Of a stretch of 55,613 bases of DNA, positions 1-55,613 are shown one piece after another. The first letter of the stretch is position 1, and every line of letters begins with the position of its first letter. Position numbers and translations under genes: made by a program. The stretch comes from a virus. Taxonomy: Duplodnaviria > Heunggongvirae > Uroviricota > Caudoviricetes. The notes under the pieces are model-generated. The model had not been told where the DNA came from, did not search any database, and was given only the letters and a program-made list of their open reading frames with translations. The DNA lies in IMG/VR virus record IMGVR_UViG_2744054912_000007; one strand, written 5' to 3'.

Positions 1-234
1 ATGAAATCAAAAGACACCCTAAAGTGGTTCCCTGCGCAGCTTCCTGAAGTAAGAATTATCCTAGGGGATGCTGTAGTGGAAGTAGCAAAACAGGGAAGAC
101 CTATCAATACCAGAACATTGCTTGATTACATTGAAGGAAACATAAAGAAAAAATCATGGCTGGATAACAAAGAATTATTACAAACAGCGATATCAGTTCT
201 TAAAGACAACCAAAATTTAAATGGTAAAATGTAA
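1..234 (+). CDS. ynaE: YnaE/YdfK-family small prophage protein (77 aa)
   Basis: Complete ORF from M at position 1 to TAA at 232-234. The sequence MKSKDTLKWFPAQLPEV...NQNLNGKM matches my recollection of the YnaE/YdfK paralogs that sit next to pin in Rac/Qin. Confidence 0.6.
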   Translation: MKSKDTLKWFPAQLPEVRIILGDAVVEVAKQGRPINTRTLLDYIEGNIKKKSWLDNKELLQTAISVLKDNQNLNGKM

Positions 235-550
235 TATAATAAACTTACTTTTTTATCATTTTTCCACTTTAACAACATTTTGCTCCACTTTTCCACGACC
301 AAACAACTTGAAATCTGGTTAAAATAACACGCAACACTATTCTTCTTCCTTGAGTCCGCCCGGAACTCGAAAAACAAACCGAGTTAAAGCCATTTTTCAC
401 AAAATCGATTTTGGGTCTCACCAAAATTACGGGGTTGCATACGCATTCGTTTATTTTCGAACGTGTACATACAAATATGCACAAAAATAATCATAATTAT
501 TTTCTGAGATGCATTATGATATGAACACCAATTTCGTATAGAGTCTCACT

Positions 551-1141
551 ATGTCTCAAATTTTTGCTTACTGTCGGATATCAACGCTGGATCAGACCAC
601 CGAAAATCAACGCCGGGAAATCGAAAGTGCAGGTTTTAAAATCAAACCTCAGCAAATAATCGAAGAACACATTAGTGGCTCAGCAGCAACCAGTGAGCGT
701 CCTGGTTTTAACCGGTTGCTTGCTCGCCTGAAATGTGGTGATCAATTGATTGTGACAAAACTGGATCGCCTTGGTTGTAATGCAATGGATATCAGGAAAA
801 CAGTGGAACAACTGACCGAAACAGGTATCAGAGTGCATTGCTTAGCATTGGGGGGCATTGACCTGACCAGTCCAACAGGAAAAATGATGATGCAAGTAAT
901 TTCAGCAGTCGCTGAATTTGAACGAGACCTTTTACTTGAACGCACTCATTCCGGGATAGTAAGAGCCCGCGGCGCAGGGAAACGTTTTGGTCGACCACCT
1001 GTGTTAAATGAAGAACAGAAACAGGTGGTATTCGAACGAATTAAGTCAGGTGTAAGTATAAGTGCCATTGCCCGGGAATTCAAAACCTCGCGGCAAACCA
1101 TTTTAAGAGCCAAAGCAAAACTTCAGACACCTGACATATAA
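551..1141 (+). CDS. pinR: Serine recombinase, DNA invertase Pin (Hin/Gin/Cin family), 196 aa
   Basis: N-terminal catalytic serine context ([10 protein letters not shown]) and C-terminal HTH (GRPP...SISAIAREF) typical of DNA invertases. It is convergent with tfa as in Rac, and the length equals K-12 PinR. Confidence 0.9.
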
Positions 1142-1238
1142 AAAATAATCTCGGTGTGAGATGCTTTACGTCTTCCAAGCCCCCTTCCTTGCCGTAAATG
1201 GAAAGATACATCTAATTATAGAATTTATATGTTTTACC

Positions 1239-1814
1239 CTACGGCAGTGCTGGCCATTCAATATCCTGTGAAGTTGACGTATCAACACGGTTCAGCAATA
1301 CCCGATACTTTTTCCATGCTTCCAGCAACGAGATTTCTTCCTCCGTTGCAATTTCCAGATCTGCAGCATCCTGAAGCGGCGCAATATGCTCACTGGCTAC
1401 CTGCATCAGGTTGTTTTTTGTTTCTTCCGCCTCCCGGATCCGGAACAGTTTTTCTGCTTCCGTATCCTTCACCCAGGCTGTGCCGTTCCACTTCTGAAAC
1501 TCCCCTTCCGGCGATAACCAGGTAACATTTTCCGGTAACGGACCGAGTTCAGAAATAAATAACGCGTCGCCGGAAGCCACGTCATAAACCGTTTTACCCC
1601 GATGATCTTCAACGAGATGCCACGATGCCTCATCACTGTTGAAAACAGCCACGAAGCCTGCCGGAATATCTGGCGGTGCAATATCGGTACTGTTTGCTGG
1701 CAGACCTGTATGAGGCGGAATATATGCATCACCTTCACCAATAAATTCATTAGTTCCGGCCAGCAGATTATAAATTGTTATGGTCCGTGGTTGTTCACTC
1801 ATTCTGAATACCAT
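1239..1814 (-). CDS. tfaR: Tail fiber assembly protein (Tfa), 191 aa
   Basis: Lies immediately downstream of the side tail fiber gene with start/stop overlap at 1814. The size and position match lambda-like Tfa chaperones. Confidence 0.85.
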
Positions 1815-4800
1815 TATGCAAGCCTCACAATATAGTTAAATGCGATGTTTTTGACGGTGTTTTCCGCGTTACCAGCAGCGTTAACGGTGATGGTGTGTCC
1901 ATGTGAGCCAATCGCAACCGAGTGCGTATGAGCACCAATACCCACAGTATGTGCGTGTGCACCTGCGCTTGCAGCAGTACCCGATACAGAGTGCGTATGA
2001 GCGCCTGCAGAAGAAGTGTTAACACTGTATTTAGAATAATCAGATGCTCCACTTCCCGGAGCACCACTGGAACCACCTGAAACAAATGTCATCGAATGGG
2101 TATGTGCACCGGCTGAAGCAGCCGTACCGCTAACACTATGGGTATGCGCCCCGGTGTTATTCGTGGATTTAGTGCCGTAATCAAACGACGATGTGTTTTT
2201 CGTCCCCAAATCCGTACTGGATGCGCTGGCGCTGTGGGTGTGCGATTTAATGCCGTCCTGTTCCTGAGATAATACGGCTCGACCACTGGCAGGTTTGCCC
2301 TTAATCGTCCAGCCACGCATATCAGGGATCACGCCTGACGGATAAGCGGCTGCAAGTTTTGGGTAGGCAGATTTGTCAAAAGTCTGCCCCTGCATCAGGG
2401 CATAACCAGACGGAACGGTATCTGATGGCCACGGGATTGGTGCACCGACTGGATAAAACTCTGCAGGAGGATGAGCCGAGGTGTAAAGCTGCGCCCAACC
2501 ACTTTCAAAACCATAACCGTCTCTTGAAGAACGGTAGAACAGACCACCATTTCTGTAATGCGCCTTCATCTGCAAGGTCCGGCAACTTCCGACTCCGGTA
2601 TAGAAGTTAACCAGAATATAGCTGTCGCCAGAGCGGGTGACATTGTAAGCGCCTGATTCGGCATTCCATGGAACGCCCCCATCCGCATCGGCATACGCAT
2701 CCGTTGCTCTTCTGGCAAAAGCAGCCACATGCGCGGCGGTTAAAGTGATATCAGTAGAACCATCAAATGGAACACCGGATATTTTTCTTGCAGTCTGAAG
2801 TTTTGTAGCAGTTGCAGCATTACCAGTGGTGTTCTGATTACCCGTAGTGTTTACACCTGGAAGGTTAATATTTGCAGAACCGTCGAAAACAACTCCACCG
2901 ATAGATCTTGCCGTCTGCAATTTCGTGGCTGTACTTGCATTACCATTCAATGAACCAGTTAATCCACCTGTAACAGACAACGGACCTGAAACTGTTCCTC
3001 CGGTTGTTGGCAGTGCTCCAATATCTAACGGCGTCGGTTTCTGATGTGTGCTATACATCGTATAAACAACACCATCGGTAACGCTGGAAGGCTTACTCGC
3101 TGAATATGTTGGCGATGTATAAATAGAAACTGTCGCATTTGCAGTACAATCCCAATGGATATTTACACGAGTCGCATAATTGCCAATCTCAACGTAAATA
3201 TCATATGTATCGCCGGATGTGTTGATCCAGGCGAAATTCGTTAATCCGACGGCTGTACGCTTCCACAAAGCCCCGGTAATTCCTTTGGGGTTTCCATTGC
3301 CTGCTCGTAGAACCAGTTCTGAAATGCCTGCCTGATGTGGGGAACCGACGTTGTAACCAGCGCCACCAATCAATGCGATGTAAACGATGGAACTCGCTTG
3401 TGGCATGGTAACCGTAGCCAGTTTGAACCACCCAGCCCCGCCAGAGAAAGACATCGTTACTGAATTTAAAGTACCAATATCTTTCGGCGTTAATGTTATA
3501 TCCGCAGTCAGTGCTTTTCCGTTAACTTTTCGGTTAGATGGCACCCTGCTATTCGCATTGTCATTGGCTGCTTTAACTGCTTTTGGCGTTGCGGCCAGCG
3601 ATTCACTGGTGCTATCAACAGCACTGCTAAGTTTCACAACACCTTTAGTTGTAAGGCTTGCGTCTTCCATCGCAACTGCACCGGCAATCTCTTCAGCACG
3701 ATCAGCAGCAGCTTCCGCACGGGTCGCAGCGGATTCAGCAGCAGTTTTGCTCTGAGATGCTGCCGTCGCACTGCCTGCCGCCTCTGTTGCTTTCGTGGAT
3801 GCCGTCGTGGCGCTGCCCTTCGCTGCTGACGCCTGTCTGGTCGCCTCATCTTTTGAAGCAGACGCAGATGATGCCGATGACGCTGCCGAACTGGCGGACG
3901 ATGCGGCTGCCGTTTTTGAGGATTCTGCACGGGTTTCCGACGCTTTCGCATTCGTTTCGGATGTCTTCGCTGCGGAAGCAGACCTCGCTGCTGCGCTGGC
4001 CTGTACAGCGGCTTCGCCAGCCTTCGTTGTGGCTGTTGAAGCGGACGATGCAGCACTTTCTGCCGATTTTCCGGCGGCGGTGGCACTGGCTGAGGCCTGC
4101 CCGGCACTTGTTGACGCGGCACTGGCAGACGACGCAGCCGCTGTTTTTGAGCCTGCCGCAGCTGAGGCACTCTGTCCCGCTGCCGTTTCAGAAGCCTTGG
4201 CGTTCGTCTCGGACGTTTTTGCCGCCTTCGCAGAATTTGCTGTCGCCGTTGCCGAGGAAGCTGCGCTGCTGGCGCTCGAGGCTGCGCTCGTTTCTGATGA
4301 TTTTGCCGCCTCTTTTGAAGCCGACGCATCCCGGGCTGAGGTGGCAGCTTCTGACGCTTTCGTGGTCGCGGTGGATGCTGAAGTGGCTGCTGATTGTTGT
4401 GACGCTGCCGCATTCGTTTCTGACGTTTTTGCCGCAGCGGCACTGGTGGCCGCCGCGCTTTTTGAGGACTCTGCAGCGGCAGCACTTTTTGATGCTTCAG
4501 TGGCCTTTGCTGATGCCGTTCCTGCGCTGGAAGACGCTGACTGAGCCGACGACGCGGCCTGTCCGGCTGACGTGCTGGCTGCGCGTGCTGAGCCTGCAGC
4601 ATCAGTCGCATGGGTTGCCGCCTCACGGGCAGATGTGCTGGCATCACTGGCTGACTTCTTCGCGGCTGCCGTGTTCTGTGCCACTGCGGACGCGTTACGC
4701 GCCACCTCTTCCACCATCAGTTCAAAACGGCGCAGTGCCTCTGGCCGGACATCATCCTCCGTCATTGCACCGAGGAAATCATTCAGTGTGCCCGGCTTTG

Positions 4801-5041
4801 AGTCCTCATATACGGTGATAATCCCGGCGTGTGACGGCGGGAATCCCTCCACCAACAGACTGACGCTGTACTGACCATACTCGACGTCCATTGTGTAACG
4901 CCCGGCTTCATCCGGGTTTTCTGAGGCCACTGTGTTCACCACCACCGTGGTGCTGTTGCGCCTGGCCTTTAGCTGAATGGTGCAGTTTTGTATCGGCTTA
5001 CCTGCGCCATCTTTCAGTACACCTGAAATCCGTACTGCCAT
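1814..5041 (-). CDS. stfR: Side tail fiber protein (Stf), 1075 aa
   Basis: Long protein with an Ala/Ser/Thr-rich repetitive central region and a C-terminal His/Gly-rich receptor-binding region, located between lom and tfa. Confidence 0.85.
3660..4650 (-). repeat. Ala/Ser/Thr-rich low-complexity coding repeats inside stf
   Basis: Translated region about residues 130-460 of Stf is reiterated SASSA/TATTKA-like units. The GC-rich repeats create long spurious ORFs in other frames and on the opposite strand. Confidence 0.7.
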
Positions 5042-5105
5042 ATTCCCCCCACAAAAAAGCCCGCCTGAACCGGCGGGCTGTCATAACACTGTGTTACCTG
5101 GCTAA

Positions 5106-5705
5106 TCAGAATTTATAACCGACACCAACGATGAAACTGTTGGTACGCCAGTCACCGCTGCCGGAGCCTTCATAAGCGACGTCAACGGCCACGGATTCGG
5201 TCGGGTTAAACTGCACGCCAGCTCCCCACGCCAGAGACGTGTTGCTGTGGCGACCGTCATCACTTCCGGTCAGCACATCGTGCGTTTTCCCCTTGTTGTC
5301 AGTTACGCGGATATAATCCCCGGAGAAAGTCGACACACGGCTGTAAGCCATACCCGCCATCGCATACGCGCTGAACCATTCATTCACGCGCACAGACGGC
5401 CCCGCCATCACGCTGAACCAGCGATTACGCACGGAATCCTCATGCCAGCGGGTATCGCTGTAATGCGTTTTTTGCTCATCTTCAGCGTTGGCATAACTGA
5501 ATGACGTAATCAGCCCCAGCGTGTCCGTAAACTCATAACGGTATTTCACGTTAATCCCGTTCAGATTTTCGCTGCCGGGAGCGTTCGTACGGGCATGAAG
5601 ATACCCTGCGCTCAGTGTGGCCTGCTGCTCAGACGCCCATGCAGGCGCACCGGATACGGCCAGACAGATGGCTGCGGACAAAATGGCTGCACAAACTTTA
5701 CGCAT
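5106..5705 (-). CDS. lomR: Lom/Ail-family outer membrane beta-barrel protein (199 aa)
   Basis: Signal peptide followed by alternating aromatic/hydrophobic beta-strand pattern and a terminal YKF. It sits between J and stf exactly as lom does in lambda. Confidence 0.8.
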   Translation of the reverse strand: MRKVCAAILSAAICLAVSGAPAWASEQQATLSAGYLHARTNAPGSENLNGINVKYRYEFTDTLGLITSFSYANAEDEQKTHYSDTRWHEDSVRNRWFSVMAGPSVRVNEWFSAYAMAGMAYSRVSTFSGDYIRVTDNKGKTHDVLTGSDDGRHSNTSLAWGAGVQFNPTESVAVDVAYEGSGSGDWRTNSFIVGVGYKF

Positions 5706-5772
5706 AATTACCTCTCGCTTTTCTGCAATAAAAAAGGCGCCATTTCTGGCGCCCGTATATGGGTTATAAAAT

Positions 5773-8700
5773 TCAGCTGATACTGATGCCTGCGGTGGCT
5801 TTCTTCATCACCACAACCAGCAAATCGCTGATACTTGCTGTGGGATACCAGTCATTTACCAGCCATGCTGACACCGAAAACTCCAGCGTCATGTGGCCGT
5901 GACCAGCTGGCATATCAATAACACCACTGTAAATCAGCGTATTATCCAGCGCGGTACGGTTATAAATTTCAGCACCATTTTTCTTCACTATCAGGCGGCA
6001 TGAGGAGTAAATATCAGTATGCTCTCTCTCATGTTTAGCACCGCTGAATGCCACCGCCGGAATAACAATCTGCCGGTCAAACGGCTGATCGTCATAAATC
6101 CTGACGGTAATGGTCCCTGATGGCCACCGCTCCGGTGCCCGGGAGTCCCGCGGGAAAGCCTTACCCACTGTTTTGACAATATCGCCTTCAATCTGGTTGG
6201 CTGACAGTTTCCCTTTAATCTGACAGTTCTCATTTATCGTAACGTTGTTGAGCGTCCCGGCGTTCGCATTCACACTGCCACTGATATCTGCATTTTTAGC
6301 GGTCAGCTTTCCGTCCGGTGTCATGGAAAATGCAGGAGGATTACCGCCGCTGGTAATGGTCGGAGCCGTCAGGCGTTTCAGGAACACGTCGTTCATGAAT
6401 ATCTGATCGCCCTGACCAACAAACATCGGCTTTGTGTTGCCATTCGCAGGATTAATCATCGCAATCCGATCAGCAGCCAGAAGCACCTGACTCTGCATAC
6501 CTGCTGGCGTATTCTCAATACCGGCTCCGATACCCGCAATATAAAGGCGTCCGTCCTTCATCTGCTGCAGTTTCACGGCCCACATGCTGTTCAGGTTATT
6601 ATTTGTATCAACCTGAACTTTCTGTATCTGCTGGATTGCCGCGCTCTGATTTTCCAGTTTTTTATTGACGGTCTGCGTGATTTCATTGCTGACATTCGTA
6701 ATGGACGTCCTGATTTCAGCCAGGTCAGGCGCAAGCTGACCGTTATCAATCTGCGTCCACAGCTCCTGGGCCAGATGTGTTTTCCCGATTTCTCCTTTGA
6801 AAAAATCCAGGTAACCTTCCGCATCATCGCTCGCCCGACCGACAGCCTCCACGAATGCCGATTTGCCGACTGTGTTCACACTGCGAACGTAAAAATAATA
6901 ATCATGGCCCGGCTTAATATTGATACTGGCGGCTATCCAGTACAGCGCCGTACCAAGATAGCGGGCTGTGGTTTCAACCTGCCTGATATCCGCAATCCGC
7001 GTTTCCGAGAACCAGAACTCAAACTGTACCGTCGGATCATAAACCGCAAGATGCGGCGTGGCAGTTATCTGAAAATAGCCCGGCGTCAGCTCAATCCGCG
7101 ACGGCGCTGCCGGGGCGGCAATCCGGAACGATACCGACGTCGGATCGCCCTGCTGTCCCCACGCATTTACCGCCCGGACCGTCAGCATGTAACGCCCCAG
7201 CGCCAGCTGCCTGAAGCGGTATGTGGTTTCCGTCGTCCGGGCCGTGCTGACCAGCCGCTCACTGCCGTCATCCGCTGTTACGGTCAGACGGAGCAGGAAG
7301 CTCACACCCTTCACCACCTTCGGCGTGTCCCAGCGCGCCAGCACCTGATATTCCCCGCTGTCTGCGGTGACTTCGGCGGTCAGGTGCTGCACCGCTGGCG
7401 GCGTGACACCATTCACCGTGCCGCTCTGGTCACCGTCAAAGTGCGCCCCGTTATCCACGATGGCTTCTTTTTCCGGTACATGCTGCACGGCGGTGATGGC
7501 ATACGTGCCGTCGTCGTTCTCACGGATACTCACGCAGCGGAACAGGCGCTGGCGCAGCGTCGGCAGCTTCAGCCCCCACACGCTGTATTCAGCAACACCG
7601 TCAGGAACACGGCTCACTTTCACCTTCACGCCGTCGGTGACGGACTGAACCTCCACGCTGACCGGATTGCCACTTCCGTCAACCAGGCTTATCAGCGTGG
7701 TACCGGAGGATGGCAGCGTGATTTCACGGTCGAGCGTCAGCGTCCGGGTCTGGCTGTTTACCGCCAGCACGCGCCCGCCGATGCTGATACCCGCATAGTC
7801 ATCATCACAGATTTCAATGACATCGCCCGGCACATGGCGAAGCCCTTCTGCGCCCACGCTGAAGTCCACAGTCTGCGTTTCCAGCAGTTCTGTTTTAATC
7901 AGCCACAGCCCGGCGCGGTGTGCCTGCCCCCGGCTGGTACAGCCAAAAGCATCCATTTTCGTGACGTTACGACCGTAACGGAGAATGGCCTGCGTATCTT
8001 CAACAAGCTCTGTCGCCGTCTCCCAGCCGTTATTCGGGTCAATCCAGTTCACCTCAACGGCATTATGGCGGTCCTTCAGGGCGCTGAAGCTGTAGCGGAA
8101 CGGCGCACCATCATCCGGCATCACCACATTACTGCGGTTATAGGTCCACACCTTATCCGACGGTCGGTCCTGCACGAACGTCAGCGTCTGCCCGTTCCAT
8201 ACCGGCATACAGCGCATCGCAGAGCAGAAATCACTGAGCACATCCCACGCCTTGCGCTGTGTGGTCAGGTACGCATTACAGGTGATGCGCGGCTCCGTGC
8301 CGCCAAAACCGTCCGGCACCGACTGATCGCAATGCTGGCCGATGACATACAGCGCCCATTTGTCCACATCCGCCGCACCAAGACGTTTCCCCATGCCGTA
8401 GCGCGGATGGGTCAGCATATCCCACAGACACCAGGCCATGTTGTTGCTGTATGCTGGCTTAAACGTTCCGTCCCAGATACCGCTGTATTGCCGCGTCTGC
8501 GGGTTATAGTTCGACGGCACCTGCAGAATACGCCCGCGCAGATGATAATTACGGCTCACCTGCTGGCTGCCGAACTGCTCCGAGTCCACCTGCACGCTGA
8601 CCAGTGCCGTGTTCGGGTAGCCCTGTTTCACATCGATGATTTCGGTGTATGACGACCAGAGCGTTTTGTTCTGCAGCTGGTCTGTGGTGCTGTCCGGCGT

Positions 8701-9252
8701 CATCCTGCGCATCCGGATATTAAACGGGCGCGGCGGCAGGTTATCCACCACCACCGAGGCCAGATACTGCGAGGTGGTTTTGCCCTTAATGGTGATGTCT
8801 TTTTCCGTCACCCAGCCACCGTTACGCTGTATCTGAACCAGCAGGCGGACTTCCGACGGATTCCGGTCCCCCTTTGAGGTGGTTTCCACCAGTGCCTGCA
8901 CACCGAAGGTAAAGCGCAGACGGTCGATGTTTGCCGACGTGATGGTCCGGGTGATCGGCGTGTCATATTTCACTTCCGTACCCAGCACCGTCTCGGAGCC
9001 GGAGGATTCAAATCCCTCCGGCGGTGTCTGCTCCTGCTCACCTGCCCGGAACACCACCGTGACACCGGATATATTGGTATTCCCCTCACTGTCCAGCACC
9101 GGCGTACTGTTCAGCAGCACGCTTTTTAATCCGTCCACCGGACCTTCAATCGGCCCTTCGCTGATGGCATCAATCGCACTCAACAGCTGCGTGGATTTCA
9201 GGTTATCTTTCGCTTCGCGCGGGGTATGCCCCTTACTGCTGCCTTTACCCAT
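5773..9252 (-). CDS. Tail tip host specificity protein J (1159 aa)
   Basis: Size and position downstream of I/K/L/M match lambda J (central tail fiber). Confidence 0.85.
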
Positions 9253-9312
9253 TCGTCATGCTCCATAAACGACAAAACCGCCCGGAGGCGGTTTCACATA
9301 AAACATTTTGCA

Positions 9313-9954
9313 TCAGCGACCAATCACCACAACCTGACCACCGTCCCCTTCGTCTGCCGTGCTGATCTCCTGAGAAACCACCCGCGACCCCACACGCATT
9401 TCACCGTACAGAACAGGCAGAACATTGCCCTGAGCAACCATGTTATCCAGTGAAGAAAAATAGGTATTCTGTTTGCCGTTATCCGTTGTCTGTGTGCGGG
9501 GGGTTTTGGGTTTAGGGGCCAGCATCTGTGCAACACCGCCAAGCGTCATACTGGCACCGAGAGAAAACAGCAGATTACTCGCCATAATTCCTACCCCCGG
9601 CATCCATATAGCAACCGCCATAACAGCCGCCCCCAGCACAGCCTGAAACACACCGCCACTTTTGGCTCCTGCCAGACGCGGCACGATATGGATCACGGCA
9701 CCATTTTCCAGCGGCTCATTAAGACGGGCAGACAATTCGGTTTCACCTGCATCACGCCCGGCAATGCGTACCTGGTACCAGCCGTCGCTCAGTTTCTGAC
9801 GAAATGCCGGGATCTGCATGGCCAGCGCCCGGATGGCTTCGGACCCCGTTTTCACTCGAAGGTCGATGCGGCGGCCAAATCGTTGTAAATCCCCGTAAAG
9901 GCAGATGCGTGCCATGCCCGGTGACGCCAGAGGGAGTGTGTGCGTCGCTGCCAT
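9313..9954 (-). CDS. Tail assembly protein I-like
   Basis: Lies between K and J and overlaps the 3' end of K as in lambda; C-terminal hydrophobic segment. The true start may be an internal Met. Confidence 0.65.
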   Translation of the reverse strand: MAATHTLPLASPGMARICLYGDLQRFGRRIDLRVKTGSEAIRALAMQIPAFRQKLSDGWYQVRIAGRDAGETELSARLNEPLENGAVIHIVPRLAGAKSGGVFQAVLGAAVMAVAIWMPGVGIMASNLLFSLGASMTLGGVAQMLAPKPKTPRTQTTDNGKQNTYFSSLDNMVAQGNVLPVLYGEMRVGSRVVSQEISTADEGDGGQVVVIGR

Positions 9955-10595
9955 TTGTCGGTGTACCTCTCTCGTTTGCTCAGTTGTTCAGGAATATGGT
10001 GCAGCAGCTCGCTGTCACCACAGTAAATGGCGGCATGATTCGGCACCGATGAACCAAAACAGCACAGCAGCACATCGCCCGGCTGCGCCGCTGACAACGG
10101 CACCTGATACAGCCCTGTGGCCTCCAGATTATCCAGATAGAGATTCTGACCGTTACGCCACCAGTCATCCCCGCGATGAAAATCCGGCATCTCAATTCCC
10201 GCCAGATGGTAAGCGTCCCGGAACAGCGTGTAACAGTCCGTTACCCCGTGCTCAAAGCGCCGCCCGGTGAGATGCGGCACACAGCGGAATTTATGAATCG
10301 CCCCCCGGCAGACCAGCCACCACGGCAAATCACTCTGTACCTGCAGCCGCCGGTCGGCCTCACTCAGCCAGGGCAGACCACCGGGGTGGCTGTGGACCAG
10401 CGCCACAATCTCTCCCTGCATTTCTGCACTCAGCCAGTCCTCCGGCGACATCCGGAAATACTCCTCCGGCTCACCGGAGATATTCACGCAGGGAAAATAT
10501 CTTTCCTCCTCCGGCGTTCTCACCACGAAGCCGCACGACTCCGCTGGCGCACATCGCCGGGCGTGCGCCAGAATCGCTGATTCTGTCTCTGTCAT
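9852..10595 (-). CDS. Tail assembly protein K-like (MPN/JAB plus NlpC/P60-type)
   Basis: HSHP motif consistent with a JAB metalloprotease and a Cys/His context consistent with NlpC/P60; lies between L and I. Confidence 0.7.
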   Translation of the reverse strand: MTETESAILAHARRCAPAESCGFVVRTPEEERYFPCVNISGEPEEYFRMSPEDWLSAEMQGEIVALVHSHPGGLPWLSEADRRLQVQSDLPWWLVCRGAIHKFRCVPHLTGRRFEHGVTDCYTLFRDAYHLAGIEMPDFHRGDDWWRNGQNLYLDNLEATGLYQVPLSAAQPGDVLLCCFGSSVPNHAAIYCGDSELLHHIPEQLSKRERYTDKWQRRTHSLWRHRAWHASAFTGIYNDLAAASTFE

Positions 10596-10600
10596 GGGAT

Positions 10601-11299
10601 TTACTGCGAAAGTTTGTTAATGGAAAGGAAGCCGCCAAAGTTGCCGACGTTATTGCGGAACTTACAACCGCTCAGGCATTTGCTGCATTTATCCTTCGTG
10701 ATATCGGACGTCGGCTGGTCATATTCATCCGCGACCGCCGGACCGCTATAACCGCACTCATCGCCGCGATAGGTCCAGGTGCAGGTGTTGGCCAGCATGA
10801 TACGTCCCGGAAAAACAGCGCCATCCGTTTCAGTCGGCGTGGACAGTACAAAAGAGGCACTGACCGCGCTCAGTTCGCTGCACTGCTCGATGCGCCAGCG
10901 GCTGATCACCTCCTGCTCCGGATCGGCTTCGCTGTTTCCGTTGACGAAGTTCACCGCATCCAGAAAGCGGGCGTAAACCTTACGCCGGACCACCGTTCCG
11001 CCGACCAGACTCTGCAGATCTTCCGCCATCCCGGTGATCATGCCGTGCAGGTTAGAGACCGTCAGTGTCGGACGGGCAGCACTGCCCTTGCCGTTCATCT
11101 CAAATCCACTCCCCTGAATGGGATAGGCCTGATACTGCCGACTCTGCCAGGTGACAGACTCACCTTTTTCGTTCTGCTCATTACAGAAAAAGTAGCGATC
11201 CCCGCCTACCTCGGTCAGGTCGATTTCCCAGAGCACCACGCTGGCCGACTGCTCCGCACGAATGCATTCATTCAGCGTTTCCTGTTGTATGTCCTGCAT
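10601..11299 (-). CDS. Minor tail (tail tip) protein L-like
   Basis: 232 aa, between M and K; C-terminal Cys cluster (CSKCLSGC) as in lambda L. Confidence 0.7.
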   Translation of the reverse strand: MQDIQQETLNECIRAEQSASVVLWEIDLTEVGGDRYFFCNEQNEKGESVTWQSRQYQAYPIQGSGFEMNGKGSAARPTLTVSNLHGMITGMAEDLQSLVGGTVVRRKVYARFLDAVNFVNGNSEADPEQEVISRWRIEQCSELSAVSASFVLSTPTETDGAVFPGRIMLANTCTWTYRGDECGYSGPAVADEYDQPTSDITKDKCSKCLSGCKFRNNVGNFGGFLSINKLSQ

Positions 11300-11637
11300 C
11301 AGATCACCACTTCGTCAAACTGACACGAAAAATCGGTATAGGTGATATGTTCTGTCGCTGACCACGTTCGACACACCACTCTGATTTTTCTGTTAATACC
11401 CGGCGGGCGCCAAAAAAAAGATTTATAGCCTTCATGCCGGGCTAAAAATTTTTCAAATGAATCACGTTCATTCGCCTCAACTTTGAAATCACAGGTGAAA
11501 ACGCGCAGAGAATGATTAAGTCCATTTGGACTTCGTTGCTCATAACCATCGCCAAATCTTACAGTTTTTATCGATGGTTTATTTTCTGTTTTCATTCCAT
11601 CCTCTGGTAACCAGTGAAATTCTTCCGTATTAGCCAC
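11299..11637 (-). CDS. Minor tail protein M-like
   Basis: 112 aa ORF directly after the tape measure gene and coupled to L by start/stop overlap. Confidence 0.65.
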
Positions 11638-14600
11638 TTAATATTCCCCCATCACGTCGCATATTTAACAGATTGCCCTGCACCCGCTGATCAACCATCC
11701 CCATAAGTGCTTTTATTGCCTGAGGGCCAATCTCTCCATTCTGGCCGTCATTTTGAATAGTGATTTGGTATACAGGGGCATAGGTAATATCTCCGCCTCC
11801 ATTACCACTTTTACTATTAATAGCTCTGACACCAAGAGAACCATCGGAAGTTCGTGTTAATGGCATAATGGCTTCCGGTCCAGCCTCACCAAAAACACCA
11901 GCCCCTTTTGCAAAAGCAAAAAATTGCGGGGAATCATAAATACCGTTCGAATACGTGCTCAATGACGGAGACTCATAAACACCGCCCTTTGCATTCGGAA
12001 TAAATTTACTAATAGCACTCCCGATAGTTCCTAAAATCCCCCCAGAAGAACTGTTACTAATGCTGTCGAAAATCCCAGTAATTGAAGCCTTTAATGCCAT
12101 TCGACTAAGATCCGAAATCACGGAAGTAGCGAAAGAACGAAAATTTGCCTTGCCTGTCGTGACAAAATCACCCAGCGCATCGGTCATCCCATCAAACATC
12201 TGAGTCGTGGTTGATTTTATCTGCTCACTGATATCCTTAGTGTCATCCAGCCAGTTATTGAATCCCTGGGAGGCACCACTAACCCAGTCTCCTGCCTGAA
12301 TATCGAGCTGCTCGTTTTTCTGTCTGACAATTTCTTTTTCCCGTTCCAGAGCATCATTCAGAGCCTGCATTTTCTCTTGAAAAACATGATCTGACATTCC
12401 ACGGGATTTATCTGCATAGTCACGTTCAAGTTGCAGACGCTGATTGTTATATCCATGTTCAATCCGCAGTAATTCCTGCTGGCGTTGCTGATTTTTATCG
12501 CCAACCCCATAACCAGCAATCTGAATATCATACCCCTGCTGACGATTATCAATCGAAGCCTGCAATGAATCACGCCATGCTGTTATTTCGGCGGATTCCT
12601 TGATTAGCCTGTTATTCTTTTCAATCGCAACATTTTTCTCCATCAACGCGGTTATTTCTTCCCGGTGTAAGAGAAGCGATTTCTGATCCTGGGTTAATTT
12701 CGATGATGGTCGTGACTCTAGGTCGGCAATCCGCTGACGCCACTTAACCAGTTCCTGTTCAGAGGAACTTAATTTAACGGTCAACTCAGCTTGTGAACTT
12801 AGTAACGCATTCTGTTGATTCAGATGATCAATCATTCGTTGGGCTGCATCATCAGAATAACCTTTCGCCTTTGGTTGCTTTGGATCTTTATAACGCTCAT
12901 TTATTTGAGCGATAAGATTATTATATTCTTCCTTTGAATACTGATTCTTTAGCTTTTCCAGTTTTGCAAGTTCACTAGCTCTCTGCTGCTCCCGGGTCTG
13001 ATATTGTTTTGAAAAGGCATCTGCTCTCTGTCTGAGTTCAATTCCTTCCTGTTGTCGCTTGTTGTAATCGTTTATTGATGAATTTAGTACGTCCTGAGCA
13101 ATTTTTTCTGCTTGAAGTACGCCCAATTGCTGCTTTAATCGTGCCAGCCTTTTATTTTGAGCTCCGCCATCTCCAATGCCACCTAACCCGAAAACTCCGG
13201 GTCGGGTATTTTTTTCTATTTCATCAATTTGACGGAGAACATCTGAGATTTTTTGATCAAGGGAGGCCTCACGGCCAATATCCAGCATGGAATCCCATGC
13301 CCATTTTGCGGAGTCTGCGACAGCTTTCCATGCAGTCTCAAGATAACCAAGATTTTCTTTAATCTGGTTGGTGCGCTGGATCATTGAGGATGAGTATTCT
13401 TCTGTCGCAATGCGGGCGGCCTCCTGCTGGTTCCCTTCATCCTGTAGCGCCTTAATCTGGTTATAAGTCGCAAGTGTCAGAAAATGGTACTGATCATTAA
13501 GTTTTGATATGGCACTGACAGGATCCTTTGCAATTTCATTGAAGTCATTAACCAGTTGTTCGGTTGATATTCCTGTTACTTCGCTCGTTTTTACTATCGC
13601 TGTCGTCACTTGCTCCAGCGAACTGCTCGCTACCTTTCCCGAACGCACAAGCTGATTTAATACTGCCGCCGCAGCACCAGTTGTCGAATCAGCCGCATTC
13701 CCGGCACGTTGAGCTATATCGCCCAATTGCCCGCTGGTTGTCCCCAACTGATTTCCGGTAAGAATAAGAGATTTATTAAACTCGTCCTGCTCCTGAGAGC
13801 CTTTATAGTAAGCCAGTCCTAAGACCCCAACGGCTGCTGCGGCCAGGGTAAAAGGATTAATTAATCCCAGCACATAAGAACCTACACCTTTGATCGCCGG
13901 GCCAATCCCACCGAACATATCTTTTAGCTGGCCGCCCTGCTGCATTAACACCATAAATGGCGACTGACCAGTGGACAACCCAACAACAATATCCGTCATT
14001 TGTGCAGGCAACATGCGCATAGCAAAAGCCGTTTGTTTTGCCGACATTCCGGTTTTGCTTAATTGTGATTGAGTAACCTCAAGCTCACTCCGCATAGCAC
14101 GAAGTTTTCCAGAAAGCTCCTCATACATTTCAGGAGAAAGCATCCCCTTAGCTTTTGCTTCATTGAGCTGTTTCTGTTGTTCTACCAGACGATTAAAAGC
14201 AGTTCCGACAGGATCAAGTTGAGCAATCAGACGTTGCAAAGCAACAACCTGTTCATCATGCGCTTTTGCTGCTTCTCGCTCTGCCTGAGCCTCTCCGGTA
14301 AGCTCTCGCCGTGTTTCCTGTATTTTTCGGCTATAATTCTCAAACTGAGAACCATTTATTTTCCCGGATGCAAACGCAGCATTAAGTTCATCATGCTGTT
14401 GTTCAAGATTTCTTAGCGCCGCAGCCAGAGGGTCGATCTTGTCCAGCATTCTTTGAAAGGCCTGAGCCTGCGCTTCCTGCTGGGCGGCAGCAAGTTTTCC
14501 GGCCTTCTCGGCTTCTCTCTGCGCTTGCGCAACCCCGCTCAATTCCTCTGTGGTTTCATTAAGTTTACGGACAAGAAATTCATATTCTTCTTTATCAATA

Positions 14601-14863
14601 AGCCCTTTATCGAAAAATTTCTTTAATTCAGAATAGCGTCGACCGACAGTATCAATTGCGGCACCAACTGGATCAATAGCTGCTTTTAATTTTGCGAGCG
14701 CGTTCTTCTCATCTTCTGTTGCCTTAGTCACTTTCCCTGCGCTATTTGCAGCAGTTTCCCCAGCCTGCGTCATTTTGACTAATGAGGAGGTCAGATTGTC
14801 AGCATTATTTTTCGCTCCAGTGCTATCAATAATTATTGCGAGACGCGAGGTTTGCTCTGCCAT
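11630..14863 (-). CDS. Tail tape measure protein (1077 aa)
   Basis: Very long, coiled-coil-rich protein with a hydrophobic glycine-rich segment, located between the tail chaperone and M. Confidence 0.85.
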
Positions 14864-14877
14864 TTATTAAAACTCCT

Positions 14878-14908
14878 GACAACAAAAAACCCACCGCGAA
14901 GTGGGTTT
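14878..14908 (-). terminator. Putative intrinsic terminator or attenuator upstream of the tape measure gene
   Basis: Minus-strand hairpin AAACCCAC-ttcgcg-GTGGGTTT followed by TTTTTGTTG, inside the 165-bp gap between the T-frame stop and the tape measure start. Confidence 0.5.
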
Positions 14909-15028
14909 CAGGCGACATAATAGTAGATATAGCGATTACGAGGCCACGCAATGCTTTTCTCCAGGAGCATCATCGATTTAATTAAAGACACCATCACATC
15001 TCTGTAACAGAGTGTACGTAATTAACAA

Positions 15029-15349
15029 CTACACACACTGCTCCTGAAAATACTGGTCATCCAGTGCAAAGATCACTGCTTCAAATTCATCGCGCTCAAT
15101 CAATACCGGATGAGTGGCTAAATATTCATTTATCTCTGTCAGAGATAAAGGCAAAGGCACCCCAGCCATTCCAGCATAACGTCGGGCACGGGATATTACC
15201 GAATAGGCGTACAACAACTCCTTAAGCACCGGGTCTATTTCTGGTTCCGGTATCGGTGGCAACCTGAGTTTTTCTCGCTTCCATCTTGCCTTTTCCCCCC
15301 TTTCTCCCCCGAACTCCGATAACCACCGCTGGGCAGCTATGGCTTTTTT
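15029..15349 (-). CDS. T-frame extension of tail assembly chaperone (GT fusion via -1 frameshift)
   Basis: The -1 frame is open from 11 codons before the G stop through to 15029. The listed 77-aa ORF begins at an internal TTG of this frame. Confidence 0.55.
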   Translation of the reverse strand, partial: KKAIAAQRWLSEFGGERGEKARWKREKLRLPPIPEPEIDPVLKELLYAYSVISRARRYAGMAGVPLPLSLTEINEYLATHPVLIERDEFEAVIFALDDQYFQEQCV

Positions 15350-15798
15350 ATCGTATCCTGCTTCTGCTGCTCTTTACCCTGGGCGATGCTGGCTGCTTCT
15401 GCAAGGATCTGCCAGTACAACTCTGGATTCTGCTTAAGCAGCGCGATCCCTCGTTCTGCCGTATATTCCAGTGCAACCTCAACACCATTAACCAGTTCAC
15501 CAACCCCTTTCCAGTCTTTCAGCAGATAACGAGCGGCATTATCAATGAGTAAATCATCAACAGAATCCACCTCGGAAACCTTTGAAATATCAAACTCCTT
15601 CGTTCCGACGTGCAAACTGGCATCCATTTTCTCAATGTGGCGACGGATTAATGCATTACGGGAGCGATACTGATCGTTATCGCTGCTTGCCACCAACAGT
15701 TTTAACCCGTCTACAGGTTTTAAGTCCTTCATTGGCGTAAACCAGCGTTCTCCACCAATGATAATTTTCTGATTAAGAATAAACATCCATAACCTCAT
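15337..15798 (-). CDS. Tail assembly chaperone G-like (153 aa)
   Basis: Lies between the major tail gene and the tape measure gene and ends at a slippery A AAA AAG heptamer. Confidence 0.7.
   Translation of the reverse strand: MRLWMFILNQKIIIGGERWFTPMKDLKPVDGLKLLVASSDNDQYRSRNALIRRHIEKMDASLHVGTKEFDISKVSEVDSVDDLLIDNAARYLLKDWKGVGELVNGVEVALEYTAERGIALLKQNPELYWQILAEAASIAQGKEQQKQDTIKKP
15343..15349 (-). other. Programmed -1 ribosomal frameshift slippery heptamer A AAA AAG
   Basis: Minus-strand ...GAT ACG ATA AAA AAG CCA TAG. The heptamer is in the correct zero-frame register, 2 codons before the G stop, and the -1 frame is open downstream. Confidence 0.6.
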
Positions 15799-15846
15799 TC
15801 AATGCGTCCCCCTGTAGGGCAGTACCACAGGAGGATTAACGGAAAA

Positions 15847-16809
15847 TCAACTAATCGCCTCAGCACTGGCTTTTGCGATCACGGCAGCCGGGGAATTTTT
15901 TTTTCTGGTTATCGTAGGTGCTTCATCTGCTGCGGTAATGCTCAATTGAACCTGGATAATGTCGCTATTACCCCCATCAGGCCATTCACCTGACACCTGA
16001 ACCTTCGGGAAACTGAAAGTGTATGCCCCCTCTCCATTCGAAAGCGTGAAGCTGAACGGAACTGTTTCTCCAGTCAGTGTTTTACTCCAGATTTCCCACG
16101 CGGCTTTAGACCATGAAAGCGTCACCGTACCGGACGGTGTAAAAGTAGTCGGAATATTTGCTCCTGCATAAGGCGAGCCAGTCCCGATACAACGCTGTGT
16201 CTGGAGTTTGTTATCGAACTGAATATCAAAACTGTCGATACAAAAACCGTTACCTCCGGCAACACCATTCAGGCTTACTGCTGAAACCTCCTTAAACGAA
16301 TAACGTAGCTTTCCTGCACTATCCACAGGTTCGCCTTTGATAAAATTCGTATCATCGGCCTTTGATTCCCAGTCCAGTCCGGCAAAGGTTACGGTCGCTG
16401 TAATATCGCCGTCGTTAGGGATCTGCATTTTCCATGAGCCAACCTGCGCTCCTCTGACGACAGAGGCAATTCCGACATCGGACGCATAGGTCGCCAGAGA
16501 AAATGTTATTCGCTCATTCCCCATTGTCAGAGAATCGCCTGACCATTCCGCGCCGAAACAGGATGCAAGAAAATCATCATGTTGACCCCAGCGAAATTTG
16601 GTACCAACATCACCGCCGACATCCACAGTGCCAGGCGTCGCCCCCTGAGCCATCCGGGAGCCACCAATCTCATTATTTTCGCCTTTATTCTGGGTGGGTT
16701 TTACTCCCCAGCTTGTGCGTTTTAATAAACTCCAGTCACCACTTGCTGGCGTAGTGCCTGCAACCGTCTCCCGGATAAATGCCGAGATAACCTTTGCACC
16801 TGAACTCAC
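15847..16809 (-). CDS. Major tail (tube) protein with C-terminal Ig-like extension (320 aa)
   Basis: Position immediately upstream of the G/GT chaperone genes; beta-rich, with a C-terminal Thr/Ser-rich beta-rich region of the kind that forms Ig-like decoration domains. Confidence 0.65.
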   Translation of the reverse strand: MSSGAKVISAFIRETVAGTTPASGDWSLLKRTSWGVKPTQNKGENNEIGGSRMAQGATPGTVDVGGDVGTKFRWGQHDDFLASCFGAEWSGDSLTMGNERITFSLATYASDVGIASVVRGAQVGSWKMQIPNDGDITATVTFAGLDWESKADDTNFIKGEPVDSAGKLRYSFKEVSAVSLNGVAGGNGFCIDSFDIQFDNKLQTQRCIGTGSPYAGANIPTTFTPSGTVTLSWSKAAWEIWSKTLTGETVPFSFTLSNGEGAYTFSFPKVQVSGEWPDGGNSDIIQVQLSITAADEAPTITRKKNSPAAVIAKASAEAIS

Positions 16810-16835
16810 AGGAGCCTCCTATGTCATTAATTGCG

Positions 16836-17228
16836 CTAGAGCGCGCGATATGGAATTTGAAGATTAAGCTGGAACCAGCCATTCTTTTCGCCAACGGCTA
16901 TTGAGGAAACAGCCTGGTAACTGAGACGATCGTCATCCTGAAACTCAAACAGTTCCCGCAATTTATCGGCTGTCTCAGTAATGAGTTTTGAACCAGAACC
17001 TGCGGGGACAAATAACTGAATAATGATTATCCCCGTGCGATAAACAATCGGCCCCGCGCCAATTTCATTAACTCCAGCCTGCCCGGGAATATTACTTAAC
17101 CGCGCCCAGATTAACTTACCGGAAGGATCGAACGTTGGCGCGTTCGGATACAATACGTCTTTTCCATCAATAATCGTCTGTGCCGTCATTCTGGAAATAA
17201 CCGTATTTCTGATTTCAGTAAACGTCAT
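16836..17228 (-). CDS. Tail terminator / tail completion protein (130 aa)
   Basis: Position between the gp10-like gene and the major tail gene; typical size. Confidence 0.5.
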   Translation of the reverse strand: MTFTEIRNTVISRMTAQTIIDGKDVLYPNAPTFDPSGKLIWARLSNIPGQAGVNEIGAGPIVYRTGIIIIQLFVPAGSGSKLITETADKLRELFEFQDDDRLSYQAVSSIAVGEKNGWFQLNLQIPYRAL

Positions 17229-17605
17229 TTGTAAGCCTGTAAAACACCATGAAAAGCGTTGGCATACACGCCAGTTGGCGCTTGTTGTGAATGACCGTTT
17301 TCAAGAGCCTCTGCATAAGGAAGGTTATTCTGGATATAAATAACTCCGTAATTTGCAGCTTTCGAAATAACCCCGATCCCACGCTGAACAGCAATCGTAC
17401 CGTTCGGATCCACGTTATCAGATATACCAAAATCGGGATGCTGTAACGACACCAGGTTGTTATTTCTGAAACGTCCGGTATCAACCGGAGCAGCAATATC
17501 AATAGCAGTAAGAATCTGAATAGCGATGTAGCGAATCTTCAGCCCTACATCTTCCTCAATCATCCCGGCAAATATTGACGGTTCTATATCCCATGCCTTT
17601 GCCAT
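17225..17605 (-). CDS. HK97 gp10-family head-tail joining protein (126 aa)
   Basis: DTGRFRNN motif characteristic of the HK97 gp10 family; start/stop coupled to neighbours. Confidence 0.6.
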   Translation of the reverse strand: MAKAWDIEPSIFAGMIEEDVGLKIRYIAIQILTAIDIAAPVDTGRFRNNNLVSLQHPDFGISDNVDPNGTIAVQRGIGVISKAANYGVIYIQNNLPYAEALENGHSQQAPTGVYANAFHGVLQAYK

Positions 17606-17989
17606 TTACGCTCTCCTTAACTGGATAGAGTAAACTGATGCGGAAGGATCTACACTTGCTGTAATTACCTCGTATCGTTGTAACTGCCTTGATACAGGAT
17701 CATAAATCTCAATAATATGGTCGACAGCTGGTTTATCCGTAACCTCGCATACCAGAGCGGTTAATTTAAGGTCACCATGCAAAATATTAATCCCATCAAT
17801 TCTGCCCAGCTTATAACGTGTCAACACGCCTCGCCCGGTATAGATTGCGGTGGATTCGCCGCCAGTTTCCGTCACAGGATCCCAGTGCCGGTGCGTAACG
17901 TAAGAACCAGAAAAATCACTCACGGCGTCCGCTAAATCCTCATCAAAAGCAGCGGCAACCTCTGACTGAATCTCTTCACGAAGCCCCAT
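17606..17989 (-). CDS. Head closure / head-tail adaptor protein (127 aa)
   Basis: Position and size in the head-tail joining cluster. Confidence 0.5.
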   Translation of the reverse strand: MGLREEIQSEVAAAFDEDLADAVSDFSGSYVTHRHWDPVTETGGESTAIYTGRGVLTRYKLGRIDGINILHGDLKLTALVCEVTDKPAVDHIIEIYDPVSRQLQRYEVITASVDPSASVYSIQLRRA

Positions 17990-18383
17990 TATCCCCCCCT
18001 CACAACCCTGACTTGTGAGCGACTAAGTCCGTACGGTTTCAGCAGTGCTATCGCAAGCTGTAAATCGGGTTCAAGCAATGCAGTGCTGTTTGCTGGCAAC
18101 TCAGAAAATGATTTCGATACACTGACCCCGTCAGCCGACACGGCTTTACTGATAACAACGCCAGAATCATTTTTCTGCTGAAACAACTTACCGAATGAGG
18201 CAATTCTGGCTGCATATGCTCCCGCAAGTTTTACCTCTTCCGGAATACGGGATGGGTTAATTTTCAGGTTGAGCCATTAAGCCAGGCATTAGCCATTAAA
18301 ACAGCTTTATTTTTAGCGTTCTCACTCGTCCAGGCGTTCCCAAACGCATTATCAACGTCATCACAGGTCACGTAAGTGATCAT
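17989..18383 (-). pseudogene. Head-tail connector-like gene split over two frames (frameshift or sequencing indel)
   Basis: A 39-codon ORF (MITYVTCDDVDNAFGNAW...LNGST) ends at TGA about 18263. The 65-aa track ORF starts at TTG, and its frame is open upstream to a TAA that lies a few nt before that TGA, so a single-base shift would fuse them into a protein of about 125 aa. Confidence 0.4.
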
Positions 18384-18386
18384 GTG

Positions 18387-18563
18387 TTACTCCTGAGTTT
18401 TCCAGCCCATAGCCTTCCAGTTGTCAACTTCATCAGGATGAACATTAGCGATAGTTGGTGCGCCGGGAAACATCTGATAATCGGTCACCATAACCACTAA
18501 CTCAATTTGCGTTTTTTGTGCGGCTTCACGCTGTGCTCTTTGCTCTTTAGTTAATCCGGCCAT
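18387..18563 (-). CDS. Small hypothetical head-module protein (58 aa, MAGLTKEQRAQREAAQK...)
   Basis: Hand-translated ORF starting right after the capsid terminator with a G-rich SD; absent from the ORF track because it is under 60 aa. Confidence 0.35.
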   Translation of the reverse strand: MAGLTKEQRAQREAAQKTQIELVVMVTDYQMFPGAPTIANVHPDEVDNWKAMGWKTQE

Positions 18564-18570
18564 ATGCCCC

Positions 18571-18595
18571 CCATTAAAAATGGGGCCGAAGCCCC
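18571..18595 (-). terminator. Intrinsic terminator after the major capsid gene
   Basis: Minus-strand GGGGC-ttcg-GCCCC hairpin followed by ATTTTTAAT, about 10 nt after the capsid stop codon. Confidence 0.6.
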
Positions 18596-18605
18596 GTTTG
18601 AATGT

Positions 18606-19745
18606 TTAACCAAGAATCAGACAACCATGTGCCGGCTTCACTGATGAAACACCCCATGCCAGTCCAACTTCATAGCGCACCTGGCGATACTGACGATACA
18701 GTGCAATCTGGAACGTAATCCCTGAAATCGGGTCCGTAACATTCATTACATCATCAGCATTATCGCCATCTTCCGGCATTGCCGGAGTACGGGATGCCAG
18801 CAGAAACGCGTTGCGATCAAACGCCATATTTGCCGTAAAGGCCCCAACAACTGTGATGGCAGTATCATCGGCCAGATCCTGACGCAGTCCGGGCGCTGCA
18901 AGAGTAATCAGATTGCTGGTCGCTGCTGCCACAACATACTGATTCGGATCACCAGCGAACGTAACAATCTGACCTGCAGAAATACTCCCCGAACCAGTAT
19001 CAATGGAAATAAGAACATCGCCTTCTTTTTTCTCTCCATTCACGAGATAACCAGTTGCAGCAACCTTTGGCGCTCGTTTCACACCTGCCGAACTGTGAAT
19101 ATTGAATCCCTCCAGACACCCCAACACGCCCTCACGCAGTAGCTGTTCAGTGCCGGATTCATTCACTTTAAACAATACAGACTGTTTTCCGCGCAAATTA
19201 GCAATGGCAGTGGAGCCAAGCACCATCTGCAGATCGGTTGTCGGTGCGCCGTTATCCTCCAGAACCTGACGAGCCAGAGCAGCATCAGAAAGATCATCTT
19301 TAACACCAAACGGCGTTGTCCCTGCGGTTCCCACGGCGCGGGAAGCACCGAAATACAACGCACCAAGATCAGCCTCAACCTCGTTTGCAAGGGCGCGAAA
19401 AGCCTGCTTGAACTGATCAGCCAGAATGGTGTTGTAAGTCCCTGAAGGGCCAAGAGCCAGTTGTTCTTCACCATTCCATTTAACCGGTGCCATTTTGGAT
19501 TTAGTAATTTTTACATCAACAGTGCCAATATTTTGATCACCGGTATTCGGAGCTGACGGCCCCGGTACGATATCTTCGGTTTTCGCCTCAGGCGCAACTG
19601 GCGCGGTTACCGTCTGATCTTTTGCTGCGGCGTCAGCTTTTGCGTTTTTTGCTACCGCAGGGATAAAACCTACCTGCTCACGGGATACAACATCCAGGGC
19701 GGTATAAATAGTCGGGATCAACCCGGTCAGGGTATTTCCAGCCAT
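18606..19745 (-). CDS. Major capsid protein
   Basis: Position after the scaffold gene and before the connector genes. The likely start is the internal Met (MAGNTLTGL...), which has an AAGGA SD; the track ORF extends to 19838. Confidence 0.7.
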   Translation of the reverse strand: MAGNTLTGLIPTIYTALDVVSREQVGFIPAVAKNAKADAAAKDQTVTAPVAPEAKTEDIVPGPSAPNTGDQNIGTVDVKITKSKMAPVKWNGEEQLALGPSGTYNTILADQFKQAFRALANEVEADLGALYFGASRAVGTAGTTPFGVKDDLSDAALARQVLEDNGAPTTDLQMVLGSTAIANLRGKQSVLFKVNESGTEQLLREGVLGCLEGFNIHSSAGVKRAPKVAATGYLVNGEKKEGDVLISIDTGSGSISAGQIVTFAGDPNQYVVAAATSNLITLAAPGLRQDLADDTAITVVGAFTANMAFDRNAFLLASRTPAMPEDGDNADDVMNVTDPISGITFQIALYRQYRQVRYEVGLAWGVSSVKPAHGCLILG

Positions 19746-19843
19746 AATTAAATATTCCTTAAAAATTTGCGTAATTGTGAATAGATGGAGTAATGAGCTA
19801 TCCAGCCCTGACACCAGCTCCCATCCGGAAGCTGACAAATGTG

Positions 19844-20608
19844 TTAATCAACGATTGTGATACCGTCTTTCAATGCGTTTTGCTTACCTGCAACATCCAG
19901 TGCATCAAAAGCAGAGCGTTTCATCGTTTTCTGACCAATATCATGCTGTGTCGGACGGGAGCCGCCGCCATTGTTGCCACTGGCTTTCAGGATGTAGTCT
20001 TTCTGAGGGTAATTTTCGACAAGGAACTCCAGCGCCTCATCAAACTGCGCCAGTTCGCCAGGCTTCGCGCGGGAATAAATTTTGTTGCCGGAAGCGTCAT
20101 AAGCAACGATCCTCCCTTCTTCCACTTTGAATGCCTGCCCGAAGCGGGCTTGTAATAAATCTGCCGGGATCGCAATTTTATCGGCAATATATTTTGAACC
20201 CGCAAAACTACCGCCAATCATAGAATCGTAAAGCTGCTTCTCCAGCATCTGAGAGCGTTGCTTTTCTTCATCTAATTGCTGCTGAAAATTTTTCGTAATT
20301 TCTGCCTTAACCTGGTCAACCTGTCCCGCATCGAGCAGCTTTTTCTGGTCGATTTTTGACAGCATTTCCAGTGCCTCGATCGCCTTCTTCGGGTCTTCGA
20401 TAGCGGCAAACTTAGCCAGTTTTTCCTCTGCAGCTTCTTTAGCCAGGCGATGATTTTTTGCCTCGCCATTAAGCTCTGTAATTTTTTTTGTCGCCAGCGG
20501 TGCATCGAAGCCAATTTCTTTACCATCGTCGTGCACATAAACTGGCAGGCCAGCAGTATCAATTTCTGTGTATTGTTTTCCGTTAATCTCGACCGTTTTC
20601 AGTTTCAT
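19844..20608 (-). CDS. Scaffolding protein
   Basis: Charged, alpha-helical, coiled-coil-like sequence (EEKQRSQMLEKQL...) between the MuF-like gene and the capsid gene. The probable start is MKLKTVEINGK at 20606-20608 with an SD; the track ORF extends to 20680. Confidence 0.65.
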   Translation of the reverse strand: MKLKTVEINGKQYTEIDTAGLPVYVHDDGKEIGFDAPLATKKITELNGEAKNHRLAKEAAEEKLAKFAAIEDPKKAIEALEMLSKIDQKKLLDAGQVDQVKAEITKNFQQQLDEEKQRSQMLEKQLYDSMIGGSFAGSKYIADKIAIPADLLQARFGQAFKVEEGRIVAYDASGNKIYSRAKPGELAQFDEALEFLVENYPQKDYILKASGNNGGGSRPTQHDIGQKTMKRSAFDALDVAGKQNALKDGITIVD

Positions 20609-20712
20609 ATTAGTACCTGGTTTAAGTCTTCCGACAGTTACGCTGCTCACCATCCGGATCGCAGCAATAAAAAAGGCCACCCGAAGGTAGCCTGTTGTAA
20701 TAAATGATTTAT

Positions 20713-21828
20713 TTAAATCCCTGCTTTTCTGAATACCTGTGCATCACGCTCACGGAGCTGCTTCAGCGTCAGCCATTCGCCTTTATCGGTGTAAAATTCA
20801 TCTGGCGACATACCACCATCCCGAATCAGCTTTGCTCGGGTTTCCCCCACAATCTGTTTTTGTCTGGTGTAAGGCTGACGCAAAAACCATTCCCTGTAGG
20901 TTGTATCTCCGGCCACCACGCCATCCATGCTGGCCCGCTCAGCCGGGGAAATATCGCGAACATCAATACCCAGTTCCTTCGCTGATTTCAGAATGAACGT
21001 TTCCGTTGAGCGGCAGCAGAAATGAATTTTTCCCGGCCCCTGCAAATAAGGCACGCTGTGACCTACAGGTTTATTATTCAGCGTATATTTGAGGCGATCC
21101 CTGATTCGACATTGTGGCGTAGTACGATTATCAAGCGTTGATAACCATTGCTTACCCTTAATCAAATCATTATTCGCGCTGGCAAAACTCTCACGGGCAG
21201 TAGCAGCAAGATGTCCAACCGCTGTTTTTGCAATGCTGGCCGCATTAGCCCGGCTCATCTGCAATGCACCATCCTGAAATCCCTTACTGACATGTCCCCG
21301 AATTTTTCTTGCGATCTGCTCATTGGTATCCCCCAGCAAAAAACCCTGACGCACTGTATTTGTTATGCGTCTGAGCCGATCCGCCTCAAGATCTGAGGCC
21401 CACTCACTGAGCAGTCGTCCCTGGAATGGTCGCGCCATTGCAGCGGCATAAAGTGCATCAGGAGAGATACCAACCAGAGGGTGAACATCAGCAACAAAAT
21501 CAGGTAGCATAGAATCAAACAGACTTAACTGATAACCAGCCTCATAAATTGCCAGCTCGTTCAGCTCTCCGGAGAGACTGGTAAACATGCTGTTAATAGC
21601 AGTGCGGTTAACCTTTCTGACGCTCGCCAGAAGTGACTCCAGGCGCTTAACGGTAAAATTACCTGGATCGAGGCTGTCCAGTGCTATCAGCAGGCGAGCA
21701 GTAAGTTCCGCATCGCTGTCATTCAGTATTTTCACCATTCTGGCAGCCACGCCAGTGCTATAGCGGGATATCCAGACTGCATGAGCAATTGATTCATCAC
21801 GCAGCCGTTCATTCACGGTTTGCATCAT
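20713..21828 (-). CDS. Head morphogenesis protein, Mu F / SPP1 gp7 family
   Basis: Position directly after the portal gene; 371 aa with the charged, helical character typical of MuF-like minor head proteins. Confidence 0.7.
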   Translation of the reverse strand: MMQTVNERLRDESIAHAVWISRYSTGVAARMVKILNDSDAELTARLLIALDSLDPGNFTVKRLESLLASVRKVNRTAINSMFTSLSGELNELAIYEAGYQLSLFDSMLPDFVADVHPLVGISPDALYAAAMARPFQGRLLSEWASDLEADRLRRITNTVRQGFLLGDTNEQIARKIRGHVSKGFQDGALQMSRANAASIAKTAVGHLAATARESFASANNDLIKGKQWLSTLDNRTTPQCRIRDRLKYTLNNKPVGHSVPYLQGPGKIHFCCRSTETFILKSAKELGIDVRDISPAERASMDGVVAGDTTYREWFLRQPYTRQKQIVGETRAKLIRDGGMSPDEFYTDKGEWLTLKQLRERDAQVFRKAGI

Positions 21829-23215
21829 TGATTTCCATCAGCATTACACTCTGATTTTTTAATTCATCGATCACTTCCTCTGGACGGGAATCCTGATCGA
21901 TAAATTTCAACGCCTGCAACACCCGAACCGCATCAATCTGACGTATATCACCGCCCTGACGCAATGACTGAACAGCCAGCGCGGAGGATGAGTCAAACAC
22001 CTGGGCAGATACATCCAGTTCAGTGCGCACATCCACATTGCCACCGCAACTCTCTCCGATCCATTCCGCCATTATCTGGAGAATATTATCGAGGGCATCT
22101 TCGAGGGAGTTCGCCATTGTATAAAGCGGCGAGTTTTCCTGCATTCGCTCTTCATTAGTCTGATCAACAGATTTGGTGGATGTATTTTCAGCACGCAGAA
22201 GTTTAGCGCCGGCATGACGCATCTGATTTTCCAGCTTCTCAAGTGATGTTTCGCCAGATTCTATCGCTGCGCCACTATGTTCAACATATTCGAGGCCATT
22301 TTTTGTTCTGTCCTCAAAAATCGTAGCGGTGGATGCACCAACCGTCAGTTCTTCATTCCTGTCCAGCCCGTAGGCCACCAGCAATGGAACGCGGGTAACA
22401 TGAAGAATATTGTCCTGCTCGCTCTGGCTTTGCCAGTGCTTGATATTCAGCAAGCCAAGATTAAGCAATGGCGGTGTACCACGCATAAATCCTGTTTTCT
22501 TCGTGTACAGTGTTACCAGAGGAATATCATCACGGCTGGTATTCCATGACTCATGAAGCGTCCAGACAGATTCGCCATTAGTGCCTTCGCTACGTCGATA
22601 AATTTCAACTCGACGGGGCATAATATGGCGGATCTGCTCCACCTTCTTCTGCCCGAAATCATCACCATCAATAATGATGACCTCTTTTATACGCAAATCA
22701 GTGAGAACAACTTTCCCTTTTTCAACTTTCGATTTCCATCCAATAACCTGGCGTGGATTCAGCATCGTAACGTACGGACGACCACCGGTCGCGTTTTCAT
22801 CGGCTTTTGTACGAATCTCTTTCATATCCGTTCGTGGATAGTCCACCAGCGCATGTGCCACACCATACTGAAATGCGAGGCTGAAAAATTGCTGCGCCCA
22901 CACATCCAGTCGGCTCCCCTCCATGTCGATATTTTCTGCATATTCCCTGATTTTTGCCGGCGTTTCCTCACTCAATACTGTCGGCTCTGCAAATATGCGC
23001 CCAATATTTTGCTTGATGCTTTCTTCATACACAGGAAGTAGCGTAGCCACAGACAGGCGTTTTTTATAAGCGTCTTCATCTTCGTTAGGCCATTTTGGGA
23101 GATAATTTTCCCCCTGCCTGCGCATTTCAAGCGTACCGCCCATCAGTGCGTCGTTAATATCCCACGCCTCCAGCATATCGTTATAGTCGAGGTTGGGTGT
23201 TGATATATCAGCCAT
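21809..23215 (-). CDS. Portal protein (468 aa)
   Basis: Immediately downstream of the large terminase gene with an acidic C-terminal region; the family is inferred from context. Confidence 0.75.
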   Translation of the reverse strand: MADISTPNLDYNDMLEAWDINDALMGGTLEMRRQGENYLPKWPNEDEDAYKKRLSVATLLPVYEESIKQNIGRIFAEPTVLSEETPAKIREYAENIDMEGSRLDVWAQQFFSLAFQYGVAHALVDYPRTDMKEIRTKADENATGGRPYVTMLNPRQVIGWKSKVEKGKVVLTDLRIKEVIIIDGDDFGQKKVEQIRHIMPRRVEIYRRSEGTNGESVWTLHESWNTSRDDIPLVTLYTKKTGFMRGTPPLLNLGLLNIKHWQSQSEQDNILHVTRVPLLVAYGLDRNEELTVGASTATIFEDRTKNGLEYVEHSGAAIESGETSLEKLENQMRHAGAKLLRAENTSTKSVDQTNEERMQENSPLYTMANSLEDALDNILQIMAEWIGESCGGNVDVRTELDVSAQVFDSSSALAVQSLRQGGDIRQIDAVRVLQALKFIDQDSRPEEVIDELKNQSVMLMEINDANRE

Positions 23216-23217
23216 AA

Positions 23218-24528
23218 TTAAATCCGAAGTGATGTGACTCTTCCGGTCGGTTTGACAATAGGGAATTGCTTAACGATGAAATAACCTCCGGCATCATTCG
23301 GGTGATCATTGCCAGATTTTTTATCAGGCTCCCCCTTCTCATCCCAGACCTGTTGCTCCAGAGATTCGGCATATAACGGGCAACGCTTCACATTAACTTT
23401 ATAGCGACGCTCACCATTGGCATTGCAGAACATTGCATTCATTGAGTTAACGCGATCTTTTACTGGCGGGTTCGAGCTGTTCACCACAACGTTAAAACCA
23501 GCCTGCTTAAGCTGGGCTATATCCGTCGTACTTGCGTTACTTGATTTTCTGGAATCCCCGGAAGCATCTGGATAAATATAAATTTCCCTCACTTTCCGGT
23601 AATCATTCCCATCATACAGCCAGAAGCGTTCTTTAATGATGCGGATCATATCCGGCGTATCGTAGGCATTGATGATTTCAGTTACCGCACATGGAAGCCC
23701 CAAACGCAGCACATGGACGATTCCCGCCATCTTTCCAACGTTAAAATCCATCCCAATATAAATCGGCTCCCCTGGCTGCTCCACTTCTTCGCAATTATTC
23801 AGTTTCCGGTCAAACTGATGGTAAACAGTACCACTTGTCAGGTTAGTAAACTGTCCTCGAAGATAGGCTTTAATCAGCTCTGGAGGGTATGATTCAAGAA
23901 GCGAAGGAATGTAATCTGCTGGCAGGTTCTTTTCATTATCGAAAGTAGATGCCTGCACCAGACCATACAGTGAGGCCAGCTCTGTTTTTTCACGCACGGC
24001 TTTAACAAACTGCTCGTAGACAAATTTGAATCCTTCCGGCGTGGTTGTAACGTCAATACCGTTGCGAAGTCCATCAATCTTATAACGCATACGTGCAATT
24101 ATCTTGCGCCACGCCGTTCTGGCTTTTTCCTTCGGCAAAATGTCCAGTTCATCCACCAACGCATTACCAATTTTGAAACCGACGATCGTTTGTGGCTTCT
24201 CCATCGATCTGCAGATAGTGGTTCCCCGATACTGGCGTCCGTAATAAAAGTGAACCTCTTTATTTCCCTCATTAATTTTTACGTTCAATCCCCAGTCAGC
24301 AGCAACTTCTTCCACTGTAGGGTAAAAAATATCGCGAATTTGGGGATACGTTGGCGCAAAATATCCCTGATTTATACCTGGATGCTCCCAAATCCCCTTG
24401 CATATGCCGCCACACCCAACCCATGTTTTGCCCGAGCCAAAACCAGCAATATAGGCTTTAAATTTATGGGGCATTGAAAGAAATCGCGCCTGAGGCACAT
24501 TAAGCGTCGGAGAGATCATCTTCATCAC
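23218..24528 (-). CDS. Terminase large subunit (ATPase/nuclease)
   Basis: Walker A-like AGFGSGKT near the N-terminus and acidic nuclease-type motifs C-terminally; overlaps the upstream small subunit gene. Confidence 0.85.
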   Translation of the reverse strand: MMKMISPTLNVPQARFLSMPHKFKAYIAGFGSGKTWVGCGGICKGIWEHPGINQGYFAPTYPQIRDIFYPTVEEVAADWGLNVKINEGNKEVHFYYGRQYRGTTICRSMEKPQTIVGFKIGNALVDELDILPKEKARTAWRKIIARMRYKIDGLRNGIDVTTTPEGFKFVYEQFVKAVREKTELASLYGLVQASTFDNEKNLPADYIPSLLESYPPELIKAYLRGQFTNLTSGTVYHQFDRKLNNCEEVEQPGEPIYIGMDFNVGKMAGIVHVLRLGLPCAVTEIINAYDTPDMIRIIKERFWLYDGNDYRKVREIYIYPDASGDSRKSSNASTTDIAQLKQAGFNVVVNSSNPPVKDRVNSMNAMFCNANGERRYKVNVKRCPLYAESLEQQVWDEKGEPDKKSGNDHPNDAGGYFIVKQFPIVKPTGRVTSLRI

Positions 24529-25594
24529 TCCTTACTCTGGCATCAACCACATTAATATTGATCGCCACAGGCTGGGGATGTTCATTATCTTCCACCGTTT
24601 CGATCTCTTTGCGCAGCTTCTGGTTTTCCATTCTGCGCCGTTCAATTTCCAGTTCCTGTAGCCGTTTATCTGCACATAAAGCCCCGCCAGCAGAAAACAA
24701 ACGCAACAATTCACGCCGGGCGGCAGCCTTATCCTCCAGCAGGATCTCAACGCCGAATTTTCCGAATTTTGCCCCTGCATATAATTGCCGCGCATCCCCA
24801 TCAAGCAGAGTGGTATCAGCCATATAAAGCTGTCCCGTTCCCTCACCGCAGCACTTCGGGCAGTCCGGATTGGGTATGGCGTTATCAACAAAGCCGAGGC
24901 CTCCATATTCCGGTTCGGGTTTGCCATCTCTGGAAGCCTGCGCCGCTGCCTTGTCGAATTCTGCTATATCGCGCCACTGGTAGAGATGATTCTCGCCCCA
25001 GCAATAACGGCAGTTAACACGGCGAAATTGTGCAAGCTGATTGGGGTCGGCCAGGACAATAGCCATCAACTGACTCACTAGTAAATCCAGGTCTGCGGTA
25101 TAGCGTTTCTGGTACTGATTGCGGAAGTAGCTGATAGCGCGAAAAACCCTGGCATTTCTAAGCATACGACTGGCGTTGCTGTTAGCTGTCGCACCTTGCC
25201 CCTCATAACCGGCTAGTCGGTACGCCTCTGTCGGCTTTTTACCCTGAGCAACAAGCATCGCAAACTTAGCCTGCTGGTCAGAAATGCCGAATTCATCGGG
25301 ACAGAACGAAAATTCCTCCGCGTCGCCCTCATTCAGGCCCGCATCGAATACTGGCTTTTTTTCCTGAGATTTTTCGTTCCGCTTTTGTGCAGTCTGCGCA
25401 GATTTTTTCTGCGCACTTTTTTGCGCAGTTTTGCACATTTCTGTCTGCGCATTTTTCGGAGTTTTTTTGATGTAACGACGGGCTGTTGCGTAATTCAGTC
25501 CCCTTGCTTCACACCATGCCACCGGAGATATACCGGAGCGGGTGTATTCAGCAATATACTCCTGCTGCAACGCCCCCCAGTCCGGTCTGCTCAT
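24500..25594 (-). CDS. Terminase small subunit (364 aa) with N-terminal HTH
   Basis: N-terminal HTH (ATARRYIKK), central basic region and C-terminal coiled coil, directly upstream of the large subunit. Confidence 0.65.
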   Translation of the reverse strand: MSRPDWGALQQEYIAEYTRSGISPVAWCEARGLNYATARRYIKKTPKNAQTEMCKTAQKSAQKKSAQTAQKRNEKSQEKKPVFDAGLNEGDAEEFSFCPDEFGISDQQAKFAMLVAQGKKPTEAYRLAGYEGQGATANSNASRMLRNARVFRAISYFRNQYQKRYTADLDLLVSQLMAIVLADPNQLAQFRRVNCRYCWGENHLYQWRDIAEFDKAAAQASRDGKPEPEYGGLGFVDNAIPNPDCPKCCGEGTGQLYMADTTLLDGDARQLYAGAKFGKFGVEILLEDKAAARRELLRLFSAGGALCADKRLQELEIERRRMENQKLRKEIETVEDNEHPQPVAININVVDARVRSDEDDLSDA

Positions 25595-25597
25595 CAG

Positions 25598-25849
25598 TTA
25601 GTCCTGATTTTTATCCACCCTGAGTAGTTCGCGCAGAGCAAAGGCATCCCCTTTTCTGGCAAGCTTAAACAATGCCGCTCGTAACTCGGCTTCACCTTTC
25701 GCTCTGCCCTTACGGATGGCCGCATAAAAATCTGTCATTGCTTCCCGATTTTCTTTCAGTCGGTTCAGATCAACATCCAGAACGTCAGCGATTTGTTGTG
25801 CAGTCATCCGGCACGCTGCCAGAGACTCGACTTTCGAATACGGAATCAT
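25598..25849 (-). CDS. Small HTH DNA-binding protein (possible packaging accessory)
   Basis: HTH-like segment TAQQIADVLDVDLNRL. The 5' end overlaps the upstream gene, so the true start is probably the internal Met at about 25807. Confidence 0.35.
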   Translation of the reverse strand: MIPYSKVESLAACRMTAQQIADVLDVDLNRLKENREAMTDFYAAIRKGRAKGEAELRAALFKLARKGDAFALRELLRVDKNQD

Positions 25850-26738
25850 TTGTCACCCCCATTGATATGCAGGGTGTCTTCTTCCTGTATTTTTCGTGAA
25901 GGATTTTTACTGCAGCGTTGTTCCAGGTGACCTGATGGTGAATGCGTTTATGGCTGGCACCCATCAGTGAGATTTTTACGCACGACGGCGCATACATGAC
26001 GGAGTAAAAACTTTTAACGTAGGTTCCGGAATCCAGATACAGCTCGGTCATTCCGCCGCTGTTTTTCTGCGTCTGTTTCTGCCCTAACTGGACAGCACCG
26101 ATCGTCATAAACAATTCACCACAGCGACCGAGATTCGTGTACGTATTCACATCCTCGTTAATGCGCCCCATGAATGAGAACGGTCGATCAACCGAACAGA
26201 TAAAGCTGTTCATTGCCTTGCGTTTCACCCACGAAGCATGGCCGCCATTGTCACCAAGAAAATCCCCGCCCTGCGACATAGCGATGGAAAGAGCAGGTAT
26301 TGATTCGTAGTACGCCAGCATTTCAGAAAGGATCGCATCCAGTTTCCTTATCGGAAAATAGGCCTGGTCATAGTTGCGATCCACCCGAAACTGGAACTCG
26401 TGATAATCATCATCGAGCTGAATGAAGTATTTACACCCGACCAGTTTTGCCAGGTCGAAACAGGCATTACGGGCGTAAAAAATTGAGCGGCGGTCACAGA
26501 AATTATCGGCTTCGTCAAAACGACTGGCGATATCGGCTTTGGAAAACACCAGCACCTGTTCACCAAATTCATCCATGTACTGATTTCGTGTCTTATCTTC
26601 ATCATCAACAACGATAAAAATTTTCCCGGTATAGCCAGCACGACGCAACGTCCGGTAAGTCAGAACTTTGTCCGGTCGCCCGTGAGTCAGAATAAAGGCG
26701 CAAAAATCATCACGCATATTCCTCCTCCTCACCACCAT
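25785..26738 (-). CDS. Hypothetical protein with GT-A-like (nucleotide-sugar transferase-like) DxD motifs
   Basis: N-terminal beta-alpha-beta pattern FILTHGRPD...KIFIVVDDED and a later FIQLDDDY acidic motif. No SAM-binding or DPPY methyltransferase motifs were seen. Confidence 0.4.
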   Translation of the reverse strand: MVVRRRNMRDDFCAFILTHGRPDKVLTYRTLRRAGYTGKIFIVVDDEDKTRNQYMDEFGEQVLVFSKADIASRFDEADNFCDRRSIFYARNACFDLAKLVGCKYFIQLDDDYHEFQFRVDRNYDQAYFPIRKLDAILSEMLAYYESIPALSIAMSQGGDFLGDNGGHASWVKRKAMNSFICSVDRPFSFMGRINEDVNTYTNLGRCGELFMTIGAVQLGQKQTQKNSGGMTELYLDSGTYVKSFYSVMYAPSCVKISLMGASHKRIHHQVTWNNAAVKILHEKYRKKTPCISMGVTNDSVFESRVSGSVPDDCTTNR

Positions 26739-27501
26739 GCATGATCTCCACCATGCGCTGCGTCATCCGGACAAATCCATTTTCAATAGCCTGCTGATAA
26801 TCAATGATCACCAGCGCCGACTCCTCGAAAAAACACTGAATTTCAGAGGGGGCGTGAGCGTAATAGTCCGCAATTCTGCTGAAATTAAACACCGTGTGAC
26901 GTTCTGCCGCACACAGGAGGAATTTCTCAATATCAGGCTCAAGGGACGCCGAACGTATCCGGCTGATCAGCTCCTGAGTTTTCGTATCGTCGTACAGTTC
27001 ACTGATATCCGGTTTACCGCCCGACGGCTCATAAACAGGCGTATCAATTTTCGTCGTATACGGCTCCTCCTCATTTCCTGTACCGGGCAAAACATCCGTC
27101 AACAGTTCATCAATTTCTGTCGGGATGAAGCCTGTCAGGGAGACATCAAAATCAGCATTGATTAGGTCCGACAGCTCCATCCGCAACAGATCTTCATCCC
27201 AGCCAGCATTCATCGGCAGGCGATTATCTGCCAGGCGGTACGCCTTTTTCTGCTCATCCGTCAGGCCAGACAGAACAATGACCGGAACAGAATCCATTTT
27301 GAGCATTTCAGCCGCCATAACACGACCGTGACCCGCAATAATTTCGCCCTTTTCGTCAATCAGCACCGGATTAGTCCAGCCGAATTGCTTAATACTTTCT
27401 ACCAGTTGTGCCACCTGCTCAGGGCTGTGCGTCCTGGCGTTGTGCGCATACGGTGACAATTCTTGTAATGGGCGATAGACTATCTTTAATTTCTCGCTCA
27501 T
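26710..27501 (-). CDS. ParB-like nuclease domain (ParB/Srx fold) protein
   Basis: Conserved ParB N-terminal motif region (TNPVLIDEKGEIIAGHGRVMAA) followed by an acidic C-terminus; located upstream of the terminase genes. Confidence 0.75.
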   Translation of the reverse strand: MSEKLKIVYRPLQELSPYAHNARTHSPEQVAQLVESIKQFGWTNPVLIDEKGEIIAGHGRVMAAEMLKMDSVPVIVLSGLTDEQKKAYRLADNRLPMNAGWDEDLLRMELSDLINADFDVSLTGFIPTEIDELLTDVLPGTGNEEEPYTTKIDTPVYEPSGGKPDISELYDDTKTQELISRIRSASLEPDIEKFLLCAAERHTVFNFSRIADYYAHAPSEIQCFFEESALVIIDYQQAIENGFVRMTQRMVEIMHGGEEEEYA

Positions 27502-27638
27502 ACAGCCTTGCTTTATGAATAAAACGCACCCCAGCAGCCAGTGCTACTGGGGACGGAGGGGTTGCTGGTAAAGTTAGGTATTGGATCAATGAGTGAGTCA
27601 ACATAATATTAAACTCACAATTATAAATCAGCCATATA

Positions 27639-29096
27639 TTAGGAGCGCCAAAAAAAACCTGAAAACAATATAATAACAGGATAAATTTCAAGGCGACCAA
27701 GAATCATAGCTATGCACATTAAACATTTTGCAATGTCATTAAGCACTCCGAATGACGATGCAGTAGCCCCAAAACCTAATCCCATATTATTAATACATGC
27801 AGCCACTGTTGCAAATGATGTAAGAAAATCATATCCCATACCATTTAACACCAGTATAAAAAACACCGTGAAGAGAGTATAAAGAAAAAAGAAACTCCAT
27901 ACAGACCTCATTACACGATCTGTAACTATCTTCCCTCCTACATTTACACTCAACAACGCTCTGGGATGAGAAAGCTGATTTATCTCGTGTTTGCTTTGTT
28001 TGAAAAGTATAAGAAATCGAAGTGACTTAATTCCACCACAAGTTGAACCTATACATCCCCCAAAGAAACTTGACAACAGCAAAAACACTATCGTGTGCGT
28101 GGGCCAACTTGCATAATCCTGCGTAGCTAAACCATTATCAGTGAGCATGGAGCTGGCAAGAAAAAACGAATGAATAAAACTTCCATGCAAGTCATACATA
28201 CCTATATGCCAGACCTGGAAAGAGGTAACAATGATCACCCCTAAGGCTATTAACAGAAAGAAACGAAGTTCAATATCTCTGATTAAAGGTTTTATCGTTT
28301 TCCTGCTAATAACAATATACCAAAGAGTGAAGTTGAAAGCCGATAGCAGGGAAAAAGAACCAGCCACCAGCTCAACTAAATAGTTATTAAAATATCCGAT
28401 ACTCTCGCTATGAGTTGAGAAACCACCAAGCGAAACTGTGGAAATCCCGTGACAAATAGCATCAAACAAAGGCATTCCTGCAAGTCTATAACAGACAATA
28501 CAAGCAATACCTAATAAAGAATAAGTTATCCACAGTGTCCGTGACGTATCGGCCAGGCGGGGAGTGAGTTTGTCATCCTTAAATGGCCCCGGCATTTCTG
28601 ACTGATAAAGCTTTGCACCACCAATACCCAATAATGGCAATACAGCAACCGCCAGAACAATAACTCCTAAACCACCTATAAAATTTAACTGTGACCGATA
28701 GTACAAATATGCCCGAGGTAATGAACTAACATCATCAATTACAGTTGCTCCTGTTGTTGTTATTCCAGAAACCCCTTCAAACAGAGCATCAATGAACGTT
28801 AAATTAAGTTCTGAGTCAATCCATAAAGGGAATGCACTAATAACAGAAAACAAAATCCAAAACATTACAATTATAATAAACCCATCACGGGTACGTAATT
28901 GAATGCCAGATTTCTTAGTTGTATACCACGCTCCGCCACCAATGCAAAAAAATATAACGAAAGTTATAAAGAAAACGAACAGGCTTTTTTCTTTATAAAA
29001 CAATGCTACAACCATTGGTGGCAACATTGAAAGACTATAGAGCCAAACCAGGAACCCACACATATGAGTAACAACTCTTACATGAGATGTATTCAT
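27639..29096 (-). CDS. trkG: Trk-system potassium uptake protein TrkG (TrkH family)
   Basis: Polytopic membrane protein with repeated pore-loop-like segments (GxTTTGATV, GxGG). The likely start MNTSHVRVV gives 485 aa, the K-12 TrkG length; the track ORF extends to 29114. The gene and its flanks are visibly AT-rich. Confidence 0.85.
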   Translation of the reverse strand: MNTSHVRVVTHMCGFLVWLYSLSMLPPMVVALFYKEKSLFVFFITFVIFFCIGGGAWYTTKKSGIQLRTRDGFIIIVMFWILFSVISAFPLWIDSELNLTFIDALFEGVSGITTTGATVIDDVSSLPRAYLYYRSQLNFIGGLGVIVLAVAVLPLLGIGGAKLYQSEMPGPFKDDKLTPRLADTSRTLWITYSLLGIACIVCYRLAGMPLFDAICHGISTVSLGGFSTHSESIGYFNNYLVELVAGSFSLLSAFNFTLWYIVISRKTIKPLIRDIELRFFLLIALGVIIVTSFQVWHIGMYDLHGSFIHSFFLASSMLTDNGLATQDYASWPTHTIVFLLLSSFFGGCIGSTCGGIKSLRFLILFKQSKHEINQLSHPRALLSVNVGGKIVTDRVMRSVWSFFFLYTLFTVFFILVLNGMGYDFLTSFATVAACINNMGLGFGATASSFGVLNDIAKCLMCIAMILGRLEIYPVIILFSGFFWRS

Positions 29097-29233
29097 ATCT
29101 AAATATTCTTTCAATTATAACCACCTTGCTGCAATATTATGATTATACTGTATAAAATTTAACTCCTCTTAGATCTTACTTCACTGTTCCTTATGAAACA
29201 ATCATCAAAATAAATCATATTGTAGTTAAGATT

Positions 29234-29698
29234 TTACTTTAAACACTGCTCGGTTATGTATTGCTGAGCACCTTCAAGTTGGGCCTGCATCATTACCAGT
29301 CGTTCCCGGAGGGTGAAATAATCCCGTTCAGCGGTGTCTGCCAGTCGGGGGGAGGCTGCATTATCCACGCCGGAGGCGGTGGTGGCTTCACGCACTGACT
29401 GACAGACTGCTTTGATGTGCAACCGACGACGACCAGCGGCAACATCATCACGCAGAACATCATTTTCAGCTTTCGCATCAGCTAACTCCTTCGTGTATTT
29501 TGCATCGAGCGCAGCAACATCACGCTGACGCATCTGCATGTCAGTAATTGCCGCGTTCGCCAGCTTCAGTTCTCTGGCATTTTTGTCGCGCTGTTCTTTG
29601 TAGGCGATGGCGTTATCACGGTAATGATTAACACCCCATGACAGGCAGACGACGATGCAGATAACCAGAGCGGAGATAATCGCGGTTACTCTGTTCAT
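29234..29698 (-). CDS. Spanin, inner membrane subunit Rz (i-spanin)
   Basis: N-terminal TM helix, coiled-coil periplasmic domain, and the embedded Rz1 in another frame; directly downstream of the endolysin. Confidence 0.85.
29293..29478 (-). CDS. Spanin, outer membrane lipoprotein Rz1 (o-spanin)
   Basis: Fully embedded in Rz in another frame; lipobox (VVGC) and proline-rich PPPPAW region. Confidence 0.85.
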
Positions 29699-30192
29699 TG
29701 CTGACCCCACAAACAGATTTCACGCTCAATCTCACGACGAGTCATGAGACCTTTCCATTGCTTACCGCCAGCATATGTCCAGCGACGTAGCTGATCACAT
29801 GCGCCTTTGATATCGCCCTGGTTTATTTTGCGAAGAAGCGTCGATGTTCTGAAATTGCCAGCACCCACGTTGTAAACGAATGAGTAAAGAGCGCCGCGCG
29901 TTGTTTCCGGTATATCGACTTTGATGTACGGGTTAATTTGTCTGGCGACCGTGGCAAGGTCTTTATTCAGGAGGGCTTTGCATTCTGCTTTGGTATACGT
30001 TTTACCGAGCATGATGTCTTTTCCTGTATGCCCGTGACATACAGTCCATACACCAACAATATCTTTGTATGGTATGTAGCTGACACCTTCCAGACCATCG
30101 TTACCACTTGGGCCAGTGATTAACACTGATGCTATAGCAATTGCTCCGCCACCAATAGCAGCAGCAACGACTTTTCGTAATGATGGAGGCAT
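29695..30192 (-). CDS. SAR endolysin (phage 21 R-like lysozyme), 165 aa
   Basis: N-terminal Gly/Ala-rich weakly hydrophobic SAR segment ([20 protein letters not shown]) followed by a lysozyme-like domain; length equals R21. Confidence 0.85.
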
Positions 30193-30407
30193 TATTCACC
30201 TCTCGCAGCCTTGCGCTTATCTTCTTTAATCTTGAAATAAAGGTTTGTCAGGTACGTCAGCAGGCCAAATACCAGACTACCCAGCACACCGATTGCAGCC
30301 CACTGTGACGGAGTTACTCTATCGAGCAACTGTAAAAACCAGTAGCCAGCACTGCCTGCGGAGGTGCCGTAGGCAATGCCTGTTGAAATTTTGTCCATGG
30401 ATTTCAT
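30192..30407 (-). CDS. Pinholin (phage 21 S-like) with dual-start motif
   Basis: [24 protein letters not shown]... closely matches S21 as I recall it. There are two TM segments, and the Met-Lys-Ser-Met dual start gives antiholin and holin. The track ORF extends upstream to 30464. Confidence 0.85.
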
Positions 30408-30508
30408 AGCCTCACCTCCGCACGGAACGGATGGCATAGTTATTATGTGTAGGCTTTCAGACACATCAATCAGAGCCTTAATTGATATATATGCTGGAGA
30501 CGATGCAA

Positions 30509-30532
30509 TATAAAAAGCTCGCCGTAGCGAGC
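30509..30532 (-). terminator. Intrinsic terminator between the moron lipoprotein genes and the holin
   Basis: Minus-strand GCTCGC-tacg-GCGAGC hairpin followed by TTTTTATATT, about 100 nt upstream of the holin start. Confidence 0.6.
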
Positions 30533-30658
30533 TAATAAAATGTATTTCTCTGATATTATGTTTATTTGTATTAGCTCAGACTTGACATCACAGGTTTCGT
30601 ATATAGAACATCATCAAATCTGTCAGTTTGCTATGAATGAGATATAGTAATTGAAGAG

Positions 30659-31054
30659 CTAACCTCGCATGTCAAAGCCAGATTTCTGAAAATCTCTGTA
30701 GACTTCCGGATTGTTGAAGGCCGGAAATTTGGCTTTATGAGCTGCGGACTTTATCGCTTCGCAATAGGCTTTATCACCGTTACTGGTAGATATTTTTAAC
30801 GCCGTGCCATCCTGAGAGAATTCCATATGCAACCTGCATTTTTTCCCTTTCCAGTTATGCGGCTCATCAAGTTTGGCATTAATTGCAGCTCTGATTCCCC
30901 GCGCTTGCGCCCCCCATTCATCCTGATCATCCCAGCGTCCTGAACTGCAACTACCTGTAGCAGTAGTTTTGTGGCAATCTGAAGGGTGTAAAGGTGTGCA
31001 TCCCGCAACAAAACCGACCCAAAAAGTCAACATAACGATTTTCTTTAATCCCAC
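30659..31054 (-). CDS. Lipoprotein with divergent TolA domain III-like C-terminal domain (moron)
   Basis: Lipobox (FVAGC) and a C-terminal GKKCRL...GD...YCEAI...AKFPAF...PEVYRDFQ pattern paralogous to the adjacent gene. Confidence 0.6.
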   Translation of the reverse strand: MGLKKIVMLTFWVGFVAGCTPLHPSDCHKTTATGSCSSGRWDDQDEWGAQARGIRAAINAKLDEPHNWKGKKCRLHMEFSQDGTALKISTSNGDKAYCEAIKSAAHKAKFPAFNNPEVYRDFQKSGFDMRG

Positions 31055-31204
31055 TTCTTGCTCCTCAATCCATTAAAATCTCAGCAATAGTAGTTGTTAC
31101 GTCCGCCACTGGCTCAGAGCTGACTATCCGCTAAATTTAGCTCAGTGCCGTAGCTGTGTCAGAACAAACCTAAGCCGAAACCGTTTATTACAAAACAATA
31201 AATA

Positions 31205-31633
31205 TCAGGGTTTAAAATCCAGCACCCCATTTTGAAATACTTTATATACTTCCGGCGAAGGGGGGGCAGGTATATCAGCATTCTTTATCGCATTCATCGC
31301 TTCACGACATAAATCGAGGTCTCCACTTTCTCTTTTAACCTCCAGTAGAAGGCCATTCGGGGCCATATGCATTCTCAGTGTACACTCTTTTCCTGAATAC
31401 TTACTCGCATCCCCGAACTGTTTTTCGATGGCGCTCTTGATTTGATGGGCATACAGACGGATATCCTCACTAACATCAGAAGTACGTTCAGATGAACTCA
31501 CATACTGTGTCTCTATTGCTTTATCGGAGTAATATGATGTACGGTCATGATAATTTGTCGATACAGCATCAGTGCACCCGATAATAATCCCACTAATAAT
31601 CAACGTAAGAATTGATGCGCTACGAAAACCCAT
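31205..31633 (-). CDS. Lipoprotein with TolA domain III-like C-terminal domain (moron)
   Basis: Lipobox (IIGC). The C-terminal 85 residues (YAHQIKSAIEKQFGDASKYSGKECTLRMHMAPNGLLLEV...LCREAMNAIKNADIPAPPSPEVYKVFQNGVLDFKP) align almost position by position with the TolA C-terminal domain as I recall it. Confidence 0.65.
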   Translation of the reverse strand: MGFRSASILTLIISGIIIGCTDAVSTNYHDRTSYYSDKAIETQYVSSSERTSDVSEDIRLYAHQIKSAIEKQFGDASKYSGKECTLRMHMAPNGLLLEVKRESGDLDLCREAMNAIKNADIPAPPSPEVYKVFQNGVLDFKP

Positions 31634-31662
31634 TTTTCCTCACATATGTCATATAGTAAAGG

Positions 31663-31692
31663 ATTATATATACCGTTGTTTTGGACGCTCAA
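31663..31692 (-). promoter_or_regulatory. Putative sigma-70 promoter for the lipoprotein moron
   Basis: Minus-strand TTGAGC, an 18-bp spacer, then TATAAT, about 30 nt upstream of the lipoprotein start, which has a GAGGA SD. Confidence 0.45.
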
Positions 31693-32221
31693 ACAGCGAA
31701 TCAGATCAAATAAAACGCACATTTGTTAACATTTACACAAAGTCTGCGTGGGATATTCTGAAAGAATATCCATAATGTGGAGAGAATCTATTGAAGTGCA
31801 TGGTGCCGGGTGCCTCCCGGTGAACAAAATGTTCGTGATACCTGTCGGCGACAGAAAAGGTTAATGGTATCACCCCACCGCACAGGGGGATTCACCATGC
31901 AGGAGTTTTCTTAGCAAACTCACTGCGCGCCCGGCAACTCCCAACCACATAAAATGCGGAGTTTGTGGTATTTATGCATATAACTCGCAGGAATTATCTT
32001 AAAAAACTGATGTCGATCCGGATTAAAAAGAAGCAGGTCATCATCAGATGACTGGAAAAAAGGAAAACAAAAAATACTCATCATACAGTTTTGATTGCAG
32101 GGATGAGCCTGCTATGCACAATATGCAGAATATAAGCAAGATAAAAATATGCAGGCATATTATTTCGGATTTTGTTATTAACACAACCTTTTTAATAATC
32201 ATTTGGCATACAATAAACCAG

Positions 32222-32250
32222 CCCAAAAAGAACCGCCTAAACAGGCGGTT
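32222..32250 (-). terminator. Intrinsic terminator in the Q-to-lysis leader
   Basis: Perfect palindrome AACCGCC-taaaca-GGCGGTT followed on the minus strand by CTTTTTG. Confidence 0.5.
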
Positions 32251-32570
32251 GGTCAATACAAAGGATGCTTCGTCTTTATTATAGTAATCTGAGGCGTCGG
32301 GTGTCTTGTATCAGACAACATATTGTCCCGCTAAACAGCGAATTACAAACCACCCTGCAATGATCTCTCATCTCATTTTATATGAGTTGACGACATCAGG
32401 ATAACGCATCATCAGCCCCTGCCAAGAAATATCAAAACTCCCGCCAGCAATGTGTTATCACAATATTGTAAAAAAAACACAGCACCGAAACTATAACTGG
32501 TCTCTGTTATAATTTGGAGCAGAAAGACCAGTTGCCCAACTAGCAGCATTCTCCCCTGCTTTCCTGACGT

Positions 32571-32597
32571 AAAAAAACCGCATTAAGCGGTTTTTTT
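32571..32597 (-). terminator. Bidirectional hairpin about 90 nt downstream of Q (candidate tR'-like terminator)
   Basis: AAAAAAACCGC-attaa-GCGGTTTTTTT; position is analogous to lambda tR', where Q antitermination acts. Confidence 0.5.
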
Positions 32598-32677
32598 ACG
32601 ATGTCCATGTCTGCAATCCGCCTCGCGATACAGCTTTGCGAAGCATAGCAAAATTGAAGCAGTTTATACGTAAGAAA

Positions 32678-33220
32678 TCAAGCCATTTTCTCAGCAAATG
32701 ATTCACGCATGGGAATATATAGGGCATACTCAGCAACAGCTAACCAATTAGCAATCCGTTTTTCGCATGTGCTAAAACACCACTCTGGGTGTGCATCATT
32801 TAGCAATTCAGCCATTTTGCGCTTAGTCATCCCCCGCCCTTCATAGCGTTGCCGGAGAATGCAAATCAATCCTGGATGCTCTGCCAGCACCTCACTTATG
32901 ACTCGATCAATACATAACGCCTCTGCATCAGTACAATGCGCCAGCCAGCTCTTTTGCTTGCCGTTGATCATCTCTCGCAAAAACGCTTCCAGCTCAGCTT
33001 TCTCTATTCCCGCTTTTTTCATTCTGCGCAGGGCTTCATTAATGGCTGTTTTCGTCAGTTTTTTGGATGCCAACAACTGATTGAACATATTCCCTGACCT
33101 GCCACCGCCAATATACGACCAGCGCCCCCACATACGTAGTTTTCCCTGAATCCAGACACTTTCCAGCGTGGTGAGGCGAAGGTGTTCTCCGCTTTTTCCT
33201 GTATTCGTTGGGTAAATCAT
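32678..33220 (-). CDS. Putative late-gene antitermination protein Q
   Basis: Synteny only: the gene directly follows the nin-like genes and precedes the late leader and lysis genes. The family was not verified. Confidence 0.55.
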   Translation of the reverse strand: MIYPTNTGKSGEHLRLTTLESVWIQGKLRMWGRWSYIGGGRSGNMFNQLLASKKLTKTAINEALRRMKKAGIEKAELEAFLREMINGKQKSWLAHCTDAEALCIDRVISEVLAEHPGLICILRQRYEGRGMTKRKMAELLNDAHPEWCFSTCEKRIANWLAVAEYALYIPMRESFAEKMA

Positions 33221-33507
33221 AAATGACCTTTCTTTCTCCAGATTTCTTGTGTGCGAAAAACCCCTTCAGCATGCATCAGGCGCAATTCTTCTTTGGTGTA
33301 ATCGCTGGTTTTTACCCGCCCGTCGATTAGATCGTGGCATGAGCTACAGGCTATCGCCGCCTGCATATCGTGTGGTTTTGTCGCTGTTCCGCACGTCCCC
33401 GCCAGCCTGTAATGCGCCAGCACAGAGGTTTCGGGATTGTGATTGCAGTAGCCAGGGATTCTGATCTGGCACATCTGGCCTTTAGCCGCTTTACGTAAAT
33501 TCACCAT
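33217..33507 (-). CDS. YbcO-like DUF1364 protein (Cys-rich, putative nuclease), 96 aa
   Basis: Pattern RKAAKGQMCQIRIPGYCN...PETSVLAHYRLAGTCGT...ACSSCHD matches my recollection of DLP12 YbcO; nin-region position. Confidence 0.65.
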   Translation of the reverse strand: MVNLRKAAKGQMCQIRIPGYCNHNPETSVLAHYRLAGTCGTATKPHDMQAAIACSSCHDLIDGRVKTSDYTKEELRLMHAEGVFRTQEIWRKKGHL

Positions 33508-34106
33508 TACGCAAACTCCAGTAGTTGTGCGGCCACATTTTCAACTTCCTCCTGAGAGGAGAATTTACGGAACAGAATCCAGTTCCACAGCACATTCAGT
33601 ACAGATTTATAAACCTGCTGAAACTCGACTTCGTCCACATTCGCAAAAGCGATGGATTTTGCCCGACGCCCACGGCTACCGTCCGGATAAATATGCTCGG
33701 TGTAAAATCCGGCCTGAATGGTTACCCACTCGCGGAAAGCCTCAAACGACTTTAGCAACGCCGTATCCCGGGTTCTACGAGTCGCAACGGTGTTAAGGTA
33801 TTGCTCTGCGGCATCACTCAGGGCTGGCGTGTGTTCCCGACCAACTGATTCGCACAGGTAATCAACGAAACCAGACAGCAGTTCTCGTTCGCGAGGCGTG
33901 ATCGCCCCACCGACCGGAGTCCAGTAATCGAATCCCAGTTGCAGGAGTTTGAAAAAACGCTTGTGGAATGCGTAGTTACGCACACGCTTAAAGTCTGCGT
34001 GTATCCACTCACCTATTTTGATTTGATGCAGAAAATCGCAACTCTCCGGCGTCGCCGGGAGAAGTAAACCAGAAGAAGTTTGTTTGACCAGTTGTATATG
34101 CGCCAT
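33507..34106 (-). CDS. Nin-region protein, YbcN/DUF1367-like (199 aa)
   Basis: Translationally coupled upstream of the YbcO-like gene, in the same order as DLP12 ybcN-ybcO. Confidence 0.5.
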   Translation of the reverse strand: MAHIQLVKQTSSGLLLPATPESCDFLHQIKIGEWIHADFKRVRNYAFHKRFFKLLQLGFDYWTPVGGAITPRERELLSGFVDYLCESVGREHTPALSDAAEQYLNTVATRRTRDTALLKSFEAFREWVTIQAGFYTEHIYPDGSRGRRAKSIAFANVDEVEFQQVYKSVLNVLWNWILFRKFSSQEEVENVAAQLLEFA

Positions 34107-34379
34107 TTCTCAATCTCTCGATGGCGCAGTGCAGCAGATGCCAGTTGTTCAGGCTGACGTATAAAGTATAAATAAACTGGTTCCAGTGTAAAGCCCCCAC
34201 CTTAATGGAATAAAAACCAAACAACAGATTGCTGGGATACAAACAACGCTTATTATTAAAAGCGGTTAAACAAATTAAATTTTAATGTTATGCAAATTTG
34301 TCAGATCACCATAATATCTCATTTGAAAACCGCTGAAATAACAATCCTATCAGGATTAATCATATTAAGGTGAGTAAAT

Positions 34380-34466
34380 ATGGAAAACAACAAATCTGCA
34401 CATTACGCTCCTTTTTTATCTGTAATACTTTTTGTTTTTTGCTGTGTATGGGCATTATTTTTATAA
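34380..34466 (+). CDS. Candidate small hydrophobic protein (28 aa, MENNKSAHYAPFLSVILFVFCCVWALFL)
   Basis: Hand-translated ORF with an AAGGTGA SD 6 nt upstream; single predicted TM helix; lies in an AT-rich intergenic region antisense to its neighbours. Confidence 0.25.
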   Translation: MENNKSAHYAPFLSVILFVFCCVWALFL

Positions 34467-34574
34467 AAATATTCACAGATAAAATAAACTCGCCGAATCA
34501 GGTTAAGTGTGGGTGCGTTGAGGATGCCTGACACATCAGAGGCGGCGAGGGATTTCTCCCTCGCCTAGTCACTC

Positions 34575-34730
34575 TTACTCCTCAGGTTCGTAAGCTGTGA
34601 AGACAGCGACCTCCGTCTGACCGGTTCGGATTCGCACCTCGCAGAGGTCTTTCCTCGTTACCAGTGCCGTCACTATGACGGTTAAACAGATGACAATCAG
34701 TGCGACTAACATCGCCTTTTGCTGCTTCAT
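34575..34730 (-). CDS. hokD: Hok-family type I toxin HokD/RelF (51 aa)
   Basis: Hand translation gives MKQQKAMLVALIVICLTVIVTALVTRKDLCEVRIRTGQTEVAVFTAYEPEE, the Hok/Gef family signature; directly downstream of relE. Missing from the ORF track because it is under 60 aa. Confidence 0.9.
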   Translation of the reverse strand: MKQQKAMLVALIVICLTVIVTALVTRKDLCEVRIRTGQTEVAVFTAYEPEE

Positions 34731-34801
34731 AGCCTGCTTCTCCTGTCAACGCAAAGCAGAAGTGTCACCTTCGGTGCGAAACAGAGATGTCATGCTTTGG
34801 T

Positions 34802-35089
34802 TCAGAGAATGCGTTTGACCGCCTCGCTATATACTTCCGAGCGTTCTCTTTTCCCAACAGAAATCACGAAAACGACAACTTTCTCGTCTATAACCTGGTA
34901 TACAAGGCGATAGCCTGAAGACCGGAGCTTAATCTTGTAACAATCAGGCATACCACGGAGCTTGTTTGCTTCAATCCGGGGTGACTCAAGTACTTCAACC
35001 AGCTTCTTTTTCAACTGTTCACGTACCGTCGAGCCCAGCTTTCGCCATTCCTTTAGTGCCCGCTCGTCAAAATCCAGAAAATACGCCAT
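34802..35089 (-). CDS. relE: Type II toxin RelE (mRNA interferase), 95 aa
   Basis: Sequence MAYFLDFDERALKEWRKL...YRLVYQVIDEKVVVFVISVGKRERSEVY is the RelE signature; start/stop overlap with relB. Confidence 0.9.
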   Translation of the reverse strand: MAYFLDFDERALKEWRKLGSTVREQLKKKLVEVLESPRIEANKLRGMPDCYKIKLRSSGYRLVYQVIDEKVVVFVISVGKRERSEVYSEAVKRIL

Positions 35090-35328
35090 CAGAGTTCATC
35101 CAGCGTCACACGTACTGGCTTAGGATTACGAAGCCGTTCTTTCACTATCTCCACAAGTTCAGCATCTTCATCACTCAGGAGTGTCTGTTTGAACGGCAAG
35201 CGTTCATTGTCAGCGATATACTCGAGCATGAGACGAAGCGCTTCAGAAGGAGTTACACCCATTTTTTCAAGCGCGGCGTAAGAACGCGCTTTAAGTTCAT
35301 CGTCAATACGCAGGTTAATGCTACCCAT
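35089..35328 (-). CDS. relB: Type II antitoxin RelB (79 aa)
   Basis: RHH-type N-terminus (MGSINLRIDDELKARSYAALEKMGVTPSEALR); directly upstream of and overlapping relE. Confidence 0.9.
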   Translation of the reverse strand: MGSINLRIDDELKARSYAALEKMGVTPSEALRLMLEYIADNERLPFKQTLLSDEDAELVEIVKERLRNPKPVRVTLDEL

Positions 35329-35339
35329 GTCTTACACCT

Positions 35340-35365
35340 CTTGTAATTACAAATGTCATTACAAG
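35340..35365 (-). promoter_or_regulatory. relO operator (RelB/RelE binding inverted repeats) at the relB promoter
   Basis: Minus-strand CTTGTAATGACATTTGTAATTACAAG, adjacent TTGTAAT/ATTACAA inverted repeats starting 12 nt upstream of the relB start codon. Confidence 0.7.
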
Positions 35366-35810
35366 TATCGCACTACAACATGCTTAGGGCAAGTCACGAA
35401 GGAAGTCAGAAAGTAGTCGTAAGAACGGTGATCACTGTCCGCTTTGTGCCAGGAGCAGCCATTGCTAAGTCCATCCTGTATTGTGCAGGTCAGCTCATTT
35501 TTAAAGAGTCCGGCCATCATCTTACTGGTACAGACACCATATACTTTGTGACGGTCAGGCTACATATGCACAACTCAACTTATTCATCTATTTTTTGCTT
35601 TAGCATGTCAGTGTTGCTTTCTCGTCGGCGGGTGAGCGGTGACCTGACCTGTCGATAAAGGAACGTAGCACGTTTTATGCAACACCCGCATGCGGCAGAA
35701 AATTATTGCCGAACGTTTACCCCTGTCAACAAGCTTTACTTTCTGAGGCGCGCCAGCCCGCTAGGAAAACAATCTGAACATCAAACAATTAATGACACAA
35801 GAAATACGAT

Positions 35811-35837
35811 TAAAGATTTTTTTGTGCATGCCGATAG
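35811..35837 (+). promoter_or_regulatory. Sigma-28 (FliA) class 3 flagellar promoter of flxA
   Basis: TAAAGATT, an 11-nt spacer, then GCCGATAG matches the sigma-28 consensus TAAAGTTT-N11-GCCGATAA; followed by an AAGGAG SD and the flxA ATG at 35861. Confidence 0.75.
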
Positions 35838-35860
35838 TGCTTTTTTAAAAGGAGAAATCT

Positions 35861-36193
35861 ATGTCTGTCACAATTCAGGGAAATACCTCAACCGTTATTT
35901 CAAACAACTCCGCCCCGGAAGGAACATCAGAAATAGCCAAAATCACAAGACAAATTCAGGTGCTGACTGAAAAGCTTGGGAAAATCTCATCGGAAGAGGG
36001 GATGACGACACAGCAGAAAAAAGAAATGGCTGCATTGGTACAGAAGCAAATTGAAAGCCTCAGGGCTCAACTGGAGCAGTTGTTAAGGCAGCAGGCAGAG
36101 AAAAAGAATGAAGACGCGACAGTTCAGCCTGATAAAAAAGAAGAGAAAAAAGACGATACAAATACCGCTGGCACCATTGATATTTACGTCTAA
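35861..36193 (+). CDS. flxA: FlxA (FliA-regulated prophage protein), 110 aa
   Basis: Sequence MSVTIQGNTSTVISNNSAPEG... with a coiled-coil centre matches recalled FlxA; preceded by a sigma-28 promoter. Confidence 0.85.
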   Translation: MSVTIQGNTSTVISNNSAPEGTSEIAKITRQIQVLTEKLGKISSEEGMTTQQKKEMAALVQKQIESLRAQLEQLLRQQAEKKNEDATVQPDKKEEKKDDTNTAGTIDIYV

Positions 36194-36207
36194 GTGACAG
36201 CCGTATT

Positions 36208-36230
36208 GTGGCCCTCATCGGGCCACTTTT
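36208..36230 (+). terminator. Intrinsic terminator of flxA
   Basis: GTGGCCC-tcatc-GGGCCAC hairpin followed by TTTT, 15 nt after the flxA stop. Confidence 0.7.
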
Positions 36231-36599
36231 CGCCATCAGCCTTTTCTTTAAAGACATATTATCTTTGTATCATTTCTGATAGTTAACATTACAAGATATA
36301 AGTAATGGACGCACTCCCAATTAGTCTATTTAAATCGCCACGAGTTTAACTGACAACCCATGATCAATTATGAATTGCAACTATTTCTGTAGTCACTTTT
36401 GTGGGGACAGTCCACAAAACTGCCAACTTCCGCTTCTTGCTCTTAGCGGACATTAGCATAGGCTATTTACCATAACGCCTCATTACGCGCACCGCCCAGA
36501 CTGACTCAGCGCGTTTCTGGCATATCCCCAGTAAAACAAGTAACAAACCACCCGAAAATGAACACCAGAAACGCGACTTAAGAATCTACCCTATGAATG

Positions 36600-38010
36600 G
36601 ATATGCACTCAACCGAATCGATCTTGGTTTCAATCTTTTTTATCGGGATCAGGCTTCTTTTTAGGTAACTTCGGGGGCTTAACTTGCTGATGACTTTGCG
36701 TTCGGCGCGTAAGCCAGGGATGGTCAGCTTTAGGTTTAACATAGTATTTTGAGCGTAAATCAATACGGGCATTATCCACTCGTTCATGGACACTCTTTTC
36801 ATCATCCAGTGGTATAGGCTCCGGGCCATCAACATACTTTTCCCAGCCCAGCGCTTTCCCGTCATACAGAACGTTAATTTCACCGTCAAAGTTCTCGCAT
36901 ACAGTAACAACCGAATGCCTAAGTCGATATCCCCGGCTCTCACTGCGTACCTGAAACGCACTGCTTTTGTACTGGAAAGTGAGATTTTTAGACAGAACGC
37001 GCTTCGCCTGTAGGCTGAAGATATAACCCAGTTCCTCTTCAGAATGGTGCACATCAAGATGAGCATTATCAGTAGTACGAGGCGACGTAGCGAACCGGTT
37101 GTTATAGGCTTCAATAAAGGTCGGCAACCATGCATTTGCTGTTTCAATATCACTGATATTCTGAAGCCGCATTTCTTTGACCAGCCTGTCCTGTAGTGTC
37201 TGATTGGCGCGCTCTACCCGCCCTTTTGCCTGCGGGCTGTTGGCATGGATTGGCTCGATGCCCAGTGTCTTTATCGCACGAGTGAACTGGGTCAGCTCAC
37301 CTTCCCGCTCTGGGTTATTTACCCTGAATATACTGTGTCTATCAGAGTAGAGAGCGAGCGGTACGCCATGATCATTAAGGTAACCCCGGAGGGTTTCCAT
37401 GTAAGCCCGGGTTGTTTCAGCAGGCACAAAACGCAACGCCATCAACGCACTGGTGGCATCATCAATGAAAACGATCAGTGTACATCTGGGGCCTCGATTT
37501 TCAAACCAGTCATGAGGTGAGCCATCAATCTGGATCAGTTCACCGTAAGATGGTCGTCGCATGCGGCGTTGATATATACGGGCAATTTTACGACGGCGTT
37601 CACGCCATAACCCCTCTTCTATCATCCACTTTCTGAGAGTTTCAACGGATAAAGATAAACCGTGTATCTCGCGCAATTTTTCGCACGCAAACGTAGGTCC
37701 AAAATCAGCGTAACGGCCTTTGAGGAGTGAAATTACTGTTGCTCTGAATTCAGTAGAAAAGGAATTATTAGGACGCTTTCCACGTCGGTGGGAAACCAGA
37801 CCAGAAGGCCCTTCATTTCTATACCGTTGCACCAGACGTTTAACCTGCCGAATAGAAATGCCAATGCGTGCCGCAGCTTGTTCCTGAGTAATATGTCGAT
37901 TAATTGACTCCTGAATAATCTGAAGTCGGTGGAGTTCCTTATGACTCATCGTAACAGTCTCTTTGATCATGAAAAATCCCCCAGAGAATTGTCTGGGGAC
38001 ATTTTAGAAT
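36600..38010 (-). mobile_element. Insertion sequence (boundaries approximate)
   Basis: Single transposase ORF with a terminator-like hairpin (CCCCAGA-gaattg-TCTGGGG) just upstream of its start. Terminal inverted repeats could not be identified by eye, so the ends are uncertain. Confidence 0.35.
36630..37970 (-). CDS. DDE (rve-type) transposase with N-terminal HTH, ISNCY/IS481-like (446 aa)
   Basis: HTH (QEQAAARIGISIRQVKRL) and a DDE triad context (LIQIDGS ... YSDRHSIF ... KGRVERANQTL). Confidence 0.8.
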   Translation of the reverse strand: MIKETVTMSHKELHRLQIIQESINRHITQEQAAARIGISIRQVKRLVQRYRNEGPSGLVSHRRGKRPNNSFSTEFRATVISLLKGRYADFGPTFACEKLREIHGLSLSVETLRKWMIEEGLWRERRRKIARIYQRRMRRPSYGELIQIDGSPHDWFENRGPRCTLIVFIDDATSALMALRFVPAETTRAYMETLRGYLNDHGVPLALYSDRHSIFRVNNPEREGELTQFTRAIKTLGIEPIHANSPQAKGRVERANQTLQDRLVKEMRLQNISDIETANAWLPTFIEAYNNRFATSPRTTDNAHLDVHHSEEELGYIFSLQAKRVLSKNLTFQYKSSAFQVRSESRGYRLRHSVVTVCENFDGEINVLYDGKALGWEKYVDGPEPIPLDDEKSVHERVDNARIDLRSKYYVKPKADHPWLTRRTQSHQQVKPPKLPKKKPDPDKKD

Positions 38011-38766
38011 GGTTCAAAGGGGACATTACAGCTTGGTGTTAACAATAGCCTGCTTCTCCTTGCCTTCCGGCGCGTAAGAGGCTAACCTACATGTGCAAAG
38101 CATGAAATTGGCCTCAGATTAATGTTAAGCGTCTTGCCGGACGCGTAATGTTATCTGGGGCTTTTCTCTATCTGCCTTTGGTGTTCATGCCTGAGGCAGA
38201 TAGCCTCAAGCACCCGCAGCAATTCTACTTAACTCCCGTCACCTCGCCAATATAAAATCAATCAGAAAGGCGATCCATAAGAACAACAGCAAGACAATAA
38301 ATTGCCATTACAGCCGCAATAGCTAGCGCACATTTGAGAACCAGCACGACAACCTCCTGTATTGGACGTACACCAGTTCTGATAAATATGAGGCTGTCTC
38401 ATCATTGATTCAATATAACTATTGGGTATAGTTTCTGTGATTTTGTTCTGTAGAAATGGAACACAACAACCAGTCACCACCAGCACTTCTTTAAATACGC
38501 CAAGTCCGACGCAAGCTAACCTTCTAGTCCGCTTTGAGCGAGGAGCGGACCAAACCCGGCCAACTGACTCTTAAAGGGGCCGCAGGAATTTTTCGTCTGA
38601 ACTTTCGAAGCTCCTCTCCCTGAAGACAGAAAACTTCTGTGTGCTGTGGGAATATTGAATCTTTGCCTTAGATATAAATAATTTTATCCCGCCTGAAGTT
38701 TACATTATTTTATTTATCTGTTTTTCTAAATCAGACTGCACTCCTTACTTAAATCAGGAGCCAGTC

Positions 38767-39966
38767 ATGCCATTTGTTATTTATGTGTTTACTATCAGTG
38801 CCTTTGCGCTCGGACTCGCGGAATTTGTCCCCATTGGGCTGACAGACGTTATGGCTCAGGGGTTGTGTGTGGGTGTGGAGCAGACCGGGGCAGCGGTTAC
38901 AACCTATGCACTGGGGGCAACGTTCGCGGCACCCGTACTGTCTGCGCTGACAGCAAGCTGGAGCCGGAAAAATGTAATGCTTACAACTGCCGTTGTGTTT
39001 ACTGCCGGTAGTCTGGCGGCCGCGTTTGCAGCCACATTACCTCAGCTCCTGTTAGCGCGGTTCATTGCTGGTCTGGGACACGGCCTGTTTCTGGCTGCGG
39101 CATCCAGTACCGCAGCTCGTCTTGCTGGACCGGGTAAAGCAGGCAGAGCGGTGGCTGTGGTATTTGGTGGCTTTACTCTGGCGATGGCAATCGGCGTACC
39201 GCTGAGTACATGGTTGGGGGGGGTGGTCTCATGGCGTCCAGTTCTCGGCGCTATTGCCGCTTTTGGCGCGTTCGGATTCCTTGGACTGTTGTTCGGTATG
39301 AAAGATCCCGTACGCAGCGTGCCCGGTGAACATAGTGACTCAGCAATGCAGAATATCGGCATGCTGTTTAACCGTAAGTTGCTGGCCGGCGCGCTGGTTA
39401 CGGTGCTGGCGTATGCAGGCTCGTTTACGGATTACACCTTTATCGCACCTATTCTGACGCAGGTGACAGGGGTTACCGGAGCAACGGTGAGTCTGTTTAT
39501 GCTGGTTTACGGTATTACAGCTGCGGTAGGTAATATTCTTGGTGGGAAACTTACCGACAGCATGGGGGTTAATCGTGCCAATATACTCATCATTAGCGGC
39601 ATTGTTGTTGTCGTGCTTGGTATGTGGCTGCTGTCATCCTCACCGGTGAGCATGGGCATTCTGGTTGCGCTGCTGGGTATGGTGACATTTGCCGCAGTGC
39701 CGGCACTGCAGGCCCGTCTGATTGGTGTCGCTGAGCAACATGCTCCTCATGCGCATGGTGTTGCTGCCGGCCTGAATATTGCGGGCTTCAACTCAGGTAT
39801 AGCGCTGGGATCAGTACTGGGCAGCATTACTATAAGCCACGCCGGTATCGTGTATACCGGTATCAGCGGTGCGATTGTTTCTCTGCTCGGCCTGCTGTTG
39901 CTGCTTGCACAAATCCGTCGCAGCCACAGTCGTAAATTTCAACAGGTTAAAATCGTAGGCCAGTAA
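38767..39966 (+). CDS. MFS transporter (12-TM, 399 aa)
   Basis: Multiple hydrophobic helices and Gly-rich MFS-type motifs; first gene of the co-directional MFS-ChaC-LysR block. Confidence 0.8.
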   Translation: MPFVIYVFTISAFALGLAEFVPIGLTDVMAQGLCVGVEQTGAAVTTYALGATFAAPVLSALTASWSRKNVMLTTAVVFTAGSLAAAFAATLPQLLLARFIAGLGHGLFLAAASSTAARLAGPGKAGRAVAVVFGGFTLAMAIGVPLSTWLGGVVSWRPVLGAIAAFGAFGFLGLLFGMKDPVRSVPGEHSDSAMQNIGMLFNRKLLAGALVTVLAYAGSFTDYTFIAPILTQVTGVTGATVSLFMLVYGITAAVGNILGGKLTDSMGVNRANILIISGIVVVVLGMWLLSSSPVSMGILVALLGMVTFAAVPALQARLIGVAEQHAPHAHGVAAGLNIAGFNSGIALGSVLGSITISHAGIVYTGISGAIVSLLGLLLLLAQIRRSHSRKFQQVKIVGQ

Positions 39967-39977
39967 AGGGAGGTTAT

Positions 39978-40670
39978 ATGCTTACCCGTGAAAATATGCT
40001 TAATGGCACATTTGTCAGGGTGCATGAAGCGCTGCTCCCGGCGAATATGCTCTGGGACGCTGAAAAAATACGCGCATCAATGAACTCTACTCTGGAGGAG
40101 CGCCCGACGGGTGCTCCTGTCTGGATATTTGCCTACGGGTCATTGATGTGGAATCCCGTGCTGGCGATTGAAGAAATGCAACGGGCCCGTCTGAAAGGAT
40201 GGCAGCGCAGTTTCTGCATTCGTTTGATATCCGGACGAGCGACTCCTGATGTCCCCGGCAGGATGTTATCGCTCGACGAAGGTGGAATTACCGAAGGTAT
40301 TGCGTTCAGACTGCCGGAATCGACTCTTATTAATGAGCTGGAAATTGTCTGGACGCGCGAGATGATAACCGGTCTTTACCGTCCGGTCTGGGCAGACGTT
40401 TCGCTAGGAAACGGTGAGGAAATTCAGGCGCTGGCTTTCGTATCAGACAGACTGCATCCGCATTATGAACAGGACAATCTTACAGCGACCGTAGCGTTGA
40501 GCATCGCATCTGCCCGTGGAGACATTGGCACGAATGCAGATTATGTATGGAAACTGCAGGCCACTCTGGGTGCGTTGGGAATACGGGATGATTACGTGAG
40601 TGAACTGGCCCTTGCTCTGCATGAGGCTCCCTGTAACGATAAACTTCATCAGCGAGGTGCTTCACTATGA
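39978..40670 (+). CDS. ChaC-like gamma-glutamylcyclotransferase (230 aa)
   Basis: VWIFAYGSLMWNP motif and overall resemblance to E. coli ChaC as recalled. Confidence 0.75.
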   Translation: MLTRENMLNGTFVRVHEALLPANMLWDAEKIRASMNSTLEERPTGAPVWIFAYGSLMWNPVLAIEEMQRARLKGWQRSFCIRLISGRATPDVPGRMLSLDEGGITEGIAFRLPESTLINELEIVWTREMITGLYRPVWADVSLGNGEEIQALAFVSDRLHPHYEQDNLTATVALSIASARGDIGTNADYVWKLQATLGALGIRDDYVSELALALHEAPCNDKLHQRGASL

Positions 40671-41548
40671 GCCATCTGAGCCATCTGCGAACGTTTCTTG
40701 AGGCCTATCGCTCTGGCTCCTTTTCAAAGGCGGCAGAACTACTGGGCATCACTCAGCCCGCGGCGTCACAGCATATCCAGTCTCTTGAGACTCTGGTTGG
40801 TAAGCGTCTGTTTATCAGGCAGGCCAGAGGCGTGACGGCAACCGAAGCTGCGGATGAGCTTGCCCGCTCAGTTTCACCCTTCATTGATGGTCTGGAAGAA
40901 AAGCTGTCCTCTTTCCGGTCAGGCTCTGTACGCGGGGGAACAATTAATCTGGCAGGACCGCCAGATTTTATTCATTCCCGGCTTGGGACAGTAATGGCTC
41001 CACTAATGAAGGAGGGGTATCGCCTACGCTTTCATACCGGCAATAAGCAACGTATTTATTCCCTTTTGCATGACGGGAGCGCCGATCTCGCTGTTACCGC
41101 ATCTATGCCTGATGACCGTCTGTACGGCTATGCACATCTACTGACTGAACGCATGCTCCTTGTTCATGCTCCCGCCATGTCAGAGATCATCGGATCAGAA
41201 CCTGGTGCTGAAACGCTTGCCTCATTACCGCTGATTGCTTATGACGAAGAGTTGCCACTGATTAGAGCGCTCTGGGCCTCCATGTTTCAGAGAGCCCCTG
41301 AGATGCAGGCTACATTCACCATTCCGGATTTACGTATTATCCGCGACTTGGTCTGTGACGGCCACGGGTGGACAGTGCTGCCGGATTATCACTGTGACAA
41401 TGACCTGAAAAGTGGTCGCCTGATTTCAGTGACACCTGCAGACCTCGCTCCGACTAATCATCTTTATCTGGTCTGGAACAAAAGGACGGCTAATAACAGC
41501 CGAACCGCCTATGTTCGGGATTACATTCTTAAAACGTTTCCGCGTTGA
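40667..41548 (+). CDS. LysR-family transcriptional regulator (293 aa)
   Basis: N-terminal HTH (LRTFLEAYRSGSFSKAAELLGITQPAASQHIQSLE) and a C-terminal substrate-binding domain; overlaps the ChaC stop by 4 nt. Confidence 0.85.
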   Translation: MSHLSHLRTFLEAYRSGSFSKAAELLGITQPAASQHIQSLETLVGKRLFIRQARGVTATEAADELARSVSPFIDGLEEKLSSFRSGSVRGGTINLAGPPDFIHSRLGTVMAPLMKEGYRLRFHTGNKQRIYSLLHDGSADLAVTASMPDDRLYGYAHLLTERMLLVHAPAMSEIIGSEPGAETLASLPLIAYDEELPLIRALWASMFQRAPEMQATFTIPDLRIIRDLVCDGHGWTVLPDYHCDNDLKSGRLISVTPADLAPTNHLYLVWNKRTANNSRTAYVRDYILKTFPR

Positions 41549-41678
41549 TGTTTGAAACGGATGATTGGCGATGCGTATCATAAGTTACGTATGTCCGCTT
41601 CTGGCACAAAGCAGACGCCCACTCTCACGCGAATGCTTTGCCCTTGACTTGCCAACAACCGTATCGCTTGCTCCGCAA

Positions 41679-42971
41679 CTATGGTTTTTTATTAGAATCT
41701 TCGCCACTAAATAAATTATAATAAATTGATTTTATTAGATATCTGTCAGAATCTATATGGTCAGCACGAGTAGCATGCTCTAATGTTTCAAATGCTAGGG
41801 TTTGTGCGGCTTCAGCAAAAATTCCAGGCCAACCCTTACTCAGCATCGACAGTCCTTTAAGTACCCTTATCTGAATTTCCCTCATACTGGCACCATCGCG
41901 CGCAACAGGTGAGAAAAAGTCTTCAAGTAGATCGTTATTCTGAAGTGGTGCAACATGTACAGAAGGATATTTCACTTCTATTTCATCAGATTTATTCTGC
42001 GCGTAAGCGGAAAGTATACGTACACCTCTGCCAATGACATCAATGGCGGTTCCAGGATCGTTCACTGCGGGGGAAAGGGCTCGGCAGGCTATTTCGGCCA
42101 TGACGCTAAGACAAAATCGGGGGTCCTGAGCAAATGAACGTACATCCGAGACAATAATCGTCTCAAGTAAATCGGTGCTGATTGATGACTCCTGGCCCTG
42201 ACTCAGGTACAAAACTGGCGTGGACGGATGTATGAAACTGCCCGGCTGCGCCACGAGGTATACATGACGGGGATCATTGGTCAGCAGCTTGCTGAGTTTC
42301 ACCATATCAACATATTCAACATAGCCAATCTTTTTCGGATAAACTGCAACCGTTCCTTTCGGCTGTTCATTGTTCTCAAGCCATGGATATCCGCCGAGAC
42401 AGGGATTTCTTGCTCTCGCAATAAATGTTTCGATGGCCGCCTGTTCTACTTTTGCCGTTGTCTCACCAACCCTCCCCAGAGAGGTCAAATGCTGTATCCA
42501 GCGAAGCAATGTGATGAGGATTAAGGCAATGACAACCAGTGTTACAATGAATAAAATGACTCTCCCCCTTTCTCCATAAGCTCCCATATTGAGGGCAATA
42601 ATCCCTACCAGACTGAAGAGAAAAGAACCGATGAAGGTGGCCAGTACATTTTGTGTGGTGACGTCTTCAACAACTAAACGAGTAGCTCTGGGAGTCACAT
42701 TAGTAGTGGCTGAACCGTAGGCTGTGACCATGATGCTCAGCGAAAATGTGGTCACTGCCAGCATACTCGATGCCAGTATGTTCAGAATGTTATCGACTGC
42801 TTCCGCACCAACCTTCACGGAAACCGACTCAGGTATCATTGATTTAAAAAGAATTGATAAAAGGGCCGTTATTATTGCGACAATTGCGAATAACGTTGCC
42901 CTGAACCATAGTTTTTTAAATGTCTGCTTCAGCATCCATTTCCAGCGTGAAATCATTCTGCATTCCCTCAT
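41679..42971 (-). CDS. DUF2254-like membrane protein (430 aa)
   Basis: N-terminal multi-TM region and a soluble C-terminal domain; downstream of, and apparently co-transcribed with, the BCCT gene. Confidence 0.55.
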   Translation of the reverse strand: MRECRMISRWKWMLKQTFKKLWFRATLFAIVAIITALLSILFKSMIPESVSVKVGAEAVDNILNILASSMLAVTTFSLSIMVTAYGSATTNVTPRATRLVVEDVTTQNVLATFIGSFLFSLVGIIALNMGAYGERGRVILFIVTLVVIALILITLLRWIQHLTSLGRVGETTAKVEQAAIETFIARARNPCLGGYPWLENNEQPKGTVAVYPKKIGYVEYVDMVKLSKLLTNDPRHVYLVAQPGSFIHPSTPVLYLSQGQESSISTDLLETIIVSDVRSFAQDPRFCLSVMAEIACRALSPAVNDPGTAIDVIGRGVRILSAYAQNKSDEIEVKYPSVHVAPLQNNDLLEDFFSPVARDGASMREIQIRVLKGLSMLSKGWPGIFAEAAQTLAFETLEHATRADHIDSDRYLIKSIYYNLFSGEDSNKKP

Positions 42972-43019
42972 ATTGCAGCCGGGATAAATAAATGCCGCCT
43001 CTGTGGCGGCATGTTGCTG

Positions 43020-45023
43020 TTAACGAACCAGATGCAGGAAGTGCAGGTGTTTTTCGTACTGGTCCAGTATGTCATTAATCAGCTGTTCCTGATTCCAGCC
43101 CATTACATCATAATTTTGGCCGCCCTCTTTGAGATAGACTTCAGCGCGATAATATCGATGTTGTTCACTCTGCTGCTCATCATTATCCAGCGCAGCGAGC
43201 GCGAAGGTCGGTGAGTTATACCCGCGAAGCCTCACTTCATATATATAATTCAGCTCGTTGCCCAAATCGACTTCAAGGCGAATACGATCCTCGGCGGCGT
43301 CACTGATGTGGCTTATCGTTCCCTGCTTGTTAAGTTCCTCCTGAACCAGCGTCATGGCGGGTTGGATAATGTCGTCCATAAAACGTTTCACAAGAGAGCG
43401 CTTCGGCAAATACGCGATATTGCGTAACCTTCTCTGCCAGGGAATTGGGTTACGTGCAGCCGTAGGAGCAATAGTCGCCATGCTAAGGCTTTCACGCTTG
43501 GTCAAATCCCGACGCAGGGCTTTTAACAGTCCGTATATGGATATTAATAAGATAACTGAGAAGGGCAATGCACTCGCTATCGTTACGGTTTGCAACGCAC
43601 TCAGCCCCCCTGCGATCAGCAGGGCAATAGCAACAACGCCCATGAGCGATGCCCAGAAAATTCGCTGCCAGACGGGCGTGTTTGCCACCCCACCTGATGC
43701 CAGAGTATCCACAACCATTGCCCCCGAATCAGCAGACGTTACAAAGAAGACGATGACCATCGCCATTGCAATGAATGACAGCACGGAAGAGAACGGGAAA
43801 TGCTCCAGGAAATTAAACAGGGCAAGCGCAACATCCTGCTGAACGGTATTGGCGAGGTCAGTGGCGCCCTGGTTCATGATGAGATAGATGGCGCTGTTTC
43901 CAAACACCGTCATCCACATGAGCGTAAAGCCGGCGGGAACAAACAACACGCCAGTCACGAACTCACGAATTGTCCTGCCGCGGGAAACGCGTGCAATGAA
44001 CATACCTACAAACGGCGACCATGAAAGCCACCATCCCCAGTATAATAATGTCCAGCCCCCCAGCCAGTTGCTCGACTTGGGTTCATACGCGTAAAGGTTG
44101 AACGTTTTACTCACCAGTTCCGACAGATAACCACCCGTATTTTCCACAAATGACTTCAGCAGAAGCACAGTGGGACCCAGGCACAAGACCAGCGCCAGGA
44201 GCAACACCGCCAGGCCCAGATTAAGCTCAGACAGGATGCGTATTCCCTTGTCCAGGCCGGACACCACCGAAATCGTCGCTAACCCCGTGATGACCACGAT
44301 CAAAATGACCTGTACCGTTTCATTGATGGGCACGCCGAAAAGATGGTTCAAACCGGCATTCACCTGCAATACACCGTAACCCAGCGATGTTGCAACGCCA
44401 AAGACAGTGCCTATCACGGCGAAGATATCAACCGCGTGGCCTATAGGCCCGTAAATGCGATCGCCGATAATGGGATAGAGCGCAGAACGCAGCGTTAAAG
44501 GCAGACCGTGACGGTAACTGAAAAAGGCCAGAATCAGCGCCACGATGGCATAAATTGCCCATGCGTGCAGACCCCAGTGGAAGAACGTCAGGCGCATGGC
44601 TTCCTTCGCTGCCGCAACGGTCTCTGGAGTGCCGACAGGTGGCGAAAGATAATGCATCACAGGTTCGGCAACGCCAAAGAACATCAGGCCGATCCCCATC
44701 CCTGCCGAAAAAAGCATCGCGAACCAGGAGTGGTAGCTGAAATCAGGCTGCGCATGGTCTGGGCCCAGCTTTATATCACCGTAACGTGAGAGTCCAAGGA
44801 ACGTGACGCTCAGTAAAATCAGGGCCACAGCAAGTATGTAGAACCAGCTGGCATTCGTGAAGATTTGTTGCTGAAGTAGTTTAAAATTTTTGTCGGCGAC
44901 ATCCGGGAATACGGCGGCAAAGGCGACAAGAAGGAAAATTAGCAAAGCAGATGTAAAGAATACCGCTTTGTTAATCTGGCTTGTAGACTTCTTTGGGGTT
45001 GTATCATTTTCACTCATAATCAT
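43020..45023 (-). CDS. BCCT-family (betaine/choline/carnitine) transporter, BetT-like (667 aa)
   Basis: 12-TM core with a Trp-rich BCCT signature region (WTLLYWGWWLSWSPFVGMFIARVSRGRTIREF) and a long cytoplasmic C-terminal tail as in BetT. Confidence 0.8.
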   Translation of the reverse strand: MIMSENDTTPKKSTSQINKAVFFTSALLIFLLVAFAAVFPDVADKNFKLLQQQIFTNASWFYILAVALILLSVTFLGLSRYGDIKLGPDHAQPDFSYHSWFAMLFSAGMGIGLMFFGVAEPVMHYLSPPVGTPETVAAAKEAMRLTFFHWGLHAWAIYAIVALILAFFSYRHGLPLTLRSALYPIIGDRIYGPIGHAVDIFAVIGTVFGVATSLGYGVLQVNAGLNHLFGVPINETVQVILIVVITGLATISVVSGLDKGIRILSELNLGLAVLLLALVLCLGPTVLLLKSFVENTGGYLSELVSKTFNLYAYEPKSSNWLGGWTLLYWGWWLSWSPFVGMFIARVSRGRTIREFVTGVLFVPAGFTLMWMTVFGNSAIYLIMNQGATDLANTVQQDVALALFNFLEHFPFSSVLSFIAMAMVIVFFVTSADSGAMVVDTLASGGVANTPVWQRIFWASLMGVVAIALLIAGGLSALQTVTIASALPFSVILLISIYGLLKALRRDLTKRESLSMATIAPTAARNPIPWQRRLRNIAYLPKRSLVKRFMDDIIQPAMTLVQEELNKQGTISHISDAAEDRIRLEVDLGNELNYIYEVRLRGYNSPTFALAALDNDEQQSEQHRYYRAEVYLKEGGQNYDVMGWNQEQLINDILDQYEKHLHFLHLVR

Positions 45024-45357
45024 TTATTCCATTAATTAAATCCGCACTGGATAGAAGGTACTACCTCTCACAGAGTAGCAAAGTTCAACTGGCTATGCGG
45101 GGTTAATCGGAATGCATGGTGGAATGAGTGCCGATACAAATCATCCTATATTCTAAGGAGTTTTAAGTTACTCAGCCTGCCAATTACTGGGGCATTTAAT
45201 TTGTATGATCTGTATCAAAGCTGGGATATAAGTTAAGTGAAGTATATTAGGCACGAATTACCAGCGTCTGCTCTTGGCACAAAGCGGACAACCACGCTAG
45301 CTCTACCCTGTGCCACAAAATGTCAATTTGCATCTGAACTAATGCACTTTAATCTCG

Positions 45358-45780
45358 TCACTTCAATAAATACCGAACATCCCCCTGATAAAACGACAAT
45401 ATGCGCTGCATAACTTCGCTCTTCCGGCACTCGCGACAGATTATGTTTAGGCGACTGTCGTAGCGACGTATTTCTCCGTCAGGTAATGACCAGATAAGGT
45501 CCGGATCAACCACAACCGGTTTCTTCAGCTTTGCCCTCGATAATTTTTTGCGGGCATTTTGCCAGTCTTTACGAGCCTGTTCAGACGGGAATAACCCGTA
45601 GCCAGAATTGTATACATCGCCACTGGCAACCAGCTCTCTGGCCAGAACGCTCATCAGATATCTTGTTGCCCCAGTTTTAGCTTCCAGTTGTCGTAACGTC
45701 TCGCGCCCACTCTGGCGTACGAGTTCAAGAACCTGCCCTTTAATTTTTTCCCGCTCTTCTTGTGTAAAAACTTTTGCCAC
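45358..45780 (-). CDS. Hypothetical protein, possible winged-helix DNA-binding (140 aa)
   Basis: ORF downstream of the O-like gene in the early-right operon; no Walker motif, so it is not a DnaC/P-type helicase loader. Confidence 0.4.
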   Translation of the reverse strand: MAKVFTQEEREKIKGQVLELVRQSGRETLRQLEAKTGATRYLMSVLARELVASGDVYNSGYGLFPSEQARKDWQNARKKLSRAKLKKPVVVDPDLIWSLPDGEIRRYDSRLNIICRECRKSEVMQRILSFYQGDVRYLLK

Positions 45781-45820
45781 AAGCCCTCCTGAAAATTACC
45801 TCATGACCAGAAATTAACAC

Positions 45821-46627
45821 TTACCCCCTGAAGCCCGGCGGAATTTCGTTATCCGGTTCAGAAATATGATTCACACAACGCTGGTTGTTCGTGCCGCTTA
45901 CCGGGAGCAACCAGGGGTTCTCAAAATTCCGGTCCGGTCCAAAAAACGTCGTCGCTCGCTGAACAAATTCCGTTCCCGTTTTCCCGGTAGCCGCCAAGTA
46001 TCTTGCGTAACGCCTCACGCCATCCAGCATGGCCTCTGGTGGCACCCCCTCGCGTAATCTGGCCTTCCAGGCACTGAAAGCGGATTTCTTCGGGTTTGCC
46101 CCAGCACGCAACGGGTACTCCCGCCAGACCTGTTCGAACACATCCGGATAATCCACTCGTCCCACAGACTGCCCGGTGTTTTCCGGGACTACCCGATCGG
46201 TTTCCCGCTGAATGGCGGAATCGGCTTCAGGCTGCTGCAGTTGGTGTGATTGCTCCGCCCTTGCGGTCATCACCTGCTGCACAGCGCCCGAATCGGCTTT
46301 CAGCGCATACGCTGAATCGGCTTCCGGTGTCGTGCCTGCTGGCTGACCAAGATTGACGGTCTGAACATCCCCTGCCTGGTTCGTGGCGTTTTTTACGCCA
46401 TGGACCATAGTGTTTTGATCTTCTTGATCTGTATCTTTATCTGTATCTTTATCTGTCGTGACTCGTCGTGACATGTGCGTGACATTTCGTGACGCGCTCA
46501 CCAGGAGGTGGATATACACTGCCATCACTGTTGCAATTGGCTGTCCTGACACCCTGGCAATTGTTCGCCACTTAGGGTCATTTGGCATGTCATGCCATAA
46601 TCTGAGCCAGGCGTTAGCCATACTCAC
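45821..46627 (-). CDS. Replication initiator-like protein (YdaU/DUF1376-like, lambda O analogue)
   Basis: Position after the Cro-like and CII-like genes; contains internal iteron-like DNA repeats in its coding sequence as lambda O does. Confidence 0.55.
   Translation of the reverse strand: MSMANAWLRLWHDMPNDPKWRTIARVSGQPIATVMAVYIHLLVSASRNVTHMSRRVTTDKDTDKDTDQEDQNTMVHGVKNATNQAGDVQTVNLGQPAGTTPEADSAYALKADSGAVQQVMTARAEQSHQLQQPEADSAIQRETDRVVPENTGQSVGRVDYPDVFEQVWREYPLRAGANPKKSAFSAWKARLREGVPPEAMLDGVRRYARYLAATGKTGTEFVQRATTFFGPDRNFENPWLLPVSGTNNQRCVNHISEPDNEIPPGFRG
46420..46500 (-). repeat. Iteron-like tandem repeats (candidate replication origin) inside the O-like gene
   Basis: ATCTGTATCTTT twice, then four CGTGAC-ending units at 10-12 bp periodicity (ATCTGTCGTGAC, TCGTCGTGAC, ATGTGCGTGAC, ATTTCGTGAC). 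Confidence 0.5.
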
Positions 46628-46692
46628 CTCTTTTGATACCGAATCTTTTTACTCACAAATTGCCGGAAGTGATCCGGTATGAATATTGCGAG

Positions 46693-47118
46693 TCAATGCA
46701 CAGCCACAATATTTCCTGCAGGGCCACCACGATTCATCTGGTTGAAACCAGCGATCGCCACTGCGACAAAATCATCAGCGTCTCTCACCAGTCGTTCCCG
46801 CGTCTCCACTAGTTCCCGAAAATAGGCTGAGCTATGGCTGCGCATTCGGGCCACCAGCAGAGGTGGCATTGCTTTTTCGATAGCTGGTAACAACGCCTGA
46901 ATTTTTTCAACTGCATCAGGGGTGTCTTTCTCTACCCAGCGGAAAATTTTCTGGGTATTGCGAGCCAGGGCTTCCGGATGGCTGTCGTCATACAGTTCTG
47001 GGAACGTCATACCCAGTTCAAAATAAGCCCTGGTTATTTCAGCTGCCGGAACTTTTTCACCGTCCGGATGCGCCCAGGCATTCATCGCCATGCGGATGTG
47101 TTCATGCTTGATTTTCAT
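46693..47118 (-). CDS. YdaT-like protein (CII-like position), 141 aa
   Basis: Second gene of the early-right operon; overlaps the Cro-like gene stop; same order as Rac ydaS-ydaT. Confidence 0.5.
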   Translation of the reverse strand: MKIKHEHIRMAMNAWAHPDGEKVPAAEITRAYFELGMTFPELYDDSHPEALARNTQKIFRWVEKDTPDAVEKIQALLPAIEKAMPPLLVARMRSHSSAYFRELVETRERLVRDADDFVAVAIAGFNQMNRGGPAGNIVAVH

Positions 47119-47383
47119 GAATCAAGCTCCTAGAAAGTGGTTGTGTTAACATTTTGGTATCTTCCAGCTCGGGCCAAATATTCATCCAATCAAAAGGCCT
47201 TAGTTGCTGACGTGTAACTTCACCATTACTGGCTCGCTCAATAAGGACACATAACGATGCCCCTAACACTTGACCTTTACTCAATGCCTTTCTTAGATAA
47301 CCGATGCTGGTACCACACTCGCATGCAAACATACGCTGTTCATCTGACGAAAGAGAATTGAGAAATATTCTTAATTCTTCCAT
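47102..47383 (-). CDS. Cro-like HTH regulator (YdaS-like), 93 aa
   Basis: Divergent from the repressor gene across an operator-rich 100-bp region; contains an HTH-like segment (CGTSIGYLRKALSKGQ). Confidence 0.6.
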   Translation of the reverse strand: MEELRIFLNSLSSDEQRMFACECGTSIGYLRKALSKGQVLGASLCVLIERASNGEVTRQQLRPFDWMNIWPELEDTKMLTQPLSRSLIHENQA

Positions 47384-47414
47384 AGCTACTCCTTAGTAAA
47401 CACAGCAAAGAATA

Positions 47415-47487
47415 CCCATAGGTAAACAAAAGTCAATACCCACAGGTTGTTTACCTTGCAGTAATCGCATCTATTATTTACCTATGG
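47415..47487. promoter_or_regulatory. Immunity-region operator repeats between the Cro-like and repressor genes
   Basis: Nested inverted repeats CCATAGGTAAACA ... TGTTTACC ... TTTACCTATGG; the last overlaps the repressor start codon. Confidence 0.55.
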
Positions 47488-47903
47488 ACAAATATGAATT
47501 TAGACGACAGCAACTCATCAAAATTCGTGATGAGAAATGCGATGGTAAAGCGGTTAACGTGGCCAGAAAGATCGGGCGCGAGCCTTCTTATGTATCAAGA
47601 ATGTTGTACCCAGAGGGGAAAAAGGGAAAAAAACGGATCGCTGATGATATGGTGGAGATTATCGAAGAGTCCTTTGGGTTACCCCGGGGATGGATGGATG
47701 GTATCGTTTCATCATCAACGAACACAGCCTCCAGTTATGAAACAAGGGTTCTAACGCCACGACAACGTATTTTTTTAGATCTCTTAGACGAACTGCCAGA
47801 AAGTGAAGCGGATAACTTATTAAAAACTCTTGAAGAGAAAAAACAGTATTACAATATGATCTACGAAGAAATCCGTAAAAAGAAAGCACAAAACGCATCA
47901 TAG
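47484..47903 (+). CDS. Prophage repressor (RacR-like position), 139 aa
   Basis: Divergently transcribed from the Cro-like gene; probable HTH (AVNVARKIGREPSYVSRMLY); no S24 peptidase domain recognisable. Confidence 0.6.
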   Translation: MDKYEFRRQQLIKIRDEKCDGKAVNVARKIGREPSYVSRMLYPEGKKGKKRIADDMVEIIEESFGLPRGWMDGIVSSSTNTASSYETRVLTPRQRIFLDLLDELPESEADNLLKTLEEKKQYYNMIYEEIRKKKAQNAS

Positions 47904-47947
47904 CTCACCAAACAACTAGTCACCAGTTAAGACACCGCAAAAAGTTA

Positions 47948-47980
47948 CCCATGGGTATTTACTTTTTAAATACCTATGGG
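47948..47980. promoter_or_regulatory. Second operator-like palindrome downstream of the repressor gene (OL/PL-like)
   Basis: CCCATGGGTATTTACTTTTTAAATACCTATGGG, sharing the CCATAGGTA / TACCTATGG half-site with the repeats at 47415-47487. Confidence 0.5.
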
Positions 47981-48156
47981 TATCCTTCTTTTCATACCAA
48001 CCCACCCCGCCCCACAGAATGCAGGGCAATACTCGAGTTACCAGGCAGTGGTCAGGGGTTAAGTAGCCAGCCCGAGGCGTAAGAACATGACGGCGGGATT
48101 CAAATTTTGCAGTGCAGCAGTTAGTTCCGCCACCCGGCGTTAAGGGGAGAGATAAG

Positions 48157-48291
48157 ATGGTGCATTACGAAGTAGTTCAGTATTTGATGGATTGTTGCGG
48201 TATCACTTACAACCAGGCTGTGCAGGCTTTACGCAGCAACGACTGGGATCTCTGGCAGGCAGAAGTCGCTATACGTAGCAACAAGATGTGA
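48157..48291 (+). CDS. ydaG: YdaG-like small protein (44 aa)
   Basis: Hand-translated ORF (MVHYEVVQYLMDCCGITYNQAVQALRSNDWDLWQAEVAIRSNKM) with an AAGGGGAGAG SD; the length matches Rac YdaG. Confidence 0.55.
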   Translation: MVHYEVVQYLMDCCGITYNQAVQALRSNDWDLWQAEVAIRSNKM

Positions 48292-48301
48292 GATTCGCAA
48301 A

Positions 48302-48457
48302 ATGCAAAAAATCGACCTCGGCAACAACGAATCCCTGGTGTGCGGCGTGTTCCCCAACCAGGATGGAACGTTCACTGCCATGACGTATACCAAAAGCAAA
48401 ACATTTAAAACCGAAACTGGTGCGCGCCGATGGTTGGAGAAGCACACAGTAAGCTAA
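48302..48457 (+). CDS. ydaF: YdaF-like small protein (51 aa)
   Basis: Hand-translated ORF (MQKIDLGNNESLVCGVFPNQDGTFTAMTYTKSKTFKTETGARRWLEKHTVS); the length matches Rac YdaF. Confidence 0.55.
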   Translation: MQKIDLGNNESLVCGVFPNQDGTFTAMTYTKSKTFKTETGARRWLEKHTVS

Positions 48458-48942
48458 CGATTAAAACGTCTACTCCTGCTGTTCCAGAATAACTTCATAA
48501 AATGGGAGTATTTTTCGGTGACGAGATAATAAGAACAGTTTGCGCTATCACTCTGATGTTGAATGATGCCCTTCCGTTCTAATTTTTTCATAACCAGGTT
48601 ACGGCAAGGAGAAGTGATAATAAGATTTCCTGTTTTAAGGAAATCTTTAAATACAGCGATTTCTTTCTCAGATAAACGAAGCAATACTCGTTGCTCTGGT
48701 AGTAATGAATAATGCTTTTGAATATGTGCTCGCAATCTTGAGAAGGAAATGGCGACCACGAAAGAAAAGGCAAAAACGATAATCTGAAAGAGCCAAGGTA
48801 TTTCAGTATAAGCATTGAATGCGACAGTAAACTCTTTCGGTATCAGCCAGAGAGTGAGACCAAAAATGATAATCGTATACATAAGTCTTTCGAGTGGCTC
48901 GTTAGCAAAAAGTTTCAACAATGGAGTAAATACATCCAACAT
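48454..48942 (-). CDS. sieB: Superinfection exclusion protein B (SieB-like), 162 aa
   Basis: Two N-terminal TM helices and a soluble C-terminus; the position between the repressor and the kil region matches Rac/lambda sieB. The start is taken at the internal Met MLDVFTPLL...; the track ORF extends to 49065. Confidence 0.6.
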   Translation of the reverse strand: MLDVFTPLLKLFANEPLERLMYTIIIFGLTLWLIPKEFTVAFNAYTEIPWLFQIIVFAFSFVVAISFSRLRAHIQKHYSLLPEQRVLLRLSEKEIAVFKDFLKTGNLIITSPCRNLVMKKLERKGIIQHQSDSANCSYYLVTEKYSHFMKLFWNSRSRRFNR

Positions 48943-49383
48943 ATCAATAACTCTCAACTGTAAGGGTATTGAAATGTTAACACAAGCTCTCGCTGTAGGG
49001 GTATAGCCGAGACCACCGAAGCCCGGAGGTGGTGAAATAAAACCGGGCACAACACGAAGGCGCATTTCCGATATCCATAAAGAGTCGGTCTTGTCTGTTA
49101 AATTTAAATGGTGGGAGTGCGCCTCCGGTTGTAAATAACGACATTGCTGTGTGTAGTCCTGGCGGCATCAGTTTTTTTCTTGAAGTTCGGCTGATGTCCG
49201 CCCTTTTTAAAGTGAATTTTGTGATGCGGTGAATGCGGCTAAGCGCACGTGGCACAGTTAAAAGTCATGTTAGTCCTTATTGGTTTGGGTGGGAAAGCCG
49301 ACTGTAATTGTTAACTGGTTGCAGTCACCTGGAGGCACCAGGCACCGCATCAACAAAGTTCATTTGTAAAAATGGAGATAATT

Positions 49384-49605
49384 ATGATTGCACATCACTT
49401 CGGAACTGATGAAATACCACGTCAGTGTGTGACTCCTGGCGATTATGTTCTTCATGAAGGCCGGACATATATTGCCTCGGCAAACAATATTAAAAAGCGA
49501 AAACTATATATTCGTAACCTGACCACAAAAACATGCATTACTGACCGCATGATTAAAGTCTTCCTCGGTCGTGATGGTTTACCTGTAAAGGCGGAGTCAT
49601 GGTGA
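49384..49605 (+). CDS. kilR: Kil protein (FtsZ-ring inhibitor KilR), 73 aa
   Basis: Sequence [29 protein letters not shown]... matches recalled Rac KilR; first gene of the early-left operon. Confidence 0.7.
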
Positions 49606-49775
49606 TGACTAAGAAAATAAAATGTGCTTACCACCTTTGCAAAAAAGACGTTGAAGAAAGCAAAGCTATTGAAAGAATGCTTCACTTCATGCACGGGATT
49701 TTATCAAAAGACGAACCGAGAAAATATTGCAGTGAAGCTTGTGCCGAAAAAGACCAGATGGCACATGAACTTTAA
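49605..49775 (+). CDS. ydaE: YdaE (small Cys-rich metal-binding protein), 56 aa
   Basis: Hand-translated [21 protein letters not shown]...KYCSEACAEKDQMAHEL, translationally coupled to kil (ATGA overlap). Confidence 0.7.
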   Translation: MTKKIKCAYHLCKKDVEESKAIERMLHFMHGILSKDEPRKYCSEACAEKDQMAHEL

Positions 49776-49849
49776 TTAATTGACTATTCGAAACTGAATT
49801 TATGCCAGAAATGGCAGGTATTCGCTCAACCTTAATTAAGGAGAAAAAC

Positions 49850-50125
49850 ATGATTACCAATTATGAAGCCACTGTTGTAACTACCGATGACATTGTTCAC
49901 GAGGTGAATCTGGAAGGAAAGCGCATTGGCTACGTAATTAAAACAGAAAATAAAGAAACCCCATTCACTGTGGTTGATATCGATGGTCCATCAGGCAACG
50001 TAAAAACACTTGATGAAGGTGTCAAAAAAATGTGCCTGGTGCATATCGGAAAGAATCTGCCCGCAGAAAAAAAAGCCGAATTTCTGGCAACTCTAATTGC
50101 AATGAAATTAAAAGGTGAAATCTGA
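49850..50125 (+). CDS. racC: RacC (91 aa)
   Basis: Internal start MITNYEATVVTTDD... gives the 91 aa of Rac RacC; the gene lies upstream of recE. Confidence 0.7.
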   Translation: MITNYEATVVTTDDIVHEVNLEGKRIGYVIKTENKETPFTVVDIDGPSGNVKTLDEGVKKMCLVHIGKNLPAEKKAEFLATLIAMKLKGEI

Positions 50126-50226
50126 AAGAAATAGCCTGCGTATGGCGCAGGCTATGAACAGTGTGTATCCGGCAAGATCATTCACTGAACAAAACGAATT
50201 TTAATCTGAGTTGAGGTTAAAAAACA

Positions 50227-52827
50227 ATGAGCACAAAACCACTCTTCCTGTTACGGAAAGCGAAAAAATCATCCGGTGAACCTGACGTCGTCCTGTGGGC
50301 AAGCAACGATTTTGAATCGACCTGTGCCACTCTGGACTACCTGATCGTTAAGTCAGGTAAAAAACTGAGCAGCTATTTTAAAGCTGTTGCCACGAATTTT
50401 CCTGTCGTTAATGACCTGCCCGCTGAAGGTGAGATCGATTTTACCTGGAGTGAACGCTATCAACTCAGCAAAGACTCCATGACATGGGAACTAAAACCGG
50501 GAGCAGCACCAGACAACGCTCACTATCAAGGCAATACCAACGTCAACGGCGAAGACATGACTGAGATTGAGGAGAATATGCTACTCCCAATTTCTGGCCA
50601 GGAACTGCCCATTCGTTGGCTTGCTCAACACGGCAGCGAAAAACCGGTAACGCACGTTTCACGCGACGGACTCCAGGCATTACACATTGCTCGGGCTGAA
50701 GAACTACCGGCTGTTACTGCCCTGGCTGTTTCCCACAAAACCAGCCTGCTCGACCCGCTGGAAATTCGCGAACTCCACAAACTGGTTCGTGACACTGACA
50801 AAGTTTTCCCTAATCCTGGTAATTCAAACCTGGGACTGATAACTGCTTTTTTCGAAGCATACCTGAACGCTGACTACACCGATCGAGGACTGCTGACAAA
50901 AGAGTGGATGAAGGGTAATCGTGTTTCACACATCACTCGCACGGCTTCCGGTGCTAATGCTGGCGGCGGAAACCTCACCGATCGCGGCGAAGGTTTCGTA
51001 CACGATCTGACGTCACTGGCGCGCGACGTAGCCACTGGCGTACTGGCCCGTTCAATGGATCTGGACATCTATAACCTTCATCCGGCACACGCTAAACGCA
51101 TTGAGGAAATTATCGCTGAAAATAAACCGCCCTTTTCTGTTTTCCGCGACAAATTCATCACCATGCCTGGCGGGCTGGATTATTCCCGCGCCATCGTGGT
51201 TGCGTCCGTAAAAGAAGCACCAATTGGGATCGAGGTCATCCCCGCGCACGTCACTGAATATCTGAACAAAGTACTGACTGAAACCGATCATGCCAACCCT
51301 GATCCGGAAATCGTGGATATTGCCTGCGGTCGCTCCTCTGCCCCGATGCCGCAGCGAGTAACAGAAGAAGGAAAACAGGATGATGAAGAAAAACCGCAAC
51401 CATCTGGAACAACGGCAGTTGAACAGGGAGAGGCTGAAACAATGGAACCGGACGCAACTGAACATCATCAGGACACGCAGCCGCTGGATGCTCAGTCACA
51501 GGTAAATTCTGTTGATGCGAAATATCAGGAACTGCGGGCAGAACTCCATGAAGCCCGGAAAAACATTCCATCAAAAAATCCTGTCGATGCCGATAAATTG
51601 CTTGCTGCATCACGTGGTGAATTTGTTGACGGAATTAGCGACCCGAACGATCCGAAATGGGTAAAGGGGATCCAGACTCGCGATTGTGTGTACCAGAACC
51701 AGCCAGAAACGGAAAAAACCAGCCCAGATATGAATCAACCTGAGCCAGTAGTGCAACAGGAACCGGAAATAGCCTGCAATGCCTGCGGCCAGACTGGCGG
51801 GGATAACTGCCCTGACTGTGGTGCGGTGATGGGCGACGCAACATACCAGGAAACATTCGCTGAAGAGAGTCAGGTTGAAGCTAAGGAAAATGATCCGGAG
51901 GAAATGGAAGGCGCTGAACATCCGCACAATGAGAATGCTGGCAGCGATCCGCATCGCGATTGCAGTGATGAAACTGGCGAAGTCGCAGATCCCGTAATCG
52001 TAGAAGACATAGAGCCAGGTATTTATTACGGAATTTCGAATGAGAATTACCACGCGGGTCCCGGTATCAGTAAGTCTCAGCTCGATGACATTGCTGATAC
52101 TCCGGCACTATATTTGTGGCGTAAAAATGCCCCCGTGGACACCACAAAGACAAAAACGCTCGATTTAGGAACTGCTTTCCACTGCCGGGTACTTGAACCG
52201 GAAGAATTCAGTAACCGCTTTATCGTAGCACCTGAATTTAACCGCCGTACAAACGCCGGAAAAGAAGAAGAGAAAGCGTTTCTGATGGAATGCGCAAGCA
52301 CAGGAAAAACGGTTATCACTGCGGAAGAAGGCCGGAAAATTGAACTCATGTATCAAAGCGTTATGGCTTTGCCGCTGGGGCAATGGCTTGTTGAAAGCGC
52401 CGGACACGCTGAATCATCAATTTACTGGGAAGATCCTGAAACAGGAATTTTGTGTCGGTGCCGTCCGGACAAAATTATCCCTGAATTTCACTGGATCATG
52501 GACGTGAAAACTACGGCGGATATTCAACGATTCAAAACCGCTTATTACGACTACCGCTATCACGTTCAGGATGCATTCTACAGTGACGGTTATGAAGCAC
52601 AGTTTGGAGTGCAGCCAACTTTCGTTTTTCTGGTTGCCAGCACAACTATTGAATGCGGACGTTATCCGGTTGAAATTTTCATGATGGGCGAAGAAGCAAA
52701 ACTGGCAGGTCAACAGGAATATCACCGCAATCTGCGAACCCTGTCTGACTGCCTGAATACCGATGAATGGCCAGCTATTAAGACATTATCACTGCCCCGC
52801 TGGGCTAAGGAATATGCAAATGACTAA
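50227..52827 (+). CDS. recE: Exodeoxyribonuclease VIII (RecE), 866 aa
   Basis: The length equals Rac RecE; the C-terminal nuclease domain carries PD-(D/E)xK-like motifs ([17 protein letters not shown] ... [10 protein letters not shown]); followed by recT. Confidence 0.9.
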
Positions 52828-53629
52828 GCAACCACCAATCGCAAAAGCCGATCTGCAAAAAACTCAGGGAAACCGTGCACCAGCAGCAGTTAAAAATAGC
52901 GACGTGATTAGTTTTATTAACCAGCCATCAATGAAAGAGCAACTGGCAGCAGCTCTTCCACGCCATATGACGGCTGAACGTATGATCCGTATCGCCACCA
53001 CAGAAATTCGTAAAGTTCCGGCGTTAGGAAACTGTGACACTATGAGTTTTGTCAGTGCGATCGTACAGTGTTCACAGCTCGGACTTGAGCCAGGTAGCGC
53101 CCTCGGTCATGCATATTTACTGCCTTTTGGTAATAAAAACGAAAAGAGCGGTAAAAAGAACGTTCAGCTAATCATTGGCTATCGCGGCATGATTGATCTG
53201 GCTCGCCGTTCTGGTCAAATCGCCAGCCTGTCAGCCCGTGTTGTCCGTGAAGGTGACGAGTTTCGCTTCGAATTTGGCCTTGATGAAAAGTTAATACACC
53301 GCCCGGGAGAAAACGAAGATGCCCCGGTTACCCACGTCTATGCTGTCGCAAGACTGAAAGACGGAGGTACTCAGTTTGAAGTTATGACGCGCAAACAGAT
53401 TGAGCTGGTGCGCAGCCTGAGTAAAGCTGGTAATAACGGGCCGTGGGTAACTCACTGGGAAGAAATGGCAAAGAAAACGGCTATTCGTCGCCTGTTCAAA
53501 TATCTGCCCGTATCAATTGAGATCCAGCGTGCAGTATCAATGGATGAAAAGGAACCACTGACAATCGATCCTGCAGATTCCTCTGTATTAACCGGGGAAT
53601 ACAGTGTAATCGATAATTCAGAGGAATAA
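52820..53629 (+). CDS. recT: Recombinase RecT (single-strand annealing protein), 269 aa
   Basis: Start [14 protein letters not shown]... overlaps the recE stop (ATGACTAA); the length matches RecT. Confidence 0.9.
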
Positions 53630-53685
53630 TTCAGGCTGGCGGTGTAATGCACCGCCAACTTGAAATATTTTTTATGAGAAAAATT

Positions 53686-53880
53686 ATGAGATATGACAAT
53701 GTTAAACCATGTCCATTTTGTGGTTGTCCATCAGTAACGGTGAAAGCCATTTCAGGATATTACCGAGCGAAGTGTAACGGATGCGAATCCCGAACCGGTT
53801 ATGGTGGAAGTGAAAAAGAAACACTCGAAAGATGGAATAAACGAACCACTGGAAATAATAATGGAGGTGTTCATGTATAA
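53686..53880 (+). CDS. ralR: Restriction alleviation protein Lar/RalR (64 aa)
   Basis: Internal start MRYDNVKPCPFCGCPSVTVKAISGYYRAKCNGCESRTGYGG... with a Cys4 motif; the length matches RalR. Confidence 0.8.
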   Translation: MRYDNVKPCPFCGCPSVTVKAISGYYRAKCNGCESRTGYGGSEKETLERWNKRTTGNNNGGVHV

Positions 53881-54082
53881 AATTACCGCCACTATTGAAA
53901 AGGAAGGTGGCACTCCTACTAACTGGACAAGATATTCAAAATCTAAACTAACGAAATCAGAATGCGAAAAAATGCTCTCAGGTAAAAAAGAAGCAGGCGT
54001 TTCCAGAGAGCAGAAAGTAAAACTGATAAATTTTAATTGCGAGAAACTTCAGTCCTCGAGAATTGCATTGTATTCAAATTAA
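53873..54082 (+). CDS. ydaC: YdaC (69 aa)
   Basis: MYKITATIEKEGGTPTNWTRYSK...; the start overlaps the ralR stop (ATGTATAA). Confidence 0.7.
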   Translation: MYKITATIEKEGGTPTNWTRYSKSKLTKSECEKMLSGKKEAGVSREQKVKLINFNCEKLQSSRIALYSN

Positions 54083-54160
54083 AACTTCATAGCTGATTAT
54101 TAATAATCAACATCGGGCGTCAATTTCAGTCTAACATTGGCGCCTGCCAGAGGTGATGCG

Positions 54161-54376
54161 ATGGCACAAGTAATCTTTAATGAAGAGTGGATGGTTGAAT
54201 ACGGCCTGATGCTTCGCACTGGTCTGGGGGCCAGACAAATTGAAGCATACCGCCAGAACTGTTGGGTGGAGGGCTTCCACTTCAAACGAGTATCTCCTTT
54301 AGGTAAGCCAGACAGCAAACGAGGGATTATCTGGTACAACTATCCAAAGATAAATCAGTTTATCAAAGACTCATGA
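54161..54376 (+). CDS. xisR: Excisionase-like protein (XisR/YdaQ), 71 aa
   Basis: ATG start [32 protein letters not shown]...; the stop is 1 nt before the integrase start. Confidence 0.75.
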
Positions 54377-54377
54377 T

Positions 54378-55613
54378 ATGTCTAAATTACCAACAGGTGT
54401 CGAGATTAGAGGTAGATACATTCGCATCTGGTTCATGTTTCGAGGAAAACGATGTCGGGAAACATTAAAAGGCTGGGAGATTACAAACAGTAATATTAAA
54501 AAGGCCGGAAATTTAAGAGCGCTGATAGTTCATGAAATAAACTCCGGTGAATTTGAGTATTTAAGACGTTTTCCCCAGTCCAGCACTGGGGCAAAAATGG
54601 TGACAACGAGAGTCATAAAAACGTTCGGAGAGCTTTGTGATATCTGGACAAAAATTAAAGAGACAGAGTTAACAACAAACACAATGAAGAAAACGAAATC
54701 ACAATTAAAAACACTCAGAATAATAATTTGTGAAAGTACCCCGATATCACATATTCGTTATAGCGATATCTTAAACTACCGGAATGAACTGCTGCATGGA
54801 GAAACGCTTTACCTGGATAATCCAAGATCCAACAAAAAAGGAAGAACCGTGCGCACAGTTGATAACTATATCGCCCTGCTCTGTTCGCTGTTGCGTTTTG
54901 CGTATCAGTCGGGATTTATATCAACCAAACCATTTGAAGGAGTAAAAAAATTACAGCGAAACAGAATAAAGCCTGATCCGTTATCTAAAACAGAATTCAA
55001 TGCATTAATGGAAAGTGAAAAAGGACAGAGCCAGAACTTGTGGAAATTTGCCGTTTACTCAGGACTTCGTCACGGGGAACTGGCAGCTCTGGCGTGGGAG
55101 GATGTGGATCTCGAAAAGGGAATAGTGAATGTCAGAAGAAACCTGACGATACTTGATATGTTCGGTCCCCCAAAAACAAATGCCGGGATCCGAACAGTAA
55201 CACTACTGCAGCCTGCTCTTGAAGCACTGAAGGAGCAATACAAACTGACCGGGCATCATCGCAAAAGCGAAATCACCTTTTATCATCGGGAGTACGGCAG
55301 AACCGAAAAGCAAAAACTGCATTTTGTTTTCATGCCCAGGGTGTGTAACGGAAAACAAAAACCTTATTACTCGGTAAGCAGTTTGGGGGCAAGGTGGAAT
55401 GCAGCAGTAAAACGTGCTGGTATTCGCCGCCGTAATCCGTACCATACGCGGCATACTTTTGCCTGCTGGCTGTTGACGGCAGGAGCGAACCCGGCATTTA
55501 TAGCCAGCCAAATGGGGCATGAAACTGCGCAGATGGTGTATGAAATTTACGGTATGTGGATTGATGACATGAACGACGAACAGATAGCCATGTTGAATGC
55601 GCGGTTATCGTAG
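54378..55613 (+). CDS. intR: Tyrosine integrase (IntR), 411 aa
   Basis: C-terminal catalytic-domain residues (R...HxxR...Y context: NPYHTRHTFACWLL...MGHETAQMVYEIY); the length equals Rac IntR. The TAG stop is the last codon of the window. Confidence 0.9.
   Translation: MSKLPTGVEIRGRYIRIWFMFRGKRCRETLKGWEITNSNIKKAGNLRALIVHEINSGEFEYLRRFPQSSTGAKMVTTRVIKTFGELCDIWTKIKETELTTNTMKKTKSQLKTLRIIICESTPISHIRYSDILNYRNELLHGETLYLDNPRSNKKGRTVRTVDNYIALLCSLLRFAYQSGFISTKPFEGVKKLQRNRIKPDPLSKTEFNALMESEKGQSQNLWKFAVYSGLRHGELAALAWEDVDLEKGIVNVRRNLTILDMFGPPKTNAGIRTVTLLQPALEALKEQYKLTGHHRKSEITFYHREYGRTEKQKLHFVFMPRVCNGKQKPYYSVSSLGARWNAAVKRAGIRRRNPYHTRHTFACWLLTAGANPAFIASQMGHETAQMVYEIYGMWIDDMNDEQIAMLNARLS

Follow-up and report, generated by a model that had tools for sequence, protein, structure and literature searches.

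The question raised by this locus is whether a prophage with the gene content and order of K-12 Rac, together with the late genes that K-12 lacks, is intact and is a mosaic with Qin, as the original prediction held for the window (the whole stretch of DNA analysed here, 55,613 nucleotides). Our analysis makes it highly probable that the window holds a Rac-family siphovirus-type prophage at ttcA with an un-deleted late region, a non-Rac immunity and replication module and an accessory slot, and that this copy is defective for producing infectious particles unaided. The outline of the predicted "essentially complete Rac-type mosaic" stands (Rac att site, integrase, early-left operon and late remnants); the intact morphogenesis module and the Qin patch do not.

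Throughout its length the window matches, at 99.95% identity, a prophage annotated in E. coli ET665 that lies between uspF/ynaM and ttcA. The 26-bp att core TTGTTCAGGTTGTATTGTTCTTTCTT was found on both flanks of the ET665 prophage and also in K-12. Judged from ET665, both att sites are located beyond the window ends, the left one by ~734-759 bp and the right one by 76-101 bp. Since they are not within the window itself, excision competence was read from this near-identical genome. These matches place the element, a lambdoid prophage, at the Rac locus (ttcA...uspF). Positions 1-1141 are the right-hand end region of the prophage, with att ~0.75 kb past the window start. The features are collected in Table 1.

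Table 1. Features of the window, in order of position
Feature	Position	Strand	Basis or remark
ydfK/ynaE-type cold-shock gene	1-234	+	PGAP annotation of ET665
Pin-family serine invertase	551-1141	+	Pfam Resolvase+HTH_7
tfa, tail fibre assembly	1239-1814	-	PGAP annotation of ET665; K-12 alignment
stf, side tail fibre	1814-5041	-	PGAP annotation of ET665; K-12 alignment
lom, outer-membrane protein	5106-5705	-	intact; K-12 copy split by IS5
J, lambda-like tail tip	5773-9252	-	
I, K (C40 peptidase), L, M	9313-11637	-	
Tape measure, 1077 aa	11630-14863	-	K-12 retains 13929-14863 alone, as ynaA/tmpR
Tail assembly chaperone G (YdaY) and G-T product	15029..15798	-	phrog_313
Tail tube	15847-16809	-	PHROG
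Tail terminator	16836-17228	-	PHROG
Tail completion/Neck1	17225-17605	-	PHROG
Head closure Hc1	17606-17989	-	PHROG
Head-tail adaptor Ad1, frameshifted	17989-18383	-	phrog_493; PGAP label "protein singed, frameshifted"
58-aa protein	first gene of 18387..25594 block	-	
P22-type major capsid	18606-19745	-	PHROG/Pfam
Scaffold-like DUF6651	19844-20608	-	PHROG/Pfam
Mu-F-like head protein	20713-21825	-	PHROG/Pfam
DUF4055 portal	21809-23215	-	PHROG/Pfam
TerL, Terminase_6 type	23218-24519	-	PHROG/Pfam
TerS	24500-25594	-	PHROG/Pfam
TAGT-family glycosyltransferase	25785-26717	-	Pfam PF20691 E 3.4e-35; phrog_842/phrog_620 for gene pair
ParB_N protein, full length	26710-27501	-	Pfam ParB_N; K-12 ynaK is its 5' remnant
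trkG potassium transporter, moron gene	27639..29096	-	99.6% identical to K-12 Rac
Rz/Rz1	29234-29710, 29293-29478	-	PGAP annotation of ET665
Lysozyme	29695-30192	-	PGAP annotation of ET665
Holin	30192-30407	-	PGAP annotation of ET665
Two paralogous TolA-C-terminal-domain proteins	30659-31033, 31205-31633	-	phrog_5772 full-length match, twice
STnc100-family RNA, downstream of Q	31744-31930	-	Rfam RF02076, 86.6 bits
DUF1133/Q-like antiterminator	32678-33220	-	Pfam DUF1133 2.5e-107
YbcO nuclease	33217-33507	-	Pfam
DUF1367	33507-34106	-	Pfam
hokD (relF) coding sequence	34575..34730	-	split from mok/sok leader by transposon
IS1202-family transposon, 3301 bp	34744..38044	-	termini, duplication, transposase
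relE	34802-35089	-	transposon passenger
relB	35089-35328	-	transposon passenger
ydfV	35353-35658	+	transposon passenger
flxA	35861-36193	+	transposon passenger
ISEsa1-family transposase, intact, 446 aa	36630-37970		Pfam HTH_28/29/32 + rve_3
Orphaned sok/mok leader half of hok/sok	38045..38227	-	Rfam sok RF01794, 110 bits
Island: MFS transporter, gamma-glutamylcyclotransferase, LysR regulator	within 38767..45017	+	Pfam
Island: DUF2254 membrane protein, BCCT/BetT-type transporter	within 38767..45017	-	Pfam
DUF977 gene	45358-45780	-	PGAP/Pfam
Replication initiator/replisome organizer	45821-46621	-	phrog_3729
YdaT-family CII-like gene	46693-47118	-	Pfam/PHROG/tblastn
YdaS-family Cro-like gene	47102-47383	-	Pfam/PHROG/tblastn
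Repressor, 139 aa	47484-47903	+	Pfam/PHROG/tblastn
Rac-orthologous early-left operon	47993..55613	+	99.8% identical to K-12 Rac, 7.6 kb
ydaG, ydaF	early-left operon	+	
sieB	early-left region	-	
KilS/DicF-like RNA	49148-49203		Rfam
kilR, ydaE, racC	early-left operon	+	
recE	50227-52827	+	
recT	52820-53629	+	
ralR with RalA RNA	RalA 53879-54057	- (RalA)	Rfam, RalA 225 bits
rcbA, intact	53873-54082	+	
xisR	54161-54376	+	
intR	54378-55613	+	IntR 411/411 aa identical to K-12

The gene order that had been predicted, intR-xisR-rcbA(ydaC)-ralR-recT-recE-racC-ydaE-kilR-sieB...trkG...lom-stf-tfa-pin-ydfK/ynaE, is present in the PGAP annotation of the ET665 prophage. Also present are the expected morphogenesis genes (small and large terminase subunits, portal, Mu-F-like head protein, scaffold, P22-type coat and connectors), the tail genes (tail tube, G/GT chaperone, tape measure and M-L-K-I-J), a DUF1133/Q-like antiterminator and holin-lysozyme-Rz/Rz1. 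From the frames read in the sequence, the G-T product would be made by a -1 programmed frameshift at a preserved slippery heptamer, A AAA AAG (15343-15349). The Q-like protein scored 26.1 bits against Phage_antitermQ, which is at the threshold (cut-off 26); it is predicted to be a Q-type antiterminator heading the late operon, with holin, lysozyme and Rz/Rz1 downstream. The lysis cassette is 93.4% identical to DLP12 essD-rrrD-rzpD. No long inverted repeats were found near pin, and hence no invertible segment is present. A non-phage transporter island of ~6.7 kb (about 38.5-45.3 kb; genes 38767-45017) had been missed in the original prediction, as had the transposon in which relBE lies. The DUF2254-BCCT pair of the island (41589-45287) matches chromosomes of Kluyvera and Pseudocitrobacter at ~90-91% identity.

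The window aligns to K-12 Rac (NC_000913.3, 1411899-1434958) in six colinear blocks, in total 16.6 kb of the 23-kb Rac. Identity is 97.7-99.9% in the four blocks with Rac remnants and 90.0-94.6% in the two at the tail-fibre end. The two elements share the ttcA att site, IntR is 100% identical and the early-left operon 99.8%. The K-12 late remnants rzpR/rzoR-trkG-ynaK, ydaY-ynaA and lomR-stfR-tfaR-pinR-ynaE follow the same order in the window at 90-99.9% identity, with trkG-ynaK, ydaY-ynaA and the lom fragments at 97.7-99.9%. The block junctions fall inside K-12 pseudogenes or fragments (ydaW/rzpR, ynaK/ydaY and ynaA/lomR), and a K-12 Rac junction lies at 29678, within Rz. K-12 Rac lacks window positions 5464-13928, 15689-27247 (including the head and packaging block, 18387..25594) and everything from Rz to the immunity region, and IS5 splits its lom, whereas lom of the window is intact. 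Since the remnants are colinear and of high identity, K-12 Rac appears to have arisen by deletion from a full-size phage of this kind, and the window would show the form of K-12 Rac prior to its three large deletions.

The predicted orthology to Rac applies to the early-left operon and the late remnants but not to the immunity and replication region (45358-47993), since racR-ydaSTUVW of K-12 Rac has no orthologue in the window. No DNA match was found between this region and the K-12 Rac immunity/replication region, and tblastn detected no RacR or YdaV homologue in the window; YdaT matched at 38% over 93 aa, and YdaS over 28 aa. Because Sp10 and other published Rac-like phages also differ in the immunity region, RacR-YdaS-YdaT, in the usage of the literature, defines K-12 Rac itself and not the family. 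The module of the window is another allele, of the kind that module exchange commonly produces among lambdoid phages. Neither a Pfam domain nor an S24 peptidase domain is present in its repressor, and no LexA box was found in the control region. CTGT-N8-ACAG matched once in the window, inside the MFS transporter gene, a count equal to chance expectation, and no antirepressor is annotated in the prophage. Induction probably does not occur by RecA-mediated self-cleavage of the repressor.

The relBE-hokD-flxA block, from which mosaicism with Qin had been claimed, is indeed present and 99.1% identical to K-12 Qin (Qin-like span, 34486-36814). However, this likeness is better explained by a transposon in both prophages than by exchange of Qin DNA. 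A 15-bp target duplication, ATAGCCTGCTTCTCC, flanks the transposon at 34729-34743 and 38045-38059, and the insertion point is the hok start codon. The ends, 5'-TGT...ACA-3', are imperfect inverted repeats in which 22 of the first 30 nucleotides match. Over the whole window and both strands, only 2 positions reached 16/22 against the terminal repeat, one of which abuts the direct repeat. Apart from 1 aa, the transposase equals a plasmid copy annotated by PGAP as an intact ISEsa1-family transposase, and K-12 ydfW corresponds to the last 49 codons of the window gene. The sok/mok leader is 96% identical to the DNA upstream of mok/hok in Rac-SA53. Empty hok/sok sites were observed among sampled matches to E. 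coli genomes and in a metagenome contig (L028), and a second insertion of the transposon, with a different 15-bp duplication, in the hok locus of an Enterobacter plasmid. The transposon shows an apparent preference for the hok start region.

Qin shares hokD-relE-relB-ydfV-flxA-ydfW and the left transposon junction (identical) with the window, but of the transposon it retains just the left 2.07 kb, broken inside the transposase at window position 36814, and it has neither the right end nor the sok half. The ydfK-pin region is also nearer to Qin ydfK-pinQ (99.0%, as for ydfK-pinQ-tfaQ) than to Rac ynaE-pinR (94.6%). With 1-2005 and 34486-36814 at ~99% identity to Qin, and with ydfW, which was once suspected to be an integrase fragment, the window might be read as a Rac and Qin-like composite, formed in tandem or by large recombination, with an internal prophage boundary. 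This is scarcely credible, since ydfW corresponds to the C-terminal end of a DDE transposase, and the relBE block is bounded by transposon ends and a target duplication, with unoccupied sites in other genomes. In addition, the genes form one colinear lambdoid order with each module in a single copy. An internal boundary was searched for and is unsupported: a search tolerating up to 3 mismatches found no att core within the window, and IntR is the sole tyrosine integrase match.

relBE is a textbook type II toxin-antitoxin pair. On the sequence evidence, we consider it rather likely that relBE, ydfV and flxA are not native Qin or Rac DNA but passengers of an IS1202-family transposon of 3.3 kb, whose transposase is intact and which inserts at the hok Shine-Dalgarno/ATG. 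The insertion would have split hok from mok/sok and made the relB-relE-relF(hokD) operon, with ydfW as a transposase stump, and the element may still move between prophages and IncF plasmids. Like the IS1202 family (ISEsa1 group; PMC10132070), it has a large DDE transposase (446 aa, against about 440-460 aa as typical) that combines N-terminal HTH domains with an rve core, TGT...ACA ends with imperfect terminal inverted repeats and a long target duplication, and the family is known to include 'tIS' forms that carry passenger genes (PMC10132070). For ISEsa1 the listed length is 1609 bp, and no target duplication could be detected (PMC10132070), whereas the unit of the window has 3.3 kb, four passengers and a clear 15-bp duplication. 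The transposon is the sole fresh point of our analysis. If not already described, this origin of relBE-hokD would be of interest to toxin-antitoxin and IS researchers. Of practical value is the correction of the "mosaic with Qin" reading.

The morphogenesis module cannot be called intact in the present copy, since its Ad1 carries a frameshift. When the gene was aligned with the uninterrupted 131-aa homologue from ON470595, a 1-nt deletion (one T) appeared between 18272 and 18273, after which the reading frame stops, at ~37 of the 131 codons. Among the 740 genomes with the gene, 20 carry the frameshift allele, all independent complete assemblies, and 720 the intact allele. Adaptor function is probably lost, and by analogy with other tailed phages Ad1 is presumed essential. 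One base lost from a 131-codon gene escapes a gene-order reading; "looks complete" is not "intact".

The initiator gene has lost 270 bp (90 codons) in frame between two copies of GTGACATTTCGTGACGCGC; the copy left at the junction lies at 46479-46497. The phrog_3729 match lacks profile positions ~45-132. Residues 49-138 are lost, including a helix-turn-helix-like stretch, likely the winged-helix part, and one of two iteron-like repeat clusters is removed. In other prophages the usual length is 356 aa. The deletion junction was found in 0 of the 5426 complete genomes and in 4 metagenome contigs, whose backgrounds are 94-98% identical to the window. Because of this recurrence, the short initiator may represent an allele that is tolerated, or a deletion that arises repeatedly, and not a private null. 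The lost part is probably the DNA-binding part, and with it initiator function would probably be lost.

A fully functional inducible temperate phage, in which these lesions are harmless (a tolerated short initiator or sequencing errors), would agree with the recurrence in metagenome contigs. It would also agree with the late genes other than Ad1 (head, connector and tail set included), all uninterrupted, with no further coding indel over 17.4 kb against ON470595, and with the particles formed by the Rac-like phage KingRac (PMC6731689). We regard it as improbable, in view of the independent assemblies with the early Ad1 stop and of an initiator that lacks 90 residues by a junction seen in no complete genome. 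Another reading holds that the prophage is grounded and persists chiefly on account of its cargo, with phage functions decaying unselected and the lesions as first steps on the path of K-12 Rac. The lesions appear recent, since elsewhere in the late region identity to intact copies is 99.3-100%; the cargo is dense (trkG, relBE, hokD, sieB, ralR, lom and the transporter island), and the Rac domestication literature agrees (PMC4632033, PMC6379469). However, this overlaps our explanation instead of excluding it, and the intact adaptor in 720/740 genomes argues that the phage type overall is still selected for function. As a separate account it is very improbable.

Our preferred reading remains a probably defective Rac-family prophage. 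IntR and XisR would have integrated a lambdoid siphovirus-type temperate phage into the 5' end of ttcA. Its late region would be the un-deleted form of the K-12 scraps, with the Q-like antiterminator, holin/lysozyme/Rz, trkG, ParB/TAGT and a headful-type terminase, then the DUF4055 portal, P22-type coat, connectors, lambda-like tail and lom-stf-tfa-pin. Accessory DNA occupies the slot that separates the replication genes from the Q region, namely the transporter island and the relBE-ydfV-flxA transposon, which is lodged in the phage hok/sok locus. The Ad1 frameshift would kill the head-tail adaptor, and the initiator deletion would remove the DNA-binding part and half of the iteron-like repeats; because of these two lesions, the copy is probably defective alone. 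Excision, recombination, lysis and capsid filling may still be possible. For the original expectation that the prophage, if inducible, could package DNA, a yield of infectious particles is doubtful, given the broken adaptor, the initiator loss, the 139-aa repressor without an S24 domain and the lack of a LexA box. Adaptor and replication functions could come in trans from co-resident lambdoid prophages, as reported for O157 prophages (PMC2669165).

The frequency search covered 5426 complete E. coli genomes, with at least 80% of a window segment present as the criterion. Positions 1-25000 were found in 584 genomes and 30614-55613 in 235, and the late region of the phage type is carried by ~11-14% of complete E. 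coli genomes. Close copies are widespread, in hundreds of complete E. coli genomes. The prophage type is common and already described, and the present copy is an ordinary finding with two probable disabling lesions. The finding itself matters little; it gives a clean picture of the ancestor-like form of K-12 Rac and of how common the phage type is.

Full-size Rac-like phages, even active ones, are already known (PMC2669165, PMC6731689, PMC5917428, PMC6379469). Sp10 of O157 Sakai/CP-933R also occupies ttcA, and its transfer to K-12 is possible (PMC2669165, PMC4632033). The early-left operon of Sp10 is 98.8% identical to that of the window and the DUF1367-YbcO-Q block 90%, whereas its head module is HK97-like, its immunity region is another one and its replication genes are of the DnaC type. 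KingRac, compared by description only, is a published Rac-like phage at ttcA. The LT-II prophages are full-sized and Rac-like (PMC5917428). The LT-IIa prophage Rac-SA53 (KU052037) shares attP/ttcA, intR through kilR, DUF977, hok and the Q blocks at 83-95%, but has other structural genes, apparently myovirus-like, carries toxin genes and possesses an intact mok/hok/sok without the relBE transposon. The ET665 prophage differs from the window in its full 356-aa initiator. ON470595, a full-length Rac-type prophage region from another E. coli, deposited under the name 'phage' vB_EcoS-683R6, is 99.3% identical in the late region from tape measure to holin, with the Q block and early-left operon in common. 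It differs in an intact Ad1, two tRNAs and the cargo of the replication-Q slot (an S8 peptidase and an FtsH-like protein), and it joins the same late region to a K-12-type racR immunity with ydaU/V/W.

The window begins at the ATG of a ydfK/ynaE-type cold-shock gene, ends with the intR stop codon and contains no tRNA gene. Its identity to the chromosome of E. coli ET665 is 99.95%, a 270-bp gap excepted; in ET665 the counterpart (locus L002) sits between uspF/ynaM and ttcA, the K-12 Rac locus. The 26-bp Rac att core, TTGTTCAGGTTGTATTGTTCTTTCTT, was found on both flanks in ET665, 734-759 bp to the left of the window start and 76-101 bp to the right of the window end. This puts the length of the prophage at about 56.5 kb, of which just the two ends are outside the window. 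IntR matches the K-12 protein at 411/411 residues. The original prediction had named a second integrase or an att boundary inside the window as findings that would speak against it, and neither is present. The att core gave no match within the window with up to three mismatches permitted, and tblastn with IntR returned intR alone; both were rejected on these searches.

Late-gene products were identified by Pfam and PHROG searches. The combination of terminase, portal and Mu-F-like protein suggests headful packaging, judged from what is known of these families. The -1 frameshift signal of the tail chaperone is kept (A AAA AAG at 15343-15349), and the T extension is open in the -1 frame. In the lysis cassette, identity to the K-12 prophage DLP12 is 93%. 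A promoter and terminator scan of the Q-lysis interval gave no enrichment compared with shuffled sequences, and no weight is put on it here.

The morphogenesis module had been described as intact. This is wrong for this copy, because the head-tail adaptor gene (phrog_493) is frameshifted: one T is lost between 18272 and 18273, and the frame shifts after about 37 codons. The homologue in ON470595, a second full-length Rac-type relative, encodes 131 aa, and the frameshift is the sole coding indel against ON470595 over 17.4 kb. In ET665, this gene likewise has a PGAP frameshift flag. With a 60-nt query that had the site at its centre, 20 complete genomes gave an exact match and 720 a match with a one-base gap. 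Therefore, the lesion is real, recent and limited to a small lineage.

The replication initiator gene carries a second lesion. It lacks 270 bp between two copies of GTGACATTTCGTGACGCGC (junction at 46479-46497), in frame, so that the 356-aa protein loses residues 49-138, among them a helix-turn-helix-like stretch and a basic linker; one of two CGTGAC repeat clusters that resemble iterons is lost as well. An internal protein repeat was considered as the cause and rejected, since no internal similarity was found. With a 91-bp query, no single full-length junction match was obtained at roughly 93% identity or more in 5426 complete E. coli genomes; this query is confounded by the repeats, and an exact-junction scan of metagenomes was more informative. 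The exact 35-nt junction occurs in four metagenome contigs (L028-L031), whose surroundings are just 94-98% identical to the window. These backgrounds indicate that the deletion is either recurrent through the repeats or a tolerated, viable short allele. Loss of initiator function is probable, not certain, and the element is probably defective for autonomous growth.

Features of the window and their positions
Feature	Position	Description
Packaging		TerS and Terminase_6-type TerL
Head		DUF4055 portal and Mu-F-like head protein
Head		Scaffold-like protein and P22-type coat
Connectors		Head closure, tail completion and tail terminator proteins
Tail		Tail tube, tape measure, M-L-K-I-J
Antiterminator		DUF1133 protein; reaches Phage_antitermQ threshold
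Repressor		139 aa, phrog_5736, without Pfam domain
YdaS-like and YdaT-like regulators	45358-47993 region
DUF977 gene	45358-47993 region
Initiator	45821-46621	Single, replisome-organizer type, phrog_3729
Transposon	34744-38044	relE, relB, ydfV, flxA and 446-aa ORF with HTH and rve domains
Island genes	38767-45017	MFS transporter, gamma-glutamylcyclotransferase, LysR regulator, DUF2254 protein, BCCT/BetT transporter
DicF-like RNA	49148-49203	Below gathering score; position of K-12 KilS, upstream of kilR
STnc100 RNA	31744-31930	Downstream of Q
IS009 RNA match	1273-1471	Inside tfa
RalA RNA	53879-54057	Antisense to rcbA/ralR
Annotation differences	ET665 (L002) 9069-10409 and 26576-26790	Transposase split; rcbA deletion
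Rac block	47993-55613	99.8%; intR through ydaG
Rac block	27248-29678	99.6%; ynaK-trkG-rzoR-rzpR'
Rac block	13929-15688	99.9%; ynaA, ydaY
Rac blocks	5290-5463 and 3555-5295	lomR halves (IS5-split in K-12) and stfR N-terminus
Rac block	1-2824	94.6%

The predicted Rac-type gene content does not extend to immunity and replication: window 45358-47993 showed no DNA similarity to racR-ydaW, and no protein-level homologue of RacR or YdaV was found in the window. YdaT has a protein-level match of 38% identity over 93 residues. Other lambdoid prophages carry the window's immunity and replication module too, without a separate helicase loader, and its presence here is a normal module swap, not damage.

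The repressor has no S24 domain and is too short for one. A search for LexA boxes (CTGT-N8-ACAG) gave one match, within the MFS transporter gene, which equals chance expectation. Thus, SOS control is unsupported. No antirepressor is annotated. The repressor of the Rac-like phage Sp10 also lacks a peptidase motif and mitomycin C does not induce Sp10, although low-frequency excision and transfer of Sp10 do occur (PMC2669165). KingRac can be induced only weakly (PMC6731689). It is plausible that the window element excises, expresses RecET/Kil and lyses its host. Autonomous production of infectious virions is not plausible.

Of the observations made here, only the transposon structure around relBE merits wider notice. 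An Rfam sok-family match was detected at 38044-38215, 3.3 kb from hokD, whereas the two halves are adjacent in Rac-SA53 and form a normal mok/hok/sok locus. In the window, a 3301-bp segment (34744-38044) inserted at the hok SD/ATG splits the locus. A perfect 15-bp direct repeat, ATAGCCTGCTTCTCC, flanks the segment on each side (unit plus duplication, 34729-38059). The segment ends are 5'-TGT...ACA-3', and the terminal inverted repeats agree with each other in 22 of 30 nt; the score of the first 22 nt is equalled at just two window positions, one of them exactly at the repeat. A canonical 1.6-kb IS with its left end near 36425 was also considered and rejected, as no inverted-repeat match was found there. 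Compared with a plasmid transposase annotated by PGAP as intact ISEsa1-family (IS1202 family), the 446-aa ORF has a single residue difference, and K-12 ydfW corresponds to the last 49 codons of this ORF. In ET665, PGAP divides this continuous ORF (window 36630-37970) into 'ydfW' and a 'partial ISEsa1 transposase', with no stop codon between them.

The 5,234 E. coli records that matched were sampled at a spread of 40 rows, of which 24 showed the empty site, with the flanks contiguous over 285-286 bp (285 = 145 + 156 - 16 nt). The metagenome contig L028 also has an empty hok/sok site. Near psiAB, in an R1-type hok locus, an Enterobacter asburiae IncF plasmid (NZ_AP024282.1) has a copy of the 3.3-kb unit with 99.3% identity. 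Since a different 15-mer, ATGGCCTTCTTCTCC, is on both flanks there, the unit was inserted independently in the plasmid, at the homologous position. The published description of the IS1202 family includes TGT/ACA ends, passenger-carrying forms and, in one subgroup, long duplications (PMC10132070). The empty sites, the independent plasmid insertion and the fit to this family support mobility of the unit. In K-12 Qin, the left junction is identical, and the unit breaks off within the transposase gene. The transposon features and this shared junction indicate that the relBE block is a mobile insertion shared with Qin. The original prediction of a Rac-Qin mosaic was correct in that the relBE-hokD-flxA block is present; judged from its 15-bp duplication and TGT...ACA ends, the block is best read as evidence of a mobile insertion, not of Rac-Qin recombination. 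No description of this transposon was found in the literature searched; ISfinder, TnCentral or subscription papers may record one.

A Phytobacter plasmid (NZ_AP018757.1, 1-4164) has the part with the transposase and the right end (window 36425-38088, 99.2%) next to the nickel-resistance cluster ncrABCY, not flxA. The left end was not found in this segment. This arrangement hints that the IS may mobilise different passenger sets.

A non-phage island of about 6.7 kb (about 38.5-45.3 kb) lies between DUF977, on the side of the replication genes, and the sok remnant. Its GC content is 0.50-0.54, compared with 0.42-0.47 in neighbouring sequence. In Kluyvera and Pseudocitrobacter, DUF2254-BCCT is a chromosomal pair with about 90-91% nucleotide identity to that of the window.

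Directly upstream of the terminase, 25785-27501 encodes a glycosyltransferase of the TAGT ('TET-associated') family (Pfam E 3.4e-35) together with a full-length ParB_N protein; K-12 ynaK is a stump of this ParB gene. No TET/JBP or cytosine methyltransferase was found nearby. The pair may be a DNA-modification or anti-restriction module. PADLOC detected no defence system among 10 accessory proteins, and its sole match was methyltransferase-N-terminal (ParB-like), to the ParB protein.

Between Q and holin is the moron slot that holds toxin genes in Stx and LT-II phages. Here it encodes two small paralogues (30659-31633), each with a TolA C-terminal domain and a full-length match to phrog_5772. 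PGAP calls one of these genes a tolA pseudogene. The proteins might be decoys for Tol-dependent phages or colicins. As for rcbA, the gene is intact in the window, and a 1-nt deletion causing a frameshift is private to ET665.

Blastn against the MG1655 Rac region gave six colinear blocks, which cover 16.6 kb of the 23-kb Rac. The predicted Rac-type gene content and order were largely correct. The block breakpoints are inside the K-12 fragments ydaW/rzpR, ynaK/ydaY and ynaA/lomR. Thus, K-12 Rac reads as a deletion derivative. By this alignment, it appears to have lost window 5464-13928 (tape-measure C-terminus through J), window 15689-27247 (tail tube through terminase and ParB) and the stretch that separates Rz from the replication genes. 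K-12 Rac has been reported as an incomplete form of a prophage that is whole elsewhere (PMC6379469, citing Lawrence 2001; PMC4632033).

The ydfK-pin-tfa-stf C-terminal end (window 1-2005) is 99.0% identical to K-12 Qin, compared with 94.6% to K-12 Rac, which suggests that the homologous ends of Rac and Qin were exchanged in some lineage. No long inverted repeats that would mark a Pin-invertible segment were found in 1-5300, and Pin looks orphaned.

Prophages of this type have been described before. Window 1-25000 is covered to at least 80% in 584 RefSeq genomes, and window 30614-55613 to at least 80% in 235; near-identical copies are annotated across hundreds of RefSeq genomes. The ON4705xx 'phage' records were rejected as virion evidence, since they are predicted prophages with flanking host genes included. 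The late region of ON470595 is 99.3% identical to that of the window but is joined to a K-12-type racR-ydaSTUVW, and the same K-12 deletion junctions are seen with it. In Sp10, similarity to the window is confined to the early-left operon (98.8%) and the Q block (90%), and the head genes are HK97-like. Rac-SA53 resembles the window in the early region and in a few small blocks but has different structural genes. Unlike Sp10 and Rac-SA53, the window has a late region of the type from which the surviving fragments of K-12 Rac came.

Follow-up and report, generated by a model that had tools for sequence, protein, structure and literature searches.

The 55,613-nucleotide viral sequence analysed here (IMG/VR record IMGVR_UViG_2744054912_000007; hereafter the window) derives from an intact, full-length Rac prophage of Escherichia coli, in which two overlapping genes situated between trkG/lysis and terS/terL encode a ParB-like protein and a GT-A glycosyltransferase of the TAGT family. 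The glycosyltransferase and the C-terminal domain of its ParB-like neighbour are found side by side in viruses whose hosts are Gram-negative or Gram-positive bacteria or archaea, and we propose, as an evenly balanced judgement, that the pair constitutes a late-expressed, self-sufficient two-gene module for DNA glycosylation.

The glycosyltransferase and its coupling to the ParB-like gene

Both genes lie on the minus strand, as described previously from open reading frames (ORFs) of 263 aa (26710-27501) and 317 aa (25785-26738). The product of the 317-aa ORF matches the Pfam family TAGT (PF20691, TET-associated glycosyltransferase) at 122.1 bits (cut-off 27.5; E 3.7e-35; residues 15-229) and phrog_842 at E 1e-103; TAGT is said to have been defined in the paper of Iyer et al. 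2013. Its AF2 model (pLDDT 75, pTM 0.74) has a GT-A fold, and GT-A transferases (including AvpGT, GalNAc-T2, K4CP, and SpsA) account for nearly all of the 45 PDB matches returned by Foldseek at E <= 1e-3, the others being a few structurally related ADP-glucose pyrophosphorylases. A comparison of its profile with PDB sequences gave no match, and NCBIfam holds no model for this protein. Alignments down to 40% identity show R14 (codon 26676-26678), D102-D103-D104 (26406-26414), and N187-E188-D189 (E188-D189 at 26151-26156) to be invariant or nearly so; the motif set R...DDD...ED is therefore intact, with V following ED in place of the Y/F of the phage GT-A DNA glycosyltransferases described to date. 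By profile and predicted structure, the gene clearly encodes a GT-A, DxD-type glycosyltransferase of the TAGT family. The glycosyltransferase-like motifs pointed out in the preliminary description are thus borne out: profile and structure searches place the protein with TAGT GT-A enzymes and not in an unrelated family.

A Shine-Dalgarno sequence, GAGGAGGAGG, at 26721-26730 precedes an ATG at 26717 (M8 of the 317-aa ORF), and aligned homologues of the glycosyltransferase begin MRDDF; the true start is therefore almost certainly this ATG, which yields a protein of 310 aa (25785-26717, minus strand). The overlap between the two genes noted earlier is real, although with this start it extends over 8 nt (ATGCGTGA, which includes the stop codon of the ParB-like gene) rather than 29 nt. 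Read from the sequence, the succession of GAGGAGGAGG and ATGCGTGA at 26710-26730 (minus strand) forms a translational-coupling junction. Values of dN/dS of 0.07-0.12 for both genes indicate that each is under purifying selection.

Downstream, a small minus-strand ORF (25598-25849; 83 aa, or 69 aa from 25807 in the NCBI version) lies between the glycosyltransferase gene, whose 3' end it overlaps, and terS. Its product is similar to a portion of a terminase small subunit (phrog_309, E 8e-23), is labelled a hypothetical protein in RefSeq, and likewise has no NCBIfam model. The position of the pair ahead of terS (24500-25594) and terL (23218-24528), both on the minus strand and assigned by Pfam (Terminase_2, Terminase_6N, and Terminase_6C), agrees with the initial description, and the glycosyltransferase forms a conserved module with the ParB-fold gene. 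On the other side, a pattern scan located a terminator-like hairpin (27529-27552, minus strand) in the interval between trkG and the ParB-like gene; if this hairpin functions as a terminator, the pair is presumably transcribed from an antiterminated late transcript.

The ParB-like partner and its association with the glycosyltransferase

The ParB-like protein (26710-27501, minus strand; 263 aa) matches Pfam ParB_N (PF02195) at 28.9 bits (cut-off 26.3; E 1.2e-6) and phrog_620 at E 8.5e-91, and homologues are conserved along its entire length. The N-terminal domain (aa 1-135; 27097-27501) is modelled by AF2 with pLDDT of ~75-93, and its Foldseek matches are Noc (7nfu), ParB-CDP (6sdk), PadC, and KorB (E 3e-6 to 1e-5). 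In the GxxR motif, G57, G59, and R60 are invariant and H58 nearly so. By these predictions the domain has a ParB-CTPase/Srx fold and is a putative NTP-binding module. The nuclease reading of the preliminary description is not supported; Pfam and NCBIfam scans of the protein detected no nuclease domain. The label "ParB-like nuclease" stems from an old Pfam name. The same domain is also similar (E 1.2e-50) to the N-terminal domain found in phrog_498, a family of phage ParB-methyltransferases. A domain scan found no HTH, and the protein is acidic (pI 4.5 overall, 4.7 for the N-terminal and 4.4 for the C-terminal domain), which together argue against the ParB-like protein binding DNA itself.

The remainder of the protein (~aa 143-263; 26713-27075, minus strand) comprises a conserved linker motif and, C-terminal to it, a helical domain of ~110 aa. 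The motif, Y148-T-x-K-x-x-x-P-x-Y157-x-P159 (27025-27060), comprises invariant alignment columns and falls within a low-confidence, probably disordered segment of the AF2 model (aa 137-169); the C-terminal domain is also modelled with low confidence. No Pfam family covers this domain, for which only recurrent sub-threshold matches to Phage_Gene47 were obtained. It aligns with stand-alone proteins of 130-150 aa, and occurs alone in phages with their own PolA and sliding clamp. Short "ParB" matches, which might be taken for proteins consisting of the N-terminal domain only, contain the C-terminal domain only. On the sequence comparisons, the part of the "ParB" protein that forms the conserved partner of TAGT is the C-terminal domain, not the ParB fold.

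In ~155 diverse viral loci, the glycosyltransferase always adjoins this C-terminal domain, and the reverse also holds. A first scan for related loci retrieved only near-identical E. coli prophages and was repeated using distant representatives: among loci fetched from the glycosyltransferase side, the pairing is kept in all 77 assessable diverse viral loci, and among those fetched from the partner side the domain adjoins a TAGT gene in 76 of 76 that were assessable. Such pairing goes far beyond chance. One virus (locus L150) encodes a natural in-frame ParB-TAGT fusion of 522 aa, the one true fusion of this kind that was found; other long proteins considered as ParB-glycosyltransferase fusions proved to be TAGT-TAGT, methyltransferase, sulfotransferase, and P-loop-kinase fusions.

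The pair is encoded directly before terS/terL in Rac, Lactobacillus phage c5 (where the two genes are the first after cos), phi jlb1, and HK97-like contigs; in HHTV-2, a virus of archaea, terL follows at a distance of ~3 kb. In lytic phages, it resides in a DnaB-primase-PolA-clamp block far from the terminase genes. The terminases that it accompanies belong to at least four unrelated types. Neighbours and fusion partners are sugar-tailoring enzymes, among them extra TAGTs, an NAD epimerase/dehydratase, SAM methyltransferases, a sulfotransferase, a P-loop kinase, and radical SAM enzymes, and in two loci (L119 and L125) genes for ParB-N6/N4-methyltransferases lie immediately upstream of the pair.

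Within E. coli, 889 of 5426 complete genomes carry at least 80% of the pair. E. coli K-12 ynaK is a stump comprising the first ~85 codons of the ParB-like gene, such that K-12 derivatives retain only 27248-27501.

Acceptor substrate and alternative functions

A glycosylation module is supported by the sugar-tailoring neighbours and fusions, and by the 8-nt overlap with its strong Shine-Dalgarno sequence, the obligate adjacency, and the L150 fusion. The suggestion in the preliminary description of a nucleotide-sugar-dependent modification remains the best reading of these data, with DNA as the putative target. For DNA speak the terminase-adjacent or DnaB-primase-PolA-clamp contexts, the adjacent ParB-methyltransferase genes, and the similarity of the N-terminal domain to that of the phage ParB-methyltransferases. 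The pair couples a ParB-fold protein devoid of an HTH to an enzyme of DNA-modification type, as expected of ParB-assisted DNA modification.

In the proposed mechanism, the glycosyltransferase would act as a soluble GT-A TAGT enzyme whose DDD and ED motifs serve in the use of an NDP-sugar and Mn2+/Mg2+. The ParB-like protein would be its dedicated partner: the C-terminal domain and the YTxK..PxYxP linker would bind or activate the transferase, and the N-terminal ParB-CTPase-fold domain would supply an NTP-gated switch, in a role akin to that of the ParB homologues of phage thymine dioxygenases and of DpdB for DpdA. The target would most likely be newly replicated phage DNA, modified just ahead of packaging, and the sugar mark gained by progeny DNA would blunt host nucleases. 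Sugars on phage DNA protect it from restriction enzymes and CRISPR nucleases, but they also set off defences of the type IV and glycosylase kinds.

The TAGT family normally requires a hydroxymethyl-pyrimidine, which the Rac prophage cannot make. Its RefSeq/GenBank annotation includes no TET/JBP dioxygenase, hydroxymethylase, or DNA methyltransferase, and none of these is annotated in c5 or phi jlb1, complete small phages that encode the pair. TET_JBP and Thymidylat_synt are absent among the commonest Pfam families listed for 290 neighbouring proteins, and from two individual loci (L172 and L174). Consistent with the earlier remark that methyltransferase motifs are missing, a Pfam scan found no methyltransferase domain in either protein of the pair. 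Canonical DNA bases have no hydroxyl on offer, and all characterised TAGT-type enzymes of which we are aware put the sugar on a hydroxyl (5hmC, 5hmU, or a sugar); this, with the lack of such a pathway in the prophage, counts against DNA as the substrate. To our knowledge, every DNA-glycosylation route so far has a hydroxylated pyrimidine as its starting point, and we know of no DNA modification reported for Rac-like phages. A tentative proposal, to which we give only limited credence, is that the pair glycosylates canonical, unmodified DNA (at a base nitrogen or oxygen, or on the backbone) without a hydroxymethyl precursor; the hitherto undescribed partner domain would then be the subunit through which the GT-A enzyme gains access to DNA. 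Temperate phages such as Rac would tether it to a ParB-type NTP switch, whereas lytic phages would employ it together with their own sliding clamp.

It is conceivable, if unlikely, that the sugar is instead transferred to protein, with the partner itself as acceptor (a glycogenin-like primer carrying the sugar on an invariant Tyr or Thr of YTxK..PxYxP), or with some other phage or host protein O-glycosylated in the manner of GREB1 and ER-alpha. GREB1, a large eukaryotic protein that O-GlcNAcylates ER-alpha (PMC7968844), carries the same Pfam domain as the Rac enzyme, which in E. coli bears the RefSeq name "GREB1-related", and this shared family membership counts against the DNA reading; GREB1 differs, however, in having no ParB-like partner. 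Glycogenin is among the weaker fold matches of the glycosyltransferase, and the partner offers invariant hydroxyl residues (Y148, T149, and Y157) in its disordered linker, is acidic and is without a DNA-binding domain. One locus (L102) combines five TAGTs with a single partner, as a shared acceptor might require, whereas two others (L109 and L116) have the order partner-TAGT-partner-TAGT, with one partner per transferase, which fits subunit pairs better. Moreover, the genomic contexts are those of DNA replication and packaging rather than structural-protein clusters, and beyond the partner no conserved protein is common to the E. coli, Lactobacillus, and Haloarcula viruses.

Many unrelated phages encode the pair just ahead of terS/terL, and c5 does so straight after cos, which could also reflect an accessory role in packaging. 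The ParB-like protein would then tag or arrange phage DNA around cos/pac for the terminase, and the part played by the glycosyltransferase-like protein would be minor or non-catalytic. This we regard as improbable, given that the catalytic R, DDD, and ED residues are conserved across divergent homologues, that lytic phages place the pair with PolA and the clamp, distant from the terminase, and that the terminase types encountered are so varied. Lysogenic conversion of the cell surface, by glycosylation of O-antigen or teichoic acid of the Gtr or TarP type, has a precedent in TarP and similar GT-A enzymes of prophages, TarP being structurally close to the phage GT-A enzymes (bioRxiv 10.1101/2023.12.21.572611), and a host-surface target had been offered as an option in the preliminary description. 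It is rendered very improbable here by the solubility of both proteins (maximum 19-residue hydropathy 1.1-1.25, with no membrane segment in either), by the absence of a GtrA/GtrB-type partner from the Rac prophage annotation, by a late-operon position behind a terminator-like hairpin that is unsuited to a lysogen-expressed gene, and by the occurrence of the same pair in hosts with unrelated envelopes, including an archaeon. Least credible of all is a classical ParB function, either partition of a plasmid-like prophage or nuclease activity, as implied by the database labels "chromosome (plasmid) partitioning protein" and "ParB-like nuclease": the prophage is integrated beside ttcA and carries an integrase, no ParA is annotated in it, the protein lacks an HTH domain, its match to the canonical partition family TIGR00180 involves the N-terminal domain only, at 38.5 bits (cut-off 58.45), and the structures that it matches by fold are CTP-binding domains.

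Relation to known systems and significance

DNA glycosylation by the pair would have its nearest counterpart in the phage TET/5mYOX-associated GT-A DNA glycosyltransferases, which share PF20691, the GT-A fold, and the R...DDD...ED set with the Rac enzyme (Burke 2021; Pyle 2024). In both cases the genes are carried by phages, frequently in the company of additional glycosyltransferases and sugar-tailoring enzymes (bioRxiv 10.1101/2023.12.21.572611). However, the TET/5mYOX-associated enzymes adjoin a C5-methyltransferase and a TET-type dioxygenase that make 5hmC, genes that Rac, c5, and phi jlb1 do not have, and they differ from the Rac-type TAGT in that the latter always has a dedicated partner domain. 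The T2/T6 beta-glucosyl-HMC-alpha-glucosyltransferase, after which PHROG 842 is named, is likewise placed in PF20691, and DNA is the substrate of the T6 TAGT (PMC13390438, PMC13216743). It is nevertheless a very distant relative (homologues in T4-like Aeromonas phages have 22-26% identity to the Rac glycosyltransferase, E ~1e-4) that has no ParB-like partner, and its acceptor is glucose on 5hmC, which Rac cannot make. A 2026 survey recorded a solitary TAGT (without alpha-GT or beta-GT) in 288 of 753 glycosyltransferase-encoding phage genomes and flagged it as unexplained (PMC13216743). The Rac glycosyltransferase is one of these solitary homologues, although neither the obligate ParB-like/C-terminal-domain partner nor the terminase or replisome contexts nor the missing hydroxymethylation route feature in the survey. 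The T4 alpha-GT reportedly functions together with the replisome (PMC13216743).

ParB-fold proteins are known to assist other enzymes that modify DNA. The activity of the phage thymine dioxygenase 5mYOX176 depends on ParB176, which is needed on double-stranded DNA (PMC13229309); as described, ParB176 resembles the ParB-like protein in combining an NTP-binding domain, a linker, and a C-terminal domain, without an HTH, beside a DNA-modifying enzyme. The enzyme served is a dioxygenase in that system and a glycosyltransferase in the Rac type, whose C-terminal domain is also encoded by itself as a separate protein. Similarly, the DpdB ATPase serves DpdA in 7-deazaguanine DNA modification (PMC10164549) and ParB-methyltransferase fusions are known (PMC12704722), so that a ParB-fold NTPase is likewise the accessory or N-terminal module of a base-modifying enzyme, although the catalytic partners and chemistry differ. 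ParBc also adjoins CmoX (PMC12783734).

The locus places a solitary-type TAGT in the best available genetic system, the Rac prophage of E. coli, of which K-12 ynaK preserves a remnant. In the surveyed loci this TAGT is never alone, being accompanied by a dedicated, unannotated partner domain, in most cases as a fusion to a ParB NTP-binding fold. Were the partner protein the target, the pair would represent a new phage glycoprotein system; were it DNA, the pair would glycosylate DNA independently of a precursor and put the ParB switch to a further use. Glycosylation of canonical DNA, should it occur, would add a new kind to the known DNA modifications, one encoded in about one-sixth of E. coli genomes and in both bacterial and archaeal viruses.

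The gene pair within the Rac prophage

The window represents a full-length Rac prophage of E. coli, with the Rac markers intR (adjoining ttcA), xisR, recET, kilR, sieB, lysis genes, and trkG. Both minus-strand ORFs noted in the preliminary description are present: the ParB-like gene (26710-27501; 263 aa) and a second ORF of 317 aa (25785-26738). Their reported overlap is real, although it amounts to only 8 nt once the second gene (hereafter, the transferase) is assigned the start ATG 26717. All transferase homologues begin with MRDDF at this position, and the ATG, which has a strong Shine-Dalgarno sequence ahead of it, overlaps the stop of the ParB-like ORF (junction GAGGAGGAGGAAT-ATG-CGT-GA, minus strand, read from the window); thus, the transferase comprises 310 aa (25785-26717) and is translationally coupled to the ParB-like gene. 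A small ORF (25598-25849; terS-like part, phrog_309) overlaps the 3' end of the transferase gene, and is followed by terS (24500-25594), terL (23218-24528), and the portal gene. The C-terminal tail of the transferase (~25 residues, ~285-310; window 25785-25870) overlaps this small ORF, is absent from homologues of the E. coli protein, and has pLDDT <50; it probably arose incidentally at a local recombination joint.

In K-12 derivatives, all that is left is 27248-27501, the gene ynaK, which abuts ydaY. Of 5426 complete E. coli genomes, 889 carry 80% or more of the stretch spanned by the two genes. RefSeq/PGAP often calls only the first 86 codons (27244-27501) of the intact 263-aa ORF, labeled "ynaK pseudogene" or "ynaK, incomplete, missing C-terminus," with 26710-27243 left without annotation in genomes of sequence identical to the window; this annotation appears to be artefactual, the ORF having been named after the truncated K-12 protein. 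The 87-aa K-12 YnaK stump, which is part of the ParB NTP-binding domain only, reportedly gave 3- to 6-fold higher MICs for six antibiotics in a 2026 overexpression screen (PMC12924614).

Elsewhere in the prophage, the potassium transporter gene trkG (27639-29114) is low-GC cargo (~38% GC), flanked by the lysis cassette on one side and, beyond a terminator-like hairpin (27529-27552), by the ParB-like gene on the other. Two small ORFs upstream of the holin (30659-31054 and 31205-31633) have lipoprotein-type signal peptides and are TolA C-terminal-domain proteins in RefSeq; they may function in superinfection or colicin exclusion. The region ~34800-45023 holds relBE, hokD, and flxA (Qin-like), and a cargo block inserted between the late-regulation and replication regions (IS remnant, MFS transporter [38767-39966], gamma-glutamylcyclotransferase, LysR regulator, DUF2254 protein, and BCCT transporter [43020-45023]).

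The transferase and its ParB-like partner

The preliminary description of the second protein as GT-A-like with a DxD motif is correct: it belongs to the TET-associated glycosyltransferase family (TAGT; PF20691; 122 bits vs. a cut-off of 27.5), its AF2 model has a GT-A fold (pLDDT 75), and R14, D102-D104, and E188-D189, invariant in homologues down to 40% identity, match the R...DDD...ED motif of phage GT-A DNA glycosyltransferases (bioRxiv 10.1101/2023.12.21.572611). It also matches PHROG 842 (E 1e-103), and nearly all significant PDB structure matches of the model are GT-A transferases; no solved relative was detectable by sequence search. TAGT also includes the second glucosyltransferase of T2/T6 (PMC13216743, PMC13390438) and GREB1, a protein O-GlcNAc transferase (PMC7968844).

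The label "nuclease" is not supported for the ParB-like protein (hereafter, the partner), in which domain scans identified neither a nuclease domain nor an HTH. Residues 1-135 have a ParB-CTPase/Srx fold (Foldseek matches to Noc, ParB-CDP, PadC, and KorB) with an invariant G57-x-G59-R60 motif, and this N-domain is closest to that of phage ParB-methyltransferase fusions (phrog_498, E 1e-50). The partner fails the partition-ParB model, and no ParA was found for it. Residues 137-169 are modeled as disordered, yet hold the invariant motif Y148-T-x-K-x-x-x-P-x-Y157-x-P; the AF2 model is helical over residues 170-255, and the protein is acidic throughout (pI 4.5).

Conservation of the pair and its genomic contexts

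In a diverse set of 80 IMG/VR loci, whose identity to a distant representative ranges from 47 to 60%, a ParB-like profile match directly adjoins the transferase in 77, nearly always on the same strand and just upstream of it; the remaining three are truncated at a contig end. Domain mapping identified 55 full-length partners and ~15 stand-alone proteins matching the C-terminal part only (C-domain, ~110 aa). Conversely, of 77 loci fetched from the C-domain, 72 have a TAGT gene at a distance of no more than 300 nt and four have one at up to 2.4 kb; the last was not assessable. The family of stand-alone C-domain proteins is very large, and a Pfam scan found no domain in it. Given this reciprocal adjacency and the C-domain-only partners, the conserved unit is the transferase plus C-domain, with the ParB fold an optional N-terminal addition. 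One contig (L150) encodes an in-frame ParB-TAGT fusion, and dN/dS of 0.07-0.12 indicates purifying selection on both genes. Some close relatives of Lactobacillus phage c5, among phages LL-Ku, Ld17, and Ld25A (H54-H59, H110), have a split or truncated transferase gene, or only a 45-residue remnant of it adjoining the ParB-like gene; thus, the module is dispensable in the laboratory and has been lost repeatedly.

Full-length partners are associated with a position just before terS/terL in Rac, phi jlb1, HK97-like contigs, and c5, where the two genes are ORF1 and ORF2 after cos; in archaeal virus HHTV-2, terL follows ~3 kb downstream of the pair. C-domain-only partners occur in lytic phages, within a DnaB-primase-PolA-clamp block. 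A beta-clamp homologue adjoins the pair in 11 of 17 C-domain-only loci vs. 0 of 59 full-length-partner loci, a contrast that is suggestive only, since the 11 loci are probably one phage lineage.

Recurrent neighbors or fusions include further TAGTs, NAD epimerase/dehydratase, radical SAM enzymes, SAM methyltransferases, sulfotransferase, P-loop kinase, and N6/N4 DNA methyltransferases, some of the last carrying a ParB domain themselves. In phages with full-length partners, a radical SAM/SPASM-twitch-like enzyme (9/80 loci; L146:10866-11831 and relatives) or an NAD-dependent sugar epimerase/dehydratase (7/80; L108:3012-4031 and relatives) is encoded immediately downstream of the transferase, which suggests unusual sugars. 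Natural fusions of the TAGT clade to an N-terminal P-loop kinase, SAM methyltransferases, a sulfotransferase, or a second TAGT (P0270, P0307, P0318, L094:9455-10846; P0248, P0249, P0282, P0266, P0268) point to phosphorylated, methylated, sulfated, or oligomeric glycans. One PolA-encoding phage contig encodes a dGTP diphosphohydrolase N-domain protein (PF18909; L174:15623-16159) 5 kb from the TAGT/partner genes, a type of enzyme linked to base-replacement pathways.

Predicted function of the module

The annotations of the Rac prophage, c5, and phi jlb1 include no TET/JBP dioxygenase, thymidylate-synthase-like hydroxymethylase, or DNA methyltransferase (for Rac, in agreement with the preliminary description as regards methyltransferases), and none appears in the precomputed Pfam lists for loci L002-L007, L172, and L174. 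Across the 80 loci, TET_JBP is likewise missing from the families listed for 290 proteins encoded no more than 6 kb from the transferase. The defining "TET-associated" context is therefore absent, and the usual acceptors (5hmC, 5hmU, or a sugar on them) could not be made. Such "solitary" TAGT homologues, present in 288 of 753 phage genomes, were called unexplained in a 2026 paper (PMC13216743), and on the same grounds Pyle et al. left aside ~65% of glycosyltransferase contigs.

We predict that the pair is a functional, self-sufficient module, and the most likely reading, at roughly an even chance, is that its target is DNA. Viruses of E. coli, Lactobacillus, Nocardia, Vibrio, and Haloarcula share no candidate substrates other than DNA and the partner itself; genes of replication and packaging surround the pair; and phage DNA methyltransferases use the same N-domain as the partner. 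There are also precedents for ParB-fold proteins as proven helpers of DNA-modifying enzymes, namely 5mYOX176/ParB176 (PMC13229309) and DpdA/DpdB (PMC10164549), and such proteins are frequent neighbors of CmoX (PMC12783734). Three points count against DNA: no acceptor is known, the partner is acidic, and it has an invariant Tyr/Thr motif. This motif could instead be a protein acceptor site, although we consider protein glycosylation unlikely; a role in packaging only, surface conversion, or partition/nuclease activity is improbable even when these readings are taken jointly.

For DNA glycosylation, it is plausible that lytic phages would use their own clamp where temperate phages have a ParB NTP switch fused to the partner, given that T4 alpha-GT is reported to act in association with the replisome (PMC13216743). 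Neither protein family is new, nor is the concept that ParB assists DNA modification. What appears to be new is the obligate reciprocal link of a TAGT clade with an unannotated partner domain, the independence of this module from any hydroxymethylation route, and its presence in Rac, where it would be easy to test in E. coli.

Follow-up and report, generated by a model that had tools for sequence, protein, structure and literature searches.

Tandem TolA domain III proteins with lipoprotein signal peptides between Q and the holin gene of a Rac-type prophage: candidate periplasmic decoys

[quoted passage not shown] As the best explanation for the pair, to which we give about an even chance of being right, we propose that the two proteins serve as an outer membrane-tethered, non-energised decoy for Tol-dependent colicins and for the g3p of filamentous phages. 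That such proteins resemble TolA is already known from their annotation. A full-text literature search for functional studies of these TolA-III lipoproteins returned only gene lists and unrelated uses of the words. All positions given below refer to the window, that is, the whole stretch of viral DNA analyzed (55,613 nucleotides).

The Q-to-holin slot and its transcription signals

The features of the locus, all of them on the minus strand, are listed here from the Q-like gene towards the lysis genes.

32678..33220, minus strand: Q-like late antiterminator gene of the DUF1133 family, bounding the slot on its upstream side (PHROG phrog_753, 'anti-termination protein Q-like', E = 2e-79)
32307..32278, minus strand: pR'-like promoter AAGACA-18-TATAAT (consensus scan, 10/12 positions)
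32250..32231, minus strand: tR'-like terminator hairpin, 3' of the pR'-like promoter (8-bp stem and T-run; -14.3 kcal/mol, z = -1.9)
31744..31930, minus strand: STnc100-type sRNA-like element, 3' of tR' and 5' of the ORF A promoter site (Rfam RF02076)
31692..31663, minus strand: sigma-70 promoter-like site TTGAGC-18-TATAAT, ~30 nt upstream of ORF A (10/12 consensus positions)
31205..31633, minus strand: ORF A, 142 aa, ATG start (ORF translation)
31055..31204, minus strand: A-B spacer, 150 nt (its ends share homology with DNA that precedes the B cassette at other sites; alignment, 7 loci)
30659..31054, minus strand: ORF B, 131 aa, GTG start (ORF translation)
30506..30533, hairpin 30533..30516, minus strand: intrinsic terminator between ORF B and the holin gene (7-bp stem, 5 G-C pairs, TTTTT)
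29234..30464, minus strand: lysis cassette, bounding the slot on its downstream side (matches to PHROG families for holin, endolysin and Rz-like spanin, E = 2e-37 to 1e-77)
30192..30464, minus strand: holin ORF (PGAP gene start 30407)
29695..30192, minus strand: endolysin gene (PHROG)
29234..29710, minus strand: Rz (PHROG Rz-like spanin)
29293..29478, minus strand: Rz1, embedded in Rz (61-aa ORF with a lipobox-like signal sequence, VVGC)

The first-pass annotation had described two tandem ORFs in the Q-to-S slot where Stx phages carry their toxin genes, and both the ORFs and their placing were borne out. SE11 carries an identical Q-like gene, which PGAP labels as a DUF1133 family protein, and the names given by PGAP to the lysis genes are essD, rrrD and lysis protein. 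A diverged A-type gene was also found within the order Q, tRNA-Met, tRNA-Arg, A-type gene, nanS-p-like esterase gene and holin gene, and it occupies the exact slot of stx in Stx phages. The pR'-like promoter and tR'-like hairpin (32231..32307) are presumed, from their position after Q, to mark the start of the late transcript, and the A + B pair lies inside this Q-dependent transcript too. The STnc100-type element matches RF02076 over its full length with 86.6 bits (gathering score 47; E = 3e-19), the 3' terminator hairpin of the Rfam consensus being replaced at this locus. A scan of the A-B spacer for predicted terminators found none, and an identical 150-nt spacer is present in 76 of 77 related loci.

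A terminator had been proposed to insulate the pair from the lysis genes, and the quantification of this hairpin and T-run agrees with the proposal: its folding energy of -13 kcal/mol corresponds to z = -4.46, and none of 200 shuffled sequences was equally stable. The sigma-70-like promoter assigned to the pair fared less clearly. The site is a 10/12 consensus match, but 11 promoter-like sites of such quality were found in the region by the consensus scan against 6.9 expected by chance. Its exact 30-mer recurs in 73 of 80 related IMG/VR loci; however, conservation cannot support the promoter because the DNA upstream of ORF A is unrelated in other prophages, with tRNA genes standing upstream of the diverged A-type gene. 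The description of the pair as a classic lysogen-expressed moron is affected in the same way. Insertion between conserved modules, variable presence and the terminator all agree with moron status, but expression in the lysogen is suggested by this one consensus match. The variable presence is seen in a solitary A-type gene within another Q-to-S context and in B at many non-phage sites. The sole hint of expression comes from strain EDL933, in which a CP-933O gene rises 32-fold with ciprofloxacin (PMC11125564); the link of that gene to TolA is its authors' own, it is at most a putative homologue of A or B, and the rise would point to late lytic induction.

TolA domain III behind a lipoprotein signal peptide

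Profile matches, sequence alignment and structure prediction agree that both C-termini carry the motifs of TolA domain III, as had been noticed from the sequence. The Pfam family PF06519 (gathering score 25) matches residues 49-140 of ORF A with 82.6 bits (E = 2.4e-23) and ORF B with 54.6 bits (E = 1.3e-14), and a phmmer search of PDB sequences with ORF A returned the E. coli TolA-III entries at E about 5e-28. ORF A is 60% identical to residues 336-421 of E. coli TolA in a gapless alignment, and ORF B is 34% identical to residues 344-420. In the AlphaFold models, domain III spans residues 50-142 of ORF A (pLDDT >90) and about 46-131 of ORF B (block-mean pLDDT 83-96 from residue 41), and the succession of a helix, two strands, helices and a C-terminal strand that defines the fold is predicted for both. 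Foldseek aligned the ORF A model with 2x9a_B (TM 0.96, rmsd 0.6 Å) and the ORF B model with 3qdp (TM 0.92, rmsd 1.1 Å), and the top matches for both were TolAIII throughout, including the complexes with g3p and colicin A. Comparison by profile and predicted structure, which had been suggested as a check on the original claim, was thus significant for both proteins. C84 and C109 of A and C73 and C98 of B align with C363 and C388 of TolA, which form a disulfide in that protein, and these cysteines are invariant in 27 sequences.

The word "mimic" used in the first-pass annotation is nevertheless wrong. With its level of identity to TolA, both cysteines and the terminal LDFKP kept, A is a plain homologue, and the relation of A and B to TolA-III is homology, not mimicry. 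A TolA donor closer than E. coli was also sought and rejected: the nearest full-length representatives (from Enterobacter, Kosakonia, Pantoea and insect endosymbionts) are 41-55% identical to ORF A, so that the value for E. coli is unbeaten. On the other hand, neither protein is a full-length TolA. The N-terminal transmembrane anchor and the long helical domain II are absent, the N-termini are cleavable lipoprotein signal peptides, and the genes stand in the Q-holin slot of a Rac-type prophage, not in a tol-pal operon. The NCBIfam models TIGR02794 and NF007065 are matched only over profile positions 265-362 of 362 and 293-386 of 387, and PGAP calls ORF A "tolA" on the strength of a match to the domain alone (75.6 bits vs a cut-off of 59.45).

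The lipoprotein signal peptides reported for both proteins were found complete, with a charged n-region, a hydrophobic core and a lipobox in each. ORF A begins with MGFRSASILTLIISGIIIG-C20 (R4 in the n-region, lipobox IIG-C20) and ORF B with MGLKKIVMLTFWVGFVAG-C19 (K4 and K5, lipobox VAG-C19); the residue at +2 is Thr in both, and the lipobox Cys is invariant in the alignment. The GTG start of ORF B is preceded by the Shine-Dalgarno sequence GAGGAG, and the start codons of 7 homologous loci fall in one column of their alignment. Because neither A nor B has Asp at +2, sorting to the outer membrane (inner face) is most likely, and both are predicted to be outer-membrane lipoproteins. Between the lipid-bearing Cys and domain III, AlphaFold places a linker of 25-35 low-confidence residues in both proteins; in ORF A it covers residues 21-49 and is likely disordered. 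ORF B has a conserved, Cys-containing N-terminal stretch, PLHPSxCHKTTATGSCSSGRWDDQDEWG. The TolB box of colicins has the form DGSGW...W, and a box of this type was considered for the ORF B stretch SSGRWDDQDEWG and rejected: the key Asp and Ser positions are misaligned and the Trp spacing is 6 vs 7. The AlphaFold model, in which residues 40-47 already form the beginning of the folded domain, also speaks against it.

The surfaces by which TolA-III meets its ligands can be compared residue by residue. Beta-strand addition to strand beta3 of TolA, at residues 415-420 including D418 and K420, is the mode of binding of g3p-N1, colicin N and TolB (PMC4339652). ORF A ends in VLDFKP, in which LDFKP is the same as in TolA, and the strand to which these three ligands add (L417, D418, K420) is preserved in A as a candidate binding site. 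ORF B ends in GFDMRG, a predicted strand in which the Asp is kept and the Lys is replaced by Arg. Colicin A contacts TolA at L375-P380 and at K368, K379 and K396 (PMC3365938). When the positions of these three lysines are mapped by alignment, A has H, K and K and B has E, S and H, a difference that implies different specificities for the two proteins.

Spread and selection of the two genes

Of 5,426 complete E. coli genomes, 774 carry the A + B pair. Among the related IMG/VR loci, B follows A in all 77 that have room for it, and the pair is intact; the IMG/VR scan recovered near-identical Rac-type contigs only and is therefore uninformative on diversity. The phage isolate collection held one record with the same pair, mEp460_ev081. 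ORF B by itself is a mobile one-gene cassette and is not phage-specific. It is found on pO157 near the leading-region genes psiAB and hok, and in five of five sampled I-complex conjugative plasmids (replicon types IncK2/Z and IncI1/B/O) it lies directly 3' of the relaxase gene, 68 nt after nikB and on the same strand, like a third gene of the nikAB operon. Chromosomes of Enterobacter, Citrobacter, Serratia and Klebsiella carry the cassette too, at unrelated sites; the Serratia copy adjoins GmrSD and HEPN genes, and a third lipoprotein-TolAIII type was detected on Klebsiella IncF plasmids. Carriers such as the I-complex plasmids, the IncF plasmids and the Serratia site beside GmrSD/HEPN would fit a role in defence.

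Both A and B are functional genes under purifying selection, dN/dS being 0.06-0.10 for domain III of ORF B and 0.25 for that of ORF A at dS of 0.4-0.8. ORF B is distant from E. coli TolA-III yet 78-89% identical across genera, and it thus does not show the per-host tracking of TolA expected of a pure mimic. When the nearest 146 representatives of clusters at 50% identity were inspected, 68 were found to be 105-175 aa long and 46 of these 68 to have a lipobox; Asp at +2 occurred in none of the 46. The lipoprotein-TolAIII architecture recurs in at least 46 further clusters. Searches with A and B gave no match to PADLOC defence models at E up to 1 and no significant match among BFVD viral structures, and in PHROG they hit phrog_5772 (unknown function) and, weakly, other families of unknown function only.

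A periplasmic decoy and the alternatives

According to the decoy model, A and B would be exported, cleaved by signal peptidase II and lipid-anchored, then taken to the outer membrane, on whose inner face each would hang by its 25-35-residue tether. This is the zone in which the translocation domains of colicins and g3p-N1 emerge in search of the real TolA. Having no membrane anchor and no domain II, A and B could not be energised by TolQR, so a captured ligand would be stuck in a dead-end complex. Cells would be expected to tolerate Tol-dependent (group A) bacteriocins and to exclude TolA-dependent filamentous phages, to the benefit of the lysogen and equally of a plasmid or chromosome bearing the B cassette. 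Two paralogues would probably widen the range of ligands, A offering the beta3 strand of E. coli TolA with two of the three colicin A contact lysines and B a different surface. TolAIII binds colicin N and g3p with an affinity of about 1 uM and TolB with about 40 uM, and a g3p-TolAIII complex has been solved for phage IF1 (PDB 2X9A). Since the parasite ligands bind more tightly than TolB, a decoy could trap invaders at low cost to the cell. The analysis shows the structure of the genes, their signal peptides and lipoboxes, their homology, predicted fold, genomic position and mobility, and the purifying selection on them; localisation to the outer membrane, lysogen expression, binding of ligands and protection are the inferred parts of the model.

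The decoy model has an experimental precedent. In the work of Levengood-Freyermuth, Click and Webster (1993, J Bacteriol 175:222), secretion of TolA-III into the periplasm reportedly made wild-type E. coli tolerant to colicins E1, E2, E3 and A. The free periplasmic domain reportedly also rendered the cells leaky and sensitive to deoxycholate, which means that a decoy has a potential cost. Conversely, g3p-N1 or full pIII placed in the periplasm blocks the uptake of colicin A and phage (PMC10424213). Superinfection exclusion or colicin tolerance by a decoy is the most economical reading of the pair.

The same leakage and deoxycholate sensitivity would also be expected if a tethered TolA-III acted as a dominant-negative modulator of Tol-Pal, titrating the TolB N-terminus, Pal and CpoB and thereby loosening the outer membrane to aid lysis, vesiculation or the release of phage or periplasmic cargo late in infection. 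We consider this explanation unlikely. The pair does sit in the late transcript just upstream of the holin, endolysin and spanin genes, and the ciprofloxacin-responsive gene of EDL933 has been tied to TolA; however, a terminator lies between the pair and the lysis genes, and the phage already possesses a full holin, endolysin and spanin set. Similarly, A keeps exactly the beta3 site that TolB uses, but the affinity of TolA for TolB is weak. In addition, strong purifying selection acts on the B cassette in plasmid and chromosomal settings that have no lysis genes nearby, where chronic envelope damage would be costly.

The plasmid-borne copies raise the further idea that the lipoprotein docks on Tol-Pal as an accessory of DNA transfer, aiding conjugation or entry exclusion on plasmids and phage DNA entry or exit in prophages. 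Its place behind nikB in all the sampled I-complex plasmids and near psiAB and hok on pO157 would suit such a function, but the cassette also stands alone in chromosomes without transfer genes, and the prophage copy lies outside the DNA-packaging or injection modules. Moreover, I-type and F-type conjugation are not known to require TolA, and we regard this idea as improbable. Finally, the notion that A and B are captured fragments of the tolA 3' end without any role is very hard to maintain: PGAP flags A in ECCHD184 as an incomplete tolA pseudogene ('pseudogene, missing N-terminus') and the region has been lost from K-12 Rac, but both ORFs are intact and have newly acquired lipoprotein signal peptides, and the notion is effectively refuted by selection (dN/dS 0.06-0.25 with dS up to 0.8) and by recurrence (77 of 77 loci, 774 genomes and at least 46 separate clusters).

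The decoy model may extend beyond the Rac pair. I pili are the receptor of phage IF1, and pilus-bearing plasmids are among the carriers of these genes. In a generalization that we put forward tentatively, judging it somewhat likelier to fail than to hold, stand-alone TolA-III lipoproteins would be a widespread, unrecognised receptor-decoy defence of Enterobacterales prophages, conjugative plasmids and chromosomal islets against Tol-dependent bacteriocins and filamentous phages. I-complex and F-type plasmids could thereby offset the vulnerability that comes from their own pili, and the Rac pair would be a version with two specificities.

If the decoy model is true, about one in seven sequenced E. 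coli strains has a built-in modifier of its sensitivity to group A colicins and to Ff- and If1-type phages, and such a modifier is also carried by pO157, a virulence plasmid, and by many resistance plasmids of the I-complex. This would be relevant to bacteriocin and phage antimicrobials, to the curing of resistance plasmids with pilus-specific phages and to the hosts used in phage display. Imitation of a co-receptor in the periplasm would also be a new logic beside that of the receptor-blocking exclusion lipoproteins. Whatever the function, hundreds of short proteins are labelled either as "cell envelope integrity protein TolA" or as pseudogenes, and neither label is correct.

Among known systems, A and B stand close to E. 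coli TolA-III itself (residues about 329-421; PDB 1TOL, 2X9A, 3QDP/3QDR and 1S62), with the same three helices, three-stranded sheet and both cysteines; the difference lies in the lipoprotein signal peptide and short tether that replace the anchor and domain II. The direct experimental analogue is the engineered periplasmic TolA-III of 1993, an isolated domain exported beside normal TolA. That fragment was reportedly soluble, overproduced and identical to the host domain, whereas A and B are predicted to be lipid-anchored, are diverged and presumably have tuned expression. Cor (of phi80, N15 and HK022), Llp (T5) and TraT (F) are likewise small outer-membrane lipoproteins of mobile elements that block the entry of competitors from the periplasmic side. 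They are alike in kind but have no sequence relationship to A and B; Cor and Llp inactivate the receptor FhuA, whereas A and B would imitate a periplasmic co-receptor and trap its ligand. In the superinfection immunity conferred by g3p, the same interaction of g3p-N1 with TolA-III operates with the logic reversed: there g3p occupies the TolA of the host, while here an incoming g3p or colicin would be occupied by the lipoproteins of the prophage. With the Q-to-S morons of Stx phages (stxAB and nanS-p), the A + B pair shares the genomic slot, and it has a predicted promoter and terminator; its cargo, however, is unrelated to toxins, and B is found on plasmids and chromosomes too.

Two tandem lipoprotein genes between Q and the holin

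The interval 30659-31633 holds two open reading frames on the minus strand, ORF A and ORF B, each beginning with a textbook lipoprotein signal peptide, as the first-pass annotation had proposed. The modified cysteine is predicted to be Cys20 in ORF A (MGFRSASILTLIISGIIIG-C20-TD) and Cys19 in ORF B (MGLKKIVMLTFWVGFVAG-C19-TP). PGAP begins ORF B at an internal Met and so predicts a 124-aa protein; we favor the GTG start because it is preceded by a GAGGAG ribosome-binding site, adds a charged n-region, and falls in a column that is a start codon at 7 homologous loci (phage, plasmids and 4 other genera).

Features from the Q-like gene to trkG
32678..33220, minus strand: Q-like antiterminator (phrog_753, E = 2e-79)
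32307..32231, minus strand: pR'-like promoter and short terminator (consensus/hairpin scan)
31930..31744, minus strand: STnc100-type sRNA-like element (Rfam, 86.6 bits; gathering score 47)
31692..31663, minus strand: promoter-like site TTGAGC-18-TATAAT (consensus scan)
31205..31633, minus strand: ORF A, ATG start, 142 aa
31204..31055, minus strand: A-B spacer, 150 nt, without a predicted terminator (scan and cassette alignment)
30659..31054, minus strand: ORF B, GTG start, 131 aa
30533..30506 (hairpin 30533..30516), minus strand: terminator after ORF B (scan and folding)
30464..29234, minus strand: holin, endolysin and Rz/Rz1 (PHROG and ORF calls)
29114..27639, minus strand: trkG (ORF call and PGAP annotation)

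The order of genes and signals from the Q-like gene to the holin places the pair inside a Q-dependent late transcript, with a possible promoter of its own before it and a terminator after it. The terminator, previously described as insulating the pair from the lysis genes, was recovered by the scan, and its hairpin (-13 kcal/mol) is clearly beyond chance (z = -4.5, with 0 of 200 shuffles equally stable). The sigma-70-like promoter claimed at 31663-31692 was also located, but as a consensus match in a region where 11 such sites were found against 6.9 expected, and we regard it as an unproven candidate upstream of ORF A. The STnc100 match at 31744-31930 is full-length and lies between the tR'-like terminator and this promoter-like site. 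Its consensus 3' terminator hairpin is replaced in the window copy; at two loci with an ORF A homologue (L007 and L008), sequence resembling the STnc100 3' half, with a terminator hairpin, was seen by eye downstream of that gene. Just past the Q stop codon, at 32572-32597, an A-run/T-run hairpin (AAAAAAACCGCTTAATGCGGTTTTTTT) resembles a bidirectional terminator and is overlapped on both strands by weak isrK-like Rfam matches (~20-22 bits; gathering score 50).

Comparison with annotated genomes that contain an identical region (L028 and L003) assigns the prophage, at about 10400-51800, to the Rac family: it carries trkG together with intR, xisR, ralR, recET, kilR, sieB, ydaT-family genes and related early genes, and adjoins ompN and uspF. 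A P22-type capsid module was seen in the same comparison. The prophage is fuller than the K-12 Rac remnant, from which the Q-to-holin segment holding ORF A and ORF B is presumably missing.

Homology to TolA domain III

Profile matches, AlphaFold models and top Foldseek hits all agreed with the earlier claim that both proteins have the fold of TolA-III, the C-terminal TolA domain used by colicins and filamentous-phage g3p. PF06519 was the sole strong Pfam match for either protein, with 82.6 bits for ORF A (residues 49-140, E = 2.4e-23) and 54.6 bits for ORF B (residues 44-125, E = 1.3e-14) against a gathering score of 25. Residues 57-142 of ORF A align ungapped, up to the C-terminus, with E. 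coli TolA 336-421 at 60% identity (52/86), keeping the cysteine pair C363 and C388 as well as the last strand, LDFKP. ORF B is 34% identical to TolA 344-420, again with both cysteines kept, and the two proteins are 29% identical to each other. AlphaFold models from input alignments of 27 to 35 sequences reached a pLDDT >90 over residues 50-142 of ORF A and block means of 83-96 from residue 41 on in ORF B, with both linkers <50, and their secondary-structure order is that of TolA-III. For both models, Foldseek against the PDB ranked E. coli TolA-III best, then Vibrio and Pseudomonas TolA-III, with TonB C-terminal domains behind these. The ORF A model superposed on 2x9a_B (TolA-III with IF1 g3p) with a TM of 0.96 and an rmsd of 0.6 A; for the ORF B model on 3qdp, the TM was 0.92 and the rmsd 1.1 A. 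Because sequence and predicted structure make these proteins TolA-III homologues, the likeness is homology and the earlier term "mimic" does not apply.

The N-terminal region of the ORF B family contains a stretch, PLHPSxCHKTTATGSCSSGRWDDQDEWG, that is highly conserved across genera and has two extra cysteines. It sits around window 30939-31000 (residues 19-38), where pLDDT is <50 (residues 1-38), and such conservation within a "linker" suggests a separate binding function.

NCBIfam TolA models cover both proteins over their last ~95 model positions only. We rejected the idea that either is TolA proper, since membrane anchor, domain II and tol-pal operon are all lacking; the PGAP label "tolA" on ORF A in some genomes reflects a domain-only match that exceeds the TIGR02794 cut-off. 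PGAP is inconsistent on identical sequence: the SE11 gene is labelled "cell envelope integrity protein TolA", the ECCHD184 one a truncated tolA pseudogene (in the annotated loci, ORF A sequence lies at L028 20806-21066 and L003 12806-13234). The same misleading name is attached to many unrelated short lipoproteins of Serratia, Kosakonia, Rahnella and Klebsiella. The TolA similarity is already on record in Pfam, PGAP ("TolA C-terminal domain-containing protein") and RAST ("TolA protein"), and PHROG 5772 contains these proteins under the label "unknown function". A literature search found no paper discussing phage-, plasmid- or island-borne TolA-III lipoproteins, PADLOC has no defence-system model for ORF A or ORF B, and the viral structure library BFVD gave no significant match to them.

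Distribution on mobile elements

The 1.4-kb pair region was found at >=80% coverage in 774 of 5,426 complete E. coli genomes and, among isolated phages, in one record (mEp460_ev081). A was followed by B in 77/77 IMG/VR Rac-like contigs with enough sequence, 76 of them sharing the 150-nt spacer. Homologues of ORF A (the A type) appear restricted to E. coli and Shigella, to which all named relatives belong (46 clusters). A lone A-type version, 66% identical, occurs in another lambdoid prophage. There, a lambda-type Q is followed by three genes (TfpB-domain, unannotated 65-aa, AraC-type) and by tRNA-Met and tRNA-Arg; next come the A-type gene with its own terminator, a nanS-p-like esterase gene and the holin. 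The lone gene is thus at the position that stx takes in Stx phages and the pair is in the Q-to-holin slot, in line with the first-pass annotation.

For ORF B, the accompanying view of a phage moron gave way to that of a general mobile cassette, also present on plasmids and at unrelated chromosomal sites. This one-gene unit is roughly 550-650 bp, with homology that sets in 40-190 nt before the start codon (the distance varies among copies) and extends a few tens of nt past the stop. Copies elsewhere are 87-88% identical in nucleotide sequence or 78-89% in protein sequence, and about 600 plasmids carry one. The pO157 copy has toxB on one side and the hok/psiAB leading region on the other. In 5/5 sampled I-complex conjugative plasmids (IncK2/Z, IncI1/B/O) the relaxase gene nikB precedes it in the same orientation at a distance of 68 nt, so that it resembles a third gene of the nikAB oriT operon. 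Lone chromosomal copies occur at unrelated sites in Enterobacter, Citrobacter, Serratia and Klebsiella oxytoca. Serratia copies (L017, L018 4957-6736) adjoin the defence-type genes GmrSD_N and HEPN; a Kosakonia copy (L027) is beside DinI and an HSDR_N gene near icd (defence-type or prophage-remnant genes).

A third type of lipoprotein with a TolA-III domain (144 aa, lipobox LITA-C, ending ALDFRL) is found on Klebsiella IncF conjugative plasmids, for instance directly after a secreted thioredoxin-fold gene on the Klebsiella pneumoniae IncFIB/IncFII plasmid pMR0617ctx (L004 4217-5246). The weaker match class that includes it (35% identity, tblastn) covers about 310 plasmids, predominantly of Klebsiella and Enterobacter. 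With ORF A as query, an exhaustive HMMER search returned 333 cluster representatives at E <=0.001. Among the nearest 146, 68 are 105-175 aa long; 46 of these have a lipobox, none has Asp at +2, and about 8 further short proteins carry ordinary secretion signals. Serratia, Kosakonia, Rahnella, Klebsiella and Dryocola are among the named hosts. The lipobox count among the short proteins and the variety of hosts indicate that "lipoprotein plus TolA-III" is an architecture that keeps recurring rather than a chance product of a single prophage.

A putative decoy and its alternatives

ORF A and ORF B are predicted to be exported, lipobox-bearing stand-alone TolA-III domains on mobile elements. In work ascribed to Levengood-Freyermuth et al. 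in 1993, free periplasmic TolA-III reportedly gave wild-type E. coli tolerance to colicins E1, E2, E3 and A, along with some leakiness. With g3p-N1 in the periplasm, cells are protected against colicin A and the uptake of phage (PMC10424213). We see roughly an even chance that the two proteins serve as outer-membrane-tethered decoys for colicins and g3p, uncoupled from TolQR. After sorting to the outer membrane's inner leaflet, they would meet incoming colicin translocation domains and g3p ahead of the real TolA and, being uncoupled from TolQR, would keep them in dead-end complexes. The cost to the cell would be low owing to the gap in TolA-III affinity between parasite ligands (about 1 uM for colicin N and g3p) and TolB (about 40 uM).

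The two paralogues may cover different ligand sets. Strand addition at beta3 is the common binding mode of g3p-N1, colicin N and the TolB N-terminus, and proline at TolA D418 or K420 abolishes it (PMC4339652); the solved IF1 g3p-TolA-III complex is 2X9A. Colicin A binds the opposite face (L375-P380), with cation-pi contacts at K368, K379 and K396 (PMC3365938). In our alignment, the beta3 strand LDFKP is identical in ORF A (VLDFKP) and reads GFDMRG in ORF B, and the three lysine positions are H/K/K in ORF A and E/S/H in ORF B. The carriers fit the decoy reading in that building I-type or F-type pili exposes a plasmid to filamentous phages that need TolA. The role first suggested, a decoy for exclusion or colicin tolerance or else interference with Tol-Pal, is a reasonable candidate and stands unrefuted.

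A dominant-negative Tol-Pal modulator that loosens the envelope late in infection would suit the pair's late-operon position and the 32-fold rise with ciprofloxacin of a CP-933O gene that the study's authors link to TolA (PMC11125564). However, plasmid and chromosomal copies are strongly conserved without lysis genes, and we think this unlikely. Less probable still is a role in DNA transfer, which the nikAB position of the B gene recalls but the lone chromosomal B copies speak against. That the genes are dead fragments is highly improbable, being effectively excluded by their recurrence and by pairwise Nei-Gojobori estimates indicative of purifying selection on both (dN/dS 0.06-0.10 at dS 0.43-0.81 for the ORF B TolA-III domain; 0.25 at dS 0.43 for that of ORF A; 0.46 at dS 0.89 for the ORF A signal peptide and linker). 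Functions other than these take the remaining probability.

TolA-III lipoproteins are widespread and apparently unstudied, and would not astonish a Tol specialist; acting as decoys, they would bear on how sensitive a large fraction of E. coli strains, and carriers of resistance plasmids, are to colicins and phages. Both proteins are best filed as putative exclusion/tolerance lipoproteins acting by co-receptor imitation; among known systems they come closest to the engineered periplasmic TolA-III fragment, to the exclusion lipoproteins Cor, Llp and TraT, and to g3p-mediated immunity.

Follow-up and report, generated by a model that had tools for sequence, protein, structure and literature searches.

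Replication origins that lie inside initiator genes are a classic theme of bacteriophage lambda, in which ori comprises iterons in the linker-coding part of gene O, an AT-rich region and an inverted repeat. Phage SPP1 encodes its own loader and helicase. A passage of PMC7466680 deals with the iterons in lambda O. In Escherichia coli, an origin that is active but kept under repression, oriJ, has been reported in the Rac prophage (PMC3945230), and the C-terminal domain of DnaT forms filaments on single-stranded DNA and contacts PriA and PriB (PMC13377028). Our searches of the literature on Rac and oriJ, replisome organizers and lambdoid iterons, whose coverage was incomplete, revealed no description of the initiator family that is the subject of this work.

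The locus lies in a stretch of viral DNA of 55,613 nucleotides (IMGVR_UViG_2744054912_000007), referred to in full as the window. Its surroundings form the immunity/replication region of a variant Rac prophage that is inserted beside ttcA and carries intR, xisR, recET, kilR and sieB. K-12 Rac (ydaU-ydaV, oriJ) has the same backbone and the same attachment site beside ttcA. In phage Rac-SA53, the N-terminal sequence of YdaU differs and has no GTCACG clusters, and the next gene is ydaV, whose product bears the annotation of a replication protein. The window carries a replacement immunity/replication module, with the following genes:

47484-47903, plus strand: repressor-like gene, facing the Cro/YdaS-like gene.
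47102-47383, opposing the repressor-like gene: Cro/YdaS-like gene.
46693-47118: CII/YdaT-like gene, followed by the initiator gene and then the DUF977 gene.
45821-46621, minus strand: phage replisome organizer (initiator) gene, internally deleted, encoding 266 amino acids against 356 in the intact protein.
45358-45780, minus strand: DUF977 or 'Ren-like' gene (Pfam PF06163, E 2e-28; phrog_142).

The DUF977 gene starts 40 bp downstream of the initiator gene with nothing loader-like in between, and an Rfam search of positions 45000-48500 gave no match. Divergent pairs of sigma-70-like hexamers, which are consensus matches in the arrangement expected of an immunity switch, are present at 47409-47477 in the 100-bp gap between the Cro/YdaS-like and repressor-like genes. 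The replication module is separated from the prophage late genes by a cargo island (about 36900-45023) containing an ISEsa1 transposase remnant, an MFS transporter, a gamma-glutamylcyclotransferase, a LysR regulator, DUF2254 and a BetT-like BCCT transporter; past the island lie flxA, ydfV, relBE, hokD, a lysis cassette, trkG and the terminase genes. This reading of the island and the late genes relies on how the near-identical E. coli 2017.03.02CC is annotated.

The initiator reading frame runs on the minus strand from an ATG at 46621 to a stop at 45821, with an alternative GTG two codons upstream at 46627. Its product matches phrog_3729 ('replication initiation protein') with an E-value of 8e-184, in two stretches that leave profile positions of roughly 50-132 as a gap, and intact copies bear the RefSeq name 'phage replisome organizer'. 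No Pfam family was matched by the window protein at E <= 0.01, nor by the intact protein at E <= 0.1 except for a weak match to HTH_Crp_2. When both proteins were searched, no Pfam or NCBIfam model matched the N-terminal domain; this includes Pfam Phage_rep_org_N, so that comparison with the SPP1 G38P/DnaD-type N-domain yielded no sequence-level match. Homology to lambda O (Pfam Phage_rep_O) was likewise ruled out for want of a Pfam match, and we conclude that the initiator is not an O homologue.

Intact alleles of this gene contain two clusters of GTCACG boxes, A and B, 270 bp apart. With these as reference, the features of the window allele, in gene order, are:

46487-46621, minus strand: codons 1-45, the surviving N-terminal helices of the DNA-binding domain.
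46477-46497, minus strand: 21-bp stretch GCGCGTCACGAAATGTCACGC, the cross-over site of the deletion, present once each in clusters A and B of intact alleles.
46457-46493, minus strand: hybrid iteron array of four GTCACG boxes, with its promoter-proximal part from cluster A and its distal part from cluster B.
46410-46456, minus strand: AT-rich run after the last box (ACAGATAAAGATACAGATAAAGATACAGATCAAGAAGATCAAAAC), a candidate DNA-unwinding element.
46377-46407, strand unassigned: imperfect inverted repeat with 13-nt arms and a 5-nt loop, just past the AT-rich run.
46215-46327, minus strand: PEADSA repeat family, three in-frame GAAGCCGATTCAGC-like copies in the disordered linker.
45824-46162, minus strand: region resembling the DnaT C-terminal domain (residues about 154-266 of the window protein), ending in the tail SEPDNEIPPGFRG.

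On the gene strand the four boxes occupy 46488-46493, 46478-46483, 46467-46472 and 46457-46462 (reading CGTGAC on the plus strand), at a spacing of 10, 11 and 10 bp, or about one box per helical turn. Over the whole window the hexamer shows no enrichment (23 occurrences versus 19.9 expected), and about 1.6e-6 clusters of four boxes on the same strand within 37 bp are expected in it by chance. Three 12-bp units follow at 46422-46457 (TCTTGATCTGTA, TCTTTATCTGTA and TCTTTATCTGTC), which are in frame, AT-rich and encode DKDTDKDTD; GC content falls to 0.31-0.33 at 46400-46459, and stands at 0.31 over 46410-46457, versus 0.55 for the whole gene. The original prediction had described six tandem units of 10-12 bp inside an initiator-like gene. 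Because the clustering is far beyond chance and coincides with a local drop in GC, we regard the repeats as real, but they are of two kinds, four boxes and three 12-bp units. The latter fall within the AT-rich run, together with two GATC (Dam) sites at 46417-46420 and 46426-46429, 9 bp apart. This pair belongs to the E. coli version of the run, with no obvious conservation in relatives from other genera.

When the gene was aligned with its counterparts in E. coli SLK172 and phage Tritos, the window allele proved to carry an in-frame deletion of 270 bp (90 codons), such that residues 46-135 of the intact protein are absent. Cluster A (gene nt 129-165; GCGC-GTCACG-AAAT-GTCACG-CGAG-GTCACA-TTGAT-GTCACG, with an inverted CGTGAC at nt 192) spans codons 43-66 of the N-terminal domain, comprising four GTCACG-type boxes and one inverted box within what is predicted to be winged-helix coding sequence. 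Cluster B (nt 389-435) lies in the linker directly ahead of the AT-rich run, with five GTCACG boxes followed immediately by ACAGATAAAGATACAGATAAAGATACAGATC. As read from the alignment, the junction shows that recombination between the identical 21-bp stretches fused A and B into a single four-box array, to which the AT-rich run remains attached. The best database matches cover the window gene but extend over 270 bp more, and positions 30700-55613 otherwise match E. coli 2017.03.02CC at 100.0% identity, the latter having the additional 270 bp. A second site of instability is provided by the PEADSA repeats: the common 324-residue initiator variants in the databases lack exactly the 32 residues between two of them. 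From these variants and the window deletion it follows that in-frame deletions mediated by repeats arise readily at two sites in the gene. Shorter proteins of the 90% cluster (283, 280, 262 and 298 aa) were considered as further iteron-mediated deletions and proved to be N-terminal truncations instead.

At least 17 public draft contigs, drawn from several independent samples and pipelines, encode exactly this 266-residue protein, in every case within the Rac/BCCT context; GCA_001641555.1 is one of the carriers. The 90% cluster of the intact protein has 5786 members. The deletion junction was present in one piece in none of 5426 closed E. coli genomes, about 1000 of which possess a near-identical two-cluster region (median two matching places each). 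All carriers are draft or short-read assemblies, as would be anticipated if the deletion were an assembly artefact. However, the exact repeat shared by the two clusters measures just 21 bp, too short to collapse in the graphs of k = 31 or larger that such assemblers use. The same junction occurs, moreover, both in NCBI submitters' assemblies and in the Logan assemblies of ERR1622595, SRR27314657 and SRR19137809, and one contig was seen in 16 samples. An artefact is accordingly very unlikely and, given the number of contigs and the diversity of samples and pipelines, the allele is taken as real, rare and clonally inherited.

Relatives of the N-terminal domain were collected from 36 genomes representing Escherichia, Shigella, Serratia, Bordetella, Pseudomonas, Acidovorax, Chromobacterium, Marinobacter and Sphingomonas. 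The two-cluster layout is found in nearly all of them, with boxes at about nt 129, 139, 149 and 160, often an inverted copy at about nt 192, and a cluster B of three to five boxes at about nt 387-430 that precedes a (GATAAA/GATACA)n run; its range extends from Escherichia as far as Bordetella, Pseudomonas, Acidovorax and Sphingomonas. The most frequent hexamer immediately ahead of the AT-rich run, picked without a prior, is GTCACG at most loci, GTAACG at four and of the CGAACG type at three, and in each case the cluster-B hexamer recurs two to six times in cluster A of its own gene. Where the loop that cluster A specifies in the protein contains insertions, these consist of extra boxes (loci L008, L031, L026, L029, L030 and L037). 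A scan of viral contigs for the pattern alone (three boxes at 10-bp spacing) recovered at least 120 loci; among the matches listed, 78 lie in genes with the N-terminal signature of the family and in 83 a pair of clusters is separated by 240-341 nt, the modal distances being 260 and 281.

Five loci have no boxes in either cluster. Two of these, from a Serratia metagenome-assembled genome (L039) and a Pantoea sp. (L041), carry an inserted segment (YVYYVATTDGDVVRVGISRNPWARCKDLK...) in place of the usual linker, which we take to resemble a GIY-YIG/T5orf172-type domain. A further variation is seen in phage HannyBb (L005:2940-3905), whose initiator combines an unrelated N-terminal domain with the same C-terminal tail and has an array of its own: five GGTCAAAATG-type repeats about 23 bp apart (nt 352-445), then three 12-bp units containing ACAGAGA. 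DUF977 follows this initiator directly, with no loader within the 5.5-kb region.

Repeats within a coding sequence might simply encode a low-complexity peptide linker. The 12-bp units are indeed in frame and specify DKDT repeats, and both cluster B and the AT-rich run fall in the region predicted to be disordered. The boxes behave differently: in cluster A, which encodes part of a folded domain, the hexamer is used in all three reading frames (x-S-R, V-T and xGT-H-Gxx), giving S-R, V-T and C/G-H dipeptides, so a repeated peptide cannot explain it. Synonymous sites are frozen. Third-codon positions of the cluster-A boxes are conserved at 0.92, against 0.54 outside (Mann-Whitney p 1.3e-6), as calculated over 18 GTCACG-type genes with a mean pairwise third-position identity of 0.46 and with conserved degenerate codons as the comparator. 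In addition, the two clusters change box sequence together. These patterns argue that the boxes are DNA signals, constrained as DNA and not as peptide.

The same may be said of the AT-rich run. In 28 relatives its mean GC content is 0.29, against 0.55 for the genes, and in five genes of 60-68% GC it remains at 0.19-0.33. Aspartate codons within the run are almost exclusively GAT (GAT:GAC 83:3 versus 274:310 elsewhere; p 2e-21) and lysine codons predominantly AAA (AAA:AAG 68:9 versus 228:207 elsewhere; p 6e-10), high-GC hosts included. For these counts the run was defined by position alone, as the 36 nt immediately downstream of the final cluster-B box; defining it by the GATAAA pattern biases the result, and the positional definition gives the same codon bias. 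Persistence of GAT and AAA even in high-GC genes points to selection at the level of DNA for an AT-rich run with purine bias on the sense strand, as needed in an unwinding element. A purely coding role for the repeats is therefore extremely unlikely. The original prediction had allowed for such a role with no AT-rich element nearby; what we find is that the boxes lie in different frames and that an AT-rich run adjoins them, the 12-bp units alone encoding a repetitive peptide. Recurrent layout, co-variation of the boxes, frozen synonymous sites and persistence of the AT-rich run together support an iteron origin of the lambda kind. The lambda-like candidate origin put forward earlier is thus supported in its DNA anatomy, but the gene that contains it is no O homologue.

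Whether the inverted repeat past the run belongs to the origin is uncertain, as a stem at the comparable position exceeds shuffled sequences in only 6 of 22 relatives. On the plus strand, 46377-46407 reads as a terminator-like hairpin of 13 pairs, seven of them G-C, followed by T-rich sequence complementary to the AT-rich run; three terminator-like sites were found in the region, with 2.1 expected. The hairpin could stop antisense transcription from entering the origin, or it could be a coincidence.

To place the boxes within the protein, the intact initiator was modelled with AF2 from 35 sequences (mean pLDDT 62, high in both domains). The model of the N-terminal domain predicts helices at residues 2-11, 16-25 and 29-45, a loop at 46-55 encoded by cluster A, helices at 56-63 and 67-77, a hairpin at 78-87 and a basic helix at 110-126. 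Residues 128-243 are predicted to form a disordered linker, encoded by cluster B, the AT-rich run and the PEADSA repeats, and residues 244-332 are the confidently modelled C-terminal domain. A Foldseek search of the PDB returned no significant match; the weak matches were all to winged-helix regulators. The C-terminal domain was identified by a profile of 35 homologues, which aligned with the DnaT C-terminal domain in the PDB (6aep, E 1.3e-8; 2ru8, E 1.5e-6; 9zbt, E 4.9e-6). Positions 156-179 of the NCBIfam DnaT model NF002770 match the C-terminal tail, and pLDDT in the DnaT-like region as a whole is about 90.

Mapped onto this model, the deletion would take away everything from the loop, through both helices and the wing, to the basic helix, and would fuse 45 N-terminal residues to the linker and C-terminal domain. 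Since the predicted winged-helix core and basic helix are both lost, a working initiator is most likely absent. It is possible in principle that the window allele still functions, the 45 N-terminal residues with linker and C-terminal domain, or some other start or partner, being sufficient. The deletion is in frame, the open reading frame and the DnaT-like domain are intact, four boxes and the AT-rich run remain, and some relatives have only three cluster-B boxes. Nevertheless, the 90 lost residues include the two helices, the hairpin and the basic helix, which exceed the rest of the N-terminal domain in conservation and in confidence of the model. Carriers are also few, with at least 17 contigs known against 5786 members of the intact cluster and none among 5426 closed genomes. 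We consider continued function quite improbable.

The boxes could instead be operators, or autoregulatory or copy-control ('handcuffing') sites, serving the initiator or another phage regulator, with the true origin elsewhere. Cluster A and the inverted box occur early in a transcribed gene, where bound protein could block transcription, and clusters separated by about 260 bp could form a repression loop. Such functions are compatible with an origin and the two are not mutually exclusive. As the sole role, regulation is less readily reconciled with cluster B, which is always joined to a strand-biased AT-rich run kept against codon bias, a feature that is typical of unwinding elements and for which an operator has no obvious use. 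The GTCACG clusters of the whole Tritos genome are limited to the two in the initiator gene. In lambda ori, SPP1 oriL and RepA_N plasmids, repeats within the gene constitute the origin, which also counts against an operator. A purely regulatory function therefore seems improbable.

Taken together, we consider it likely that an iteron origin of two parts lay within the initiator gene of this Rac prophage variant, that the array is its scar, and that the deletion orphaned the origin core. The similarity of the modelled N-terminal domain to winged helices also counts in favour of this reading. In the window, then, the origin is probably orphaned and the initiator decapitated. The original prediction had proposed that the prophage may hold an origin it can no longer fire autonomously, on the grounds of a missing loader gene. 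That the prophage has lost the ability to fire it unaided is likely right, but the probable cause is the loss of residues 46-135 and not the lack of a loader. Phage Tritos likewise has no loader: its full annotation lists neither a helicase nor a loader, it has an identical box region, and its replication module matches that of the Rac prophage variant. Yet Tritos is viable, having been spontaneously induced from E. coli LF82, plaqued on MG1655 hsdR-, propagated and imaged (PMC9928086). We conclude that the arrangement without a loader is native and workable. The order initiator-DUF977 is the same in the window, Tritos, E. coli SLK172 and several other deposited phage genomes, while across the initiator family the downstream partner genes vary widely. 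A DnaC-like gene is present in relatives with the same type of C-terminal domain (PhiR5_2 and L030), and the notion that the DnaT-like tail predicts the absence of a loader was thereby refuted. Varying partners, and the DnaC-like gene in some relatives, suggest mosaic exchange of modules.

A mechanism can be proposed for the intact system. The N-terminal winged-helix domain would bind the boxes head to tail, one per turn, on one face of the helix. Binding at cluster B, possibly aided by cluster A through looping, would open the adjoining AT-rich run, whereupon the DnaT-like domain could coat the exposed strand and/or engage the host PriA-PriB-DnaT restart pathway. Through this pathway host DnaB-DnaC might be loaded without a phage loader. 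In the window prophage the cis-acting core would be kept, firing only when an initiator of the same specificity is supplied in trans by a co-resident phage. The literature that we searched, with incomplete coverage, contained no binding, unwinding or replication assay for the initiator family, and matches in a plasmid collection were confined to records of at least about 150 kb or mislabelled chromosome-sized records, with no small replicon among them.

Two less orthodox readings deserve mention. One starts from cluster A, whose DNA, with boxes in all three reading frames, encodes a surface loop of the DNA-binding domain itself. The predicted recognition helix and wing (AMQGRVLDG...GW.KRQ, residues about 67-90) are almost invariant across loci L007-L041 despite their differing boxes, whereas the loop that the boxes encode and the basic helix that follows the wing vary among lineages with GTCACG, GTAACG and CGAACG. 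This constancy counts against the simple mechanism proposed above. With recognition helix and wing constant, the loop and basic helix could be what reads the boxes. The origin would then be self-referential, in that a change of iteron alters the protein segment that recognizes it. The second reading is a decoy allele: phages of the same specificity that superinfect the cell could be countered by the orphan array together with the truncated DnaT-like protein, by analogy with ectopic copies of ori-lambda, which act as decoys according to passages in PMC4488673 and PMC3349717. We grant these two readings an outside chance. A self-referential origin, if true, would provide a built-in route to new replication specificities.

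The initiator family occurs widely among proteobacterial prophages, and its arrays are present on many viral contigs. On our preferred reading of an orphaned origin core, the window allele represents a natural experiment in which recombination from iteron to iteron has parted the core from its initiator. It illustrates one route to replication-defective prophages and offers a cis-only substrate for complementation. For intact members, the DnaT-like domain could explain replication without a phage loader by means of the host restart machinery.

Among the described systems, the locus resembles lambda ori. In both, direct repeats bound by the initiator (predictedly so here) lie in the code for an inter-domain linker, a strand-biased AT-rich region follows downstream with an inverted repeat past it, and the gene is situated downstream of cro- and cII-like genes. 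Lambda differs in its palindromic iterons of about 19 bp, where this family has 6-bp cores every 10-11 bp. Unlike lambda O, the family has a second cluster in the code for the DNA-binding domain, no P- or DnaC-type loader in the window and a DnaT-like C-terminal domain. SPP1 oriL is located inside gene 38; in the present family a single gene contains the two box clusters, separated by about 260 bp. RepA_N initiators (pSK41 RepA, PDB 4pta) belong to Firmicute plasmids and possess a single repeat cluster, another C-terminal domain and no detectable sequence homology to the present family. With E. coli DnaT (primosomal protein I) the initiator shares a homologous C-terminal domain, including the terminal SEPDxxIPPGFRG motif, but in place of the N-terminal oligomerisation domain of DnaT it has a predicted iteron-binding domain and a long disordered linker. 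The family is thus distinguished from lambda, SPP1 and RepA_N by its short 6-bp boxes, by a second cluster over the code for DNA binding, and by a DnaT-like C-terminal domain in a loader-less setting.
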